Source of the DNA: Clostridia bacterium
GTDB lineage: Bacteria; Bacillota; Clostridia; UBA1381
Assembly: GCA_900751885.1 (NCBI GenBank)
Contig: CAADTH010000050.1
Coordinates: forward strand, 132,431 to 164,430
Length of the DNA stretch: 32,000 nucleotides
Direction of reading: 5' to 3'
Shown: positions 1 to 32,000 of the stretch, piece by piece
Layout of the letters: each line of letters begins with the position of its first letter
Numbering within the stretch: position 1 is the first letter of the stretch
Notes under the pieces: model-generated
The model's input: the letters and a program-made list of their open reading frames with translations, nothing else
The model's database searches: none
What the model was told of the DNA's origin: nothing
Program-made: the position numbers and the translations under genes

Positions 1-3000
1 TATGTAAAAAAATATGGATACTTAAACTCTCGTGTCAATAAATTAGCATTCAGAGATGACTGCGACTACCCTCTCCTTTGTTCTCTGGAAAATGCTACTG
101 AAAATAATCAATTTGTAAAATCTGATATATTTACAAAGCCAACAATACGACCAACATATAAAGTAACAAAAGTGGATACGGCTTCAGATGCACTATCACT
201 GTCATTATCCGAACGTGGATATATTGATATTGAATTTATGGCAACACTATATCAAGTACCAATGCCAAATATTATTGAAGAATTAAAGGGAATTATATAT
301 CTAAATCCTACTAAATATGACCCCAATAATATAACTATAGGGTATGAAACAGCGGACGAGTATTTATCAGGAGATGTCAGAGAAAAATTAGAATTAGCAA
401 AAATATATGCTGAGAAAAACCCTGATTTATTTCATGATAATGTTGTTTGTCTTGAAAAAGTACAACCCAAGGATTTAACAGCAAACGAAATTGATGTTAA
501 ATTAGGAGTTCAATGGATTGAAAATGAGGACTATGAAAAATTTATGTATGAAACTTTTCATACACCTAAATATTATCAAGAAAAAGATGATAAAGATAAA
601 ATTTCTATAGTCAAAAGTAACTTTAATGGGACATATGAAATAATCAATAAAAGAGTTGATTGGAATATTTCTGTAACAGAAACTTATGGTACTAGTCGCA
701 TAAACGCTTATGAAATTTTAGAATCAACATTGAATCTACAATCAGTAACTATAAAAGACCGTGTAAACAATCCTGATGGAACTTACTATTATAAGATAAA
801 TCAGAAAGATACCATGTTAGCACGAGAAAAACAACAGCAGATAAAAGATTGCTTTAAAGAATGGATTTTTGCTGATATTGATAGACGTAAAAAATATGTT
901 GATTACTACAATGAAAACTTTAACAATATTCGTTTAAGAACTTATAATGGTGACCACTTTAAATTTGAAGGTATGAATCCTGACATAGTATTAAGAAAAC
1001 ATCAAAAAGATGCTATTGCACGCATACTCTATTCTAAAACTAATACACTACTTGCTCATGTAGTTGGGGCTGGCAAGACTTTTGTCATGGTTGCAAGTTG
1101 CATGGAACTACGCCGATTACAGATAGCTAAAAAGCCTATGCTTGTAGTTCCAAATCATTTAACTAAACAAACAGGTATTGAATTTCTAAGATTATATCCG
1201 TCTGCTAATATTTTAGTTACAACAAAAAAAGACTTTGAAAAAAACAACCGATTGAAATTTGTATCGAAAATTGCTACTGGAGATTGGGATTGTATAGTTA
1301 TAGGACAGTCACAATTTGAACGAATTACAATGTCTAAAGAACGTCAAATGGCATTATTAGAAAAACAAATCAATGAGATAATGCACGGAATAATTGATAT
1401 TAAAGCAGAAGATGGTAAGAAATGGGCTATAAAAGATATGGAACGACAAAGAAAATCATTAGAACAACAATTAAATGAACTTTTAGATGATAGTAAAAAA
1501 GATAATATATTAACCTTTGAAACTTTAGGAATAGATTATCTTTTTGTGGATGAAGCACATCATTATAAAAACTGTTCTATATTTAGTAAAATGCGTAATG
1601 TCGCTGGAATTACCCAAGCCAAATCAAAAAAGTCTATGGATATGTTATTAAAATGTAAATATCTTCAAGAAATTAATAATGGAAAGGGGATAGTATTTGC
1701 AACTGGCACACCAATCAGTAATAGTATGACAGAAATGTTCGTAATGCAACGATATTTAGACCCCGTTGAACTTGAAAAACGAGGTTTACAATATTTTGAT
1801 TCCTGGGCTTCACAATTCGGTGAGGTTGTTACATCATTAGAACTTGCACCTGAAGGAACAGGATATAGACTACGTAACCGATTTTCAAAATTTGTTAACC
1901 TTCCAGAACTTGTTAATATGTTTCGGAATTTTGCAGATGTACAAACTGCTGATATGTTGAATTTACCAACTCCCTCACTAAAAGGAGAAAAATATAATAT
2001 AGTTAAGTGTCAACCGAGTGAATTTATGCTTAATGAAATGCAAAACTATGTAGAAAGAGCAAAATTAATTCGTGATGGATTAGATAATTCTATTGATAAT
2101 ATGTTAAAAGTTACAAATGAAGCTCGTCAATTATCAACTGACCAGCGTTTAATAGATGCTACACTGGAAAATACTCCTGATTCAAAAGTTAGTAAATGCG
2201 CTGATGATGTATATACACATTATATAGAATCAGAAGATACAAAGGGAACCCAAATTATATTTAGTGATATAGGTACACCAAGAAATGGGTTTAATGTATA
2301 TGATGCCTTAAAATCTGAATTGATTGCACGAGGAATTCCAGAAAATGAAATTGCTTATATTCATGATGCTAATAATGAGGTTCAACGTGAAAATTTATTT
2401 TCAAATATGCGTAATGGAGTTATCCGAGTTTTAATAGGTTCTACAGCCAAAATGGGAACAGGTACAAATGTTCAGGATAGACTTATCGCCTTATCACATC
2501 TGGATTGTCCGTATCGACCATCAGATATTGAACAACGAGAAGGACGCATTTTACGTCAAGGAAATATCTATCCCGAAGTATATATTAATCGTTACGTAAC
2601 AACAAATACTTTTGATGCGTATATGTGGCAAATTGTAGAAAACAAACAACGTTTTATTAGTCAAATAATGACCAGCCATTCAGTAGCTCGTGAATGTGAG
2701 GATATTGATGAATCAGTATTAAGTTTCGCTGAGGTTAAAGCTATTGCCTCTGGCGATAGTAGAATTAAAGAAAAAATGAATTTAGAGATAGAGGTTCAAA
2801 GATTACAATTACTAAAATCTTCTTATGATAAGCAACGATATACTCTACAAGAAAAAATTTTAGTAAATTATCCCCAACAAATTGCAAAACTTAAAGAATT
2901 ACTTGAAGGTTATATCAAAGACAAAGAATGTAGAAATACAAATGCTCTATCAGAATTTTTTATTAAACTAGGTAATTTAGAATTTGATAATAAAGAGACT

Positions 3001-4137
3001 GCTGGAAAGTGGATAATGACAAAAATGTTTACTACAAAATATGGAATTGAAGATATAAAAATCGGTACATATAAAGGCTTTAATATATACTTAACATCAC
3101 CCAAATCATTTATAGATAGTAATGAACTTATTTTACGAAATAATATGAGTTATCATGTTGACATTGGAAAAAGTGAAAGCGGTATTATTACCCGAATTGA
3201 TAATCAATTAAAAAGTATCGACAATTTAATAGCAAATACTGAGAAAAAAATATCTGAATTAGAAAAAAATATAGTTTTAGCTGAACAAGAATACAATACC
3301 CCATTTAAACACGATGATTTATTAAAAGAAAAATCTCAACGTCTACAAATTTTAAATAATGAACTTGATTTAAGTAAGCAAGAAGATGTTGTTGTTTATG
3401 ACGAAAACTTAAAGGAGAAAAATAATGAAGAAGAACTTTACCAAGAACAGGACAGACATTCTGAAAATAATGACGATGAACAAAATCTCACGCAAACAGA
3501 TTATCAAAAAAACACCGAGAATACGGAACATCAATCCCAGATAGAAAAAAAGCTCAAGATGCCTAATTTCTATAAAGGTATCAATTCTTATGATGAAAAT
3601 ACAGTTAATTTTCAAAATATAAAACCAATTAAATTAAAAGAAAATCCACTCGTATCTGCAAAAGAACCACTTCTGAACAAAAATTGTTCTATAATTGAAA
3701 ATTGGAATGAAATACATGAATTTAATAAATATCGTGAAATTAAAGCTATGATTACTCATATAGTTGAAATGAGTGGTCCACAATGGGCAGAATTCACACA
3801 AAATCTACTTGATAGCTATGAATTTCTTAAAGGTACTGGCGGCAGTGCCTCCACATATGAAATTCCACAGAAATATTCAGAAATTAACAACTTTTATTAT
3901 TTACCAAAAGATATACAAGAAGAATTTACAAAACAATCTTATAAAACATGTGTACTTGTTGTCAATTCATGTAATAATCATCAACTACTAATTGATGCAC
4001 AAGGATATGATTATGCCAGATATGCAAGTGAAACTAATGAATATATTGATGTAGATAAATTAAAAAAAGAATATAGTATTCTCTTGATTAATAATAATAC
4101 TTGCGCTGTAGATGATGAAGATGAATTAGAAATGTAA
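1..4137 (+). CDS. 3' part (about 1378 codons) of a giant polyvalent conjugative-element protein: SNF2/SF2 helicase module, coiled-coil region, acidic linker and C-terminal extension domain. The 5' end lies upstream of the window.
   Basis: Frame 1 has no stop from nt 1, so the GTG at 172 in the ORF track is not the true start. Helicase motifs read directly: [10 protein letters not shown] (motif I), [10 protein letters not shown] (DEAH, II), ATGTPISNS (III), [13 protein letters not shown] (V), [11 protein letters not shown] (VI). The size and position beside the relaxase/T4SS genes match the large helicase (often methylase-helicase) proteins of ICEs and plasmids. Confidence 0.85.
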
Positions 4138-4167
4138 CCTCGTGTAATTTTTGCACAAGGTTTTTTT
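4136..4167 (+). terminator. Copy 1 of the 26-nt palindromic element (AACCTCGTGTAATTTTTGCACAAGGT) followed by a T7 run; looks like an intrinsic terminator or attenuator.
   Basis: The hairpin arms ACCTCGTG / CACAAGGT have one mismatch. The element begins inside the TAA stop (4135-4137) and TTTTTTT follows immediately at 4162-4167. Confidence 0.6.
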
Positions 4168-4182
4168 ATTGGAGAGGATTTT

Positions 4183-5418
4183 ATGAAAAAAAGATTTACA
4201 GAGGAACAATTTCAAAAAGCATTAAAAGTACCGTTAGTACCCTTCATGCAACAACGTGGCTATAACCTTATTCAAAAGAGTAATGAATATCGTTGGAAAG
4301 ACCACGATAGTTTTGTAGTCAGTAATAACAAATGGCATTGGTTTAGTCGTGGAATGGGTGGTAATGTTATTAGTCTACTAACACGTGTAGAAAACATGGA
4401 TATGGTAGATGCTGTTTTATTACTAAATGAAGATGAATTAAATAATCATTATGAATCTATTCCACTTACAAATAATCAGGACTATCATAAACGAACATCA
4501 CAAAACATTGAATTAATTTCACCAAATAAAAATGAAACAAATAAACATATTGTTGCCTATCTTAATCAAATACGTGGTATTAGTATGAATATATTATATG
4601 ATGCCATCAATAGAAAACAACTTTACGAAAACAAAGAATTTTATGCAACAACGTGTACAAATATAGATGAAGATGGTGTAATACATCAAAAATCATTAAA
4701 AATAATTGACACTCCTACTCTGCAAAAACTTCAAAAATTTGGTCTGATTGAAAATGTGAATAAAAATATTTTTGGTATGGTATTATGCGAAGATAAGAAA
4801 AAAAATATAAAATATATGGTTGTTGAAAATGCAAATATAGCAACATTGGATGATTTAAAAAAACAAAATTTTATTGAAAAATACTCAATAGTCTATAATT
4901 GTGTATTTGCTGGAACTGATGATTCAGGAGTTTTGCGTTTTGCATCATTACGTGGAGCAAGCCAGTACAGCACCTTTAAAAAAGATTTAATAAACTCTAA
5001 TAAAGAGTACGTACCAATCATGCAAGGTAGAAGCAATACTGTATATGTGTTTGAAGCACCTATAGACATGTACAGTCATGCAACACTTTTTGAATCGTCA
5101 GGATTGGATTGGAAAAAAGATTATAGACTGTTTTTATCAGGAGTTAGTCCGATAGCGTTAGACCATTTTCTTGAATCTCACACGAATATTAATAATATTG
5201 GGTTTTGTCTGGATAACGATGAAACGGGACATGACACAGCGAAAAAATTTATGGAAATTTATTCTGATAGAGGTTACAATGTCAAAGCTTTTTTTCCAAA
5301 AACAAAAGACTATAATCAAGATTTAATTAATTGGAGGTCAAATCCTGTAAAACCATACTACATTGTAAAACACATACCTTCAATATCACAGATAAGTGAT
5401 GATGAAATAGAACTATAA
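4183..5418 (+). CDS. DUF3991/Toprim-domain protein (primase-like or topoisomerase-primase-fold DNA-processing protein of conjugative elements).
   Basis: SD GGAGAGG lies upstream of the ATG. The N-terminal region (YRWKDHDSFVVSNNKWHWFSRGMGGNVISLL) resembles the primase-like N-termini of ICE Toprim proteins. The C-terminal Toprim-like acidic motifs are FEAPIDMYS and CLDNDETGHDTAKKF. Confidence 0.7.
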   Translation: MKKRFTEEQFQKALKVPLVPFMQQRGYNLIQKSNEYRWKDHDSFVVSNNKWHWFSRGMGGNVISLLTRVENMDMVDAVLLLNEDELNNHYESIPLTNNQDYHKRTSQNIELISPNKNETNKHIVAYLNQIRGISMNILYDAINRKQLYENKEFYATTCTNIDEDGVIHQKSLKIIDTPTLQKLQKFGLIENVNKNIFGMVLCEDKKKNIKYMVVENANIATLDDLKKQNFIEKYSIVYNCVFAGTDDSGVLRFASLRGASQYSTFKKDLINSNKEYVPIMQGRSNTVYVFEAPIDMYSHATLFESSGLDWKKDYRLFLSGVSPIALDHFLESHTNINNIGFCLDNDETGHDTAKKFMEIYSDRGYNVKAFFPKTKDYNQDLINWRSNPVKPYYIVKHIPSISQISDDEIEL

Positions 5419-5442
5419 ATCTTATGCAATTCTGCACAAGGA
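5418..5442 (+). repeat. Copy 2 (degenerate, 25 nt) of the palindromic element: AATCTTATGCAATTCTGCACAAGGA.
   Basis: It starts at the last base of the TAA stop. The left arm matches the consensus at 8/10 positions, the right arm GCACAAGG is intact, and the loop is 1 nt shorter. Confidence 0.5.
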
Positions 5443-5468
5443 TTAATAAATAGAAAGGAATTATAAAA

Positions 5469-6098
5469 ATGTCATTTCATAATTTACCATACTTTAGTAT
5501 GTGGGGTAAAATTCAACATTGCAAGGAAATTGGAGATAATATTTATAGCGTTATTACAGCAGGACATGGAGGTATCATGATACCTACCGATATAGCTAAG
5601 CAAATTTTATCAAATAAAGCATTAATTAACGGTGTGGTTGAAGATGGTTACATACAATATGAAAAATATGCAAAAGAAATAAATCTAAAAGACATAGAAA
5701 AATATGGTAAGTATTGGTTGCCTGAGTATTTTGGGAATTATCTACCCCCTATTGAATCACCTACGGGAGATATAAAAAACATTTATGAATTATCAAATGG
5801 AGTTTTCCTAATTGAAAATGATAACGGATTAGAATTAGCAGTTCACAAGGAAAAAAGTAAATATATGCGTTATCAAAACAATGAATTGGGAGATTATAAA
5901 TATTTTCGTGAGTTTAATCCAGCCTTATTAGATAGACTATGTATAAATGAAAATTCTGATATTAAACATAAAATACAACAAATAACTGATGATTTAGGAG
6001 TTGATTCTCCTGTTATACAAAAAACAATCGAGAAATCCCAGAATATAGAAAATAAAATTGTGGCTGAAATAGAAGAAGATGAAGAACTATCAATTTAA
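5469..6098 (+). CDS. Conserved hypothetical protein with a WG...T(A)GHGG motif.
   Basis: SD AAAGGAA lies upstream of the ATG. The N-terminal MWGKIQHCKEIGDNIYSVITAGHGGIMIP resembles a domain of unknown function that I recall seeing on conjugative plasmids, but I cannot confirm the family name. The protein ends in the acidic tail EEDEELSI. Confidence 0.55.
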   Translation: MSFHNLPYFSMWGKIQHCKEIGDNIYSVITAGHGGIMIPTDIAKQILSNKALINGVVEDGYIQYEKYAKEINLKDIEKYGKYWLPEYFGNYLPPIESPTGDIKNIYELSNGVFLIENDNGLELAVHKEKSKYMRYQNNELGDYKYFREFNPALLDRLCINENSDIKHKIQQITDDLGVDSPVIQKTIEKSQNIENKIVAEIEEDEELSI

Positions 6099-6159
6099 TT
6101 TTCAGATATGTAAATTTATCTTTAGATGCAATAATCTTATAATAGTGTATTTTATATAT

Positions 6160-6260
6160 CGGCACGAAGTGACGGCAAGCTACTCATTTGTTGCACAAAC
6201 GCTTGATGGGCTTGCCCATACCCAAATAAATATATGGGTCTTACCCATACCCGCTAAAAA
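6160..6260 (+). other. Candidate origin of transfer (oriT), a GC-richer island directly upstream of mobC and the relaxase gene.
   Basis: Inverted repeat GGCAAGC (6174-6180) / GCTTGCC (6210-6216). Direct repeat TT[G/A]CCCATACCC at 6212-6223 and 6241-6252. Short palindrome ACCCA(N10)TGGGT at 6220-6239. The stretch is non-coding and lies where MobC/relaxase oriTs normally sit. The nick site cannot be assigned. Confidence 0.45.
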
Positions 6261-6274
6261 AACTGGAGGTACAC

Positions 6275-6595
6275 ATGAATAAAAATAAATATATCAGTTT
6301 TCGTGTAACTGAAAGTGAATACACCTTGATAAAATCTAAAGCAGAAAAAGCTGGTATGACAATATCAAAATTTGCAAGTAAATCCATATTAGGTCAAAAT
6401 ATCTATGTTATTAAAGGAGTTAAAGATTTTACACATCAATTATCAAAAATAGGAACAAATGTGAATCAGCTTGCAATCTTAGCTCATGATGGCAAATTAA
6501 AAGTAATTGATTTAAGTGAAACAAGAAAGGAGTTAAATATGATTTGGCAATCATTGAATTTATTAAGAAACCACCTAAAACAAAAGCAGGATTAA
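6275..6595 (+). CDS. mobC: MobC-family relaxosome accessory protein.
   Basis: SD GGAGG lies 6 nt upstream of the ATG. YISFRVTESEYTLIKSKAEKAGMTISKFASKSILG followed by IGTNVNQLA is the typical MobC (RHH-like plus helical) signature. The gene lies immediately upstream of, and overlaps, the relaxase gene. Confidence 0.8.
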   Translation: MNKNKYISFRVTESEYTLIKSKAEKAGMTISKFASKSILGQNIYVIKGVKDFTHQLSKIGTNVNQLAILAHDGKLKVIDLSETRKELNMIWQSLNLLRNHLKQKQD

Positions 6596-7539
6596 GAAGA
6601 TTGATTAATTATATTACCAATCTCGAAAAGACACAAGAACATCTTATTGGCGGATATAATTGTGATAGTCAGAATGCTTATTTTGAATTTATGAATATAA
6701 AAGAAATTTATCACAAAACAGATGGGATACAAGCAAGACATTTTATCCAATCATTTAAACCTGATGAATCATTAACACCAGAGATTGCAAAGGAAATTGC
6801 CGACAAATTAGTTCAATACGCTGATTTTAAAGAATTCCAATTAGTATATGCTGTTCATGTCAACACTGAACATTTACATACACACTTTGTTATAAACTCA
6901 GTCAACAATGAGACAGGACTTAGGTGGCATCAAACAGACACAGAGCTTCAGGAATTAAAAAACTATTCTGATAAATTATGTGAAGAATACGGACTCAATA
7001 TAATTACAAAAAAAGAAAAAGGACATAGAAGTCAAGGAGAATATAGAAACCAAAAAAAATCATCAAGCTGGAAACATGAACTATTTCTAGCTGTCAAACA
7101 TTGTTCCTCTATTGCTATTAGTAAAGACGATTTTATTAACAAAATGGCTGATTTAGGATACAAAGTTTTATGGACTGATAAAAAATATATAACATTTATT
7201 ACACCAGATAATAAAAAATGTAGGAATAATAAGCTCTACCCACAAGACAGATTTTCTAAAGAAAAATTACTTGATATGTTTGAAAACAATAAACGTATAC
7301 AAGACGAGCGAATTAAAATAAGCAATCAAATTCAAAATGAATTAGAACGGAGAAAGCATTGGAATAACTTTCTGTCCGTTCTTTCTTTATTTTCAGGCTC
7401 AAATGATAAAAGAAATAAAAAAAACCACTATCCCCTTTCTTATTTGGAAGGTGAAGCATTGAAAGAAGAATTACTTAAATTACAAAATCAAGGTGAAATT
7501 AATTGGGATGATGATGACAACGAAGATTATGAACTATAG
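6544..7539 (+). CDS. MobA/VirD2-type relaxase (relaxase/mobilization nuclease domain), short 331-aa form.
   Basis: TTG start with SD AAGGAG upstream, overlapping the end of mobC. The histidine triad is HVNTEHLHTHFVINSV. The N-terminus MAIIEFIKK...LRRLINYITN is typical of this family. The protein ends in the acidic tail DDDDNEDYEL. Confidence 0.85.
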   Translation: MAIIEFIKKPPKTKAGLRRLINYITNLEKTQEHLIGGYNCDSQNAYFEFMNIKEIYHKTDGIQARHFIQSFKPDESLTPEIAKEIADKLVQYADFKEFQLVYAVHVNTEHLHTHFVINSVNNETGLRWHQTDTELQELKNYSDKLCEEYGLNIITKKEKGHRSQGEYRNQKKSSSWKHELFLAVKHCSSIAISKDDFINKMADLGYKVLWTDKKYITFITPDNKKCRNNKLYPQDRFSKEKLLDMFENNKRIQDERIKISNQIQNELERRKHWNNFLSVLSLFSGSNDKRNKKNHYPLSYLEGEALKEELLKLQNQGEINWDDDDNEDYEL

Positions 7540-7550
7540 GAGGATTAATA

Positions 7551-7829
7551 ATGAAACAATTTGTCAATGGGATATATTTTGCTGTGATTGAAATACACAA
7601 TAATGGTCACTTGAGTTATTTATTTGTTCCACAAGTATCCGTGGAACAAAATAAAATAAATAATTATTCTGATAAACAGTCTATATTAGTTACTTACTAT
7701 ATTTATGGAGGAACTAAACCAACAAGAGCCTGTAATATGGATGAATTGAGTTTTTTTAAAAATAATTTTATGACACTATTTTCAAATGGTCAACTATATG
7801 TTGCATCTAAAGAAAATTTAACACACTAA
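7551..7829 (+). CDS. Hypothetical 92-aa protein.
   Basis: SD AGGAGGA lies upstream of the ATG and the ORF is tightly packed in the operon. I recognise no motif. Confidence 0.5.
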   Translation: MKQFVNGIYFAVIEIHNNGHLSYLFVPQVSVEQNKINNYSDKQSILVTYYIYGGTKPTRACNMDELSFFKNNFMTLFSNGQLYVASKENLTH

Positions 7830-7853
7830 CCTTGTGCAAAATTTACACAAGGT
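7828..7853 (+). repeat. Copy 3 of the palindromic element: AACCTTGTGCAAAATTTACACAAGGT.
   Basis: It begins inside the TAA stop (7827-7829). The stem is 8 bp (ACCTTGTG/CACAAGGT). There is no T-run, and the SD of the next gene follows 6 nt later. Confidence 0.75.
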
Positions 7854-7871
7854 CTGAAAGGAGGAATTACT

Positions 7872-8324
7872 ATAAAAAAACGAAGTATAATAGCAATTAT
7901 CTTACTAATATCTACTATATTTTTAAATATTTATATCTCTACAATAATACATCAGTTACTTAGTAGTGGTTTTGAAAAAATTATTCTACCTCATTTTAAT
8001 GAATGTATAACCAGTATATCAGCAAACCGCCAGCATCTAATTATATTTTTAACAACTGAGTTATTCATTTTAATGGGGATTATACTATTATTATTTAATC
8101 GTTGGGGAGATTACGCAAGCAAAATGCAAACTATTACTAACGAAATAAAAACTCCTGTCCCAGCAGGACAAAAACAACATGGTTCAGCAAGGTGGTTATA
8201 TCCCAAAGAATATAAAACAACTTTTAATGTTGCAAAAGTTTTTAGATTTGACAAAAAAATAAAATATTTAATACAACATGGTCGGGATGATTTGGATTTT
8301 TTAAAAGGAGGTAAAAATGAATGA
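7872..8324 (+). CDS. N-terminal membrane segment of a VirD4/TraG-type coupling protein (T4CP), encoded as a separate ORF with an apparent non-canonical ATA start.
   Basis: The frame is open from 7830. GGAGG at 7860-7864 is followed 7 nt later by ATA at 7872. There is no ATG, GTG or TTG before 8073, and starting at 8073 would delete the first predicted TM helix. The translation gives two TM helices (IIAIILLISTIFLNIYISTII and LIIFLTTELFILMGIILLLF) followed by HGSARW, the conserved post-TM motif of VirD4/TraG proteins. Confidence 0.55.
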   Translation: MKKRSIIAIILLISTIFLNIYISTIIHQLLSSGFEKIILPHFNECITSISANRQHLIIFLTTELFILMGIILLLFNRWGDYASKMQTITNEIKTPVPAGQKQHGSARWLYPKEYKTTFNVAKVFRFDKKIKYLIQHGRDDLDFLKGGKNE

Positions 8325-8481
8325 ATTTGAAAAATTTGACCGTATGATGCGACAAAATAGAGGTATACGATTCCCTACATTCTCACCTGATTTCAAAAAG
8401 AAAAAACCAATAGATAAATCACATAAAAAAATAAACGATAGGAGCAAAATAGATGAAACTTCAAATTATAAAGATAAATAA
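8317..8481 (+). CDS. Possible small basic protein (54 aa).
   Basis: ATG at 8317 lies 5 nt after SD AAAGGAGGT and overlaps the stop of the preceding ORF. Translation: MNEFEKFDRMMRQNRGIRFPTFSPDFKKKKPIDKSHKKINDRSKIDETSNYKDK. It is too short to be in the supplied track, and no homology is recognisable. Confidence 0.25.
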   Translation: MNEFEKFDRMMRQNRGIRFPTFSPDFKKKKPIDKSHKKINDRSKIDETSNYKDK

Positions 8482-8902
8482 TACAATAGATTTTGGGCTT
8501 ATAAAAAATCATCCTTATCATAGTATTCCAGCAGGGCAAAAATTACGTATGGAATTTTTACATAATAATATACGAATTGGAACTATGTACTGGGTGAAAC
8601 CCTCATATATGACGGAATCACAAAATACTGTTTTAGAATTAAAACATATATGTTTTGTAAAAAATGTCCCATTTGACCTAAAACTAAAAGCTATAAAAAT
8701 GGCAAGAAAGTATATACGCAAACATTTACGGTTTATTAATGGACTTATTACAGTATGTAAAGAAGAGGAAATAATAACGAACAAATTATTTTCTAATGAT
8801 AATTGGTTTCCTATATTGCAACATATGATTCCACAGGTCACGAAATCTGATGATATTTGGGACGGATATACTGTTGAAAAAACGTTAGCTAGAACACCAT
8901 AA
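8453..8902 (+). CDS. 149-aa protein inserted between the two T4CP halves; possibly a GNAT/Mom-like acyltransferase fold (tentative).
   Basis: SD AGGAG lies 8 nt upstream of the ATG. The pattern NHPYHSIPAGQKLRMEF...IGTMYWVKPS...TVLELKHICF resembles the (H)HY..P.G...fg...G....P.....LEL.R signature I recall for Mom-like/GNAT-fold phage and plasmid proteins. This rests on memory of a motif, not on a search. Confidence 0.5.
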   Translation: MKLQIIKINNTIDFGLIKNHPYHSIPAGQKLRMEFLHNNIRIGTMYWVKPSYMTESQNTVLELKHICFVKNVPFDLKLKAIKMARKYIRKHLRFINGLITVCKEEEIITNKLFSNDNWFPILQHMIPQVTKSDDIWDGYTVEKTLARTP

Positions 8903-8916
8903 GGAGGTATACTGAT

Positions 8917-10479
8917 TTGTTTGAAAATTTATTTGAATATATTTATAATTCAAAACAAAAATTAAAAAAACAGCTAAAAATTTGTGATAAACCGTTATAT
9001 CCTAGCGGTGGCATTTGTATTGGAATCACCAAACATTTAATGCACGAAGATATTTACTATGTTGGTACAGATACCCACAGCTTATGTATTGGAGCAACTC
9101 GTTCTGGAAAATCCAGAAATGTTGTATTACAAAGTATAGGCTTACAAGCTCTGGCAGAAGAAAATATTATATGTTCAGACCCTAAAGGCGAATTAATGCA
9201 ATACACTCTCCCCTTTCTGGAACGTTTAGGATACAAAGTTTTTACATTGGATTTCAAAAATTCATTGAAAAGTTCACGATACAATTATCTAAAACCCATT
9301 ATTGATTATATGAAAGAAGATAATATAGCAAAAGCTATAGAAGCAACATGGGATATGGTTGCATCTTTAGTTCCTGACGGTCAACATACAGAACCAATAT
9401 GGCAAAATGGAGAAGCTTCTGTAATTGCTGGTTCTATAATGGCTGTAGTTTTTGATAATATGGAAAGACCTCAATTTCAAAATCTCGCCAACGTTTATCA
9501 TTTTATTAGTGAAATGTGCAGAACAATTAATGGAACAATGCCTTTAAACCAATATATTAATTCTTTATCTGAACAACATCCAGCCAGAGCATTGATGGGA
9601 ATTAGTGAAGTTGCCCCAAGTAAGACACGTGGAAGTTTCTTCACAAGTGCCTTAACAACACTACGTTTATTTACAAATCCTTATGTTGCAGATATGACAA
9701 TGGATAGTGACTTTGACGCAGAAAAGTTTGATAATAATAAATCTGCTGTATTTCTAATATTACCTGATGAAAAAACCACCTATTACAGTCTTGCATCATT
9801 ATTTGTCACTCAATTTTACGAACAACTTGTCAAAATCGCAGATGAACGTGGAGGACAGCTAAAAAGACGTACTAATTTTAATTTGGATGAGTTTGGGAAT
9901 TTTACTAAAATCCCATCATTTACGACTAAATTAACAGTCGGTGGCGGTAGACTTATTCGATTCCATCTACATATACAAGCTATAAATCAATTAGAAGAAA
10001 AGTATGGAAAAGAAATGCAACCTACTATATTAGGTAACTGTCAAACATGGATATATTTAAGAAGTGACGAAAATGATACAAGGAAAATGATTAGTGAAAA
10101 ATTAGGAACCTATACAGTAGCTACTTCATCACATAGCACTCAGTTTAATGGTTCAGCATTCGCTCCTGCAAATTTATCAGCAAGCTGTAATCTTACAAGC
10201 AGACCATTACTTACTGCTGATGAAGTGGGAATGATTAACCGACCTTATAGTCTTATAATGTCACGAGCTTATCCAGCTATTATGATTGCACCAGACATTT
10301 CACAATGTTATTTTAATGATATGTATGGTCTTGGAGATTCCGAACATAATCGTAAGTTACGTGAAGAGAGAGAAAGTAAGCGGAAGTCACGTACTTGTAT
10401 TGATAATATTCCTCTTTGGGGTATTTGGAATTTATATAATGGTTCTTTAAATATTGGCGGTGCAACACCAAATTTTTAA
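8917..10479 (+). CDS. VirD4/TraG-type coupling protein, nucleotide-binding and all-alpha domains (C-terminal part of the split T4CP).
   Basis: TTG start 8 nt after SD AAGGAGG. Walker A is IGATRSGKSR. The Walker B region is NFNLDEFGNFTKIP. The family-typical HIQAINQLEEKYGKE (Qs..QL...YG) is present. No TM segment is present in this ORF. Confidence 0.85.
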   Translation: MFENLFEYIYNSKQKLKKQLKICDKPLYPSGGICIGITKHLMHEDIYYVGTDTHSLCIGATRSGKSRNVVLQSIGLQALAEENIICSDPKGELMQYTLPFLERLGYKVFTLDFKNSLKSSRYNYLKPIIDYMKEDNIAKAIEATWDMVASLVPDGQHTEPIWQNGEASVIAGSIMAVVFDNMERPQFQNLANVYHFISEMCRTINGTMPLNQYINSLSEQHPARALMGISEVAPSKTRGSFFTSALTTLRLFTNPYVADMTMDSDFDAEKFDNNKSAVFLILPDEKTTYYSLASLFVTQFYEQLVKIADERGGQLKRRTNFNLDEFGNFTKIPSFTTKLTVGGGRLIRFHLHIQAINQLEEKYGKEMQPTILGNCQTWIYLRSDENDTRKMISEKLGTYTVATSSHSTQFNGSAFAPANLSASCNLTSRPLLTADEVGMINRPYSLIMSRAYPAIMIAPDISQCYFNDMYGLGDSEHNRKLREERESKRKSRTCIDNIPLWGIWNLYNGSLNIGGATPNF

Positions 10480-10498
10480 AATAGAAAGGATAAGAAAC

Positions 10499-10840
10499 AT
10501 GAAAAAATTTATTTATTATATAAAAAATAAAACTACAACTATTATTTCTCTAATTATGCTATTTTTCATAAAGACACAAAATGTATTTGCTGAAACACTT
10601 GAAGGTAGTAAAATTGCTACAGGTACAAAAAATCTAATTAATGATGCGACTAAATGGTTATTGGTATTAGCGCCAACAGTCACAGTGTTGCTTATTATTT
10701 ACTATTTAATTCGTAAAGGAATGGCTGATGAACAAGAACACAAGAAATGGAATAGTCGTATCATGGTGGCACTTGTTAGTTGTATTGGCGCAGTAGTTGC
10801 TAGTGTATTAATTAATGTTTTAACAAGCTATTTTAAATAA
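10499..10840 (+). CDS. Small secreted or membrane protein with VirB2/TrbC-like topology (signal peptide plus two hydrophobic helices).
   Basis: The ATG at 10499 has SD GAAAGGA 8 nt upstream, whereas the track start at 10454 lies inside the T4CP gene. Signal peptide ...TQNVFA/ET, then helices WLLVLAPTVTVLLIIYYLI and IMVALVSCIGAVVASVLINVL. The call rests on topology and position only. Confidence 0.45.
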   Translation: MKKFIYYIKNKTTTIISLIMLFFIKTQNVFAETLEGSKIATGTKNLINDATKWLLVLAPTVTVLLIIYYLIRKGMADEQEHKKWNSRIMVALVSCIGAVVASVLINVLTSYFK

Positions 10841-10870
10841 GGAACAGCCGAATTAGAAAAGAGGTGCATT

Positions 10871-11704
10871 ATGGAAGTTATATTAATTGCATTAATCAGT
10901 GCATTGCTTAGTGCCGCTTTACAATATGTAAATAATGTTTTAGTTACTATCGTACCAATCGCATTAAATGCAGAACAATATATGACAACTTTATTAGGTA
11001 ATACAGGATTTCAGGCAACTTTTGATTTATTATATAATTTTGGAATCAGTTTAATAGTATTAAAATTTTTGAAGCGAGGATTTGATACATATGTATGCTG
11101 GCAAGACGGAGACCCAAATTCAGACCCAATTAATCTTTTAGTGCAATTTCTAAAAGCTATTATTATAGCAACTGGATTTAAAATAATGTACGGTTGGATG
11201 GCAAGCATCGTACAGGATTTTTCAAACCAACTTTTGACAACCCTATCAGGTAGTTTAGATGATGGATTTGCGCAAGGCGTAATGGCAATGGCAAGTTTAA
11301 ACTTATTTAATGCCATCATAAGTCTAGTATTTTTCATTTGCTTTTTCTTTCTATATATAAAATTTTTAATGACTGGAATGGAATTGCTTGTAATGCGTTT
11401 AGGTTTACCAATAGCTTGTGTTGGCTTGCTGGAAAATGACAAAGGAGTTTTTGCGCCTTATATGAAGAAATTTTTTCAAAGTATGGCAACAATAATTGTT
11501 CAAATTGGTCTAACAAAACTATCTGTCGGCTTAATGATAAATGGTCATATATTTTGGGGAATTGCTGGAATGTTTCTTGCAATGAAAACGCCGAAATTCC
11601 TACAAGAGTTTATGATTACTTCTGGGGGTGGAAGTGGGATGAATACAATTTATCATACGACCCGATTGATTCAAATGGTTAAGTCAGCCGCAAAAAGTGG
11701 ATAG
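10871..11704 (+). CDS. Polytopic membrane protein, VirB6/TrbL-like T4SS channel component.
   Basis: SD AGAGGTG lies upstream of the ATG. There are about 6 predicted TM helices, the size is 277 aa, and the gene lies between the pilin-like gene and the VirB3/VirB4 genes. Confidence 0.5.
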   Translation: MEVILIALISALLSAALQYVNNVLVTIVPIALNAEQYMTTLLGNTGFQATFDLLYNFGISLIVLKFLKRGFDTYVCWQDGDPNSDPINLLVQFLKAIIIATGFKIMYGWMASIVQDFSNQLLTTLSGSLDDGFAQGVMAMASLNLFNAIISLVFFICFFFLYIKFLMTGMELLVMRLGLPIACVGLLENDKGVFAPYMKKFFQSMATIIVQIGLTKLSVGLMINGHIFWGIAGMFLAMKTPKFLQEFMITSGGGSGMNTIYHTTRLIQMVKSAAKSG

Positions 11705-11715
11705 GAGAATTAGTT

Positions 11716-11922
11716 ATGAATTTAGTTGATGATATATCAAGAATGTTAATATGGCTTATTCGTGCTGGTCTTACATTTCGAGTGTTATATTGCTGTTTTC
11801 GGTTAATTATGGCAGATGAAGAAGCAAATACATATAAGACAAGATTAAAGAATTCTCTTATATTTGCTGTGATTATAGAATTGGTATGGATAATTAAATC
11901 ATTAGTAATAAGTTATTTTTAA
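11716..11922 (+). CDS. Small membrane protein (68 aa).
   Basis: SD TAGGAGAA lies upstream of the ATG. Two hydrophobic segments are present. Function unknown. Confidence 0.45.
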   Translation: MNLVDDISRMLIWLIRAGLTFRVLYCCFRLIMADEEANTYKTRLKNSLIFAVIIELVWIIKSLVISYF

Positions 11923-11946
11923 CCTTGTGCGAATTTTGCACAAGGT
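11921..11946 (+). repeat. Copy 4 of the palindromic element: AACCTTGTGCGAATTTTGCACAAGGT.
   Basis: It begins inside the TAA stop (11920-11922). The stem is a perfect 9 bp (ACCTTGTGC/GCACAAGGT) with a 7-nt loop, followed by TTTT and then the SD of the next gene. Confidence 0.8.
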
Positions 11947-11966
11947 TTTTGAGTGGAGGTTATATT

Positions 11967-12293
11967 ATGGAAAATGAACAGCATCAAAAACTATATATGC
12001 CTAATAACGTTAAAACTCGTAGTGAATTTTTTAACGGTTTTGGGTTTACAGAATTATATCAAGCAATAGGAATTGTACTAATTGTTGGCGGTATATCAGT
12101 CCTAGCATTTTTAATTCATGGAAATTTACCTATACTGATATTATCTATATTAATTATCTGTGCCGTAGCGGTTACTATTCTTACAAAAGATGCAACAAAC
12201 CAAAGTGTTATTGATTACACAAAACATATGATACATTTTGCACATATTCAAAAAACATATCCATATCATTACAATCAGGAGGATTTCAAATGA
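11967..12293 (+). CDS. PrgI-family / VirB3-like T4SS membrane protein.
   Basis: The ATG at 11967 has SD GGAGG upstream, whereas the track start at 11925 lies inside the palindrome. YMPNNVKTRSEFFNGFGFTELYQAIGIVLIVGG followed by a second TM helix matches the PrgI-family pattern. Its stop overlaps the next start (ATGA). Confidence 0.65.
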   Translation: MENEQHQKLYMPNNVKTRSEFFNGFGFTELYQAIGIVLIVGGISVLAFLIHGNLPILILSILIICAVAVTILTKDATNQSVIDYTKHMIHFAHIQKTYPYHYNQEDFK

Positions 12294-12898
12294 AGTTATT
12301 TTCAAAAAAACAAAATGAAGAAGAAGTTAAAATACAGACAGCAAATGATTTTGTTAATATTAGAGATATAAAAGATAATATTTTATATACAAAAGATGGA
12401 TATATTTTTGCCTATATTCGTGTTAGTCCTATTGCTCTTGACCTTTTATCCAGTGCAGAAAAAAAAACTATAACACATAGCCTAACTACAGAAATGTCAG
12501 CAGAAAATAAACCATTTAAATTTTTAAGTATCTCGCGACCAGTTGATATAAGTAGTTTGGTAGATGATATGTATGATTCATATATGACGGCAGAAACACA
12601 AGCTCAAAAAGATATTTTAAAGAATGGGATTGATACTATCAATCATTTTGCGCTGAGTGGCGAAGTAATTGAACGACAATTCTATCATATCATATGGAAT
12701 ATTTATGATGATGATTCAGAAGAAACTTTGATGAATCGTGCGAATGAACTTTGTAATAAATATATAATGTGTGGTATTGATGCAAATTTGCTAAACCAGG
12801 TTGAAATTATACAACTATGCAATCTTTTTGCAAACCCATCATACAGTCACTTAGAGGATGGGAATGTTGAAACAACAATCCCACGGTTGGAGGAATAA
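12290..12898 (+). CDS. 202-aa protein resembling the extreme N-terminal segment of the roughly 800-aa Firmicute VirB4 ATPases (ConE/Orf16/CD1110 type), here a separate ORF.
   Basis: It is translationally coupled to prgI. The pattern FVNIRDIKDNILYTKDGYIFAYIRVSPIALDLLSSAEKK matches my recollection of VirB4 N-termini (i.dg.i...dg.y..il.v.piNf.l.s..E). Together, 202 aa plus 616 aa come close to a full-length VirB4. Confidence 0.55.
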   Translation: MKLFSKKQNEEEVKIQTANDFVNIRDIKDNILYTKDGYIFAYIRVSPIALDLLSSAEKKTITHSLTTEMSAENKPFKFLSISRPVDISSLVDDMYDSYMTAETQAQKDILKNGIDTINHFALSGEVIERQFYHIIWNIYDDDSEETLMNRANELCNKYIMCGIDANLLNQVEIIQLCNLFANPSYSHLEDGNVETTIPRLEE

Positions 12899-12899
12899 T

Positions 12900-14750
12900 A
12901 TGATAATATCAAAACATAAAAAACAAGAAACAATCCCTGTTAATAATTCATTATTAAATGTTGTAACACCTATTGGTCTGGAGTTTAAACGCTCCAGTTT
13001 TTTTATTGGCGAATTAATGTGCAAAATGTATGGAGTTATTAAATATCCTCAAGAAGTACCTATTGGTTGGTTATCAAAAGTTAATAACATTTCTTCAAGT
13101 ATTGTATGTCAGGTTTTTACTCCTGTTGATAATGCCGCATTGATAGAAAGTATTAGCCAAACAGTACGACAGAAAAGTGGTGAAGCTGAAAGCACACGTG
13201 ACCCTTTAGCAAGACAACGTGCATTAAAGTCTATTGAGGAAGGTGAACAAGTCATGAAGCAAATCGACCAAAATAATGAAACAGTTGGGTACATGTCTAA
13301 TGTTATAATGACAATGGGTAAGAATGAAAAACTGTTCACATCTGCTTGTAGAAAAACAGAAAGTATTCTTGCTGGTATTCATTGTAGAACTCGTGGTTTA
13401 GCAAATCTCCAAATTGAAGCTCTTAAAACACTTTCTCCATATTACGTGCCAGAAACTACTATTGGAAATATGTTGAATCGTGTTACTCCTGAATCAACAT
13501 ATGTTGGTGGATTCCCTTTTAGTTCATCATCATTTTCTGATGGACGAGGATATTATTTTGCTAAGGACTCTAGTGGTGGTATGGTAGCACTAGACCAATG
13601 GATACGAGCAGGTGACCGTACCAATTCTAATTGGGTAGTAATGGGGGTTGCAGGACAAGGTAAAAGTGCAACTACTAAGCATATAATCAGCGAAGAATAT
13701 GCACGTGGAACAAAAGTTATTGTTATTGACCCAGAAAGAGAATATAAAGATTTAACATATCTGTTAGAAGGAGATTGGATAGATGTTGGTGGTGGTTCTA
13801 AAGGACGTATAAATCCATTACAAATTAAACCTTTACCGATGGACGATGATGAAGAATCAGAAGATAAAGAATCAAATGATAATTTAAGATTAAATCCTAC
13901 TGGTTTAGGTGATTTGGCAATGCACTTAAAAACGCTCGATATATTTTTTAGTCTTTATCTACAGGATTTAGATGATATTCAAAAAGCTCTTTTAAAAGAC
14001 ACCTTGATAGAAATTTATCGTCAAAAAGGAATTGTATGGGAAACTAAAGTACAAAATATGACTAATGATATGTTTCCAATAATGACAGATTTATATAATG
14101 AACTTATAAAACGTAGCAATAATAAAAGTCTATCTAAACATGAATCCGTCGCATATCTTACTCTCTCTTGCTTGCTAAAAGACATTGCAGAAGGAAGTGA
14201 CCAATTTATGTGGAATGGTTTTACCACAATAAGTACTAATTCAAAATTTATTTGTCTTGATACTCACAATCTACAAAATGCTTCTGATGAGATAAAAAAA
14301 ACACAATACTTTAACATACTAACATGGGCATGGGAACAAATGGCACGTGATAGAAATGAAAAAGTGCTTCTTGTATGTGACGAAGCATATTTGCTTATTG
14401 ACCCTCGTGTACCGCAAAGTTTAGTGTTTTTAAGAAATGCCGCAAAACGAGCAAGAAAATATGAATCGGGTTTAATGATAATTAGCCATAGCGTGGTTGA
14501 TTTCCTCGACCCTGCTGTAAAAATGTATGGTCAGGCGTTATTAGATTTACCATGTTATAAATTACTGTTTGGATGCGATGGTCAAAATTTAAAAGAACTT
14601 GCAGATTTATATAATCTTACAGATGCCGAAAAGGAATTACTAAATGCAAAACGAAGAGCAGTTGCATTATTTGTCGTTGGTGCAAAACGATTAAGTATCA
14701 AATTTGATTTACAACATAAATTAAAATACATTTCTGGTGGTGGCAGATAG
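12900..14750 (+). CDS. virB4: VirB4-family T4SS ATPase (main body).
   Basis: The ATG at 12900 follows SD GGAGGAA and lies 1 nt after the stop of the preceding ORF, in a different frame. The N-domain motif is YPQEVPIGWLSKV. Walker A is GVAGQGKSATTK and Walker B is LLVCDEAYLLID. Confidence 0.9.
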   Translation: MIISKHKKQETIPVNNSLLNVVTPIGLEFKRSSFFIGELMCKMYGVIKYPQEVPIGWLSKVNNISSSIVCQVFTPVDNAALIESISQTVRQKSGEAESTRDPLARQRALKSIEEGEQVMKQIDQNNETVGYMSNVIMTMGKNEKLFTSACRKTESILAGIHCRTRGLANLQIEALKTLSPYYVPETTIGNMLNRVTPESTYVGGFPFSSSSFSDGRGYYFAKDSSGGMVALDQWIRAGDRTNSNWVVMGVAGQGKSATTKHIISEEYARGTKVIVIDPEREYKDLTYLLEGDWIDVGGGSKGRINPLQIKPLPMDDDEESEDKESNDNLRLNPTGLGDLAMHLKTLDIFFSLYLQDLDDIQKALLKDTLIEIYRQKGIVWETKVQNMTNDMFPIMTDLYNELIKRSNNKSLSKHESVAYLTLSCLLKDIAEGSDQFMWNGFTTISTNSKFICLDTHNLQNASDEIKKTQYFNILTWAWEQMARDRNEKVLLVCDEAYLLIDPRVPQSLVFLRNAAKRARKYESGLMIISHSVVDFLDPAVKMYGQALLDLPCYKLLFGCDGQNLKELADLYNLTDAEKELLNAKRRAVALFVVGAKRLSIKFDLQHKLKYISGGGR

Positions 14751-14787
14751 CAATTTGTTTTCAAAATTTAATTGGAGGTTACGTATT

Positions 14788-17700
14788 ATGAATAAACGAT
14801 TTACATCACTTTTACTGGTTTTTACTATTGTCATTTCTTTGGGAGCTAATGTAATGGCAAGTAACTACAATGATGTCCCTGATTCACATTGGGCTGCTGA
14901 ATATATTGAATTATTAACACAAAAAGGAATATTAAAAGGCACACCTAAAGGCGAATGTTTACCAGACCAAAATATCACACGTGCAGAATTATCTGCATTA
15001 ATATCACGTAATTATGACCAAGATGAATATGTTGATATGGCAGTTAATACCTTTTCTGATGTACTTGATACCCACTGGGCAAAAAAAGACATTGAACGGC
15101 TTGTTAAACACTCAGTTATATTGCCAAATGAATATAAAAATGGATTTTATCCAGACATAAATGCAAGCAGAATTGAAATGATACGTATGATAGTTCGCTG
15201 GCTAAATAAGGATAGTAACGTACCATCAAAAATGACCCCTACTGGATTTAGTGATGATATTGATTTATCACCTGAGGATAGAGGGTATATAAATGTTGCT
15301 CGTGATATTGGATTAATAAGTGGTTATCCTGATAATTCTTTAAAACCACAAAATCCCATAACACGTGCTGAAGTATTTAAAATATTATGTATTGGATTAA
15401 ATGAAAAATCCAAACCATCTTATTTTATTATTTTTGGTGGAAATAGTAGTGGCAGTGGCTCTCAAAAAACAGTGCCAAAGCCAACTGTAGAATTTGCGTT
15501 ATCTCCTTATGCACATACTGATACAGAAATTGAAGTATCTACAAAAAATAAAAATGTAAAAAGTATAATATGGCAAATAAGAAAATATGATAATGAACAA
15601 AAAAAATACAATAAGGTGGATATAAATAATGTTATAAATGGCTCACTAAATGACAGTGGAGGAACAATACGTTTTAACCAAAGTGGTAAATACGAAATTG
15701 TCGCTATTGCCAGTAATTCAAAAGGTACTGAATATGAATATAAAAAAGAAATTAATATTTATGATGTACCAACATTAACATTACAATTAAACGAAAATGA
15801 ATATATAGATAATGAAATCAACATTATTTTAACCAATAATATTGATTCATTAAATCATAATATTGATTGGTATATTACTGATGAAACAGGACAAAAACAA
15901 CACTATACAGAGTTTACTAATGGTGAACTGAGTAAAAACGGTGGTACAATAAAATTTAAAACAGATGGAAAGTACATTATATCTGCAAATTTAACTGATG
16001 AAACTAACAGAGTTTTTACCATTGAAAAAGCAATCACCATTTTCCCTATTCCTATAATTAATATTACAGCAAATGAAAAAGTTATGATAGATGAACACGT
16101 TCCAATTAATATTGTGCTAAATCATATTGGTGATAAAGAAATAAAATGGTTTATATCTAAAAACAATGATATAAAACCTTATAATGAATACGCAAAAGGA
16201 ATATTAAGTAATGACGGTGGTAGTATATACTTTGAAAATCAGGGACAGTATGAACTAATTGCGCAAGTAACGGATGAACTTAATAAACAATTTGAATACT
16301 CTACTAGTATAAAAGTTTATCCTATACCAATACTTAATTTTAATTTACCTGAAACAGCGCATACCGATTCAATAATTAATATCGAAAACAATTTTAATAA
16401 TATTGATGGTTTAGATGTTTGTTGGAAAATTCAAAAAGAATCATCTGAACCTACAGATTACACAGAATATGTCTCTGGAGAACTCTCAAATACTGGTGGA
16501 AAAATTGTTTTTAAAGAAGAAGGTGCTTATACATTAACTGCAAATATAGTAAATGAACTAGGGAAAACTTATTCTTTTAGCGATACGATTATTATATATC
16601 CAGTAATTTCCCCTATCTTATCAGTACCATCAGTGAGCCATATTGATTCAACGTTTCATATATCATTGTCTGATACTGAAAGACAAAATGTAGAATGGAA
16701 AATATCAAAAAATAATAGTGAGTTACAACCATATAATAATTTTACTGACAATATTTTATCTGTAAATGGTGGCAATATTCAATTAAAGCAAGATGGAAAG
16801 TATAAAATTGTTGCAATTATTACAGATGTCACAGGTAGACAATTTATCACTGAATCTACAATTATAATTTATCCTATTCCTACTGTCAATTTTGATATTC
16901 CGATATATGCACATACGGATACACAAATTGAAATTAATCCAATAACCACAAATATTGAGAATAACGAAATAACGTGGACTATTATTAAAGATGATATAGA
17001 GAAACCATATAATGAATATGTTACTGGTGAATTGCATCAAAATGGTGGTACAATCACCTTTTTAAATAATGGTACATACTCTATAAAAGCAACTTTTGAA
17101 GATGCTTCAGGACGTAAGTTTGAATCCTTAAAAACAATAAAAATATACACTATACCTATAGTTGAATTTGGCGAATTTGGATTACCTAATATAGCACACA
17201 CTGATACAAGTATTCTAATAAAACCTGAACTGACAAATATAGAAAATCTAAAAATTGAATGGTTGATTTCAAAAAATCAAACTGACCCATTACCATATAA
17301 TGAATATGTTGATGGGAGTTTAGAAAATACAGGTGGCACAATCAAGTTCAAGGATAAAGGTGAATATGAGTTGATTGCAATGATTACTGATGATGTAGGA
17401 CGAAAATACACATATAACTCTAACACAAAAATTTATCCAGTTCCTATAATAAATCTTAATGTACCAGATATAGGGCATACCGACAGTTTAATTAATATTA
17501 ATAATGATAATTCCGAATTAAACAACTTAGATATTATATGGAGTATGACTAAAGATGGTAGCACAGAACAAGATTATTCTATCTTTACATCAGGTAAACT
17601 AAATAATACAGGTGGTACAATTTCCATACTTCAAAAAGGTAATTATGTACTTATTGCAACCGTAATTGATGAAACTGGACGTGTTTTTTCCTCCTCAAGC

Positions 17701-20700
17701 AACTTAAAGATTTATCCAGTCCCAGATATATTAATATATGCACCTAAATCAGCTCATACCGACACACCAATCAATATTACAACAAAAACTAACGAACTTG
17801 ACAATTTGACCATAAAGTGGTCAATAAAAAATAATGATAATAATAGTGACATTGATTATTTTACCAATAATGGCGGCACTATACATCTTGAATCACAAGG
17901 AGAATATATAATTATCGCAACTGTAATTGATGAAACTGGACGGAGTTTTAAAAGTGAAACCCAAATAAAGATTTATCCTATACCTGATTTATCATTCGAT
18001 ATACCTCTATACTCTCATACTGATACCCAATTTTCTGTTATTACACATTTTTGTGATGTTAATAATACTGTTAGTTGGTATGTAAATGAAGAAAACCAAG
18101 TATTAAGTTCAAATGGCGGTACTCTATTATTAAGTCAAAAAGGAGACTATAATATAACCTCACAAGTAACAGACGATACTGGACGCACGTTTAAATATAC
18201 AAAATCTATAAACGTTTATCCAGTCCCAATAGTTAACTTTAGACGTGATAGTAACGCAGAGTTTGTATTACCCGAATATGGATATGTTAATCAAAGTATT
18301 ACAATCATACCAGAACTAAAAGAATTAAATGATTTATCAATAAAATGGTTAATATCAAAAGATGGAAAAGAAGCTAAAGACTATTCTGCATACGCACAAG
18401 GAATTATGACTGCTGACGGAGGAATTTTAACTTTTCCAAACACAGGTCAATACAATTTAATAGCTCAGATTTCCGATAAAGTAAATCGAGTATTTGAATA
18501 CACTGAATCTATTATCATAAATTCAACACCTTCATTGTCTTTTAATATGCCTGAACATAGTTACAAAGAAGAAAGTATTAATATTACTGCTGTGGGCGCA
18601 GAAAACAACACTTTTGAATGGAAAATATCAAAAGATAATAAAAATCCTCAACCTTATACAGAATATGTTGATGGGATACTAGAAACGAATGGAGGTTCTA
18701 TAAAATTTAAAGAAAGCGGAAATTATAATCTTATATTCACAGTAACAGACGAAGCTGGTAAGGTTTTTAGTTTTTCTAAACGAATTAAAATATTAGACAT
18801 TCCAAATGTTGAAATTACATTACCAGACAATACACACATTGGTGAAACCGTAAAAATAACACCTAAAATTGAACATGCTGATAATCTAAAAATACAATGG
18901 AAACTAAACAATAAACCATACCAATATTTTGCAAATGGCACATTATCAGATAATGGCGGTTCTATTGAATTTGTTATACCTGGGGAATACATTTTATCTG
19001 CAACAATGATTAATGAATACGGACGGGAATTTGTATACACTTCAAATATCATAAAAGTATATGATAATCTATATCCGTCTTTTATCTCCCCATTATACAG
19101 TTCTATAAATACAGATGTTAGAATCACTGTATTAGAGGGAAATAATATAAAGTGGACTATACAGTATAATAATGATGCAGAACAAGACTATAATAACGTA
19201 GTTGATGGTATGATTACTGATAATGGTGGTACAATCAGCTTCACTAAGGCTGGTAACTATACAATTATAGCTACAACAACCGATACAATCGGAAAAGAAT
19301 TTAAATATACTCAAAATATTAAAATTTATGACATACCTACAGTTACAATTAATTGTAATGAAAAATATCACGCCAATGAAGAAATTAATTTATTTACTGA
19401 CCTAACGAATATGGAAGGCTTAGAAATAAATTGGACTATCTCAAAAGATGGAAATGTTGCAGAAAATTATTTGAAATATGCTTCGGGAGTACTTACTAAA
19501 GATGGCGGTACTATTTTCATAAAAGAACCAGGAGAGTATAATATTATAGCATTAGTTACAGATAAATTAGGGATTTCACATGAATTTTCAAAAACAGTCC
19601 ATATAATAGATGTACCTTATATTGATTTAAATATGCCACAATCTGCTTTTATAAATGAGAATATTAATATTAAAGTTAATAATTATTCAAATGATAATAG
19701 CATAAACTGGTTGATTAAAAAAGGTGATGATACAGCACAAGATTTATTAACATATGCTGATGGTGTTTTAAATGAACAAGGTGGAACTATCAAATTTAAA
19801 TCAGAAGGACATTATACTATAATAGCAGAAATAACTGATTCATTAAATAGTAAACATCAATATTCAAAAGAAATTGATATTTTCCATAGTTCTTCTTTGA
19901 AATTAACAACCCCTCAATACAGTTATATCAATGCCAATATTAAAATATTAGTTGAAGCTAACAATCTTCAAAAAACATCTCTAAAATGGCAAATTTCAAG
20001 GGATAATGGAGAGCTTGAAAATTATATTACATACGCTAACGGAACACTAACAGACGATGGTGGTTCTATCTCATTTGATGCTCCTGGAATATATAAAGTT
20101 GTTGCAACTGGTTATGACCAACTTAATAATATTGTAACCTCTGAAGCTACAATCAATATTTTTGAACTACCCAATATAGGTATTACAATGCCGAGTACAG
20201 CACACACAAACAAAGCCGTAATAGTTGCTACTACTAATCAAAACACAGAAGATGCTACAGTTTCATGGTATATCTCTAAAGATGGGGATGAAGAACAGAT
20301 ATATACTAAATATGTTACAGGAGAGTTGAACAAAAACGGCGGGTATATTACATTCAATGAATCAGGAAGTTATACAGTTTTTGCAAAAGTAGTTGACAGG
20401 AACGGAAAAACATTTAAATACCATTCTACTATTACCATTTATGATAATCCAGAGATTGGTATTGATATAGTTTCGGAATCTTATATAAATAAAAGTATTA
20501 AAATACTAATTAATTCATCTGGTTTAAAAGACATAAGTTGGTCTATTGCAAAAAACGGAAAAAATGCAGAAAACTATTTAAAATATGCAACTGGAACATT
20601 AACAAATATCGGCGGTTCTATTTCATTTGATGAAGCAGGAACATATAAAATTATTGCTTCTTCTGTTGACGACACTGGTGAAAATCATATTGCTGAATCA

Positions 20701-22650
20701 ATAATAACTATTTATCATACACCATCTATTAATATTATTACTAAAGATGCTGATACGATTTATAATGATTTTGTAGTTGAAACTCAATTAAATGATGTTG
20801 ATGAATCAAGATACACGTATAAATGGTTTATTAGATATAATAATGGAGAAAAAATAAATATTGATAAATATGCAAGTACGAATTTTAATATTAATGGTGG
20901 TACACTTTCTTTTTACGAAAGCGGTAACTATACTATATATCTTGAACTAACAGATAATTTAGAAAATATTTTCTTATATGAAAAAAATATAAAAGTTGAT
21001 AATAAATCATCTGTTAATTTTACATTACAAGGAACAGGCTATATAGGAATTGAAAATAAGATAATTTCCTCTTTAAATGGAGATAACTTAACCATCGAAT
21101 GGTCAATAAGTAAAAATGGTAATACACGTCAACCTTATCTTTATTATGCTGATGGCATACTAAATAATGATGGTGGTTCAATAACTTTTGATAAAGTAGG
21201 GACTTATACTGTTTATGCTATTATCGTAGATAAATACGGAAACTCTTACATAACACAAAGACTCATTACAATAGAAGAATTACCGACTGCTAACGTTATT
21301 ATTCCTCCATACACACATACCGACACTACAATAACAGCAGTGGCTAATTCTGTTATTAGTCAAAGTGGGATAGAATGGTACGTTAAAGATACTCAGACTA
21401 ATAAAACACTTCCATATTCAAATTATTGTAAAGGGAATCTATCATCTTCTGGAGGAGAAATTAAATTTATTAATGCTGGATTTTATGAACTTATAGCAAG
21501 AGTTAAAGGAAGTGACGGCAAGACATTTGATTATAATGCACCTATTCATGTATACCCTACCCCAACCTTAGATACAAATGTTCCTACTTCTTTACACATA
21601 TGTGATTCTTTCTTTTTAAATCTTACTCCATTGAATACTTATCCTAATACAAGTGTAACATGGAGCGTTAAGAAAGATGGTTTAGATGTTGATAACTGGG
21701 ATTATATTTCTCAAAATAGCAATGGTTCTTTATATTTTTCAGAATTTGGGAACTATAAAATAACTGTTAATGTAAAAGATGAAGTTGGACGTATATTTGA
21801 ATTTATAAGCTATATTTTAGTATATAATATTAACCCTGATATGCCTACAGTACAAATTAATAAAACAAGAAATTATAAAAATAATAAATATTACGTCGAA
21901 CTCATTCCAAAAGCTACAGATTCAGATGGAGATTCTGTAACTTATGAGTATGAAAATAAACCTAATGACAACTATTACCCACTAGGTTATACATATGTAC
22001 ATGTTCGAGCAAAAGATATACATGGTGCATATTCTCCCTGGAAAACCGTTACAGTATATGTATCAAATGATTCTCCGTCAGCTCCAACGTTAACACGAAC
22101 TCCTGATAGCGCAAGCATAGAGCCTAATACACCAGTTATAATACAAGCAAGTGGTTCTGTTGACCCTGATGGTGACGCAATACACTATGTTTGGTCTGGT
22201 ATACGAAGTAATAATATCTATCCTTTAGGAAAAAATATTGTAACTTGTAAAGCCGTAGATAATGCTGGAGCAGAATCAAGCTCTACTGCAATGGTCTTTT
22301 TTGTAGCAAATGAAACACAAGGTGGCGGTATGGAACTTACAGGACCCGATTCAACTATTATTGAAGAAGGTATTGAAGGAGCTACTATTACTGGATATAC
22401 ATTTACTGTTCCTCAAGTTTCAGGTCATAATAGCAGTAATGATTTTGGCAGAATACGAGGATATAACATTCAAACAAAATCATGGGAGGAAATTGATTAT
22501 AAATCAACTAATAATGGTGTAGTAATGACCCAAACCCTAGAAAAAGGTAAATATAGCAAATTGGAATTTTATTACTATACAGACCATAACTGTATGTATA
22601 ACCATAGTAACATAACATATGACGTAAGTTTTGATTTTCCATCAAACTAA
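14788..22650 (+). CDS. Giant (2620-aa) secreted, SLH-anchored surface protein with about 23 tandem Ig/PKD-like modules; putative mating adhesin.
   Basis: The ATG at 14788 has SD GGAGG upstream. The signal peptide is MNKRFTSLLLVFTIVISLGANVMA. There are three SLH domains (about 14860-15405; motifs DVPDSHWAAEYIELL, FSDVLDTHWAKKDIERL, ITRAEVFKILC). The repeat array follows, then two DxDGD modules (TDSDGDSVTYEY, VDPDGDAIHYVW) and a terminal beta-rich domain. No LPXTG motif is present. Confidence 0.9.
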   Translation: MNKRFTSLLLVFTIVISLGANVMASNYNDVPDSHWAAEYIELLTQKGILKGTPKGECLPDQNITRAELSALISRNYDQDEYVDMAVNTFSDVLDTHWAKKDIERLVKHSVILPNEYKNGFYPDINASRIEMIRMIVRWLNKDSNVPSKMTPTGFSDDIDLSPEDRGYINVARDIGLISGYPDNSLKPQNPITRAEVFKILCIGLNEKSKPSYFIIFGGNSSGSGSQKTVPKPTVEFALSPYAHTDTEIEVSTKNKNVKSIIWQIRKYDNEQKKYNKVDINNVINGSLNDSGGTIRFNQSGKYEIVAIASNSKGTEYEYKKEINIYDVPTLTLQLNENEYIDNEINIILTNNIDSLNHNIDWYITDETGQKQHYTEFTNGELSKNGGTIKFKTDGKYIISANLTDETNRVFTIEKAITIFPIPIINITANEKVMIDEHVPINIVLNHIGDKEIKWFISKNNDIKPYNEYAKGILSNDGGSIYFENQGQYELIAQVTDELNKQFEYSTSIKVYPIPILNFNLPETAHTDSIINIENNFNNIDGLDVCWKIQKESSEPTDYTEYVSGELSNTGGKIVFKEEGAYTLTANIVNELGKTYSFSDTIIIYPVISPILSVPSVSHIDSTFHISLSDTERQNVEWKISKNNSELQPYNNFTDNILSVNGGNIQLKQDGKYKIVAIITDVTGRQFITESTIIIYPIPTVNFDIPIYAHTDTQIEINPITTNIENNEITWTIIKDDIEKPYNEYVTGELHQNGGTITFLNNGTYSIKATFEDASGRKFESLKTIKIYTIPIVEFGEFGLPNIAHTDTSILIKPELTNIENLKIEWLISKNQTDPLPYNEYVDGSLENTGGTIKFKDKGEYELIAMITDDVGRKYTYNSNTKIYPVPIINLNVPDIGHTDSLININNDNSELNNLDIIWSMTKDGSTEQDYSIFTSGKLNNTGGTISILQKGNYVLIATVIDETGRVFSSSSNLKIYPVPDILIYAPKSAHTDTPINITTKTNELDNLTIKWSIKNNDNNSDIDYFTNNGGTIHLESQGEYIIIATVIDETGRSFKSETQIKIYPIPDLSFDIPLYSHTDTQFSVITHFCDVNNTVSWYVNEENQVLSSNGGTLLLSQKGDYNITSQVTDDTGRTFKYTKSINVYPVPIVNFRRDSNAEFVLPEYGYVNQSITIIPELKELNDLSIKWLISKDGKEAKDYSAYAQGIMTADGGILTFPNTGQYNLIAQISDKVNRVFEYTESIIINSTPSLSFNMPEHSYKEESINITAVGAENNTFEWKISKDNKNPQPYTEYVDGILETNGGSIKFKESGNYNLIFTVTDEAGKVFSFSKRIKILDIPNVEITLPDNTHIGETVKITPKIEHADNLKIQWKLNNKPYQYFANGTLSDNGGSIEFVIPGEYILSATMINEYGREFVYTSNIIKVYDNLYPSFISPLYSSINTDVRITVLEGNNIKWTIQYNNDAEQDYNNVVDGMITDNGGTISFTKAGNYTIIATTTDTIGKEFKYTQNIKIYDIPTVTINCNEKYHANEEINLFTDLTNMEGLEINWTISKDGNVAENYLKYASGVLTKDGGTIFIKEPGEYNIIALVTDKLGISHEFSKTVHIIDVPYIDLNMPQSAFINENINIKVNNYSNDNSINWLIKKGDDTAQDLLTYADGVLNEQGGTIKFKSEGHYTIIAEITDSLNSKHQYSKEIDIFHSSSLKLTTPQYSYINANIKILVEANNLQKTSLKWQISRDNGELENYITYANGTLTDDGGSISFDAPGIYKVVATGYDQLNNIVTSEATINIFELPNIGITMPSTAHTNKAVIVATTNQNTEDATVSWYISKDGDEEQIYTKYVTGELNKNGGYITFNESGSYTVFAKVVDRNGKTFKYHSTITIYDNPEIGIDIVSESYINKSIKILINSSGLKDISWSIAKNGKNAENYLKYATGTLTNIGGSISFDEAGTYKIIASSVDDTGENHIAESIITIYHTPSINIITKDADTIYNDFVVETQLNDVDESRYTYKWFIRYNNGEKINIDKYASTNFNINGGTLSFYESGNYTIYLELTDNLENIFLYEKNIKVDNKSSVNFTLQGTGYIGIENKIISSLNGDNLTIEWSISKNGNTRQPYLYYADGILNNDGGSITFDKVGTYTVYAIIVDKYGNSYITQRLITIEELPTANVIIPPYTHTDTTITAVANSVISQSGIEWYVKDTQTNKTLPYSNYCKGNLSSSGGEIKFINAGFYELIARVKGSDGKTFDYNAPIHVYPTPTLDTNVPTSLHICDSFFLNLTPLNTYPNTSVTWSVKKDGLDVDNWDYISQNSNGSLYFSEFGNYKITVNVKDEVGRIFEFISYILVYNINPDMPTVQINKTRNYKNNKYYVELIPKATDSDGDSVTYEYENKPNDNYYPLGYTYVHVRAKDIHGAYSPWKTVTVYVSNDSPSAPTLTRTPDSASIEPNTPVIIQASGSVDPDGDAIHYVWSGIRSNNIYPLGKNIVTCKAVDNAGAESSSTAMVFFVANETQGGGMELTGPDSTIIEEGIEGATITGYTFTVPQVSGHNSSNDFGRIRGYNIQTKSWEEIDYKSTNNGVVMTQTLEKGKYSKLEFYYYTDHNCMYNHSNITYDVSFDFPSN
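15478..21828 (+). repeat. About 23 tandem, diverged, roughly 276-nt (92-aa) coding repeats within the adhesin gene.
   Basis: The recurrent protein pattern is (I/V)P..(F).P..AHTD..I.I....N...L.I.W.I.K......Y..Y..G.L...GG.I.F...G.Y.LIA...D..GR.F.....I.IYP. I counted the modules by eye in the translation. The copies are too diverged to form long identical DNA repeats. Confidence 0.85.
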
Positions 22651-22656
22651 GATAAT

Positions 22657-22688
22657 AAAAGCGGCTATCAACTGATAGCCGCTTTTTA
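22657..22688 (+). terminator. Rho-independent terminator after the adhesin gene.
   Basis: AAAA GCGGCTATC AACT GATAGCCGC TTTTT. The stem is a perfect 9 bp and GC-rich, with a 4-nt loop, a T5 tail and a flanking A-run. Confidence 0.8.
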
Positions 22689-22689
22689 A

Positions 22690-23472
22690 TTGGAGGTGAG
22701 TAAAATAGACCCTGCAACTGCAAAGATAATAATACAAATTGTAATACAGTCTTTAAAGGATGAAGAAACACGCAAACGTTTACTTATGGTTATACTTGCG
22801 CCAGTTGTAACTACCTTGTTATTGATAACACTAATATTTTATTTATTAACATCACCAATAGAAGCATTAGGAGCATTATTTAATAATGATGAACATACAC
22901 AATACGTAAATGATTTGCAAACAAACTATGGTTTTTATGGTGATGGTGCAGTAATTGACATTACAGGAGAATATCGTGAAAGTGAAATGCCATTATTTAT
23001 TCAATGGGATAATAGATGGGGAATGTACCCCTATGGTCGTAGTGGAACTATCGCATCATCAGCTTGCGGTCCAACATCAATGGCTATGATAGTTGTTGCA
23101 TTTACAGGAAAAACAAATGTGAACCCTAAAACTATGGCAGATTGGAGTGTCGCACATGGGCATCGGGTAGAAGGAGTAGGAACAGCATGGTCATTTTTCC
23201 CAGATGCGGCACAAAGCTATGGATTTAATTGTTCACAGTTATCCGTTAATGCATCAGATATTTCAAATTCTTTACGAAATAACAAACCAGTAATTGCAAG
23301 TATGGGACCAGGACATTTTACGAGAGGAGGTCACTTTATCGTTTTACGTGGTATTACTAGTGATGGAAAGATACTCGTAAATGACCCTAACAGTCGTGAA
23401 AAAAGTGAAAAAGCATGGGATATAAGCATTATTGTCAATGAAGCAAAAGCGGCGTGGAGTTTTTATAAATAA
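22690..23472 (+). CDS. Membrane-anchored C39-like (papain-fold) cysteine peptidase; probable T4SS-associated cell-wall hydrolase.
   Basis: An N-terminal TM helix (VILAPVVTTLLLITLIFYLL) is followed by the catalytic-Cys context SSACGPTSMAMIV and the His context GGHFIVLRG...VNDPN. The start is uncertain. The track uses TTG at 22690, but the strong SD GGAGGTGA (22692-22699) is best spaced for the in-frame ATA at 22705. The next ATG (22786) has no SD. Confidence 0.65.
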   Translation: MEVSKIDPATAKIIIQIVIQSLKDEETRKRLLMVILAPVVTTLLLITLIFYLLTSPIEALGALFNNDEHTQYVNDLQTNYGFYGDGAVIDITGEYRESEMPLFIQWDNRWGMYPYGRSGTIASSACGPTSMAMIVVAFTGKTNVNPKTMADWSVAHGHRVEGVGTAWSFFPDAAQSYGFNCSQLSVNASDISNSLRNNKPVIASMGPGHFTRGGHFIVLRGITSDGKILVNDPNSREKSEKAWDISIIVNEAKAAWSFYK

Positions 23473-23491
23473 AAAGAAAGGGGTGAATTTT

Positions 23492-23650
23492 TTGAGTAGT
23501 AATAAAAAAGTTATTGAACTATGTGTGTTAATCGTTATTGTCATATTATTTCTAATTCTTCGAGTATCAGGGACAATGCCTACCCCTCCTAAAATGGATA
23601 TGCCACTACCACCCGATAACACACCTCCAGTAATTGAGCAAGTTCAATAA
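23492..23650 (+). CDS. Small single-pass membrane protein with a proline-rich tail (52 aa).
   Basis: TTG at 23492 has SD AAAGGGGTGA upstream. The TM helix is VIELCVLIVIVILFLILRV and the tail is PTPPKMDMPLPPDNTPPV. The track start at 23432 overlaps the previous gene. Confidence 0.4.
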   Translation: MSSNKKVIELCVLIVIVILFLILRVSGTMPTPPKMDMPLPPDNTPPVIEQVQ

Positions 23651-23670
23651 TTGATATAGCATAATTAAGA

Positions 23671-24867
23671 TTGGAAGTGATTATTTTGATTTATTATATT
23701 ACAAAGCAAGAACATTTGGAACTAGTTCAAGAAGTCTGCGCTGTAAAAGATTTAGCCATTGATTGTGAAATAAACATTGATGATATTCAATGTTTTGTAA
23801 ATCAGGAACTGAAAAAACTACGGCATGTTAAACATTTTATTATTGATGTCTCTGTTTTAAAAAATTCAGAGACAGATATTATGAGTGCTATAATCAGTAT
23901 GAAAATGATGACTCAGGCACAAATTAGCATTGTAGCTTTAGGATATTCTCTCACTCATAATTTAATTCAAGAATTAATTAAGTGCGGAATCTACAATATT
24001 GTTACAAGCAATGATAAACATAATGCTCAACAAGAAGTGGAGAAATGTTTATCTGATAGTGGTATATCTAAAACTGATTTAATACCTGAAAATCAAAACC
24101 CTTTCATGTCAGATTCTCTATCTAGTACGATAAAAACAGAAAAACCATTAGATACCAAAATACCACCTATTAAAGATGAAAATATAAATCTATCTCCTAA
24201 ACCACTCTCCACTAGTAAGAAAAGTTTAATAAAAGATAGTGTTACCATTGGAGTATGCGGAACACAACATCATATTGGGACTACCCATCATGCGATTGCT
24301 CTTACTGCATCACTAATTAATTTAGGATATAAAGCATGTTATTTAGAAGCAAACGTTCATGGAGATATACAGCGATTAGTCGAGGTATATGATGATGATG
24401 AAAGCATAGATGATGATGGTGCATTAACCTGGGGTGGCGTACAAATGTATAGCAATTATTATTTTAATGACGTTACAAAATTAGATTATCAGTTCTATGT
24501 ATACGATTATGGAGTTTGTAGCGAGGTATCATCGCAAGAATATTTGACAAAAGACATTAAGGTATTAGTTACAGGCTCTAAAGCATGGGAATATCAATTA
24601 TATCTTGATATTGTTAATCATATATCTAAAGCTAAAAACCTACATACTATTATGAATTTTGCTCCAATTATAGACCAAGACCAACTTGCTTATAAAGGTA
24701 TGGAACAGACAACGTATTTTCCTCAGTATGCCCCATGCCCATTTGAAGATAGAAACAATGATAATATTTATATTAAAATTATTGAATCTTTTTTAGACAT
24801 AAACCAGCCAAATCAAGTAGATAATACTACAAAAAGAAAATGGTTCTTTAGAAAGGAAAGAAAATAA
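23671..24867 (+). CDS. tadZ: TadZ-like protein: N-terminal receiver-like domain, Pro/Ser-rich linker and a ParA/MinD-like domain with a degenerate P-loop.
   Basis: The alpha/beta N-domain has the pattern (HFIIDVSVL...ISIVALG...IYNIVTS). The C-domain aligns with the ParA/MinD fold (VTIGVCGTQHHIGTTHHAIALTASLINLGYKACYLEAN), but both Walker A lysines are replaced. The start is ambiguous (TTG 23671, GTG 23677 or TTG 23686). Confidence 0.5.
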   Translation: MEVIILIYYITKQEHLELVQEVCAVKDLAIDCEINIDDIQCFVNQELKKLRHVKHFIIDVSVLKNSETDIMSAIISMKMMTQAQISIVALGYSLTHNLIQELIKCGIYNIVTSNDKHNAQQEVEKCLSDSGISKTDLIPENQNPFMSDSLSSTIKTEKPLDTKIPPIKDENINLSPKPLSTSKKSLIKDSVTIGVCGTQHHIGTTHHAIALTASLINLGYKACYLEANVHGDIQRLVEVYDDDESIDDDGALTWGGVQMYSNYYFNDVTKLDYQFYVYDYGVCSEVSSQEYLTKDIKVLVTGSKAWEYQLYLDIVNHISKAKNLHTIMNFAPIIDQDQLAYKGMEQTTYFPQYAPCPFEDRNNDNIYIKIIESFLDINQPNQVDNTTKRKWFFRKERK

Positions 24868-25578
24868 ATGAAGATAAAACTAAATACAAAATTTTTAAAA
24901 AATAAATATGTGCTATCTACCCTATGTATGATTCTATCTGCCATTATCGCTTTTATTATTGTACCTAACAAAGAAAAGCACAAATATGATACTATTAAAA
25001 TAGTACGAACCAACCAGACTATAGAAGCCAACACTTTAATCAATGAAAGTATGTTAAAGACTATAGAGGTTATGCCTTTAAATCTTCCAGATGATATAAT
25101 TACAGATATTAATACAATTATAGGTAAATATACCACTGTACCACTGTTACCATCTGATAACTTAGTATCAAATAAATTTGCAGACACCTCTTCTTTAACA
25201 AAAGCACTATTCAAAAATGAAGATGGTAAATTAGCTGTATCTGTAAGTATCAAGAATTTAGCCGCAAGTGTATCAGGTAAATTGTTACCTGGTGATGTTG
25301 TATCTGTCTACACGTATAATACAGAAGATAAATCATTGATTGAATATGAAGATTTAAAACACGTTGAAATTTTGGCTATAACCAACGATAAAGGTGATGA
25401 TTTAAATAGTGATATATCTAGTAATAATGAAGATAATAATGATAATATTCCTGCTACAATAACGTTATCCGTAAACCAGAATCAAGCAAAAGAATTAATC
25501 AAAGCTGAAAACAGTGGGAATATACATATTGTATTTGCTGGTCGTGGAGAATATGGTAAAAAATTATTAAATCCTTAA
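24868..25578 (+). CDS. cpaB: CpaB/RcpC-like Flp pilus assembly protein (N-terminal TM plus SAF domain).
   Basis: The ATG immediately follows the previous stop. The TM helix is VLSTLCMILSAIIAFIIV. SAF-like region: IVRTNQTIEANTLINESMLKTIEV...IGKYTTVPLLPSDNLVSNKF. The C-terminal beta-rich region ends ...NIHIVFAGRG. Confidence 0.7.
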   Translation: MKIKLNTKFLKNKYVLSTLCMILSAIIAFIIVPNKEKHKYDTIKIVRTNQTIEANTLINESMLKTIEVMPLNLPDDIITDINTIIGKYTTVPLLPSDNLVSNKFADTSSLTKALFKNEDGKLAVSVSIKNLAASVSGKLLPGDVVSVYTYNTEDKSLIEYEDLKHVEILAITNDKGDDLNSDISSNNEDNNDNIPATITLSVNQNQAKELIKAENSGNIHIVFAGRGEYGKKLLNP

Positions 25579-25602
25579 CCTTGTGCGAAAATTGCACAAG
25601 GT
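25577..25602 (+). repeat. Copy 5 of the palindromic element: AACCTTGTGCGAAAATTGCACAAGGT.
   Basis: It begins inside the TAA stop (25576-25578). The stem is a perfect 9 bp with a 7-nt loop. It lies inside the Tad block, and no clean T-run follows. Confidence 0.8.
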
Positions 25603-25630
25603 CTTATTATTTAAGAAAGTAGGTATTAGT

Positions 25631-26371
25631 ATGGGAAAAATAATTGCAATTTACGGCGCACCTGGGAGCGGAAAAACGACTATTGCGTGTAATTTAGCAT
25701 ACGCATTATCAAAGAAAATGACTACAGGTGTGTTACAAACAAATATTTATTACGCTTCAATACAACATTTTTTCGGTATGGAAATTAAAAAATCTAAAGA
25801 TTTATCAACAGCATTGTTAGGATATGGAAAAGAAGATTTGTCAAAATGTTTTACTCCACATCCTCAAAATAATAATCTATATATATTATCACCTAGTAAT
25901 ACTTATGATTGTCTTGCATTGGCAGATGATAAAAATGGTTTAGATGGAGAAACTGCAAAAAATATCATTTTAGAACTCAAAGATATGTTCGATTACTTAA
26001 TTGTAGATTGTACACCAGATATAAATGATGCTCTCGCTATTTATAGTTTAATAAATTCAGAGAAGATTGTTAACATTATCAAACCTAATATACAAGGTAT
26101 GGCATTTGCAACAAGCTATCAATCATTATTCACAGCTCTCGAATTTAGCGATAAAAAAATAATACATGTGATTAATAATGATAAAAACTATATTGGAATC
26201 ACAACAATTCAGAAAATATTAAATGTACCTTCCTCTTTATGTATACCACATCACAAAGATGCTGAAACTGCTGAAAATACAGGAATTCCACTTTATACAT
26301 ATAATAATAAATTTACAACATCTATTAATACTATTATTGATGTTATTATAGGAGGTACAGAAATTGAGTAA
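25631..26371 (+). CDS. ParA/MinD-superfamily ATPase (CpaE/TadZ-like) with an intact P-loop.
   Basis: The ATG at 25631 is preferred because the track start (GTG 25583) lies inside the palindrome. Walker A is IAIYGAPGSGKTTIACNLAYAL and the Walker B-like segment is YLIVDCTPD. Confidence 0.7.
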   Translation: MGKIIAIYGAPGSGKTTIACNLAYALSKKMTTGVLQTNIYYASIQHFFGMEIKKSKDLSTALLGYGKEDLSKCFTPHPQNNNLYILSPSNTYDCLALADDKNGLDGETAKNIILELKDMFDYLIVDCTPDINDALAIYSLINSEKIVNIIKPNIQGMAFATSYQSLFTALEFSDKKIIHVINNDKNYIGITTIQKILNVPSSLCIPHHKDAETAENTGIPLYTYNNKFTTSINTIIDVIIGGTEIE

Positions 26372-27803
26372 ATTCAGTATATTTGAAGCTATATATGAAA
26401 TACATCAACAAAAATCTGTTGTTCAAGACAAAAATAATATTAACAATGGAAAAAGACCATATATAGAGCTTTTAGAAATAGTACGAAATATAATAAGTAA
26501 AAAGCACTCTCAGGAGCTTGCAGATGTTATTTTTCAACCTGAAGGCGAAAAACTTTTAAAAATGCTTCTGACAAAATACATATATCAAAATCATCTAGTA
26601 TGTAATGAATACAATGATATAAATACGCTTGTTGAACATTTTTATGCCGATATGGCTGGATTTGGATTTATCTCTGAATTATTGGCTGATGAATCTATAG
26701 AAGAAATAAATGCTAACCGCTGGGATGATATAGAGGTAATCACAACAACAGGATGGAAAAAATTAGAGCAACATTTTCTATCGCCACAACAAGCGATTGA
26801 TATTACAAAAAAAATGTGTAGATTAGGTGGAGAAATTATTGATGGTAGTAGTCCAGCAAAAGATAGTTATATTACGCAAGGAGTACGAATATCAGCTCTT
26901 ATTCCACCAGTTGTTGATGAAGAAGCTGGAGCCGCATTTTCAATTAGGAAACAAAAACGTAATGTTGTTACAAAAGAAGATTTGATTTCATGGGGAACAG
27001 CCACAGAGGACGAATTAGATTTTCTTAACCTCTGTGTTGCTCATGGCATTTCTATTGGTATAGCTGGCTCTACAGGCTCAGGAAAAACGACAGATATTAA
27101 TTATCTTTTGCGGTCTATTCCTTACGATAAACGTATTTATTCTATCGAGGATTCACGTGAATTAGATTTAACTGTTAGAGATGACAAAGGACGAATACTT
27201 AATCGAGTAATTCATACAAAAACCAGACCTTCACCAAATGCTGAATTAGATGTTGACTCTAATTCACTTTTATTGCGTTCACTCAGATTTGACCCTGATA
27301 TTATATGCCCTGCTGAGATGCGTGGAAAAGAAGCTCTTACAGCACAAGAAAGTGGGCGAACAGGTCATACAATTATTACTTCCCTTCATGCATCTACTGC
27401 ATTAGCGGCTTATACTCGTATAATGACTATGTGCATGATGGGTGATGTCAATTATTCAGAGGATTTACTATTAAAATTAATAATAGAAGCATACCCAATT
27501 ATGGTTTTCAAGAAACAATTACCAGATAAAAGCCGTAAGTTTATGAACATAATTGAAGCTGAAAGTTATGAAAATGGTAAAATCATTTACCGTACTTTAT
27601 TCCGTTATGTAATAACAGGCAGTGAATTTAATGAAGATGGCGTACGCATTAAAAAAATGCAAGGTTATCATAAACGTGTTGATTGTATATCTAATAGAAC
27701 GGCTAATAAATTACTTGAAAACGGCGCAAATCTAAACATCATACGAAAATATGCAGGCAAAGACTGGAATCCTGAAAATGATGGGAGTTGCACATATGTA
27801 TAG
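26364..27803 (+). CDS. tadA: CpaF/TadA-family secretion ATPase (T2SS-E/VirB11 superfamily).
   Basis: TTG lies 8 nt after SD GGAGG. Walker A is IAGSTGSGKTT. Asp-box/Walker B region: RIYSIEDSRELDL...DPDIICPAEMRGKEA. His box: TGHTIITSLHAST. Confidence 0.9.
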   Translation: MSKFSIFEAIYEIHQQKSVVQDKNNINNGKRPYIELLEIVRNIISKKHSQELADVIFQPEGEKLLKMLLTKYIYQNHLVCNEYNDINTLVEHFYADMAGFGFISELLADESIEEINANRWDDIEVITTTGWKKLEQHFLSPQQAIDITKKMCRLGGEIIDGSSPAKDSYITQGVRISALIPPVVDEEAGAAFSIRKQKRNVVTKEDLISWGTATEDELDFLNLCVAHGISIGIAGSTGSGKTTDINYLLRSIPYDKRIYSIEDSRELDLTVRDDKGRILNRVIHTKTRPSPNAELDVDSNSLLLRSLRFDPDIICPAEMRGKEALTAQESGRTGHTIITSLHASTALAAYTRIMTMCMMGDVNYSEDLLLKLIIEAYPIMVFKKQLPDKSRKFMNIIEAESYENGKIIYRTLFRYVITGSEFNEDGVRIKKMQGYHKRVDCISNRTANKLLENGANLNIIRKYAGKDWNPENDGSCTYV

Positions 27804-28701
27804 AGTTATGGTTTTTCTGTTACTTAATATAGGACTATACTTTTTATTTAAAAAAGCTCCTGCACATCGAAAAATAAAACAAGTGTTTACTTCTGATTTA
27901 TGTAAAGACAAACCTAAAAAAAGTTATACAACAACAAAAAAAATAGGATTGCGTGAAAAGTTTCATAACATATCAAGTGATATGTTAAAGTTATCTAAAA
28001 TGACATATAAAGGTTATATGCGTGTAGCCATGATATTTTCTCTTTTAGGTGTTATCTTAGGAATGATGTTAAATAATGTTTTGCTTTCTGTCGTGTTAGG
28101 AATTTGTATGATTTTCATTCCTCTTGAATATTTAAAAGTACGTCAATCAGGATATATTCAGACACTTAATGAACAAATGGAAACAGTATTATCTATTATT
28201 ACTAATTCTTATTTGCAGTCAGGTGATATAATAATTTCTGTTAAAGAAAATCTACATCGTATTGAACAGCCGTTTCACAATATATTTAAAGAGTTTTTGG
28301 CTGAACGAACATTCATTGATTCAAATTTAGTAAAAAGCATTCGTAAAATGCAAAGAAAGGTAGATAATCAATACTTTAATGAATGGTGCGATACTCTAGT
28401 TCTTTGTCAATATGACCATGAGCTACGGTTTATTTTGCCTACTATAATTGAAAAATTAGCTGACTTGAAACAAATTCAAGAAGAACTAAATACACAGATG
28501 ATAAATCTTTATAAAGACCATATCTCTGTATCTTTAGTTGTAGCCGCAAATATTCCACTCATGAGGTTTTTAAACGCTGACTGGTATAGATTACTTACAA
28601 GTACGTTACCAGGTCAAATTATTGTTGCAATAACTTTTCTTATTATATTTTTAGCCACTGCATATGTAATTAAAATAAATAAGCCCGTCAGTGTAAAATA
28701 A
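27796..28701 (+). CDS. tadB: TadB-like inner-membrane platform protein (T2SS-F family).
   Basis: The ATG at 27796 lies 8 nt after GGGAG and overlaps the end of tadA. The topology is an N-terminal TM, paired central TMs, a cytoplasmic helical domain and a C-terminal TM. The size is about 300 aa and the gene follows the ATPase gene. Confidence 0.65.
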   Translation: MYRVMVFLLLNIGLYFLFKKAPAHRKIKQVFTSDLCKDKPKKSYTTTKKIGLREKFHNISSDMLKLSKMTYKGYMRVAMIFSLLGVILGMMLNNVLLSVVLGICMIFIPLEYLKVRQSGYIQTLNEQMETVLSIITNSYLQSGDIIISVKENLHRIEQPFHNIFKEFLAERTFIDSNLVKSIRKMQRKVDNQYFNEWCDTLVLCQYDHELRFILPTIIEKLADLKQIQEELNTQMINLYKDHISVSLVVAANIPLMRFLNADWYRLLTSTLPGQIIVAITFLIIFLATAYVIKINKPVSVK

Positions 28702-28708
28702 AAGTGAG

Positions 28709-29596
28709 GTGAATTTTTTGTATTTTATTTATTATTCCATTTTAATTGTATTGTTATCTTTTGGTTTTTATGAACTTGCAACGCAGTATATTACTATGCC
28801 ATCAAAACGTACTGTCAGAGTTGTAACCTCAATAAGAAACAGACAAAATGTATCACAAAAATTTTATAACATGGTTACAATACCTCTAACAAAAATTATT
28901 GCAAAATTTATTCATTTAGATGATTATAGACGTAAACAGCTTAATCGAAAGTTGCAACGAGCTGGAATTACATTATCACCAGAAGAATATCATGCAAAAG
29001 CTATTGTCACTACATTATTGATTTGGGTATTATCGTTGATATTTATACCATTAGGACTTCCGATTATTACAATGGCAATGTTACTTTTAGGTGTCATCAT
29101 GTATTTTAAGTCTAAACAGCATGTAGACGAAGCCATAAAAGAAATAAATGGTCACATTTTAGATGAATTACCTCGTTTCGTAAGAACTTATAACAATGCA
29201 ATGCACACTGATAAAGACCTTTTGAAATTTATAGAGAAATACAGACAGGTAGCTGGAAAAGATTTTTGCTATGATTTAGATATTTTAATAACAGAATTAA
29301 AAACAGGAAATACAGAAGAAGCATTACAAAGGTTTGATACTCGAATCAACATACCACAATTATCTACATTTATATCGGGAGTGATTGGAGCAACAAGAGG
29401 TGTTGACCAAAGAACATTTTTTTATATGGTCGAAAATGATATGAAGAATCTTGCAAAGGAAAATTTAAAAAGAGAAATTGCTAAACGTCCATCAAAAATT
29501 CGTAAAGCAACAATGGCAGTAGGCGTAATGATGTTTATTATATACCTATACCCTATATTTATGGATTTAAAAAATGGATTAGGTATTTTTAATTAA
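28709..29596 (+). CDS. tadC: TadC-like inner-membrane platform protein (T2SS-F family).
   Basis: It has the same architecture as the preceding gene. The start is either GTG 28709 (track) or, better spaced from SD GAGGTGA, TTG 28718. Confidence 0.65.
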   Translation: MNFLYFIYYSILIVLLSFGFYELATQYITMPSKRTVRVVTSIRNRQNVSQKFYNMVTIPLTKIIAKFIHLDDYRRKQLNRKLQRAGITLSPEEYHAKAIVTTLLIWVLSLIFIPLGLPIITMAMLLLGVIMYFKSKQHVDEAIKEINGHILDELPRFVRTYNNAMHTDKDLLKFIEKYRQVAGKDFCYDLDILITELKTGNTEEALQRFDTRINIPQLSTFISGVIGATRGVDQRTFFYMVENDMKNLAKENLKREIAKRPSKIRKATMAVGVMMFIIYLYPIFMDLKNGLGIFN

Positions 29597-29609
29597 ACGT
29601 AAGTTAATC

Positions 29610-29634
29610 AAGACACTGAAAGGTGTCTTTTTTA
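29610..29634 (+). terminator. Intrinsic terminator or attenuator between tadC and the pilin gene.
   Basis: AAGACAC TGAAAG GTGTCTT TTTT. The stem is 7 bp with a 6-nt loop and a T-run. Confidence 0.6.
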
Positions 29635-29668
29635 TATTAAAATTTAAATTATAAAGGAGAAATGAACA

Positions 29669-29890
29669 ATGAAAAAAATGATGATTAAAGGTGTAATAGC
29701 TTTACAAGGAGCAAAAAACAAAGTTAAATATTTATTAAATGACCAGTGTGGTGAAGGTTACTTAGATGTACTTGTAAAAATATTAATTACAGTAATTTTA
29801 GGAGCCGCTTTATTAGGACTATTGAGGGTTGCAATTCCAGACCTATTTGATGATATTATGGATAAAATACGCTCAGTATTCACAATTTAA
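29669..29890 (+). CDS. flp: Flp-like type IVb prepilin (73 aa) with a non-canonical processing motif.
   Basis: SD AAAGGAGAA lies upstream of the ATG. A charged leader of about 27-30 aa is followed by CGEGYLDVLV and then the hydrophobic helix KILITVILGAALLGLL. The size, architecture and position after tadC fit Flp, but the canonical G/xxxxEY motif is absent. Confidence 0.55.
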   Translation: MKKMMIKGVIALQGAKNKVKYLLNDQCGEGYLDVLVKILITVILGAALLGLLRVAIPDLFDDIMDKIRSVFTI

Positions 29891-29964
29891 CACAAGTCAA
29901 TAAACATCCTACAATTCAATCGTTCCCCTGTAAACTACAGGAGAACAAAAGGAGGTGATTATTT

Positions 29965-30399
29965 TTGTTACAACATTTTAGACTTTTTCTAAAAGATAAA
30001 CATGGCGAAGGATATATTGACGTATTAATACAATTCGCTATAATAATGAGCCTGATTTTTTGTTTTGTTTCTCTGTGGAAACCCTATATTTACAAACAAA
30101 ACATGGATTATATGGCAAAAACATTAATAAGAAGTGTTGAAGCTAATGGAAAGATAGACAGTGAAACATCTGCACTTGCATCAGAATTAAAAGCTACTAT
30201 GGGAATAAATCCAAACATAAAATGGGAAGCCGATTTTATTTCAGGAACGAATAAAATACAGTTACGAAAAAAATTTAAACTTCTAGTTACTGATACCCTA
30301 ACCATAAAGTTATTTGAACCGACATTTGGAAACCCTATTCAAATTCAAATTCCTATAAAAAAAGAGTTCATTGGTATATCTCAAGTTTATTGGAAGTAA
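29965..30399 (+). CDS. TadE-like pseudopilin / minor pilin (144 aa).
   Basis: TTG start follows SD AAAGGAGGTGA. The N-terminus KHGEGYIDVLIQFAIIMSLIFCFVSLW shares GEGY(L/I)DVL plus a hydrophobic helix with the pilin. Confidence 0.45.
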   Translation: MLQHFRLFLKDKHGEGYIDVLIQFAIIMSLIFCFVSLWKPYIYKQNMDYMAKTLIRSVEANGKIDSETSALASELKATMGINPNIKWEADFISGTNKIQLRKKFKLLVTDTLTIKLFEPTFGNPIQIQIPIKKEFIGISQVYWK

Positions 30400-30408
30400 G
30401 GTGTAAGA

Positions 30409-30876
30409 ATGAATAAATTAATTAAAGACACACGTGGTTATTCTAATGTGTTTTTGCTGTTTTTTGTATTTATATTTCTCATAATAACAACAATAACGAT
30501 TGAAATTTATCATGTATATACATTAAAAGAACACATAGATACTGAAATATCAAGAGGATTAAATATTGCTACTGACACGGCAATGCTTGATGAATACAGA
30601 ATGTCACATATAAGTAAAATTGATTTTACTATAGCACAAGATACCTTTAATGATTATCTACATGATGAAATGAAGTTAAATAATAATATGACACGTATTG
30701 AAAATGGCAAAATCACTTATGAGCTTATTATACAGAACGTTAAATTAGAAAATGAACCAGTAAAATATGAGGTTCAAGGTGTAATAAAAACACGTCCTAT
30801 TTTAATTGGAAAATTAACCTCCATAGACATTGAAATTCCATTTAAAGTAAAAGCCAGAAATCAGCGATTTGAATAA
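30409..30876 (+). CDS. TadE/TadF-like pseudopilin (155 aa).
   Basis: The N-terminus is DTRGYSNVFLLFFVFIFLIITTITI, that is GY.(D/N)V(L/F) followed by a TM helix, as in the two preceding genes. Confidence 0.4.
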   Translation: MNKLIKDTRGYSNVFLLFFVFIFLIITTITIEIYHVYTLKEHIDTEISRGLNIATDTAMLDEYRMSHISKIDFTIAQDTFNDYLHDEMKLNNNMTRIENGKITYELIIQNVKLENEPVKYEVQGVIKTRPILIGKLTSIDIEIPFKVKARNQRFE

Positions 30877-30901
30877 AGGTGTAATAACTATACATAAGGT
30901 G

Positions 30902-30930
30902 TTGACACTATTTATATTATATGCTATACT
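30902..30930 (+). promoter_or_regulatory. Near-consensus sigma-A promoter with an extended -10.
   Basis: The -35 is TTGACA (30902-30907), the spacer is 17 nt, and TGc precedes the -10 TATACT (30925-30930). SD AAAGGAGG and the ATG at 30953 follow. Confidence 0.6.
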
Positions 30931-30952
30931 TGTTATGAAAGGAGGAGTTCAA

Positions 30953-31135
30953 ATGTCATTAAAAAATAGAGGACGTATTGGATTAGTTCTGGATAATAAA
31001 ATAGTTGAATGGTTAAGATTTGAAAATGAATCAACTGATGTACCCATCAGCCGTATTGTAGAAAAAGCAATCAAAATACAGTATGAAGAAAAAATAGAAC
31101 AATATTTTAAACAGAAAGAAGGTTATGAAAAATGA
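30953..31135 (+). CDS. Small ribbon-helix-helix (CopG/Arc-like) DNA-binding protein (60 aa).
   Basis: The ATG at 30953 follows SD AAAGGAGG, whereas the track start at 30869 would run through the promoter. RIGLVLDNKIVEWLRFENESTDVPISRIVEKAIK has the beta-strand, helix, helix pattern of RHH regulators. Confidence 0.5.
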   Translation: MSLKNRGRIGLVLDNKIVEWLRFENESTDVPISRIVEKAIKIQYEEKIEQYFKQKEGYEK

Positions 31136-31971
31136 AAAAAACAGTATCATTGATATTATCATTAATTATGTTAGGGTTTACACTTAATGCAGTTGCAATG
31201 GAATCAAAACAGGTCACAGTTACATTGGATGGAAATATAGTACAATTCCCTGATGCGAAACCATTTATTGACAACAAGGATAGAACATTAGTACCAATAC
31301 GATTTGTTTCTGAAGCGTTAGGTGGAGTTGTAACATGGGATAATGATACACAAACTGTCACTATCGTAAAAGGAGATAGCACTATAATCACAACTATTAA
31401 TAGTGCAAAGGCAACACTAAATGGAATGGTTAATACATTCGATACTTCCACACGATTAAAAGAAGATAGAACGTATGTCCCATTAAGATTTATAAGCGAA
31501 TTGTTAAATTGTGACGTTGAATGGGATGGTGAAAATAATAATGTAGTTATAACTTCCCCATCAGCTCCAACAGCATTTCCAGAGCCAAATTTAACTGTAC
31601 ATTTTCCTAAAAATGAATATGAAAACAATGCATTATGGATAACATTAGATAATTTACGTGATTTTTCAGATTGTACAAATTATGAGTTTTTAATCGAGTT
31701 TATTAACCCATCTGAACTTAATACTACAGAAATATATGAAGGTGCAATAAATGGTTGGCAAACGGTTCAATTAAATCAATGGAGACAAATTTACTATCCT
31801 GATTCACCGCTTTTTGTGGTAAACAAAAAATATTTGACAACTCGTGAAAATATGAAAAGTTTTAATCTTCAAGATGGTATGACATTGAATTTTGTGTTAA
31901 AAGTAAAAAGAAAATGTAGCGGAGAAATTAAAGAATATACATTCAGCGAAACCTATAAGGGAGGAAACTGA
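31132..31971 (+). CDS. Secreted protein with a copper-amine-oxidase N-terminal-like (stalk) domain and an unknown C-terminal domain.
   Basis: The start overlaps the RHH stop (ATGA). The signal peptide is MKKTVSLILSLIMLGFTLNAVA. Duplicated half-motifs DRTLVPIRFVSEALGGVVTWD and DRTYVPLRFISELLNCDVEWD are the hallmark of this domain. Confidence 0.7.
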   Translation: MKKTVSLILSLIMLGFTLNAVAMESKQVTVTLDGNIVQFPDAKPFIDNKDRTLVPIRFVSEALGGVVTWDNDTQTVTIVKGDSTIITTINSAKATLNGMVNTFDTSTRLKEDRTYVPLRFISELLNCDVEWDGENNNVVITSPSAPTAFPEPNLTVHFPKNEYENNALWITLDNLRDFSDCTNYEFLIEFINPSELNTTEIYEGAINGWQTVQLNQWRQIYYPDSPLFVVNKKYLTTRENMKSFNLQDGMTLNFVLKVKRKCSGEIKEYTFSETYKGGN

Positions 31972-32000
31972 TGAAAAAAAGATTATATACTATAATGACT
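31971..32000 (+). CDS. 5' end of a further ORF (MKKRLYTIMT...), truncated by the window.
   Basis: The ATG overlaps the preceding TGA (TGATG) and SD GGGAGGAA lies upstream. Only 10 codons are visible. Confidence 0.3.
   Translation, partial: MKKRLYTIMT

Follow-up and report, generated by a model that had tools for sequence, protein, structure and literature searches.

Long conjugation operons must stay silent and then be expressed in fixed proportions; to our knowledge, how they are controlled in Gram-positive bacteria has been worked out for only a few plasmids. In IncP-1, the KorB (OB) and KorA (OA) palindromes are repeated across the replicon and one regulator holds all the transfer blocks; the 13-bp palindrome OB is commonly promoter-linked and requires a ParB-family protein. 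The REP elements of enterobacteria can stabilize the upstream mRNA and, as Liang, Rudd and Deutscher reportedly found in 2015, affect translation of the upstream gene when they lie within ~15 nt of its stop codon. The boxB element of lambdoid nut sites is a small transcribed hairpin with an element-specific sequence that co-varies with its reader, the N protein; there are two copies near promoters, with a 5-bp stem and a conserved loop. The PeSL (promoter-early stem-loop) cassettes of T4-type phages are associated with the shuffling of modules, the RNase III sites of T7 with mRNA processing. A dedicated system of antitermination lets transcription pass the internal terminators of Gram-positive conjugation operons (PMC8191782), and in clostridia the intergenic stem-loops of the cip-cel operon and of ABC transporter operons set the transcript ratios, and the stoichiometry, of the subunits of complexes (PMC4423207, PMC9045158).

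The DNA considered here (the window) is a 32,000-nucleotide stretch of a contig from a Clostridia bacterium. It carries blocks of DNA-transfer, type IV secretion and Tad genes of a conjugative element, as an earlier, sequence-only reading of this DNA had rightly assigned them. That reading had also pointed to a palindrome repeated at gene boundaries, an observation that is confirmed here and extended by a sixth copy and a relic. Its label "plasmid" is unproven for an element whose contigs measure 221-337 kb.

The palindrome and its copies

A search of the window for ACCTTGTGC-N7-GCACAAGGT with up to three mismatches returns exactly four matches, at 4137, 7829, 11922 and 25578, against 0.02 expected by chance (from 100 shuffles); permitting a 6-nt center also finds a degenerate copy at 5419-5442. 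Pattern search and direct reading of the sequence agree with the original count of four gap-free copies and one degenerate copy seated on upstream stop codons. The 26-nt palindrome described earlier is real, but the unit is better read as a dyad of 27 nt, two 12-nt arms around a 3-nt A/T center, for which the consensus in the window is AACCTTGTGC(R)A-NNN-TTGCACAAGGTT. The copies and the relic are as follows.

4136-4162, + strand: copy 1, AACCTCGTGTAA-TTT-TTGCACAAGGTT (39.3 bits; -10.1 kcal/mol); overlaps the TAA of a helicase/methylase gene, with T7 next and a Shine-Dalgarno sequence 10 nt downstream; two arm mismatches, uncompensated.
5418-5444, + strand: degenerate copy, AATCTTATGCA-ATTC-TGCACAAGGATT (32.1 bits; -6.9 kcal/mol); shorter by one base, starting on the last base of the TAA of a DUF3991/Toprim gene; its A-opposite-C mismatch is the same as one that dominates a sister lineage.
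7624-7649, + strand: relic of a sister-type palindrome, TTGTTCCA-N10-TGGAACAA (found in 0/100 shuffles); inner arms identical to the TTCC variant of relatives, outer AACC/GGTT lost; inside ORF 7551-7829, 84 nt after the relaxase stop codon; a weak covariance-model match of 16 bits (L067 6747-6786).
7828-7854, + strand: copy, AACCTTGTGCAA-AAT-TTACACAAGGTC (39.7 bits); overlaps the TAA of a 92-aa ORF after the relaxase gene, with a Shine-Dalgarno sequence 4 nt downstream.
11921-11947, + strand: copy, AACCTTGTGCGA-ATT-TTGCACAAGGTT (49 bits; -16.1 kcal/mol); followed by TTT, which with the TT of the arm makes a run of five T; overlaps the TAA of a 68-aa gene after TrbL, with a PrgI-like gene next.
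25577-25603, + strand: copy, AACCTTGTGCGA-AAA-TTGCACAAGGTC (41.3 bits; -16.6 kcal/mol); overlaps the TAA of an RcpC/CpaB gene, with a TadZ-like ParA gene next.
L163 19658-19684 (~50,790 in window coordinates): sixth copy, on the same contig outside the window, ~19 kb further along the element; at the operon end, with a 14-bp stem and TTTTTTG, then a gap with promoter-like hexamers (read by eye).

Gene junctions, terminators and promoters

All five copies in the window start inside the upstream TAA or on its last base, lie in junctions between genes of the same strand, and end 4-20 nt ahead of a Shine-Dalgarno sequence. Gaps between genes sum to ~3% of the window, so that finding five of five copies there is far from chance. 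The flanks are not conserved past the stop codon. The upstream genes have a GAAATGTRA in common, which was considered as a longer repeat unit and rejected: unrelated upstream proteins all end in acidic ...E-M/I/L tails, and these account for it. A restriction-site reading of the center was likewise dropped since the copies are inconsistent, as was targeting of the palindrome by IS110, the insertion in L149-L152 lying upstream of the 68-aa gene and not in the palindrome.

A U-tract directly follows the stem at 4136 (T7), at 11921 (T5) and at the sixth copy (T6). The copies at 5418, 7828 and 25577, and most of those in relatives, run straight into the Shine-Dalgarno sequence with no U-tract. The predicted folds supply the stable, G+C-containing stem-loop of an intrinsic terminator, and the terminator role suggested by the sequence-only reading may be retained, as a prediction from sequence, for half of the copies, those with 5-7 T (4136, 11921 and the sixth); it does not fit the other three. 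Unrelated hairpins, several of them terminator-like, occupy other junctions of the element (22657-22686, 29610-29629 and after the downstream 215-aa gene), which makes junction hairpins a general feature of this operon.

No copy lies within any recognizable promoter region. Promoter-like hexamers were read before the RHH gene, in the oriT/nikA region and after the sixth copy; in gaps that have them, the palindrome is either absent or ~20 nt upstream of the -35 hexamer. Promoters inside or just after the palindrome were rejected: too little space is left before the Shine-Dalgarno sequence, and the sole fitting hexamers would, as the sequence reads, start transcription past the start codon. An ECF-type -35 element (GGAAC) in the TTCC arm fares no better, the window variant not conserving GGAAC and the spacing placing the start of transcription inside the Shine-Dalgarno sequence.

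Restriction to one clade and concerted variation

A covariance model finds the family only in conjugative elements with TrbL at least 68% identical, where a 20-kb stretch has 1-7 copies; the search of the replicon and of relatives that had been proposed yielded both the sixth copy on the contig and copies in relatives, at junctions of the kinds seen in the window. The junction between the 68-aa and PrgI-like genes (11921) has a family member in all six clade elements examined, and the copy at 25577 matches in position copies just upstream of TadZ in L153, L154, L159 and L070. Relatives with TrbL identity of 64% or less have no hairpin at the equivalent junctions, so the structure is dispensable for operon function; more distant relatives each have a two-copy junction hairpin of their own. 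Within the clade the genes adjoining copies differ from element to element, and decayed copies have been engulfed by ORFs (7624 in the window; 74-98 in L153).

Between related elements the palindrome is 81-93% identical, whereas adjacent third codon positions are 39-58% identical, and an unrelated junction hairpin of the same elements, taken as a control, changes its sequence freely. The earlier argument for sequence-specific recognition, as opposed to a generic hairpin, is supported by this comparison. So is the claim of a conserved arm sequence, in a more precise form: all copies of an element have one arm sequence in common, and lineages (TGC type and TTCC type) differ by compensatory arm changes. 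Arm mismatches had been called uncompensated, which holds within the window but not between elements. Equivalent junctions keep site-specific signatures, such as the CCAAATCGG center before TadZ in both L070 and L159, and copies at these junctions must therefore have been inherited vertically and not constantly re-copied. Since relatives bear co-varied versions at the same boundaries, the palindrome, judged from sequence, is a real, sequence-constrained signal.

Wider searches returned little. A scan of 185,579 representative genomes for the exact motif gave 66 single matches in unrelated phyla, at about the chance level, and multiple copies in none; the host genome is evidently outside that set because the window's own copies are not among the matches. 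Within these genomes a genome-wide REP family finds no support; of the host contig itself, 52 kb were covered. Neither motif variant (TGC, TTCC) was found in viral contigs. PLSDB gave no nucleotide match and no TrbL protein match, which tells against a known plasmid relative, and a known RNA family was set aside when the window had no match in Rfam 15 at the gathering score.

Base pairing

Predicted RNA hairpins have stems of 8-14 bp and energies of -6.9 to -18.2 kcal/mol (z-scores -2.4 to -5.5); read as a dyad, the arms are 12-14 bp about the 3-bp A/T center, and 19 bp in one copy. Paired arm cells make up 88.8% of the total, and at four pairs both partners differ from one lineage to another. 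Covariation scored 0.218 against 0.097 in shuffles, and none of 500 shuffles reached the former value. Two compensated changes are shared by all copies of the window lineage, and two single copies have compensated changes of their own (L069 at pair 4, L161 at pair 12). Of the 28 non-Watson-Crick cells, 17 show A.C in the + strand, which the - strand has as G.T, and only 9 are G.U in the + strand. Folding favors the - strand in 14 of 22 copies, and at pair 7 each half-site has a purine independently of the other, pairing there being not enriched.

The element's proteins and the search for a partner

Among the proteins of the element are a Toprim protein, an SSB and a relaxase; its small proteins include the RHH protein, three XRE repressors, a NikA-like protein, a sigma-like protein and others without annotation. 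An oriT-like region upstream of nikA contains a shared 15-mer, AAGTGACGGCAAGCT (6167-6181, + strand), which we take to resemble MOBQ nick regions; if that strand is nicked, the + strand is the one transferred. No copy of the palindrome lies inside this region. In L153, the oriT region has a hairpin of the same build as the palindrome, with 9-bp arms and an ATT center.

The suggestion that the palindrome is the operator for the RHH protein at 30953 is not supported: the RHH gene has its own strong promoter (30902-30930), no copy being in a promoter region, and two AAGGTGT direct repeats, read beside its -35 hexamer, would make a more usual operator for an RHH protein. The 52 kb examined gave no candidate RNA-binding protein, nuclease or antiterminator, and relaxed Pfam and NCBIfam scans of small proteins lacking annotation gave no usable partner candidate. 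There is no ParBc (ParB/KorB family) match in those 52 kb or in related loci, the only ParA-like gene being TadZ of the pilus operon; no Y1_Tnp (RAYT) match in the window or any related locus fetched; no IntI (the tyrosine recombinases of L149 and L159 are ordinary Phage_integrase matches); and no conAn-like pair was identified.

Possible function

Direct observation covers the copies, their junction positions, their restriction to a clade, their concerted variation and the constraint on their sequence. Together these define a lineage-specific family of intercistronic palindromes that may work as stem-loops in RNA. The interpretation that we prefer, at a probability of roughly 40%, is that the palindrome is a transcribed stem-loop that punctuates the long co-directional transfer operons of the conjugative element and is read by an element-specific partner. 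Each copy would be transcribed within a polycistronic mRNA. Because the 5' arm begins on the stop codon, the ribosome ending the upstream gene would melt the hairpin, which could then re-form just upstream of the next ribosome-binding site; once folded, it would mark a block boundary. Where a U-run follows (4136, 11921 and the sixth copy at the operon end), the hairpin may weaken or stop continuation of the transcript; elsewhere it may shield the ends that processing leaves on mRNA segments. In both cases the result would be to set how much of the DNA-transfer, type IV secretion and Tad blocks is made relative to one another. That the same arms are found at every boundary, conserved far beyond what a hairpin needs, suggests a partner that reads them by sequence and changes with the lineage, perhaps an RNA-binding regulator, a nuclease or an antitermination factor.

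The observations that favor such a punctuation stem-loop are the stop-abutting junctions on one strand, the other hairpins at junctions, the sixth copy ending the operon, the freedom from promoter overlap, the pairing and covariation of the arms, their constrained sequence, the concerted variation and the published precedents. Weighing against it are stems that are not optimized for the mRNA strand (the 17 of 28 mismatch cells that are A.C on +, the better - strand fold, pair 7), and the lack of a U-run at most copies, of the hairpin in relatives with TrbL identity of 64% or less, and of a partner candidate in 52 kb. An overlapping set of properties is what one would expect of a double-stranded DNA operator, a 27-bp dyad bound by an element-encoded dimeric regulator that acts at every block boundary as a roadblock to, or silencer of, read-through, like KorB and KorA at their IncP-1 operators: symmetry extending to a 3-bp center with arms reaching 19 bp in one copy, strong conservation, both half-sites changing together in all copies of a lineage, mismatches with no strand preference, a simple purine at position 7 of each half-site and specificity of the system to a lineage. 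Such an operator is unlikely, if a serious contender: binding to DNA leaves the constant abutment on stop codons unexplained, no recognizable promoter is overlapped and the gaps with promoter-like hexamers are either free of the palindrome or bear it ~20 nt before the -35 hexamer, the 52 kb gave neither a ParB/KorB-like protein nor another candidate, and the private compensated changes of L069 and L161 would require the protein to change with them. A selfish origin reads the same data otherwise. A REP-like, self-propagating palindrome or recombination linker might be spread and homogenized by copying at the level of DNA (through a trans-acting transposase, template switching between hairpins or gene conversion), persisting at junctions since it is tolerated only there and perhaps providing a homology patch for module exchange. 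Short, imperfect, multi-copy, strictly intergenic and lineage-specific palindromes just past stop codons are typical of REPs, homogenization predicts concerted variation, and the spread from one to seven copies per 20 kb among close relatives, the ORF-engulfed decayed copies, the varying neighboring genes and the private two-copy hairpins of more distant relatives all fit. Yet the signatures kept at equivalent junctions, the conservation of copies although synonymous sites are saturated, the lack of a Y1/RAYT transposase in any locus and of a GTAG-type head, and the failure of the exact motif to occur in multiple copies in any representative genome make this improbable.

The fold of the - strand, the predominance of G.T mismatches there, the Toprim protein, SSB and relaxase that the element encodes and the look-alike hairpin in the oriT region of L153 could be accommodated by a signal in transferred single-stranded DNA, where hairpins in the incoming strand would be recognized in the recipient by an element protein (the DUF3991/Toprim primase-like protein, SSB or relaxase) that primes complementary-strand synthesis or organizes the strand. 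We give this a slim chance: the preference for one strand is slight and related copies do not count independently towards it, nicking of the + strand at AAGTGACGGCAAGCT would make that strand the one transferred, L166 has the Toprim gene but no palindrome, and abutment on stop codons is again left unexplained. No more credit is due to plain structural hairpins, leaky terminators or RNA stabilizers that have no specific partner and are alike through duplication of one hairpin. Their predicted energies and the U-runs at three copies would fit such a role, and unrelated hairpins do the same job at other junctions of the element; but conservation of sequence far exceeds structural need while the control hairpin drifts, the same two compensated changes recur throughout the window lineage, and an A.C mismatch persists on the mRNA strand.

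A broader and rather speculative possibility is an undescribed form of operon-wide control, in which an element-encoded, sequence-specific reader gates every boundary of a transfer operon of ~50 kb through the stop-abutting site, acting as hairpin in RNA or as dyad in DNA, and switches specificity together with its sites between lineages; the switch between TGC and TTCC types would leave relics of the old site type. If the palindrome merely copies itself, the finding is of modest interest. As an element-specific, reusable boundary signal, it would serve, by compact means, both to insulate the modules for DNA processing, the secretion channel and the pilus and to set their dosage, and it would help to annotate module boundaries in uncultured clostridial elements. 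The two lineages, with the relic, would let one follow, as a natural experiment, a change of specificity in a recognition system with many sites.

Comparison with known systems

Several classes of repeated element are set apart by simple measurements. An integron attC site has at least 57 bp, with R''-L''/L'-R' boxes and extrahelical bases, against 27 nt here, and neither its conserved GTTRRRY core nor IntI was found; a CRISPR array, with its regular repeats and unique spacers of ~30 nt, is incompatible with copies 1.2-13.6 kb apart with whole genes between them; an oriT inverted repeat is one site beside nic, upstream of the relaxase operon, and the oriT-like region lacks the palindrome; and stems of 8-14 bp fall short of the ~20 bp of double-stranded RNA at a T7-type RNase III site. 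T7 RNase III sites and PeSLs do resemble the palindrome as similar stem-loops repeated at module boundaries of a mobile genome, although PeSLs, unlike the palindrome, have a promoter attached. The many repeats of one palindrome along a conjugative replicon recall KorB/KorA control of IncP-1; parS and OB sites, however, are 13-16-bp palindromes with no spacer, against 27 bp with 12-bp arms and a 3-bp center, and the sites here are at stop codons instead of promoters, with no ParB-family protein found. Lambdoid boxB is likewise a small hairpin of element-specific sequence, but here there are 6-7 copies at gene boundaries, and it is the 12-bp arms that are conserved and the center that varies. 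REP/BIME elements of enterobacteria are also short, imperfect palindromes in many copies, strictly intergenic and often just past stops in operons; the palindrome differs in having only 6-7 copies, on a mobile element, with no GTAG head, no RAYT found and no genome-wide family in representative genomes, and in the conservation of equivalent-junction copies between diverged elements.

The conjugation operon of pLS20, with its processive antitermination system conAn, also has hairpins between its genes and at their ends, and like the operon here it is very long and must be read through; its terminators have unrelated sequences and U-tracts (PMC8191782), whereas in this element one sequence is reused and at least half of the copies have no U-tract. 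The stem-loops of the clostridial cip-cel operon (PMC4423207) and ABC transporter operons (PMC9045158) lie, like the palindrome, between genes at the 3' ends of cistrons; they differ from one another, and the size of their effect follows the folding energy, while the element described here conserves one sequence and repeats it.

The element and its genes

The window belongs to a conjugative element of clostridial type: it is a gene array of 30% G+C, all on one strand, and the same DNA is present on metagenome contigs (221 and 337 kb). Its genes run in this order: giant helicase/methylase, DUF3991/Toprim, DUF7007, NikA-like and MobA/VirD2-type relaxase genes; VirD4, TrbL_4, VirB4, a 2,620-aa SLH protein and a C39-like peptidase; RcpC, TadZ, TadA and a ribbon-helix-helix (RHH) protein. 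Beyond the window the element (there fetched as L163) goes on with a prepilin peptidase, SSB, RepA_N, three XRE repressors and a sigma-like gene, its downstream regulatory-type genes occupying L163 15957-17361 and 20116-20580. The XRE-type paralogues stand in tandem on the opposite strand, and the small ECF-like sigma factor lies just past the sixth palindrome copy, a layout reminiscent of the regulatory region of Tn916-type elements.

The '67-aa ORF' at 6079-6282 is probably an oriT region rather than a gene. Region 6099-6274 holds a conserved 15-mer (6167-6181), AAGTGACGGCAAGCT, common to the window and to the gap upstream of nikA in the related loci L153 and L154; it resembles MOBQ nick regions. 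In the DNA-processing region, many proteins with no relation to one another close with an acidic tail and a hydrophobic last residue (...DDEDELEM, ...SDDEIEL, ...EEDEELSI, ...DDDNEDYEL, ...DEDEEDEI, ...SSEDEEFEM, each then a stop), which may be a shared C-terminal docking or secretion signal.

Sites of acidic C-termini in the window and related loci
Window: 4100-4137, 5390-5418, 6060-6098, 7505-7539
L153: 460-503, 850-889, 1610-1654, 3120-3164
L159: 5970-6011, 8290-8328, 9120-9161
L161: 2360-2402

Palindromes at gene junctions

The sequence-only reading counted four gap-free palindromes and one degenerate copy, each starting within a TAA stop codon or at its last base, and both statements stand. 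A search for ACCTTGTGC-N7-GCACAAGGT with at most three mismatches returns four window matches (0.02 expected in shuffled sequence), and the degenerate copy is picked up once a 6-nt centre is allowed. Alignment with relatives defines a repeat unit of 27 nt with dyad symmetry: AACCTTGTGC(R)A and then TTGCACAAGGTT, either side of an A/T centre of 3 nt.

Palindrome copies of the element
Window, from 4137: gap-free copy
Window, 5419-5442: degenerate copy
Window, from 7829: gap-free copy
Window, from 11922: gap-free copy
Window, from 25578: gap-free copy
L163, 19658-19684: sixth copy, same contig, 40 nt past a stop codon, 14-bp stem, then TTTTTTG

Read directly, each window copy has its 5' end within, or at the final base of, the TAA of the preceding + strand gene, and a Shine-Dalgarno sequence 4-20 nt beyond its 3' end, in a window of which intergenic gaps (summed as listed) make up only ~3%. 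Predicted RNA hairpin energies range from -6.9 to -18.2 kcal/mol (z-scores -2.4 to -5.5). The 250-nt gap behind the sixth copy contains promoter-like hexamers, as read from the sequence.

After the copy at 7828, stretch 7854-8072 has a good Shine-Dalgarno sequence, GGAGG, at ~7862, then no ATG, GTG or TTG for ~200 nt, and the frame of ORF 8073-8324 is open upstream; translation may begin at an unusual codon (ATA or ATT), or a small membrane protein may have been mis-called. Unrelated hairpins occupy other junctions (window 22657-22686, 29610-29629 and 29922-29946; L163 ~14720), several with T-runs and all directly followed by a Shine-Dalgarno sequence; there is a 13-bp-stem hairpin after the SLH gene and a canonical terminator after a TadC-like gene.

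Clade restriction and concerted change

TrbL homologue identity falls from 100% directly to ~74%. Among ~100 related loci fetched, those with TrbL 68-75% identical carry several copies of a variant, AACCTT(R)TTCCA-NNN-TGGAA(Y)AAGGTT (TTCC type).

Variant palindromes in related loci
L153 and L154: six copies and one decayed, within an ORF
L159: five copies and one partial
L070: two copies
L161: two copies, innermost pair G-C in both
L069 and L149: one copy, fourth pair T-A

A covariance model built from 15 copies found no members in >40 distant relatives with TrbL at most 64% identical, where equivalent junctions are usually tight and free of any hairpin. Inside the clade, the palindrome follows the 68-aa gene after TrbL in all six elements and directly precedes TadZ in four of five; further matched junctions lie after DUF3991/Toprim and after or near the relaxase gene. 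Copies at equivalent junctions share site-specific details (L070 and L159, for instance, both have CCAAATCGG as the centre of the copy preceding TadZ) and were thus inherited in place, not constantly re-copied.

Three side observations concern relatives. In the L149-L152 sub-lineage an IS110-family insertion sequence separates TrbL from the 68-aa gene (e.g. L149 10949-12115), some hundreds of bases upstream of the single copy in that element. At L159 6003-6043, directly after a tyrosine integrase gene, the copy is lengthened to a perfect palindrome with 19-bp arms, GAGATATAACCTTATTCCA-ATT-TGGAATAAGGTTATATCTC. More distant relatives each have two near-identical junction hairpins of their own, unrelated in sequence (L104 1505-1528 and 9635-9658, with TGCCTGCCGGGAAACTGGCAGGCA present twice; L082-group 9568 and 14259; L157 5019 and 7915; also L131, L136, L073, L128); in this family of conjugative elements, using one hairpin repeatedly may be a more general habit.

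One arm sequence is common to all copies inside an element, and two base pairs, each different in both arms, set every copy of the window apart from the TTCC lineage. Arm cells are paired in 88.8% of cases, and covariation exceeds all 500 shuffles (a control that ignores relatedness) and all slid controls. At the 68-aa/PrgI junction of TTCC-type elements the palindromes are 81-93% identical, versus 39-58% for third codon positions in the gene next to them; as an internal control, the RcpC/methylase junction in these elements has an unrelated hairpin that has kept its stem, with G.U on the mRNA strand, and changed its sequence. A decayed TTCC-type palindrome within an ORF at 7624-7649 of the window fits a type switch in this lineage. 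Covariation, junction conservation, control hairpin, site signatures and relic together show that constraint acts on the sequence, not on structure alone, as the sequence-only reading had proposed, and that all sites changed in concert in at least one lineage. The palindrome is real, non-random, sequence-constrained and lineage-specific; its interest lies mainly in this concerted switch and in the strict placement on stop codons.

Which molecule is read

For working molecule, effect and partner we infer, at roughly 40%, a transcribed boundary stem-loop that would attenuate or stabilise operon segments and be read by a lineage-specific partner. All copies lie in transcribed junctions, and none in the element's promoter regions. 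The 5' arm starts -2 to +4 nt from the stop codon (the operon-end sixth copy excepted, at 40 nt), more tightly than the element's other junction hairpins (4-14 nt after it). The footprint of a ribosome extends ~12-15 nt past the A-site codon in the 3' direction, so that the whole 5' arm would lie under a ribosome terminating there. The suggestion that copies act as terminators survives in part: three have U-runs, one of them closing an operon.

Against a simple mRNA hairpin, 26 of 28 non-Watson-Crick cells are transitions (17 A.C and 9 G.U on the + strand), pair 7 acts as a purine that varies independently in the two half-sites, and for 14 of 22 copies the better fold is that of the - strand. 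Such counts, which are not phylogenetically independent, agree about equally well with a double-stranded dyad and with either single strand. A dimeric regulator using the dyad as a double-stranded operator or roadblock is a doubtful but serious competitor; a signal on the transferred single strand is improbable, as are, given the sequence constraint, plain hairpins lacking a specific reader. The 52 kb of element searched for a reader yielded no ParB/KorB, RAYT, NusG-like, CsrA-like or other candidate. The RHH protein, previously put forward, is not supported: its gene has its own strong promoter (30902-30930), and two AAGGTGT direct repeats, 20 nt apart beside the -35 hexamer, are by their sequence a likely autoregulatory operator, more ordinary for an RHH protein than the palindrome. 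That promoter is close to consensus (TTGACA-17-TATACT, TG-extended) and directly precedes the gene (30874-30937).

A REP-like or homogenised repeat, or a recombination linker, is unlikely, ranking between the double-stranded operator and the single-strand signal. The check for a generic REP-like repeat found no multi-copy genome in a one-genome-per-species scan with the exact motif; its 66 single matches, in unrelated phyla, are at about chance level. The window's own copies are absent from them, so its element evidently lies outside the scanned set and the scan is uninformative on its host. One chance match, L057 1076-1340 on a Bacteroidetes MAG contig, has ACCTTGTGCAAAACTTGCACAAGGT repeated six times in tandem at a period of 48 nt, a tandem or CRISPR-like array with no relation to the palindrome. 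Viral contigs contain neither of the motif variants, PLSDB has no relative, Rfam gives no match, and a literature search found no description of such a palindrome family.

Comparison with known systems

The palindrome is without the testable defining features of REP/RAYT, parS/OB, attC, oriT repeats, CRISPR and RNase III sites, and lacks those of terminators in part. It would work most like intercistronic REPs, the clostridial stem-loops by which operons fix the ratios of subunits (PMC4423207, PMC9045158) or the terminators inside conjugation operons (PMC8191782); should there be a reader, boxB/N or the KorB operators would be closer models.

What the first reader, a model, noticed from the sequence alone, without database searches (positions are those of the whole stretch)
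14788..22650. A giant SLH-anchored protein with 23 modules sits in the middle of the T4SS operon
A 2620-aa secreted protein is encoded between virB4 and the wall-hydrolase gene. It has three N-terminal SLH domains, giving non-covalent anchoring to secondary cell-wall polymer, and no LPXTG sorting signal. About 23 diverged 92-aa Ig/PKD-like modules follow, then two DxDGD-containing modules and a distinct terminal domain.

Known Gram-positive conjugation adhesins, such as PrgB-type aggregation substances, are LPXTG-anchored. An SLH-anchored stalk that projects a tip domain tens of nanometres from the cell is a different solution, and it also restricts the likely host range to bacteria with SLH-binding wall polymers.

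The modules are diverged at the DNA level, which would protect the array from recombinational collapse.
Basis: partly seen in the sequence, partly recalled or inferred. Interest (0 to 1): 0.65.

Follow-up and report, generated by a model that had tools for sequence, protein, structure and literature searches.

The report
Giant wall-anchored stalk protein of conjugative element
A 2620-residue surface protein (wall anchor, 23-bead stalk, highly conserved end domain) sits in the DNA-transfer genes of a Clostridia-type mobile element and is the longest known member of a widespread, unstudied family that probably holds mating cells together.

Summary
The ORF at 14788-22650 encodes 2620 aa:
- a Sec signal peptide;
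- three SLH domains (Pfam E 8.5e-25);
- exactly 23 Ig-like modules of 87-96 aa, 31% identical as protein and 49% as DNA;
- two DxDGD PKD-like modules;
- a 110-aa all-beta end domain;
- no LPXTG signal.

It is not a one-off. 232 loci in species-representative genomes, almost all Clostridia, encode the same architecture, always co-oriented inside conjugative elements. Typical members have 4-11 modules, so the window's copy is the longest found.

The end domain is the most conserved segment of the whole element: 65% identity, against 40% for CpaF and 53% for VirD4. It matches no Pfam or NCBIfam family. SLH is not a defining feature, because six members use a membrane anchor plus a disordered linker instead.

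The most likely function is a donor-surface adhesin that stabilises mating pairs and works alongside the pilus. This is inferred and untested. I rate it a new variant of a known kind, of moderate interest.

The parts
14788..14859 (+). Sec-type signal peptide (aa 1-24, predicted cleavage after VMA)
   Evidence: Sequence inspection. It is the only N-terminal hydrophobic segment. A GGAGG ribosome-binding site lies upstream of ATG 14788.
14860..15420 (+). Three SLH domains (aa ~25-211), each with a TRAE-like motif (ITRAE, ASRIE, ITRAE). They give non-covalent anchoring to the cell wall.
   Evidence: Pfam PF00395, 86.9 bits, E 8.5e-25, 3 stretches. Motifs were read from the translation.
15421..15480 (+). 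Short Gly/Ser-rich linker (aa 212-231)
   Evidence: Translation.
15481..21837 (+). Stalk of 23 diverged Ig/PKD-like modules of 87-96 aa (aa 232-2350)
   Evidence: Module HMM gives 23 hits. AlphaFold2 of modules 7-8 has pLDDT 90.5, with Ig-tandem matches in the PDB. Pfam PKD scores 34.3 bits for the whole protein.
21838..22311 (+). Two DxDGD-containing PKD/cadherin-like modules (aa 2351-2428 and 2429-2508), probably calcium-binding
   Evidence: Motif positions. AlphaFold2 domains 1 and 2. Weak Pfam hits to Sde0182_C, Cadherin_4, K319L-like_PKD, HYR and PKD. Profile hit to the ColH PKD domain, E 0.05.
22318..22647 (+). Conserved 110-aa all-beta end ('tip') domain (aa 2511-2620) with no described family
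   Evidence: AlphaFold2 domain 3. No Pfam or NCBIfam hit. 65% mean identity to 87 relatives. 37 of 109 positions are at least 98% conserved. Only 81 clusters were found among 1.84 billion representatives.
22657..22686 (+). 13-bp-stem hairpin followed by U5, directly after the stop codon. It is terminator-like or an mRNA-stabilising structure.
   Evidence: Pattern scan. RNA fold gives -22 kcal/mol, z = -5.9. Sequence.
8917..14750 (+). Upstream T4SS block: VirD4 coupling protein, T4SS-pilin-like membrane protein, TrbL_4 (VirB6-like), PrgI-like, TraC/TrsD-like protein and VirB4-like ATPase
   Evidence: Pfam, NCBIfam, precomputed Pfam on the source contig.
22690..23472 (+). Peptidase_C39_2 papain-like cysteine peptidase. 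It is the presumed wall-remodelling enzyme; a related element has NlpC/P60 in this role.
   Evidence: Pfam E 7.4e-22. NLPC_P60 in L005.
24868..30876 (+). Downstream Tad-like (type IVc) pilus block: RcpC/CpaB, ParA/TadZ-like, T2SSE/CpaF-like ATPase, two TadB/C-like membrane proteins, DUF6133 small protein, DUF4320 and a 155-aa ORF. The prepilin peptidase (Peptidase_A24) lies just past the window end.
   Evidence: Pfam. Gene calls on the source contig.

Best explanation
The gene encodes a fibrillar adhesin displayed on the donor cell and belonging to the transfer apparatus of a Clostridia-type conjugative element.

**Proposed mechanism.** All steps are inferred from sequence and context.
1. The protein is exported by Sec and its signal peptide is cleaved.
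2. It is held at the cell wall by three N-terminal SLH domains.
3. A rod of 25 beta-sandwich beads (23 stalk modules plus two calcium-type PKD-like modules) holds the conserved C-terminal domain roughly 100 nm from the wall. This assumes about 4 nm per Ig-like domain (my knowledge).
4. The end domain binds a ligand that does not vary across Clostridia, most plausibly a wall glycan or peptidoglycan-associated structure on the recipient.
5. This forms or stabilises mating pairs while the element's Tad-like pilus makes or shortens the contact and the VirB4/VirD4 channel transfers DNA.

**Shown here:** the domain architecture, the folds, the conserved linkage to transfer genes, and the exceptional conservation of the end domain.

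**Inferred:** surface display, ligand binding and the role in mating.
For: **Architecture and folds**
- Anchor, stalk and end domain are supported.
- Polarity: relatives replace the signal peptide and SLH with an N-terminal membrane anchor plus a long disordered linker. The N-terminus is therefore the cell-proximal end.

**Linkage to transfer genes**
- In 80 species-representative loci, plus the loci fetched separately, the gene sits inside transfer modules.
- 67 of 80 have at least 2 Tad-type genes within 10 kb.
- 17 of 80 have T4SS or relaxase genes within 10 kb.
- 744 of 744 recognised neighbour genes are on the same strand.
- The gene occupies at least five different slots:
  - VirB4-[G]-C39
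  - TraC-like-[G]-VirB4
  - relaxase-[G]-VirD4
  - DUF6133-[G]-TrbL
  - MTase-[G]-YodL-SpoVG-pilus genes
- It is therefore retained through rearrangements rather than carried as neighbouring cargo.

**Conservation of the end domain**
- Identity between the window and its relatives is 65% for the tip. It is 53% for VirD4, 51% for TrbL, 40% for CpaF and 35% for RcpC.
- 37 of 109 tip positions are at least 98% conserved. These include E, H, D, N, W, H and C residues, as expected of a binding or active site.

**Fold resemblance.** Foldseek places the C-terminal trio nearest PKD-CBM44, sialidase Ig-CBM32, the adhesin SiiE and S-layer proteins.

**Precedent.** Conjugation operons of Gram-positive plasmids do encode adhesins needed for efficient mating, namely PrgB and TIEpLS20 (PMC8092201). 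One tip-bearing relative lies next to a TED/SpaA adhesin and a sortase on a mobile element.
Against: - No experiment exists for any family member, and I found no paper on it.
- An adhesin that recognises recipients might be expected to vary at its tip. Here the tip is the most conserved part. That fits a universal ligand, but equally an element-encoded partner or an enzymatic role.
- The tip domain also occurs internally in ordinary chromosomal SLH surface proteins with no transfer genes nearby (P0104/L092). The domain itself is therefore not specific to conjugation.
- The Foldseek matches of the three-domain model are weak (TM about 0.3), so the lectin-like reading of the tip is only suggestive.
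- A terminator-like hairpin separates the gene from the downstream genes.
Confidence: 0.55

Rival explanations
1. The protein is an accessory of the Tad-like pilus rather than of the T4SS. The conserved end domain would bind the element's own pilus (pilin or minor pilins), for example to dock or guide the fibre, or to capture a partner cell's pilus. The surface rod and the pilus would then act as one adhesion device.
For: - In most relatives the gene is directly upstream of, or inside, the pilus gene block (DUF6133, Peptidase_A24, RcpC, TadZ, CpaF, TadB/C, DUF4320), while VirB4 is more than 10 kb away.
- On Alkaliphilus plasmid pB6464, which PLSDB types as non-mobilizable, two tip-bearing proteins lie just downstream of a T2SSE/T2SSF pilus cluster with no T4SS gene annotated in the stretch.
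- Extreme conservation of the tip would be expected for an intra-element protein-protein contact.
Against: - The pilus proteins themselves are much less conserved than the tip (RcpC 35%, DUF4320 35%, TadB/C 31-34%). A co-evolving partner would be expected to track it.
- The tip also occurs in a chromosomal SLH protein with no pilus genes nearby.
- No interaction was tested.
Confidence: 0.17
2. The protein is a host-benefit colonisation factor carried by the element as cargo, that is, an adhesin for biofilm, substrate or mucus. It is unrelated to DNA transfer itself.
For: - Large SLH-anchored Ig-repeat proteins are common Clostridial surface proteins.
- The tip occurs in non-mobile chromosomal SLH proteins.
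- The PKD-PKD-beta-sandwich end resembles carbohydrate-binding ends of glycoside hydrolases and the PKD modules of collagenases.
Against: - The gene is embedded among core transfer genes on the same strand, with gaps of tens of bases. It is not in the accessory region.
- It is retained across element lineages from at least a dozen Clostridial families and very different habitats: gut, dechlorinating consortia, subsurface, sediments.
Confidence: 0.13
3. The protein is a surface- or entry-exclusion device. The tall, conserved rod on donor cells would recognise the same protein or pilus on other donors and prevent redundant mating, or sterically regulate contact as PrgA does for PrgB.
For: - A highly conserved tip would suit self-recognition.
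- The gene lies in the transfer operon.
- Exclusion proteins are standard parts of conjugative systems (established knowledge: TraT, PrgA).
Against: - Exclusion specificity normally diverges between related elements. Here the tip is nearly invariant across elements that would then all exclude each other.
- There is no similarity to PrgA, TraT or TraS.
Confidence: 0.07

Closest known systems
PrgB / aggregation substance of Enterococcus faecalis pCF10 (also Asa1, and CluA of the Lactococcus sex factor)
   Same: A large secreted surface protein encoded in a Gram-positive conjugation gene cluster. It is thought to bring donor and recipient together (PMC8092201).
   Different: - PrgB is anchored covalently through a C-terminal LPXTG signal and presents an N-proximal lectin-like adhesin domain.
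- The window protein has the opposite polarity: an N-terminal non-covalent SLH anchor and a C-terminal end domain.
- It has no LPXTG, no Pfam similarity to PrgB domains, and a 23-module Ig-like stalk.
TIEpLS20 (p34) of Bacillus subtilis plasmid pLS20
   Same: An adhesin gene inside the conjugation operon, with a stalk of Ig-like (CnaB) domains that holds an adhesive domain away from the cell. It is not sortase-anchored and is needed for efficient mating in liquid (PMC8092201).
   Different: - TIEpLS20's adhesive module is an N-terminal thioester domain, and its anchoring mode is unknown.
- The window protein has no thioester domain, a defined SLH anchor, PKD-like rather than CnaB modules, and is about four times longer.
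Fibrillar adhesins with N-terminal anchors (for example Salmonella SiiE, and SLH-anchored S-layer or surface proteins such as Sap and SbsB)
   Same: Tandem Ig-like beads, calcium-type DxDGD motifs and an N-terminal cell attachment. These proteins are among the Foldseek matches.
   Different: - They are chromosomal virulence or S-layer proteins with no link to DNA transfer.
- The window protein's end domain belongs to none of their families.
Periscope proteins (variable-length surface rods with near-identical DNA repeats)
   Same: Repeat number differs widely between family members, from 4 to 23. Some relatives do carry recent duplications: P0006 module pairs reach 93% identity and P0007-type modules reach 61-81%.
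   Different: In the window copy no module pair exceeds 49% protein identity or 59% DNA identity, and the longest shared DNA word is 20 nt. Length here is fixed rather than switchable.
TraN/OmpA-type mating-pair stabilisation alongside the F pilus in Gram-negative conjugation
   Same: The proposed division of labour is the same: a filament for first contact, plus a separate surface protein that secures the junction. This analogy rests on established knowledge.
   Different: There is no sequence or fold relationship. The envelope architecture differs, and the filament here is a Tad-like type IV pilus rather than a VirB2-type conjugative pilus.

Membership tests
SLH-domain cell-wall-anchored proteins | One to three SLH domains (PF00395) above the curated threshold | tested here: met
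   86.9 bits against a cut-off of 20.8, E 8.5e-25, three stretches at aa ~25-211.
SLH-domain cell-wall-anchored proteins | Secretion signal that places the SLH domains outside the membrane | tested here: met
   The N-terminal n-h-c region ends in VMA|S, and it is the only N-terminal hydrophobic segment. This was judged by inspection; no dedicated predictor was available.
SLH-domain cell-wall-anchored proteins | Host makes the pyruvylated secondary cell-wall polymer (CsaB pathway) that SLH binds | not testable with these tools
   The host is unknown, and only about 10 kb beyond the window could be read.
LPXTG sortase-anchored aggregation substances (PrgB type) | C-terminal LPXTG motif, hydrophobic helix and charged tail | tested here: not met
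   The C-terminus reads ...YDVSFDFPSN, with no motif within the last 400 aa and no C-terminal hydrophobic window.
LPXTG sortase-anchored aggregation substances (PrgB type) | PrgB-type lectin-like adhesin domain | tested here: not met
   No such Pfam family appears among the hits.
PKD / Ig-like repeat stalk | Beta-sandwich Ig-like fold of the repeated unit | tested here: met
   AlphaFold2 of modules 7-8 has pLDDT 90.5. Foldseek matches titin, contactin and cadherin Ig tandems with E 1e-8 to 1e-6.
PKD / Ig-like repeat stalk | Match to the Pfam PKD model (PF00801) | tested here: inconclusive
   The whole-protein score of 34.3 bits exceeds the 23.5 cut-off, but no single stretch passes on its own. 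Modules carry the W...GG...GxYxhxhxhxD motif.
Fibrillar adhesins (anchor + repeated stalk + adhesive domain) | Cell anchor and stalk of tandem repeats | tested here: met
Fibrillar adhesins (anchor + repeated stalk + adhesive domain) | A recognised adhesive or ligand-binding domain at the distal end | tested here: inconclusive
   The distal domain is well folded and highly conserved. It has no family assignment and only weak CBM/lectin-like structural neighbours. Binding was not tested.
Thioester-domain (TIE) conjugation adhesins such as TIEpLS20 | Thioester domain (TED) and CnaB stalk | tested here: not met
   No TED or CnaB hit in Pfam.
Periscope proteins | Near-identical tandem DNA repeats that allow rapid length change | tested here: not met
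   DNA identity is 49% on average and 59% at most, the longest shared word is 20 nt, and TRF finds no array.
Conserved component of a conjugative transfer module | Co-oriented and contiguous with T4SS genes, and retained in related elements | tested here: met
   In the window, a 37-nt gap follows VirB4. In relatives: 80 loci, 744 of 744 neighbours co-oriented, several insertion slots.
Conserved component of a conjugative transfer module | Required for transfer | not testable with these tools
   This needs genetics.

The most novel reading that the evidence does not exclude
Clostridial conjugative elements of this type use a three-part mating apparatus that has not been described:
- a Tad-like type IV pilus;
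- a VirB4/VirD4 channel;
- a wall-anchored rod of adjustable length.

The rod's end domain is a new, near-invariant fold family. It would recognise a universal Clostridial envelope structure, or the partner's pilus, and so set which cells can be mated. The 23-module rod in this window would be an adaptation to an unusually thick surface coat of its host.
Probability: 0.3. Interest if true: 0.75.

Novelty: new variant of a known kind. Interest (0 to 1): 0.55.

Why it matters
How Gram-positive donors find and hold recipients is poorly understood. Only PrgB and TIEpLS20 have been studied in any depth (PMC8092201).

This family offers a third solution, different in anchoring and polarity, that is spread across many anaerobic Clostridia of the gut and environment. 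Those organisms carry much horizontal gene flow but are rarely studied genetically.

The finding gives concrete handles:
- an end domain more conserved than the element's motor ATPases, which is a candidate target for blocking transfer and a marker for finding such elements in metagenomes;
- natural variants with 4 to 23 stalk modules and three anchoring modes, which are ready-made material for testing whether reach and anchoring set mating efficiency;
- a consistent pairing with a Tad-like pilus, which raises the testable idea that type IV pili take part in Gram-positive conjugation.

Tried and rejected
**Searches that found nothing or failed**
- blastn of the T4SS block and tblastn of TrbL_4 against PLSDB plasmids gave no match. 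This element type is essentially absent from curated plasmids.
- tblastn of the giant protein against plasmids found only SLH-level hits, plus one C-terminal match (Alkaliphilus pB6464) that became a useful lead.
- The first attempt to scan genomes with the 37-sequence C-terminal alignment failed for lack of a conserved stretch. A tighter 9-sequence alignment worked.
- Looking up the window's first gene to walk upstream along the contig found no record.

**Inconclusive structure and profile searches**
- Foldseek of the three-domain C-terminal model against PDB and BFVD gave only generic multi-domain beta-sandwich matches (TM about 0.2-0.4).
- A profile search of PDB sequences found only a marginal ColH PKD hit for the DxDGD module and nothing for the tip.

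**Literature**
- Searches for Tad plus conjugation in Gram-positives, for SLH plus conjugation, and for DUF4320 found nothing on this family.
- One search (pXO16/SLH) was badly framed and wasted.
- I could not confirm that the 337-kb source contig is a 'Hodor' megaplasmid with a captured ICE-type transfer system (PMC12934698). No supplementary files are held.

**Ideas rejected**
- Periscope-type length switching in this copy.
- A sortase or LPXTG anchor.
- A thioester adhesin.
- A universal terminator after the gene. The hairpin is present in only some lineages.
Full report
**1. What is in the sequence**

The window is about 30% G+C and almost all long ORFs lie on the + strand. The gene order is as follows (Pfam, NCBIfam, gene calls on the source contig):
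- an SNF2/ResIII helicase;
- a Toprim/DUF3991 primase;
- a NikA/MobC accessory protein;
- a PF03432 relaxase;
- the VirD4 coupling protein;
- a T4SS-pilin-like membrane protein;
- TrbL_4 (VirB6-like);
- a PrgI-like protein;
- a TraC/TrsD-like protein;
- a VirB4-like ATPase (12858-14750);
- the giant ORF;
- a Peptidase_C39_2 protein (22690-23472);
- a 398-aa unknown protein;
- a Tad-like pilus block: RcpC/CpaB, a ParA/TadZ-like ATPase, a T2SSE/CpaF-like ATPase, two TadB/C-like membrane proteins, a DUF6133 small protein, DUF4320 and a 155-aa ORF.

A Peptidase_A24 prepilin peptidase, an SSB and a RepA_N gene follow just past the window end.

**2. The giant protein**

*Start and export.* Translation from ATG 14788 gives 2620 aa. 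A GGAGG lies upstream, and two independent annotations use this start. The N-terminus is a typical Sec signal...GANVMA|SNY.

*Anchor.* Pfam finds three SLH domains (86.9 bits, E 8.5e-25).

*Stalk.*
- An HMM built from the repeats finds exactly 23 contiguous modules, aa 232-2350, of 87-96 aa.
- They share the pattern W-x-I ... GG-x-I-x-F ... G-x-Y-x-I-x-A-x-V-x-D.
- They average 31% protein identity (15-48%) and 49% codon-aligned DNA identity (maximum 59%).
- No two share an exact DNA word longer than 20 nt, and Tandem Repeats Finder sees nothing.
- AlphaFold2 of modules 7-8, using the window's own module pairs as the alignment, gives pLDDT 90.5 and two beta-sandwiches in tandem.
- Foldseek places them with titin, contactin and cadherin Ig tandems and with the S-layer proteins SbsB and Sap.

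*C-terminal region.*
- The last 270 aa fold, at pLDDT 89.8, into three all-beta domains.
- Two are about 80 aa and carry DSDGD and DPDGD motifs. They have weak PKD, cadherin, HYR and Sde0182_C similarity and a marginal match to the calcium-binding PKD domains of collagenase ColH.
- The third is the 110-aa end domain, which hits nothing in Pfam or NCBIfam.

*No sorting signal.* There is no LPXTG-type sorting signal and no C-terminal hydrophobic tail.

**3. It is a family, and the family lives in transfer modules**

*Size of the family.*
- A search of 5.8 billion proteins found 17 full-length relatives at 32-40% identity, from Dehalobacter, Desulfitobacterium, Desulfosporosinus, Clostridiaceae and others.
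- A scan of one genome per species with the conserved C-terminus found 232 loci. I kept 80, nearly all Clostridia: Lachnospiraceae, Oscillospiraceae, Peptococcaceae, Desulfitobacteriaceae, Anaerovoracaceae and more.

*Gene neighbourhoods.* I annotated these loci with the window's own proteins and proteins from two relatives.
- 67 of 80 have at least two Tad-type genes within 10 kb.
- 17 of 80 have T4SS or relaxase genes within 10 kb.
- All 744 recognised neighbours are on the same strand as the gene.
- A locus with no recognised neighbour (L013) still has the SNF2 helicase and Toprim primase typical of these elements.

*Position of the gene.* It occupies different slots in different lineages:
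- VirB4-[G]-C39 (the window);
- TraC-like-[G]-HicAB-VirB4 (L005);
- relaxase-[G]-VirD4;
- DUF6133-[G]-TrbL-PrgI-Peptidase_A24-RcpC;
- most often, methyltransferase-[G]-YodL-SpoVG-DUF6133-Peptidase_A24-RcpC-TadZ-CpaF-TadB-TadC-DUF4320.

In these elements the T4SS and Tad-like genes are interleaved into one transfer region, and the rod protein is a constant member. This argues against casual cargo.

**4. What varies and what does not**

*Stalk length.*
- Module number in 73 complete genes from species representatives is 4-11, with modes at 9 and 7. Length is 856-1567 aa, median 1347.
- Metagenomic relatives reach 15 and 19 modules.
- The window's 23 modules make it the longest protein carrying this end domain among 1.84 billion representative proteins.
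- Its array is old. No module pair exceeds 49% identity. Modules 1, 4 and 6-14 are colinear with modules 1, 4 and 6-14 of the 19-module relative. The extra modules lie among positions 15-20.
- Other members show recent tandem duplication. P0006 has pairs up to 93% identical, and the 11-module group has pairs at 61-81%. The family therefore changes length by duplication followed by divergence.

*Anchor.* It comes in three forms:
- a cleavable signal plus three SLH domains (the window);
- an N-terminal membrane helix plus SLH plus a Pro/Thr linker;
- in 6 of 73 members, a membrane helix plus a 150-200-aa Ser/Pro/Thr/Gly-rich linker with no SLH.

Desulfosporosinus metallidurans strain OL carries one copy of each kind (L061 and L032).

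*End domain.* It is the opposite of variable.
- Identity between the window and its relatives is 65% (56-73%) for the tip and 50% for the DxDGD modules.
- It is 37% for SLH, 53% for VirD4, 51% for TrbL, 40% for CpaF, 35% for RcpC and 25% for TadZ.
- In 66 distinct tip sequences, 37 of 109 positions are at least 98% conserved. These include E2526, H2547, D2552, N2560, W2566, N2576, E2593, H2600, C2602 and N2608.
- An exhaustive phmmer search found only 81 clusters containing the domain, with no distant relatives.
- In a few proteins the domain is internal and followed by other Ig-like domains.
- One such protein is chromosomal, among envelope genes (L092). Another lies on a mobile element beside a sortase and a thioester/SpaA adhesin (L093).

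**5. How it most likely works**

The anatomy is that of a fibrillar adhesin with its anchor at the N-terminus. Proposed steps:
1. Sec export.
2. Non-covalent wall binding through SLH.
3. A rod of 25 beta-sandwich beads, about 100 nm if extended. This is inferred from roughly 4 nm per Ig-like domain.
4. A conserved distal domain.

Given the constant linkage to transfer genes, I think the most likely role is formation or stabilisation of mating pairs by the donor. The Tad-like pilus would provide initial contact or retraction, and the VirB4/VirD4 channel would transfer the DNA. The near-invariance of the tip across elements from very different Clostridia implies an invariant ligand. That ligand could be a common envelope glycan or peptidoglycan-linked structure, or a protein of the element itself.

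The closest structural neighbours of the C-terminal trio are PKD-CBM44, the Ig-CBM32 of a sialidase, the adhesin SiiE and S-layer proteins. This leans towards carbohydrate binding, but the matches are weak.

Rivals:
- a pilus accessory whose tip contacts the pilus. This is favoured by gene adjacency and by the Alkaliphilus plasmid, where tip-bearing proteins follow a pilus cluster with no T4SS gene annotated in the stretch. It is disfavoured by the much lower conservation of the pilus proteins;
- a colonisation adhesin carried as cargo;
- a surface-exclusion device.

None can be excluded without experiments.

**6. Other points about the locus**

A 13-bp-stem hairpin followed by U5 begins 7 nt after the stop codon (22657-22686; -22 kcal/mol, z = -5.9). 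A GGAGG for the next gene follows. The gene may therefore end a transcription unit, or the hairpin may protect the 3' end of a very long mRNA. Similar hairpins follow the gene in some lineages but not in the majority class, where the next gene starts within about 25-35 nt. So 'in the middle of the T4SS operon' is better put as 'at the junction of the T4SS and pilus blocks'.

**7. Comparison with what is known**

- PrgB-type aggregation substances are LPXTG-anchored with an N-proximal adhesin. This protein fails that membership test.
- TIEpLS20 of pLS20 is the nearest functional precedent. It is an adhesin in a conjugation operon, has an Ig-like stalk, is not sortase-anchored, and is needed for mating in liquid (PMC8092201). 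Its adhesive unit is a thioester domain, which is absent here.
- Periscope proteins share length variation, but not the diverged DNA of this copy.
- I found no publication on this family or on Clostridial elements that combine a T4SS with a Tad-like pilus. Public annotations say only 'S-layer homology domain-containing protein'.
- A 2026 preprint describes >300-kb 'Hodor' megaplasmids, two of which captured ICE-type transfer systems with a PF03432 relaxase, MobC, VirD4, VirB4 and VirB6 (PMC12934698). The window's contig is 337 kb and could be of that kind, but I could not verify it.

**8. Verdict**

Architecture, topology and the link to conjugation stand. Uniqueness, 'all known ones are LPXTG' and the host-range inference need correction, and the partnership with a Tad-like pilus was missed.
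- Novelty: a new variant of a known kind, namely a conjugation-linked fibrillar adhesin with reversed polarity, an SLH anchor and an undescribed, exceptionally conserved end domain.
- Interest: moderate, 0.55. The family is widespread, unstudied and experimentally approachable, but its function is still inferred.

Noticed in passing
window 24868-30876 (and about 1.5 kb past the window end, L091 12642-13052): A complete Tad-like (type IVc) pilus gene set sits directly downstream of the T4SS block: RcpC, TadZ-like, CpaF-like, two TadB/C-like proteins, DUF6133, DUF4320 and a prepilin peptidase. In related elements the pilus and T4SS genes are interleaved. This suggests a type IV pilus takes part in Gram-positive conjugation.
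   Followed up: partly
window 22657-22686: A perfect 13-bp-stem hairpin with a U5 tail begins 7 nt after the giant gene's stop codon (-22 kcal/mol, z -5.9). It is a possible terminator or attenuator between the T4SS and pilus blocks. Comparable hairpins occur after the gene in only some lineages.
   Followed up: partly
window 12290-12898 and 12858-14750: VirB4 appears split. A 202-aa TraC/TrsD-like protein matches the N-terminal part of VirB4/TcpF-type ATPases. It overlaps by 41 nt the start of the 630-aa ATPase ORF, which carries the P-loop domains.
   Followed up: no
window 22690-23472: The 'wall hydrolase' is a Peptidase_C39_2 papain-like cysteine peptidase, not the NlpC/P60 or CHAP enzyme usual in Gram-positive T4SS. 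The related element L005 has NLPC_P60 instead. The start codon of this gene is uncertain (TTG 22690 or GTG 22696).
   Followed up: no
window 31132-31971; L005 2756-3610; L093 9043-9873 and 17737-18783: A secreted Cu_amine_oxidN1-domain protein recurs in these elements near the pilus genes or the rod gene. It may be another surface component of the same apparatus.
   Followed up: no
source contig (JGI 3300056264 Ga0252367_00007, 337,289 bp; ENA ERZ27263483 k119_8913, 221,293 bp): The identical gene lies on contigs of 221-338 kb. A 2026 preprint (PMC12934698) reports >300-kb 'Hodor' megaplasmids, two of which captured ICE-type transfer systems with the same gene families. If this is one of them, the very long rod might be needed to reach past the plasmid's own giant surface proteins. 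This is unverified.
   Followed up: partly
L032 and L061 (Desulfosporosinus metallidurans strain OL): One strain carries two copies of the family, one with SLH domains and one with a membrane anchor plus a disordered linker and no SLH. Anchor type is therefore not dictated by the host alone.
   Followed up: partly
L009 (Oscillibacter valericigenes Sjm18-20, 7750-11287 and 16999-18204): The family gene is broken into 760-aa and 428-aa ORFs, and an IS110-type transposase sits inside the pilus operon. This looks like a decaying copy of the element.
   Followed up: no
P0006 (1679 aa, JGI metagenome): This relative has 13 modules, many 75-93% identical to each other, so it has undergone recent tandem expansion. 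That contrasts with the fully diverged array in the window.
   Followed up: partly
L001 (Alkaliphilus sp. B6464 plasmid pB6464, 8073-17713): Three adjacent large surface proteins lie just downstream of a pilus ATPase/platform cluster, on a plasmid typed as non-mobilizable. They are an fn3 protein of 1078 aa, a DUF5057 protein of 1542 aa and a 520-aa protein. The first two carry the tip domain and the third a DxDGD-module match. The tip domain is thus linked to pili outside conjugation.
   Followed up: partly
window 172-4137: A 1321-aa SNF2/ResIII helicase with a C-terminal DUF6329 opens the element. A 1395-aa counterpart with DUF6908 occupies the same position in L013. Its role in transfer is unknown.
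   Followed up: no

Follow-up and report, generated by a model that had tools for sequence, protein, structure and literature searches.

The window, the whole 32,000-nucleotide stretch analysed here, lies in a mobile element that is a Bacillota conjugative element of the Clostridia type. The genes named by the first-pass annotation are present on the + strand at the positions claimed, and those outside the pilus block are as follows.

6275-6595, + strand: NikA/MobC accessory protein (Pfam NikA-like, 6e-20)
6544-7539, + strand: relaxase of MobA/VirD2 type (Pfam Relaxase, 5e-37)
8917-10479, + strand: type IV coupling protein (T4CP; VirD4/TraG; Pfam T4SS-DNA_transf, 1e-56)
10454-10840, + strand: candidate VirB2-like T4SS pilin (Pfam T4SS_pilin, 26.9 bits; cutoff 26.6)
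10871-11704, + strand: VirB6 (TrbL_4; Pfam, 7.7e-102)
11925-12293, + strand: PrgI/VirB3-like gene (Pfam; gene order in relatives)
12290-12898, + strand: 202-aa gene in the slot of the relatives' TraC-like gene (gene order in relatives)
12858-14750, + strand: VirB4 ATPase (Pfam)
14737-22650, + strand: 2637-aa surface protein with an N-terminal SLH region and about 20 Ig/PKD-like repeats (Pfam SLH, 9e-25; repeats)
22690-23472, + strand: membrane-anchored, papain-like Peptidase_C39_2 protein (Pfam, 7e-22)
30869-31135, + strand: RHH_3 DNA-binding protein, a conserved follower of the Tad block
31132-31971, + strand: Cu_amine_oxidN1 surface protein, likewise a conserved follower

The Tad block is co-directional with, and downstream of, the relaxase, T4CP, VirB2-like, VirB6, VirB3 and VirB4 genes and the SLH adhesin gene. 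It had been taken to begin at 22690; however, the first ORF there, 22690-23472, was rejected as a Tad gene on the strength of its C39 match, and the Tad genes occupy 23671-30876. In the slot after VirB4 filled here by the C39 gene, other elements carry C40, NlpC/P60 or M23 hydrolases, and the SLH surface protein gene occupies a slot that is variable among relatives. The Tad genes are listed below, with a slash marking the pilin cleavage site.

23671-24867, + strand: TadZ-like protein, 398 aa (two-domain model; fold matches)
24868-25578, + strand: CpaB/RcpC (Pfam RcpC, 5.5e-15; TIGR03177, 2e-18)
25631-26371, + strand: MinD/ParA-type ATPase, CpaE-like (intact Walker A, GAPGSGKTT)
26364-27803, + strand: CpaF/TadA secretion ATPase (Pfam T2SSE, 5.8e-26)
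27778-28701, + strand: TadB-like platform protein, 307 aa (family profile, fold model)
28709-29596, + strand: TadC-like platform protein, a paralogue of the TadB-like protein (family profile)
29669-29890, + strand: small pilin, DUF6133 (class III signal peptide, ...CG/EGYLDVLVKIL)
29965-30399, + strand: pseudopilin, DUF4320 (Pfam, 1.8e-30; HG/EGYIDVLI)
30409-30876, + strand: third pilin-like protein (RG/YSNVF and a hydrophobic helix; position conserved in relatives)

This block is a real, intact-looking type IVc (Tad) pilus module of the secretin-less, monoderm type. Its gene set is complete, comprising a TadZ-like protein, CpaB, a MinD/ParA ATPase, CpaF, TadB, TadC, a major pilin, two minor pilin-like proteins and a TadV-like A24 peptidase, and the catalytic motifs of the set are intact in sequence. 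No prepilin peptidase is encoded within the window; the A24 enzyme (136 aa, both Asp motifs) is found on the same contig (L003:17410-17820), about 1.8-2.9 kb past the window end. The TadZ-like protein is modelled as an N-terminal alpha/beta domain, a disordered linker and a C-terminal ParA/MinD-fold domain with a degenerate Walker A (GVCGxxxHxGTTHHA), and the model matches ParF, FlhG and MinD at E of about 1e-6 and E. rectale TadZ (3FKQ) at 3.3e-5 with both domains covered. The TIGR03177 score of CpaB, 66.6 bits, falls slightly below the 71-bit cutoff. In CpaF the Walker A, Asp box, Walker B and His box are all conserved, and the nearest solved structure is C. crescentus CpaF (E 3e-31, residues 52-422); assignment to VirB11 was rejected, as the VirB11 match is only 6e-15 and covers the C-terminal domain only. 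The TadB and TadC of the window have no Pfam match of their own, although some members of their families match Pfam T2SSF. TadB and TadC form paralogous families (hhalign 98.4%, E 5e-15), and the best folds for the AlphaFold model of the platform protein are the cytoplasmic domains of PilC, EpsF, TcpE and OutF, at TM of about 0.73 but E of about 1. The DUF6133 pilin, about 45 aa in its mature form, has G/EGY[IL]D in common with the DUF4320 protein (Gly-1, Asp+5), and the class III signal motif is kept in relatives as [GA]/xxxx[DE]. Most first-pass identities (TadZ-like, CpaB, ParA-like, CpaF, TadB, TadC, pilin) stand, with RcpC, T2SSE and MinD/ParA placed by profile; however, the Flp and TadE names give way to DUF6133 and DUF4320, as the pilin and pseudopilins match neither the Flp/Fap nor the TadE Pfam families. 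The absence of a secretin was borne out by a profile scan of the + strand ORFs (all those of at least 106 aa and several shorter).

The module resembles the monoderm Tad/Flp systems (Bifidobacterium breve, Micrococcus luteus; E. rectale TadZ, 3FKQ) in having no secretin, in its CpaF/TadA with two paralogous single-domain platform proteins, in the presence of a TadZ-type ParA-like protein, a short TadV-type A24 peptidase and CpaB/RcpC, and in a very small pilin accompanied by two minor pilins with a class III signal. It differs from them in its pilin families, with the Flp motif absent and cleavage at G/EGY(I/L)D with Asp at +5, in a TadB and TadC too divergent for Pfam T2SSF, in pairing a degenerate two-domain TadZ-like protein with a separate, putatively active MinD-like ATPase, and in being embedded in a conjugation locus. 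A divergent clostridial group of Imam et al. (2011; PMC3244431), "tad-like, no Flp", is probably where the module belongs.

Two kinds of inverted repeat bear on whether these genes form one transcriptional unit.

22657-22686, no strand assigned: symmetrical intrinsic-terminator-like hairpin (13-bp stem, A4/T5 flanks, -22 kcal/mol, z -5.9)
29610-29629, + strand: terminator-like hairpin ahead of the pilin gene (hairpin scan)
4137-4161, + strand: palindrome copy 1, directly 3' of the helicase stop codon
7829-7853, + strand: palindrome copy 2, immediately 3' of a stop codon, with a Shine-Dalgarno sequence after it
11922-11946, + strand: palindrome copy 3, between a 68-aa gene and the PrgI/VirB3-like gene
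25578-25602, + strand: palindrome copy 4, within the 52 nt that separate cpaB from the ParA-like gene (-16.6 kcal/mol)

The block had been described as running on from the T4SS genes without gaps, but the two terminator-like hairpins interrupt the series. The first stands between the adhesin and C39 genes, 3 nt ahead of the C39 ORF, with a U5 tail, and in relatives an opposite-strand gene takes its place between the T4SS and Tad genes. One operon is not supported because this strong hairpin parts the adhesin gene from the Tad block, and neither, given the opposite-strand gene, is a single regulatory unit. The palindrome does recur in both parts, as the first-pass annotation held, but is 25 rather than 26 nt long, and its copy in the Tad block is intergenic. 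Its four copies in the window compare with 0.02 expected (none of 100 shuffles reached four), and in relatives it lies at equivalent junctions, that of copy 3 included, where lineages differ by compensatory changes (93% of cells paired, reached by 0 of 500 shuffles). Common to the Tad and the T4SS/DNA-processing parts in the window and in relatives, it is proposed to serve throughout the element as an intercistronic signal, in the form of an RNA hairpin or of an operator.

Relatives at about 65% identity have the A24 peptidase gene upstream of T4CP, the order in four loci (L090, L092, L093, L097) being SLH protein, A24, T4CP, VirB2-like, TrbL_4, PrgI, TraC-like, VirB4, variable slot, C39, TadZ-like, CpaB and so on to DUF4320; the Tad genes therefore bracket the T4SS. 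Variable slots flank the Tad block on both sides, and in one variant (L096) the block lies beside the relaxase, with no T4SS on that contig. The suggested survey for tad genes together with virB4, T4CP and relaxase genes found the pairing not only in these relatives but on at least nine divergent Bacillota plasmids from Terrisporobacter, C. difficile, Oscillospiraceae, Thermoanaerobacterium and the B. cereus group (pTPHSE1, pCd5_2, LIBA6289, pHSJD-312, an Oscillospiraceae plasmid, pMU3262, pG9842_209, pBMB67 and, reduced, pBT9727). The module sits in the backbone transfer region, not in accessory regions, of every plasmid inspected, and is retained across swaps of T4SS type (TrbL_4/5, pLS20_p028 or FtsK-type). 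Within a neighbour survey of 10-kb flanks from a few seed sequences, 80 metagenomic loci keep the order A24-CpaB-ParA-CpaF-TadB-TadC-DUF4320 among mobile-element genes (ParB, anti-restriction-type methylases, YodL/DUF3846, TrbL_5), and, of the 32 having at least 5 kb downstream, 29 encode a large surface protein after this set.

The plasmid pBMB67 has the same gene order as the window (relaxase, T4CP, small protein, TrbL, PrgI, hypothetical, VirB4, then SLH protein, then CpaB, AAA ATPase, CpaF, TadB, TadC, pilin, DUF4320), and the VirB4 (38%) and T4CP of the window are closest to those of pBMB67 (38-39%). By contrast, the CpaF, TadB and CpaB of the window are closest to clostridial plasmids (27-36%) and farthest from pBMB67 (only 22-29%). 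The pairing has therefore survived module exchange, and the Tad module is, by the same incongruence, separable from the T4SS. Differing module histories and variable slots on either side might suggest that the two parts met by chance, or that a Tad island was recently and independently inserted into a T4SS element. However, this scarcely seems credible, as the pairing is repeated in more than ten divergent elements, T4SS genes stand between the A24 gene and the block in relatives, GC content is uniform, and a search for the boundaries of an independent insertion found neither repeats nor an integrase or transposase gene flanking the block; the relatives' gene order, the shared palindrome and the gene order of pBMB67 already largely refute it. 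The first-pass view that the block is an integrated part of the element is supported; the T4SS and Tad parts differ in history and are still found together.

Many conjugative plasmids of Gram-positive bacteria show the pairing, which has gone unnoticed there or been mislabelled. In B. cereus-group tra regions of the pAW63/pXO2 family (pAW63, pBT9727) the Tad ATPase is named "VirB11" and its neighbours are unnamed (PMC9673590). The C. difficile pHSJD-312 toxin plasmids, with a named "tad-like locus", and the C. acnes linear plasmids, which are actinobacterial and, unlike the window, have true Flp-type pilins, also carry a Tad locus beside VirB4, T4CP or FtsK-type transfer genes (PMC6141592; PMC5696575); these loci are described as virulence or adhesion loci, and a possible link with conjugation was raised earlier for C. 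acnes (PMC5696575), the authors calling the functional connection unclear. The first-pass observation is partly confirmed and its interpretation partly supported. The arrangement is not peculiar to this window, being present in published plasmids, but a role in transfer is mentioned there only in passing, and no experiment tying any of these Tad modules to transfer was found in the literature searched. The premise that Firmicute conjugation works without a pilus is itself under revision, as nearly every Gram-positive T4SS is reported to include a VirB2-like protein (bioRxiv 10.64898/2025.12.18.695078) and the window has its own candidate.

A rival reading takes the CpaF-like ATPase for the missing VirB11 and the pilus or pseudopilus for an integral part of translocation, a piston or conduit to open up the thick wall and the S-layer of the donor or the recipient, or a DNA carrier; the Tad genes would then be essential for transfer in all conditions, like the type IV pilus for PAPI-1. 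Gram-positive T4SSs are without VirB11, the ATPase has long been so annotated in pAW63/pXO2-type tra regions (PMC9673590), and PAPI-1 and archaeal integrative-conjugative elements offer precedents (PMC12857230, PMC6563490). In the pXO2-like pBT9727, which is experimentally conjugative (PMC9673590), the reduced set of ATPase and TadB-like genes, with no annotated CpaB or ParA-like gene, lies directly upstream of the VirB2-like, T4CP, VirB6 and VirB4 genes. However, we consider this unlikely, as both domains of the ATPase place it clearly in the CpaF clade, the element has a separate VirB2-like gene and a complete T4SS core of the Gram-positive type besides a full canonical pilus set that includes pilins and a peptidase, and the incongruent evolution of T4SS and Tad argues against tight protein-protein integration.

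A somewhat stronger rival, though still a doubtful one, is that the pilus benefits the host in gut or surface colonisation or in biofilms and merely rides on conjugative elements, with adjacency to the T4SS reflecting compact architecture. Tad pili are the type IV filament class most often plasmid-borne and most often transferred, and Tad loci in general are frequent plasmid cargo for adhesion and colonisation (PMC6668835; for B. breve, as cited in PMC6916266); the C. acnes and C. difficile plasmid literature files the locus under adhesion or virulence factors (PMC9119108, PMC6141592). The terminator-like signals parting the block from the T4SS genes and the incongruent histories fit the same reading, as does retention of the module by non-self-transmissible pXO1-like plasmids (PMC9673590). 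Against it stand the A24 gene lying inside the transfer gene array, the backbone location of the module on plasmids, its persistence despite exchange of T4SS type, and the intercistronic palindrome common to all three gene groups.

On balance, it is somewhat more probable than the rest combined that the Tad block is a conserved functional module of the Bacillota conjugative element serving mating-pair formation, its physical interleaving with the T4SS genes supporting this role. This model proposes that the A24 peptidase would cleave the pilins after the conserved Gly, and that CpaF, on the TadB/TadC platform, would polymerise them into a thin filament that crosses the wall and the S-layer, with the TadZ-like and ParA-like proteins positioning the machine and CpaB possibly forming a ring. 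The filament may capture recipient cells, perhaps tipped with minor pilins or acting with the large surface adhesins found beside the module in nearly all cases. The pilus would be thin and, by analogy, probably retractable: if CpaF is bifunctional as in Caulobacter, retraction could draw donor and recipient together, after which the SLH/Ig adhesin might stabilise the pair and the VirB4/VirB6/VirB3/VirB2-like/T4CP channel would transfer relaxase-bound single-stranded DNA. The transfer efficiency of up to 100% reported for pAW63-type plasmids in liquid mating (PMC9673590) would fit a pilus capturing distant cells. Counting against mating-pair formation are the hairpin or opposite-strand gene between T4SS and Tad genes, the incongruent phylogenies, the T4SS-less L096 contig, and pXO1-like plasmids such as pCER270, which carry the module yet are reported not to be self-transmissible (PMC9673590). 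Some other service to the element, such as DNA uptake and competence, donor aggregation and biofilm, or a receptor or exclusion function, seems highly improbable: Flp pili of M. luteus are needed for transformation (PMC4322843, as cited in PMC6916266) and mating driven by aggregation occurs in the B. cereus group (PMC9673590), but ComEA- or ComEC-type genes are not near any locus seen, and aggregation overlaps heavily with the mating-pair explanation.

If mating-pair formation is indeed its role, the module would be to Gram-positive elements what the accessory type IV "thin pilus" is to IncI plasmids. IncI R64/TP114 and PAPI-1 likewise place type IV filament genes beside a T4SS on one element, and their pili serve to catch recipient cells, especially in liquid or the gut (PMC3548315, PMC9045228, PMC12857230). 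However, those are diderm type IVb systems with a secretin and PilV adhesin shufflons, whereas the window encodes a monoderm-type IVc (Tad) pilus with a putative role in transfer. Thaumarchaeal integrative-conjugative elements, whose genes are not syntenic with the window and which resemble it in gene content, combine VirB4, VirD4, VirB6 and VirB3 with TadC, a FlaI/PilT ATPase, a prepilin peptidase and pilins in a predicted conjugation apparatus (PMC6563490), and Tad systems themselves derive from archaeal pili (PMC6668835).

Judged by its gene associations, the Tad module at 22690-30876 probably acts in mating-pair formation; this is the best-supported reading of the data, and we hold it with modest confidence. 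All sizeable ORFs of the window lie on the + strand at a uniform G+C content (27-35%), and their order, as called by Pfam and NCBIfam, is as follows:

172-4137, +, SNF2/ResIII helicase, 1321 aa (Pfam/NCBIfam)
4183-5418, +, DUF3991/Toprim primase-like protein (Pfam/NCBIfam)
6275-7539, +, NikA/MobC protein and MobA/VirD2 relaxase (Pfam/NCBIfam)
8917-10479, +, type IV coupling protein, T4CP (Pfam/NCBIfam)
10454-10840, +, candidate VirB2-like T4SS_pilin, a 128-aa membrane protein (Pfam, 26.9 bits against a threshold of 26.6)
10871-11704, +, VirB6 (TrbL_4; Pfam E 7.7e-102)
11925-12293, +, PrgI/VirB3, weak match (Pfam/NCBIfam)
12290-12898, +, 202-aa protein (ORF)
12858-14750, +, VirB4 (Pfam/NCBIfam)
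14737-22650, +, 2637-aa protein with SLH domains and many Ig/PKD-like repeats (Pfam/NCBIfam)
22690-30876, +, the Tad block in question

The relaxase, T4CP, VirB4, VirB6 and VirB3-like genes of a Gram-positive conjugative T4SS are all present by Pfam, and the cell-wall hydrolase of the set would, by position, be a Peptidase_C39_2 (C39_2) protein. This protein is encoded by the first ORF of the block (22690-23472), which is not a Tad gene; its product is membrane-anchored, with an N-terminal membrane helix (Pfam Peptidase_C39_2, E 7e-22), and a sequence search among solved structures found no relative. In all close relatives the gene lies 3' of VirB4 and 5' of the Tad block, the slot filled by C40, NlpC/P60 or M23 hydrolases in other elements, and it is read as T4SS-associated solely because of this position. 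It may be a cell-wall hydrolase (a VirB1 analogue), as its position suggests, or a maturation protease. The VirB2-like candidate at 10454-10840 is placed between the T4CP and VirB6 genes; if it is such a pilin, the element would encode two filament systems, like IncI plasmids. A tblastn search of plasmids with TrbL_4 (E 1e-10) gave no match. The helicase at 172-4137 ends in a C-terminal DUF6329 motif, which also occurs in a 344-aa protein 3' of TrbL_5 in a distant gut element (L133:18983-20017).

The first-pass annotation had described a full-looking Tad set, and the observation is real for CpaF, CpaB, ParA, the TadZ-like protein and TadB/TadC, although the first ORF is C39 and pilins of the Flp and TadE families are missing. 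The TadZ-like protein (23671-24867) matches no Pfam family, and its degenerate P-loop, GVCGxxxHxGTTHHA, is kept in all 16 more distant homologues (26-44% identical). In its AlphaFold model (pLDDT 74) a disordered linker joins an N-terminal alpha/beta domain to one of ParA/MinD fold; Foldseek matches the model to ParF, FlhG, MinD and FleN (E ~1e-6) and, over both domains, to the E. rectale TadZ structure 3FKQ (E 3.3e-5), so that "TadZ-like" appears a fair label for the predicted architecture. Profile searches placed the next three genes in the families anticipated for them: CpaB/RcpC at 24868-25578 (Pfam RcpC, 5.5e-15), a MinD/ParA ATPase with a normal Walker A at 25631-26371, and CpaF at 26364-27803 (Pfam T2SSE, 5.8e-26). 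The ParA-like localisation protein of TadZ/CpaE type and the CpaB/RcpC protein of a Tad/type IVc system are therefore both present, as is a secretion ATPase of the CpaF/TadA clade. The best solved relatives of the latter are C. crescentus CpaF (3e-31, residues 52-422, both domains) and archaeal GspE2, whereas a VirB11 structure matches the C-terminal domain only (6e-15); the residues of its Walker A, Asp box, Walker B and His box do not vary among relatives. The NCBIfam VirB11, TadA-type, TrbB and FlaI models all fell below their cutoffs, and no equivalog was assigned. In a scan of genome contigs most listed matches came from the Walker-A pattern, and two of those listed, L010 and L011, were genuine relatives.

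For the platform proteins the profile evidence is mixed, in that Pfam T2SSF does not directly match TadB (27778-28701) or TadC (28709-29596) of the window but does match 2/12 members of one platform family and 1/12 of the other. The two families are paralogous (hhalign, 98.4%, E 5e-15), and the only specific fold matches of the TadB model (pLDDT 75) are the cytoplasmic domains of PilC, EpsF, TcpE and OutF (TM 0.73, probability 0.8-1.0, E only ~1). Because of this paralogy, the T2SSF matches among family members and the fold matches, TadB and TadC are read as paired platform proteins. A pair of paralogous platform proteins with a single domain each is the hallmark of type IVc systems (PMC6916266), and TadB and TadC correspond to such a pair. 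PDB searches with single sequences of TadB, TadC and the TadZ-like protein gave nothing informative, and PDB profile searches for TadB and TadC gave weak matches (PilC at E 0.096); structure prediction used alignments of database homologues.

The pilin genes depart from the expected families. None of the three pilin-like proteins matches the Pfam Flp_Fap or TadE models, and no Flp-family pilin (Flp_Fap, G/XXXXEY, Flp motif) was found. Instead, 29669-29890 encodes a 73-aa DUF6133 protein (E 6.8e-8; ...NDQCG/EGYLDVLVKILITVILGAALLG), whose motif G/EGYLD has Gly-1 and Asp+5 and lacks a Tyr at +6; 29965-30399 encodes a DUF4320 protein (1.8e-30) with the motif GEGYIDVLI, which has GEGY(I/L)DVL in common with the DUF6133 pilin; and the product of 30409-30876 begins ...DTRG/YSNVFLLFFVF. 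Relatives retain [GA]/xxxx[DE] with a hydrophobic helix after it, a predicted class III signal peptide, and the three proteins are putative analogues of Flp and TadE that stand outside those families. The window holds no prepilin peptidase; a short A24 (prepilin peptidase family) protein of TadV type, as in Tad/type IVc systems, is encoded outside it, on the same contig and strand three genes past the block (L003, the 221-kb metagenome contig that is the source, 17410-17820; 136 aa; Pfam A24, 2.9e-16), and has both catalytic Asp motifs (YDIK..IPN and GGGDIKL). ORF 8453-8902, in the slot of the relatives' A24 gene, was tested as a hidden prepilin peptidase and is unrelated to A24. No secretin (RcpA) was found among the ORFs scanned, and monoderm Tad systems are expected to be without one (PMC6916266).

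Relatives of the window carry the names Clostridia, Clostridiales or Ruminococcus; together with the base composition and the SLH and Cu_amine_oxidN1 proteins, these names point to a probable low-GC host of Clostridia type. The close relatives are 39-43% identical to the window in the TadZ-like protein and 64-67% in VirB4, T4CP and CpaF. Their genes run SLH protein, A24, T4CP, 113-aa protein, TrbL_4, 68-aa protein, PrgI, TraC-like, VirB4 and a variable slot in the 5' part; C39, small ORF, TadZ-like, CpaB, (two DNA methylases), ParA, CpaF, TadB and TadC in the middle; and DUF6133, DUF4320, 151-aa protein, RHH_3 and a Cu_amine_oxidN1 or SLH protein in the 3' part. The T4SS genes separate A24 from the other Tad genes and so have Tad genes on both sides; a self-contained island that had inserted would hardly give this arrangement. 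The slot between VirB4 and C39 is filled in the window by the 2637-aa SLH/Ig-repeat adhesin (14737-22650) with its own terminator-like hairpin, and in relatives by a 262-aa gene on the opposite strand (L090:8126-8914, -) or a PhdYeFM/ParE toxin-antitoxin pair; L093:8092-8834 is another example of its variability. One TadZ-like protein, P0048, occurs in two contexts (L096:6513-9796 and L098 versus L097:1-9796). In L097 the Tad block lies downstream of A24, T4CP ... VirB4; in L096 and L098 the 262-aa minus-strand gene, C39 and the Tad block directly adjoin a relaxase and a 252-aa gene, and the 33.8-kb contig bears no T4SS. This second context might be explained by a deletion derivative, by a different gene arrangement, or by collapse of the assembly at the repeated palindromes.

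These palindromes were taken in the first-pass annotation as a link between the DNA-processing, T4SS and Tad genes, and the link has been strengthened. The palindrome, ACCTTGTGC-N7-GCACAAGGT, has four copies in the window against 0.02 expected, and a degenerate fifth, ATCTTATGCAATTCTGCACAAGGA, stands at 5419-5442, right after the Toprim stop codon, a junction that bears a good copy in a relative (L096:2879). Each copy begins inside the stop codon of the upstream gene (TA/A or TG/A), and in several a Shine-Dalgarno sequence follows 3-10 nt past it. The relatives' form, ACCTT[G/A]TTCC-N5-GGAA[C/T]AAGGT, sits at equivalent junctions, where it precedes PrgI, the ParA-like gene or DUF4320, or follows the pilin, helicase or Toprim gene. 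Among 17 copies, pairing is kept in 93% of cells, with changes on both sides in four of the pairs, and 0/500 shuffles reach these values; the predicted RNA hairpins range from -10 to -16.6 kcal/mol. The palindrome may be a + strand RNA hairpin or a palindromic operator; because both G:T and A:C mismatches are seen between its arms, it is assigned to neither. A general role as terminator was rejected, as a T-run follows only some copies, and no Rfam family matches anything in the window, the palindrome included. A DNA_methylase (PF00145) and MT-A70 pair lies between cpaB and the ParA-like gene in four relatives (L090:11955-13710, L093:11890-13642, L096, L097:11961-13716), at the junction that bears the palindrome in the window (25578-25630); in the relatives the palindrome sits 3' of the inserted pair, and palindrome junctions look like sites of cargo gene gain.

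Whether the T4SS and Tad genes form one operon, as the first-pass annotation proposed, receives a divided answer. In the window they are co-directional with short gaps; however, a perfect 13-bp hairpin with A4/T5 flanks (-22 kcal/mol) lies at 22657-22686, between the adhesin stop and C39 start codons, and in relatives an opposite-strand gene separates VirB4 from C39. A second terminator-like hairpin precedes the pilin gene, and read-through or antitermination at the hairpins is conjecture. That the two parts form one evolutionary unit is upheld by the A24 bracketing and the recurrent pairing, and a single regulatory unit is suggested by the palindrome.

A megablast search of PLSDB with the Tad block gave no match. 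The proposed survey of homologous elements found the Tad-T4SS synteny on clostridial and B. cereus-group plasmids as well as in the close relatives, and the plasmid modules are placed as follows:

Terrisporobacter pTPHSE1: Tad module beside T4CP and VirB6
C. difficile pCd5_2 and LIBA6289: Tad module beside T4CP and VirB6
C. difficile toxin plasmid pHSJD-312: Tad module beside PrgI, VirB4 and NlpC/P60
Oscillospiraceae plasmid: Tad module beside TrbL and VirB4
Thermoanaerobacterium pMU3262: two module copies, beside an FtsK-type ATPase
B. cereus pG9842_209: Tad module beside T4CP
B. thuringiensis pBMB67: Tad module in the same gene order as the window

The module is also present on the pXO1-like plasmid pCER270. 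The closest plasmid relative of the window VirB4 is that of pBMB67 (38%), which, like the window, runs relaxase, T4CP, small protein, TrbL, PrgI, hypothetical protein and VirB4, and continues with SLH protein, CpaB, AAA ATPase, CpaF, TadB, TadC, pilin and DUF4320. The pXO2-like plasmid pBT9727 is conjugative by experiment (PMC9673590). Its ATPase called "VirB11" is homologous to the window CpaF across both domains (E 3e-14), and downstream of it are a TadB-like protein (hhalign, 95.4%, E 2e-8) and a weaker TadC-like protein (hhalign, 63.6%), whose genes stand immediately 5' of VirB2-like, T4CP, VirB6 and VirB4 genes.

Identity ranks differ between the two parts of the element. The window VirB4 and T4CP are nearest to those of pBMB67 (38-39%) and far from those of clostridial plasmids (VirB4 21-26%, T4CP ~30%), whereas CpaF, TadB and CpaB are nearest to clostridial plasmids (27-36%, with the exception of pTPHSE1 CpaB at just 24%) and most distant from pBMB67 (22-29%). 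From this incongruence it follows that T4SS and Tad modules have been re-assorted; despite this, the Tad module stays beside a T4SS in each lineage. Re-assortment with retained pairing may be read, from sequence comparison, as a sign that the combination is selected and that its parts are loosely coupled physically; such a state would suit a mating-pair accessory better than a structural component of the channel.

A metagenome search with the CpaF N-terminal domain returned more than 600 matches, at least 519 of them confirmed. In the best 80 loci of these, which were examined, the order A24, CpaB, ParA, CpaF, TadB, TadC, DUF4320 is kept. Where at least 5 kb of downstream sequence was available (32 loci), a large surface protein follows in 29/32, often with Listeria-Bacteroides repeats, and TrbL/VirB6 in 9/32 (L133 has TrbL_5, E 9e-106); upstream neighbours include ParB, D12 methylases and ANT/Bro proteins. 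All such neighbour counts are lower bounds, as flanks were 10 kb and the seed sequences few. The Tad-T4SS arrangement is thus not unique to the window: it is widespread and under-recognised in Bacillota conjugative elements, and is already in published plasmids, where it is mislabelled.

How Gram-positive donors find and hold recipients is explained chiefly by surface adhesins. We entertain, tentatively and with more doubt than confidence, the joint claim that a large class of conjugative plasmids and ICEs in Bacillota captures recipients with a secretin-less divergent Tad pilus, built from a DUF6133 pilin and a DUF4320 pseudopilin, that this is the organelle long missing from the account of their transfer, and that they need it to mate efficiently in liquid or in the gut. 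To this class would belong elements of gut Clostridia, the toxin plasmids of C. difficile and, in the B. cereus group, plasmids of pBMB67 and pG9842_209 type; pXO2-like plasmids would carry a reduced ATPase/TadB-like form in which "VirB11" is the pilus motor. If so, Gram-positive donors would reach for recipients by a retractile filament and not by surface adhesins alone. Should the Tad module act in mating, the CpaF clade with DUF4320 and DUF6133 would be a widespread and easy marker of liquid- or gut-transferring elements, such as the toxin plasmids of C. difficile and those of the B. cereus group; the "VirB11" label in pXO2/pAW63-type tra regions would need correcting; and the pilus would be a target for transfer blocking.

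Pieces of this picture are in the literature. Tad systems are known from Bacilli and Clostridia, frequently on plasmids (PMC6668835), and a divergent "tad-like" group from clostridia, in which no Flp pilins could be recognised, was described in 2011 (PMC3244431). On C. difficile toxin plasmids "a tad-like locus" was placed among virulence factors (PMC6141592), and the pAW63 tra region was described with a VirB11 (PMC9673590). According to a review of the B. cereus group, knowledge of the pAW63 tra region comes from homology and not experiments, and liquid mating gives transfer of up to 100% (PMC9673590). In thaumarchaeal ICEs, T4SS genes occur together with TadC, a prepilin peptidase and pilins (PMC6563490). 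Where a 2025 review of T4SS nomenclature takes up type IV pili as partners, its cases are all Gram-negative or archaeal, IncI and PAPI-1 among them (PMC12857230). VirB2-like pili, reported for most Gram-positive T4SSs in a 2025 preprint (10.64898/2025.12.18.695078), are a different filament from the Tad pilus considered here. An incomplete search of the literature turned up no experiment on whether Tad pili contribute to Gram-positive conjugation. On its gene content, the module here would be rated as belonging with type IV pilus-assisted conjugation.

Other proteins recur beside these modules. pMU3262 has two diverged copies of the whole Tad-like module (L005:17979-23700 and 30560-36483), and between them lie a Cu_amine_oxidN1 protein and a PQQ-like beta-propeller protein, the latter also found 5' of the module on B. 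cereus pG9842_209. Among the metagenomic loci (L099-L178), 29 of the 32 with enough downstream sequence have one or two large proteins after the Tad module, as at L151:10597-16275 and L155:15217-20001; those scanned are rich in Listeria-Bacteroides (Flg_new) repeats, and may act as adhesins in partnership with the pilus or the T4SS.
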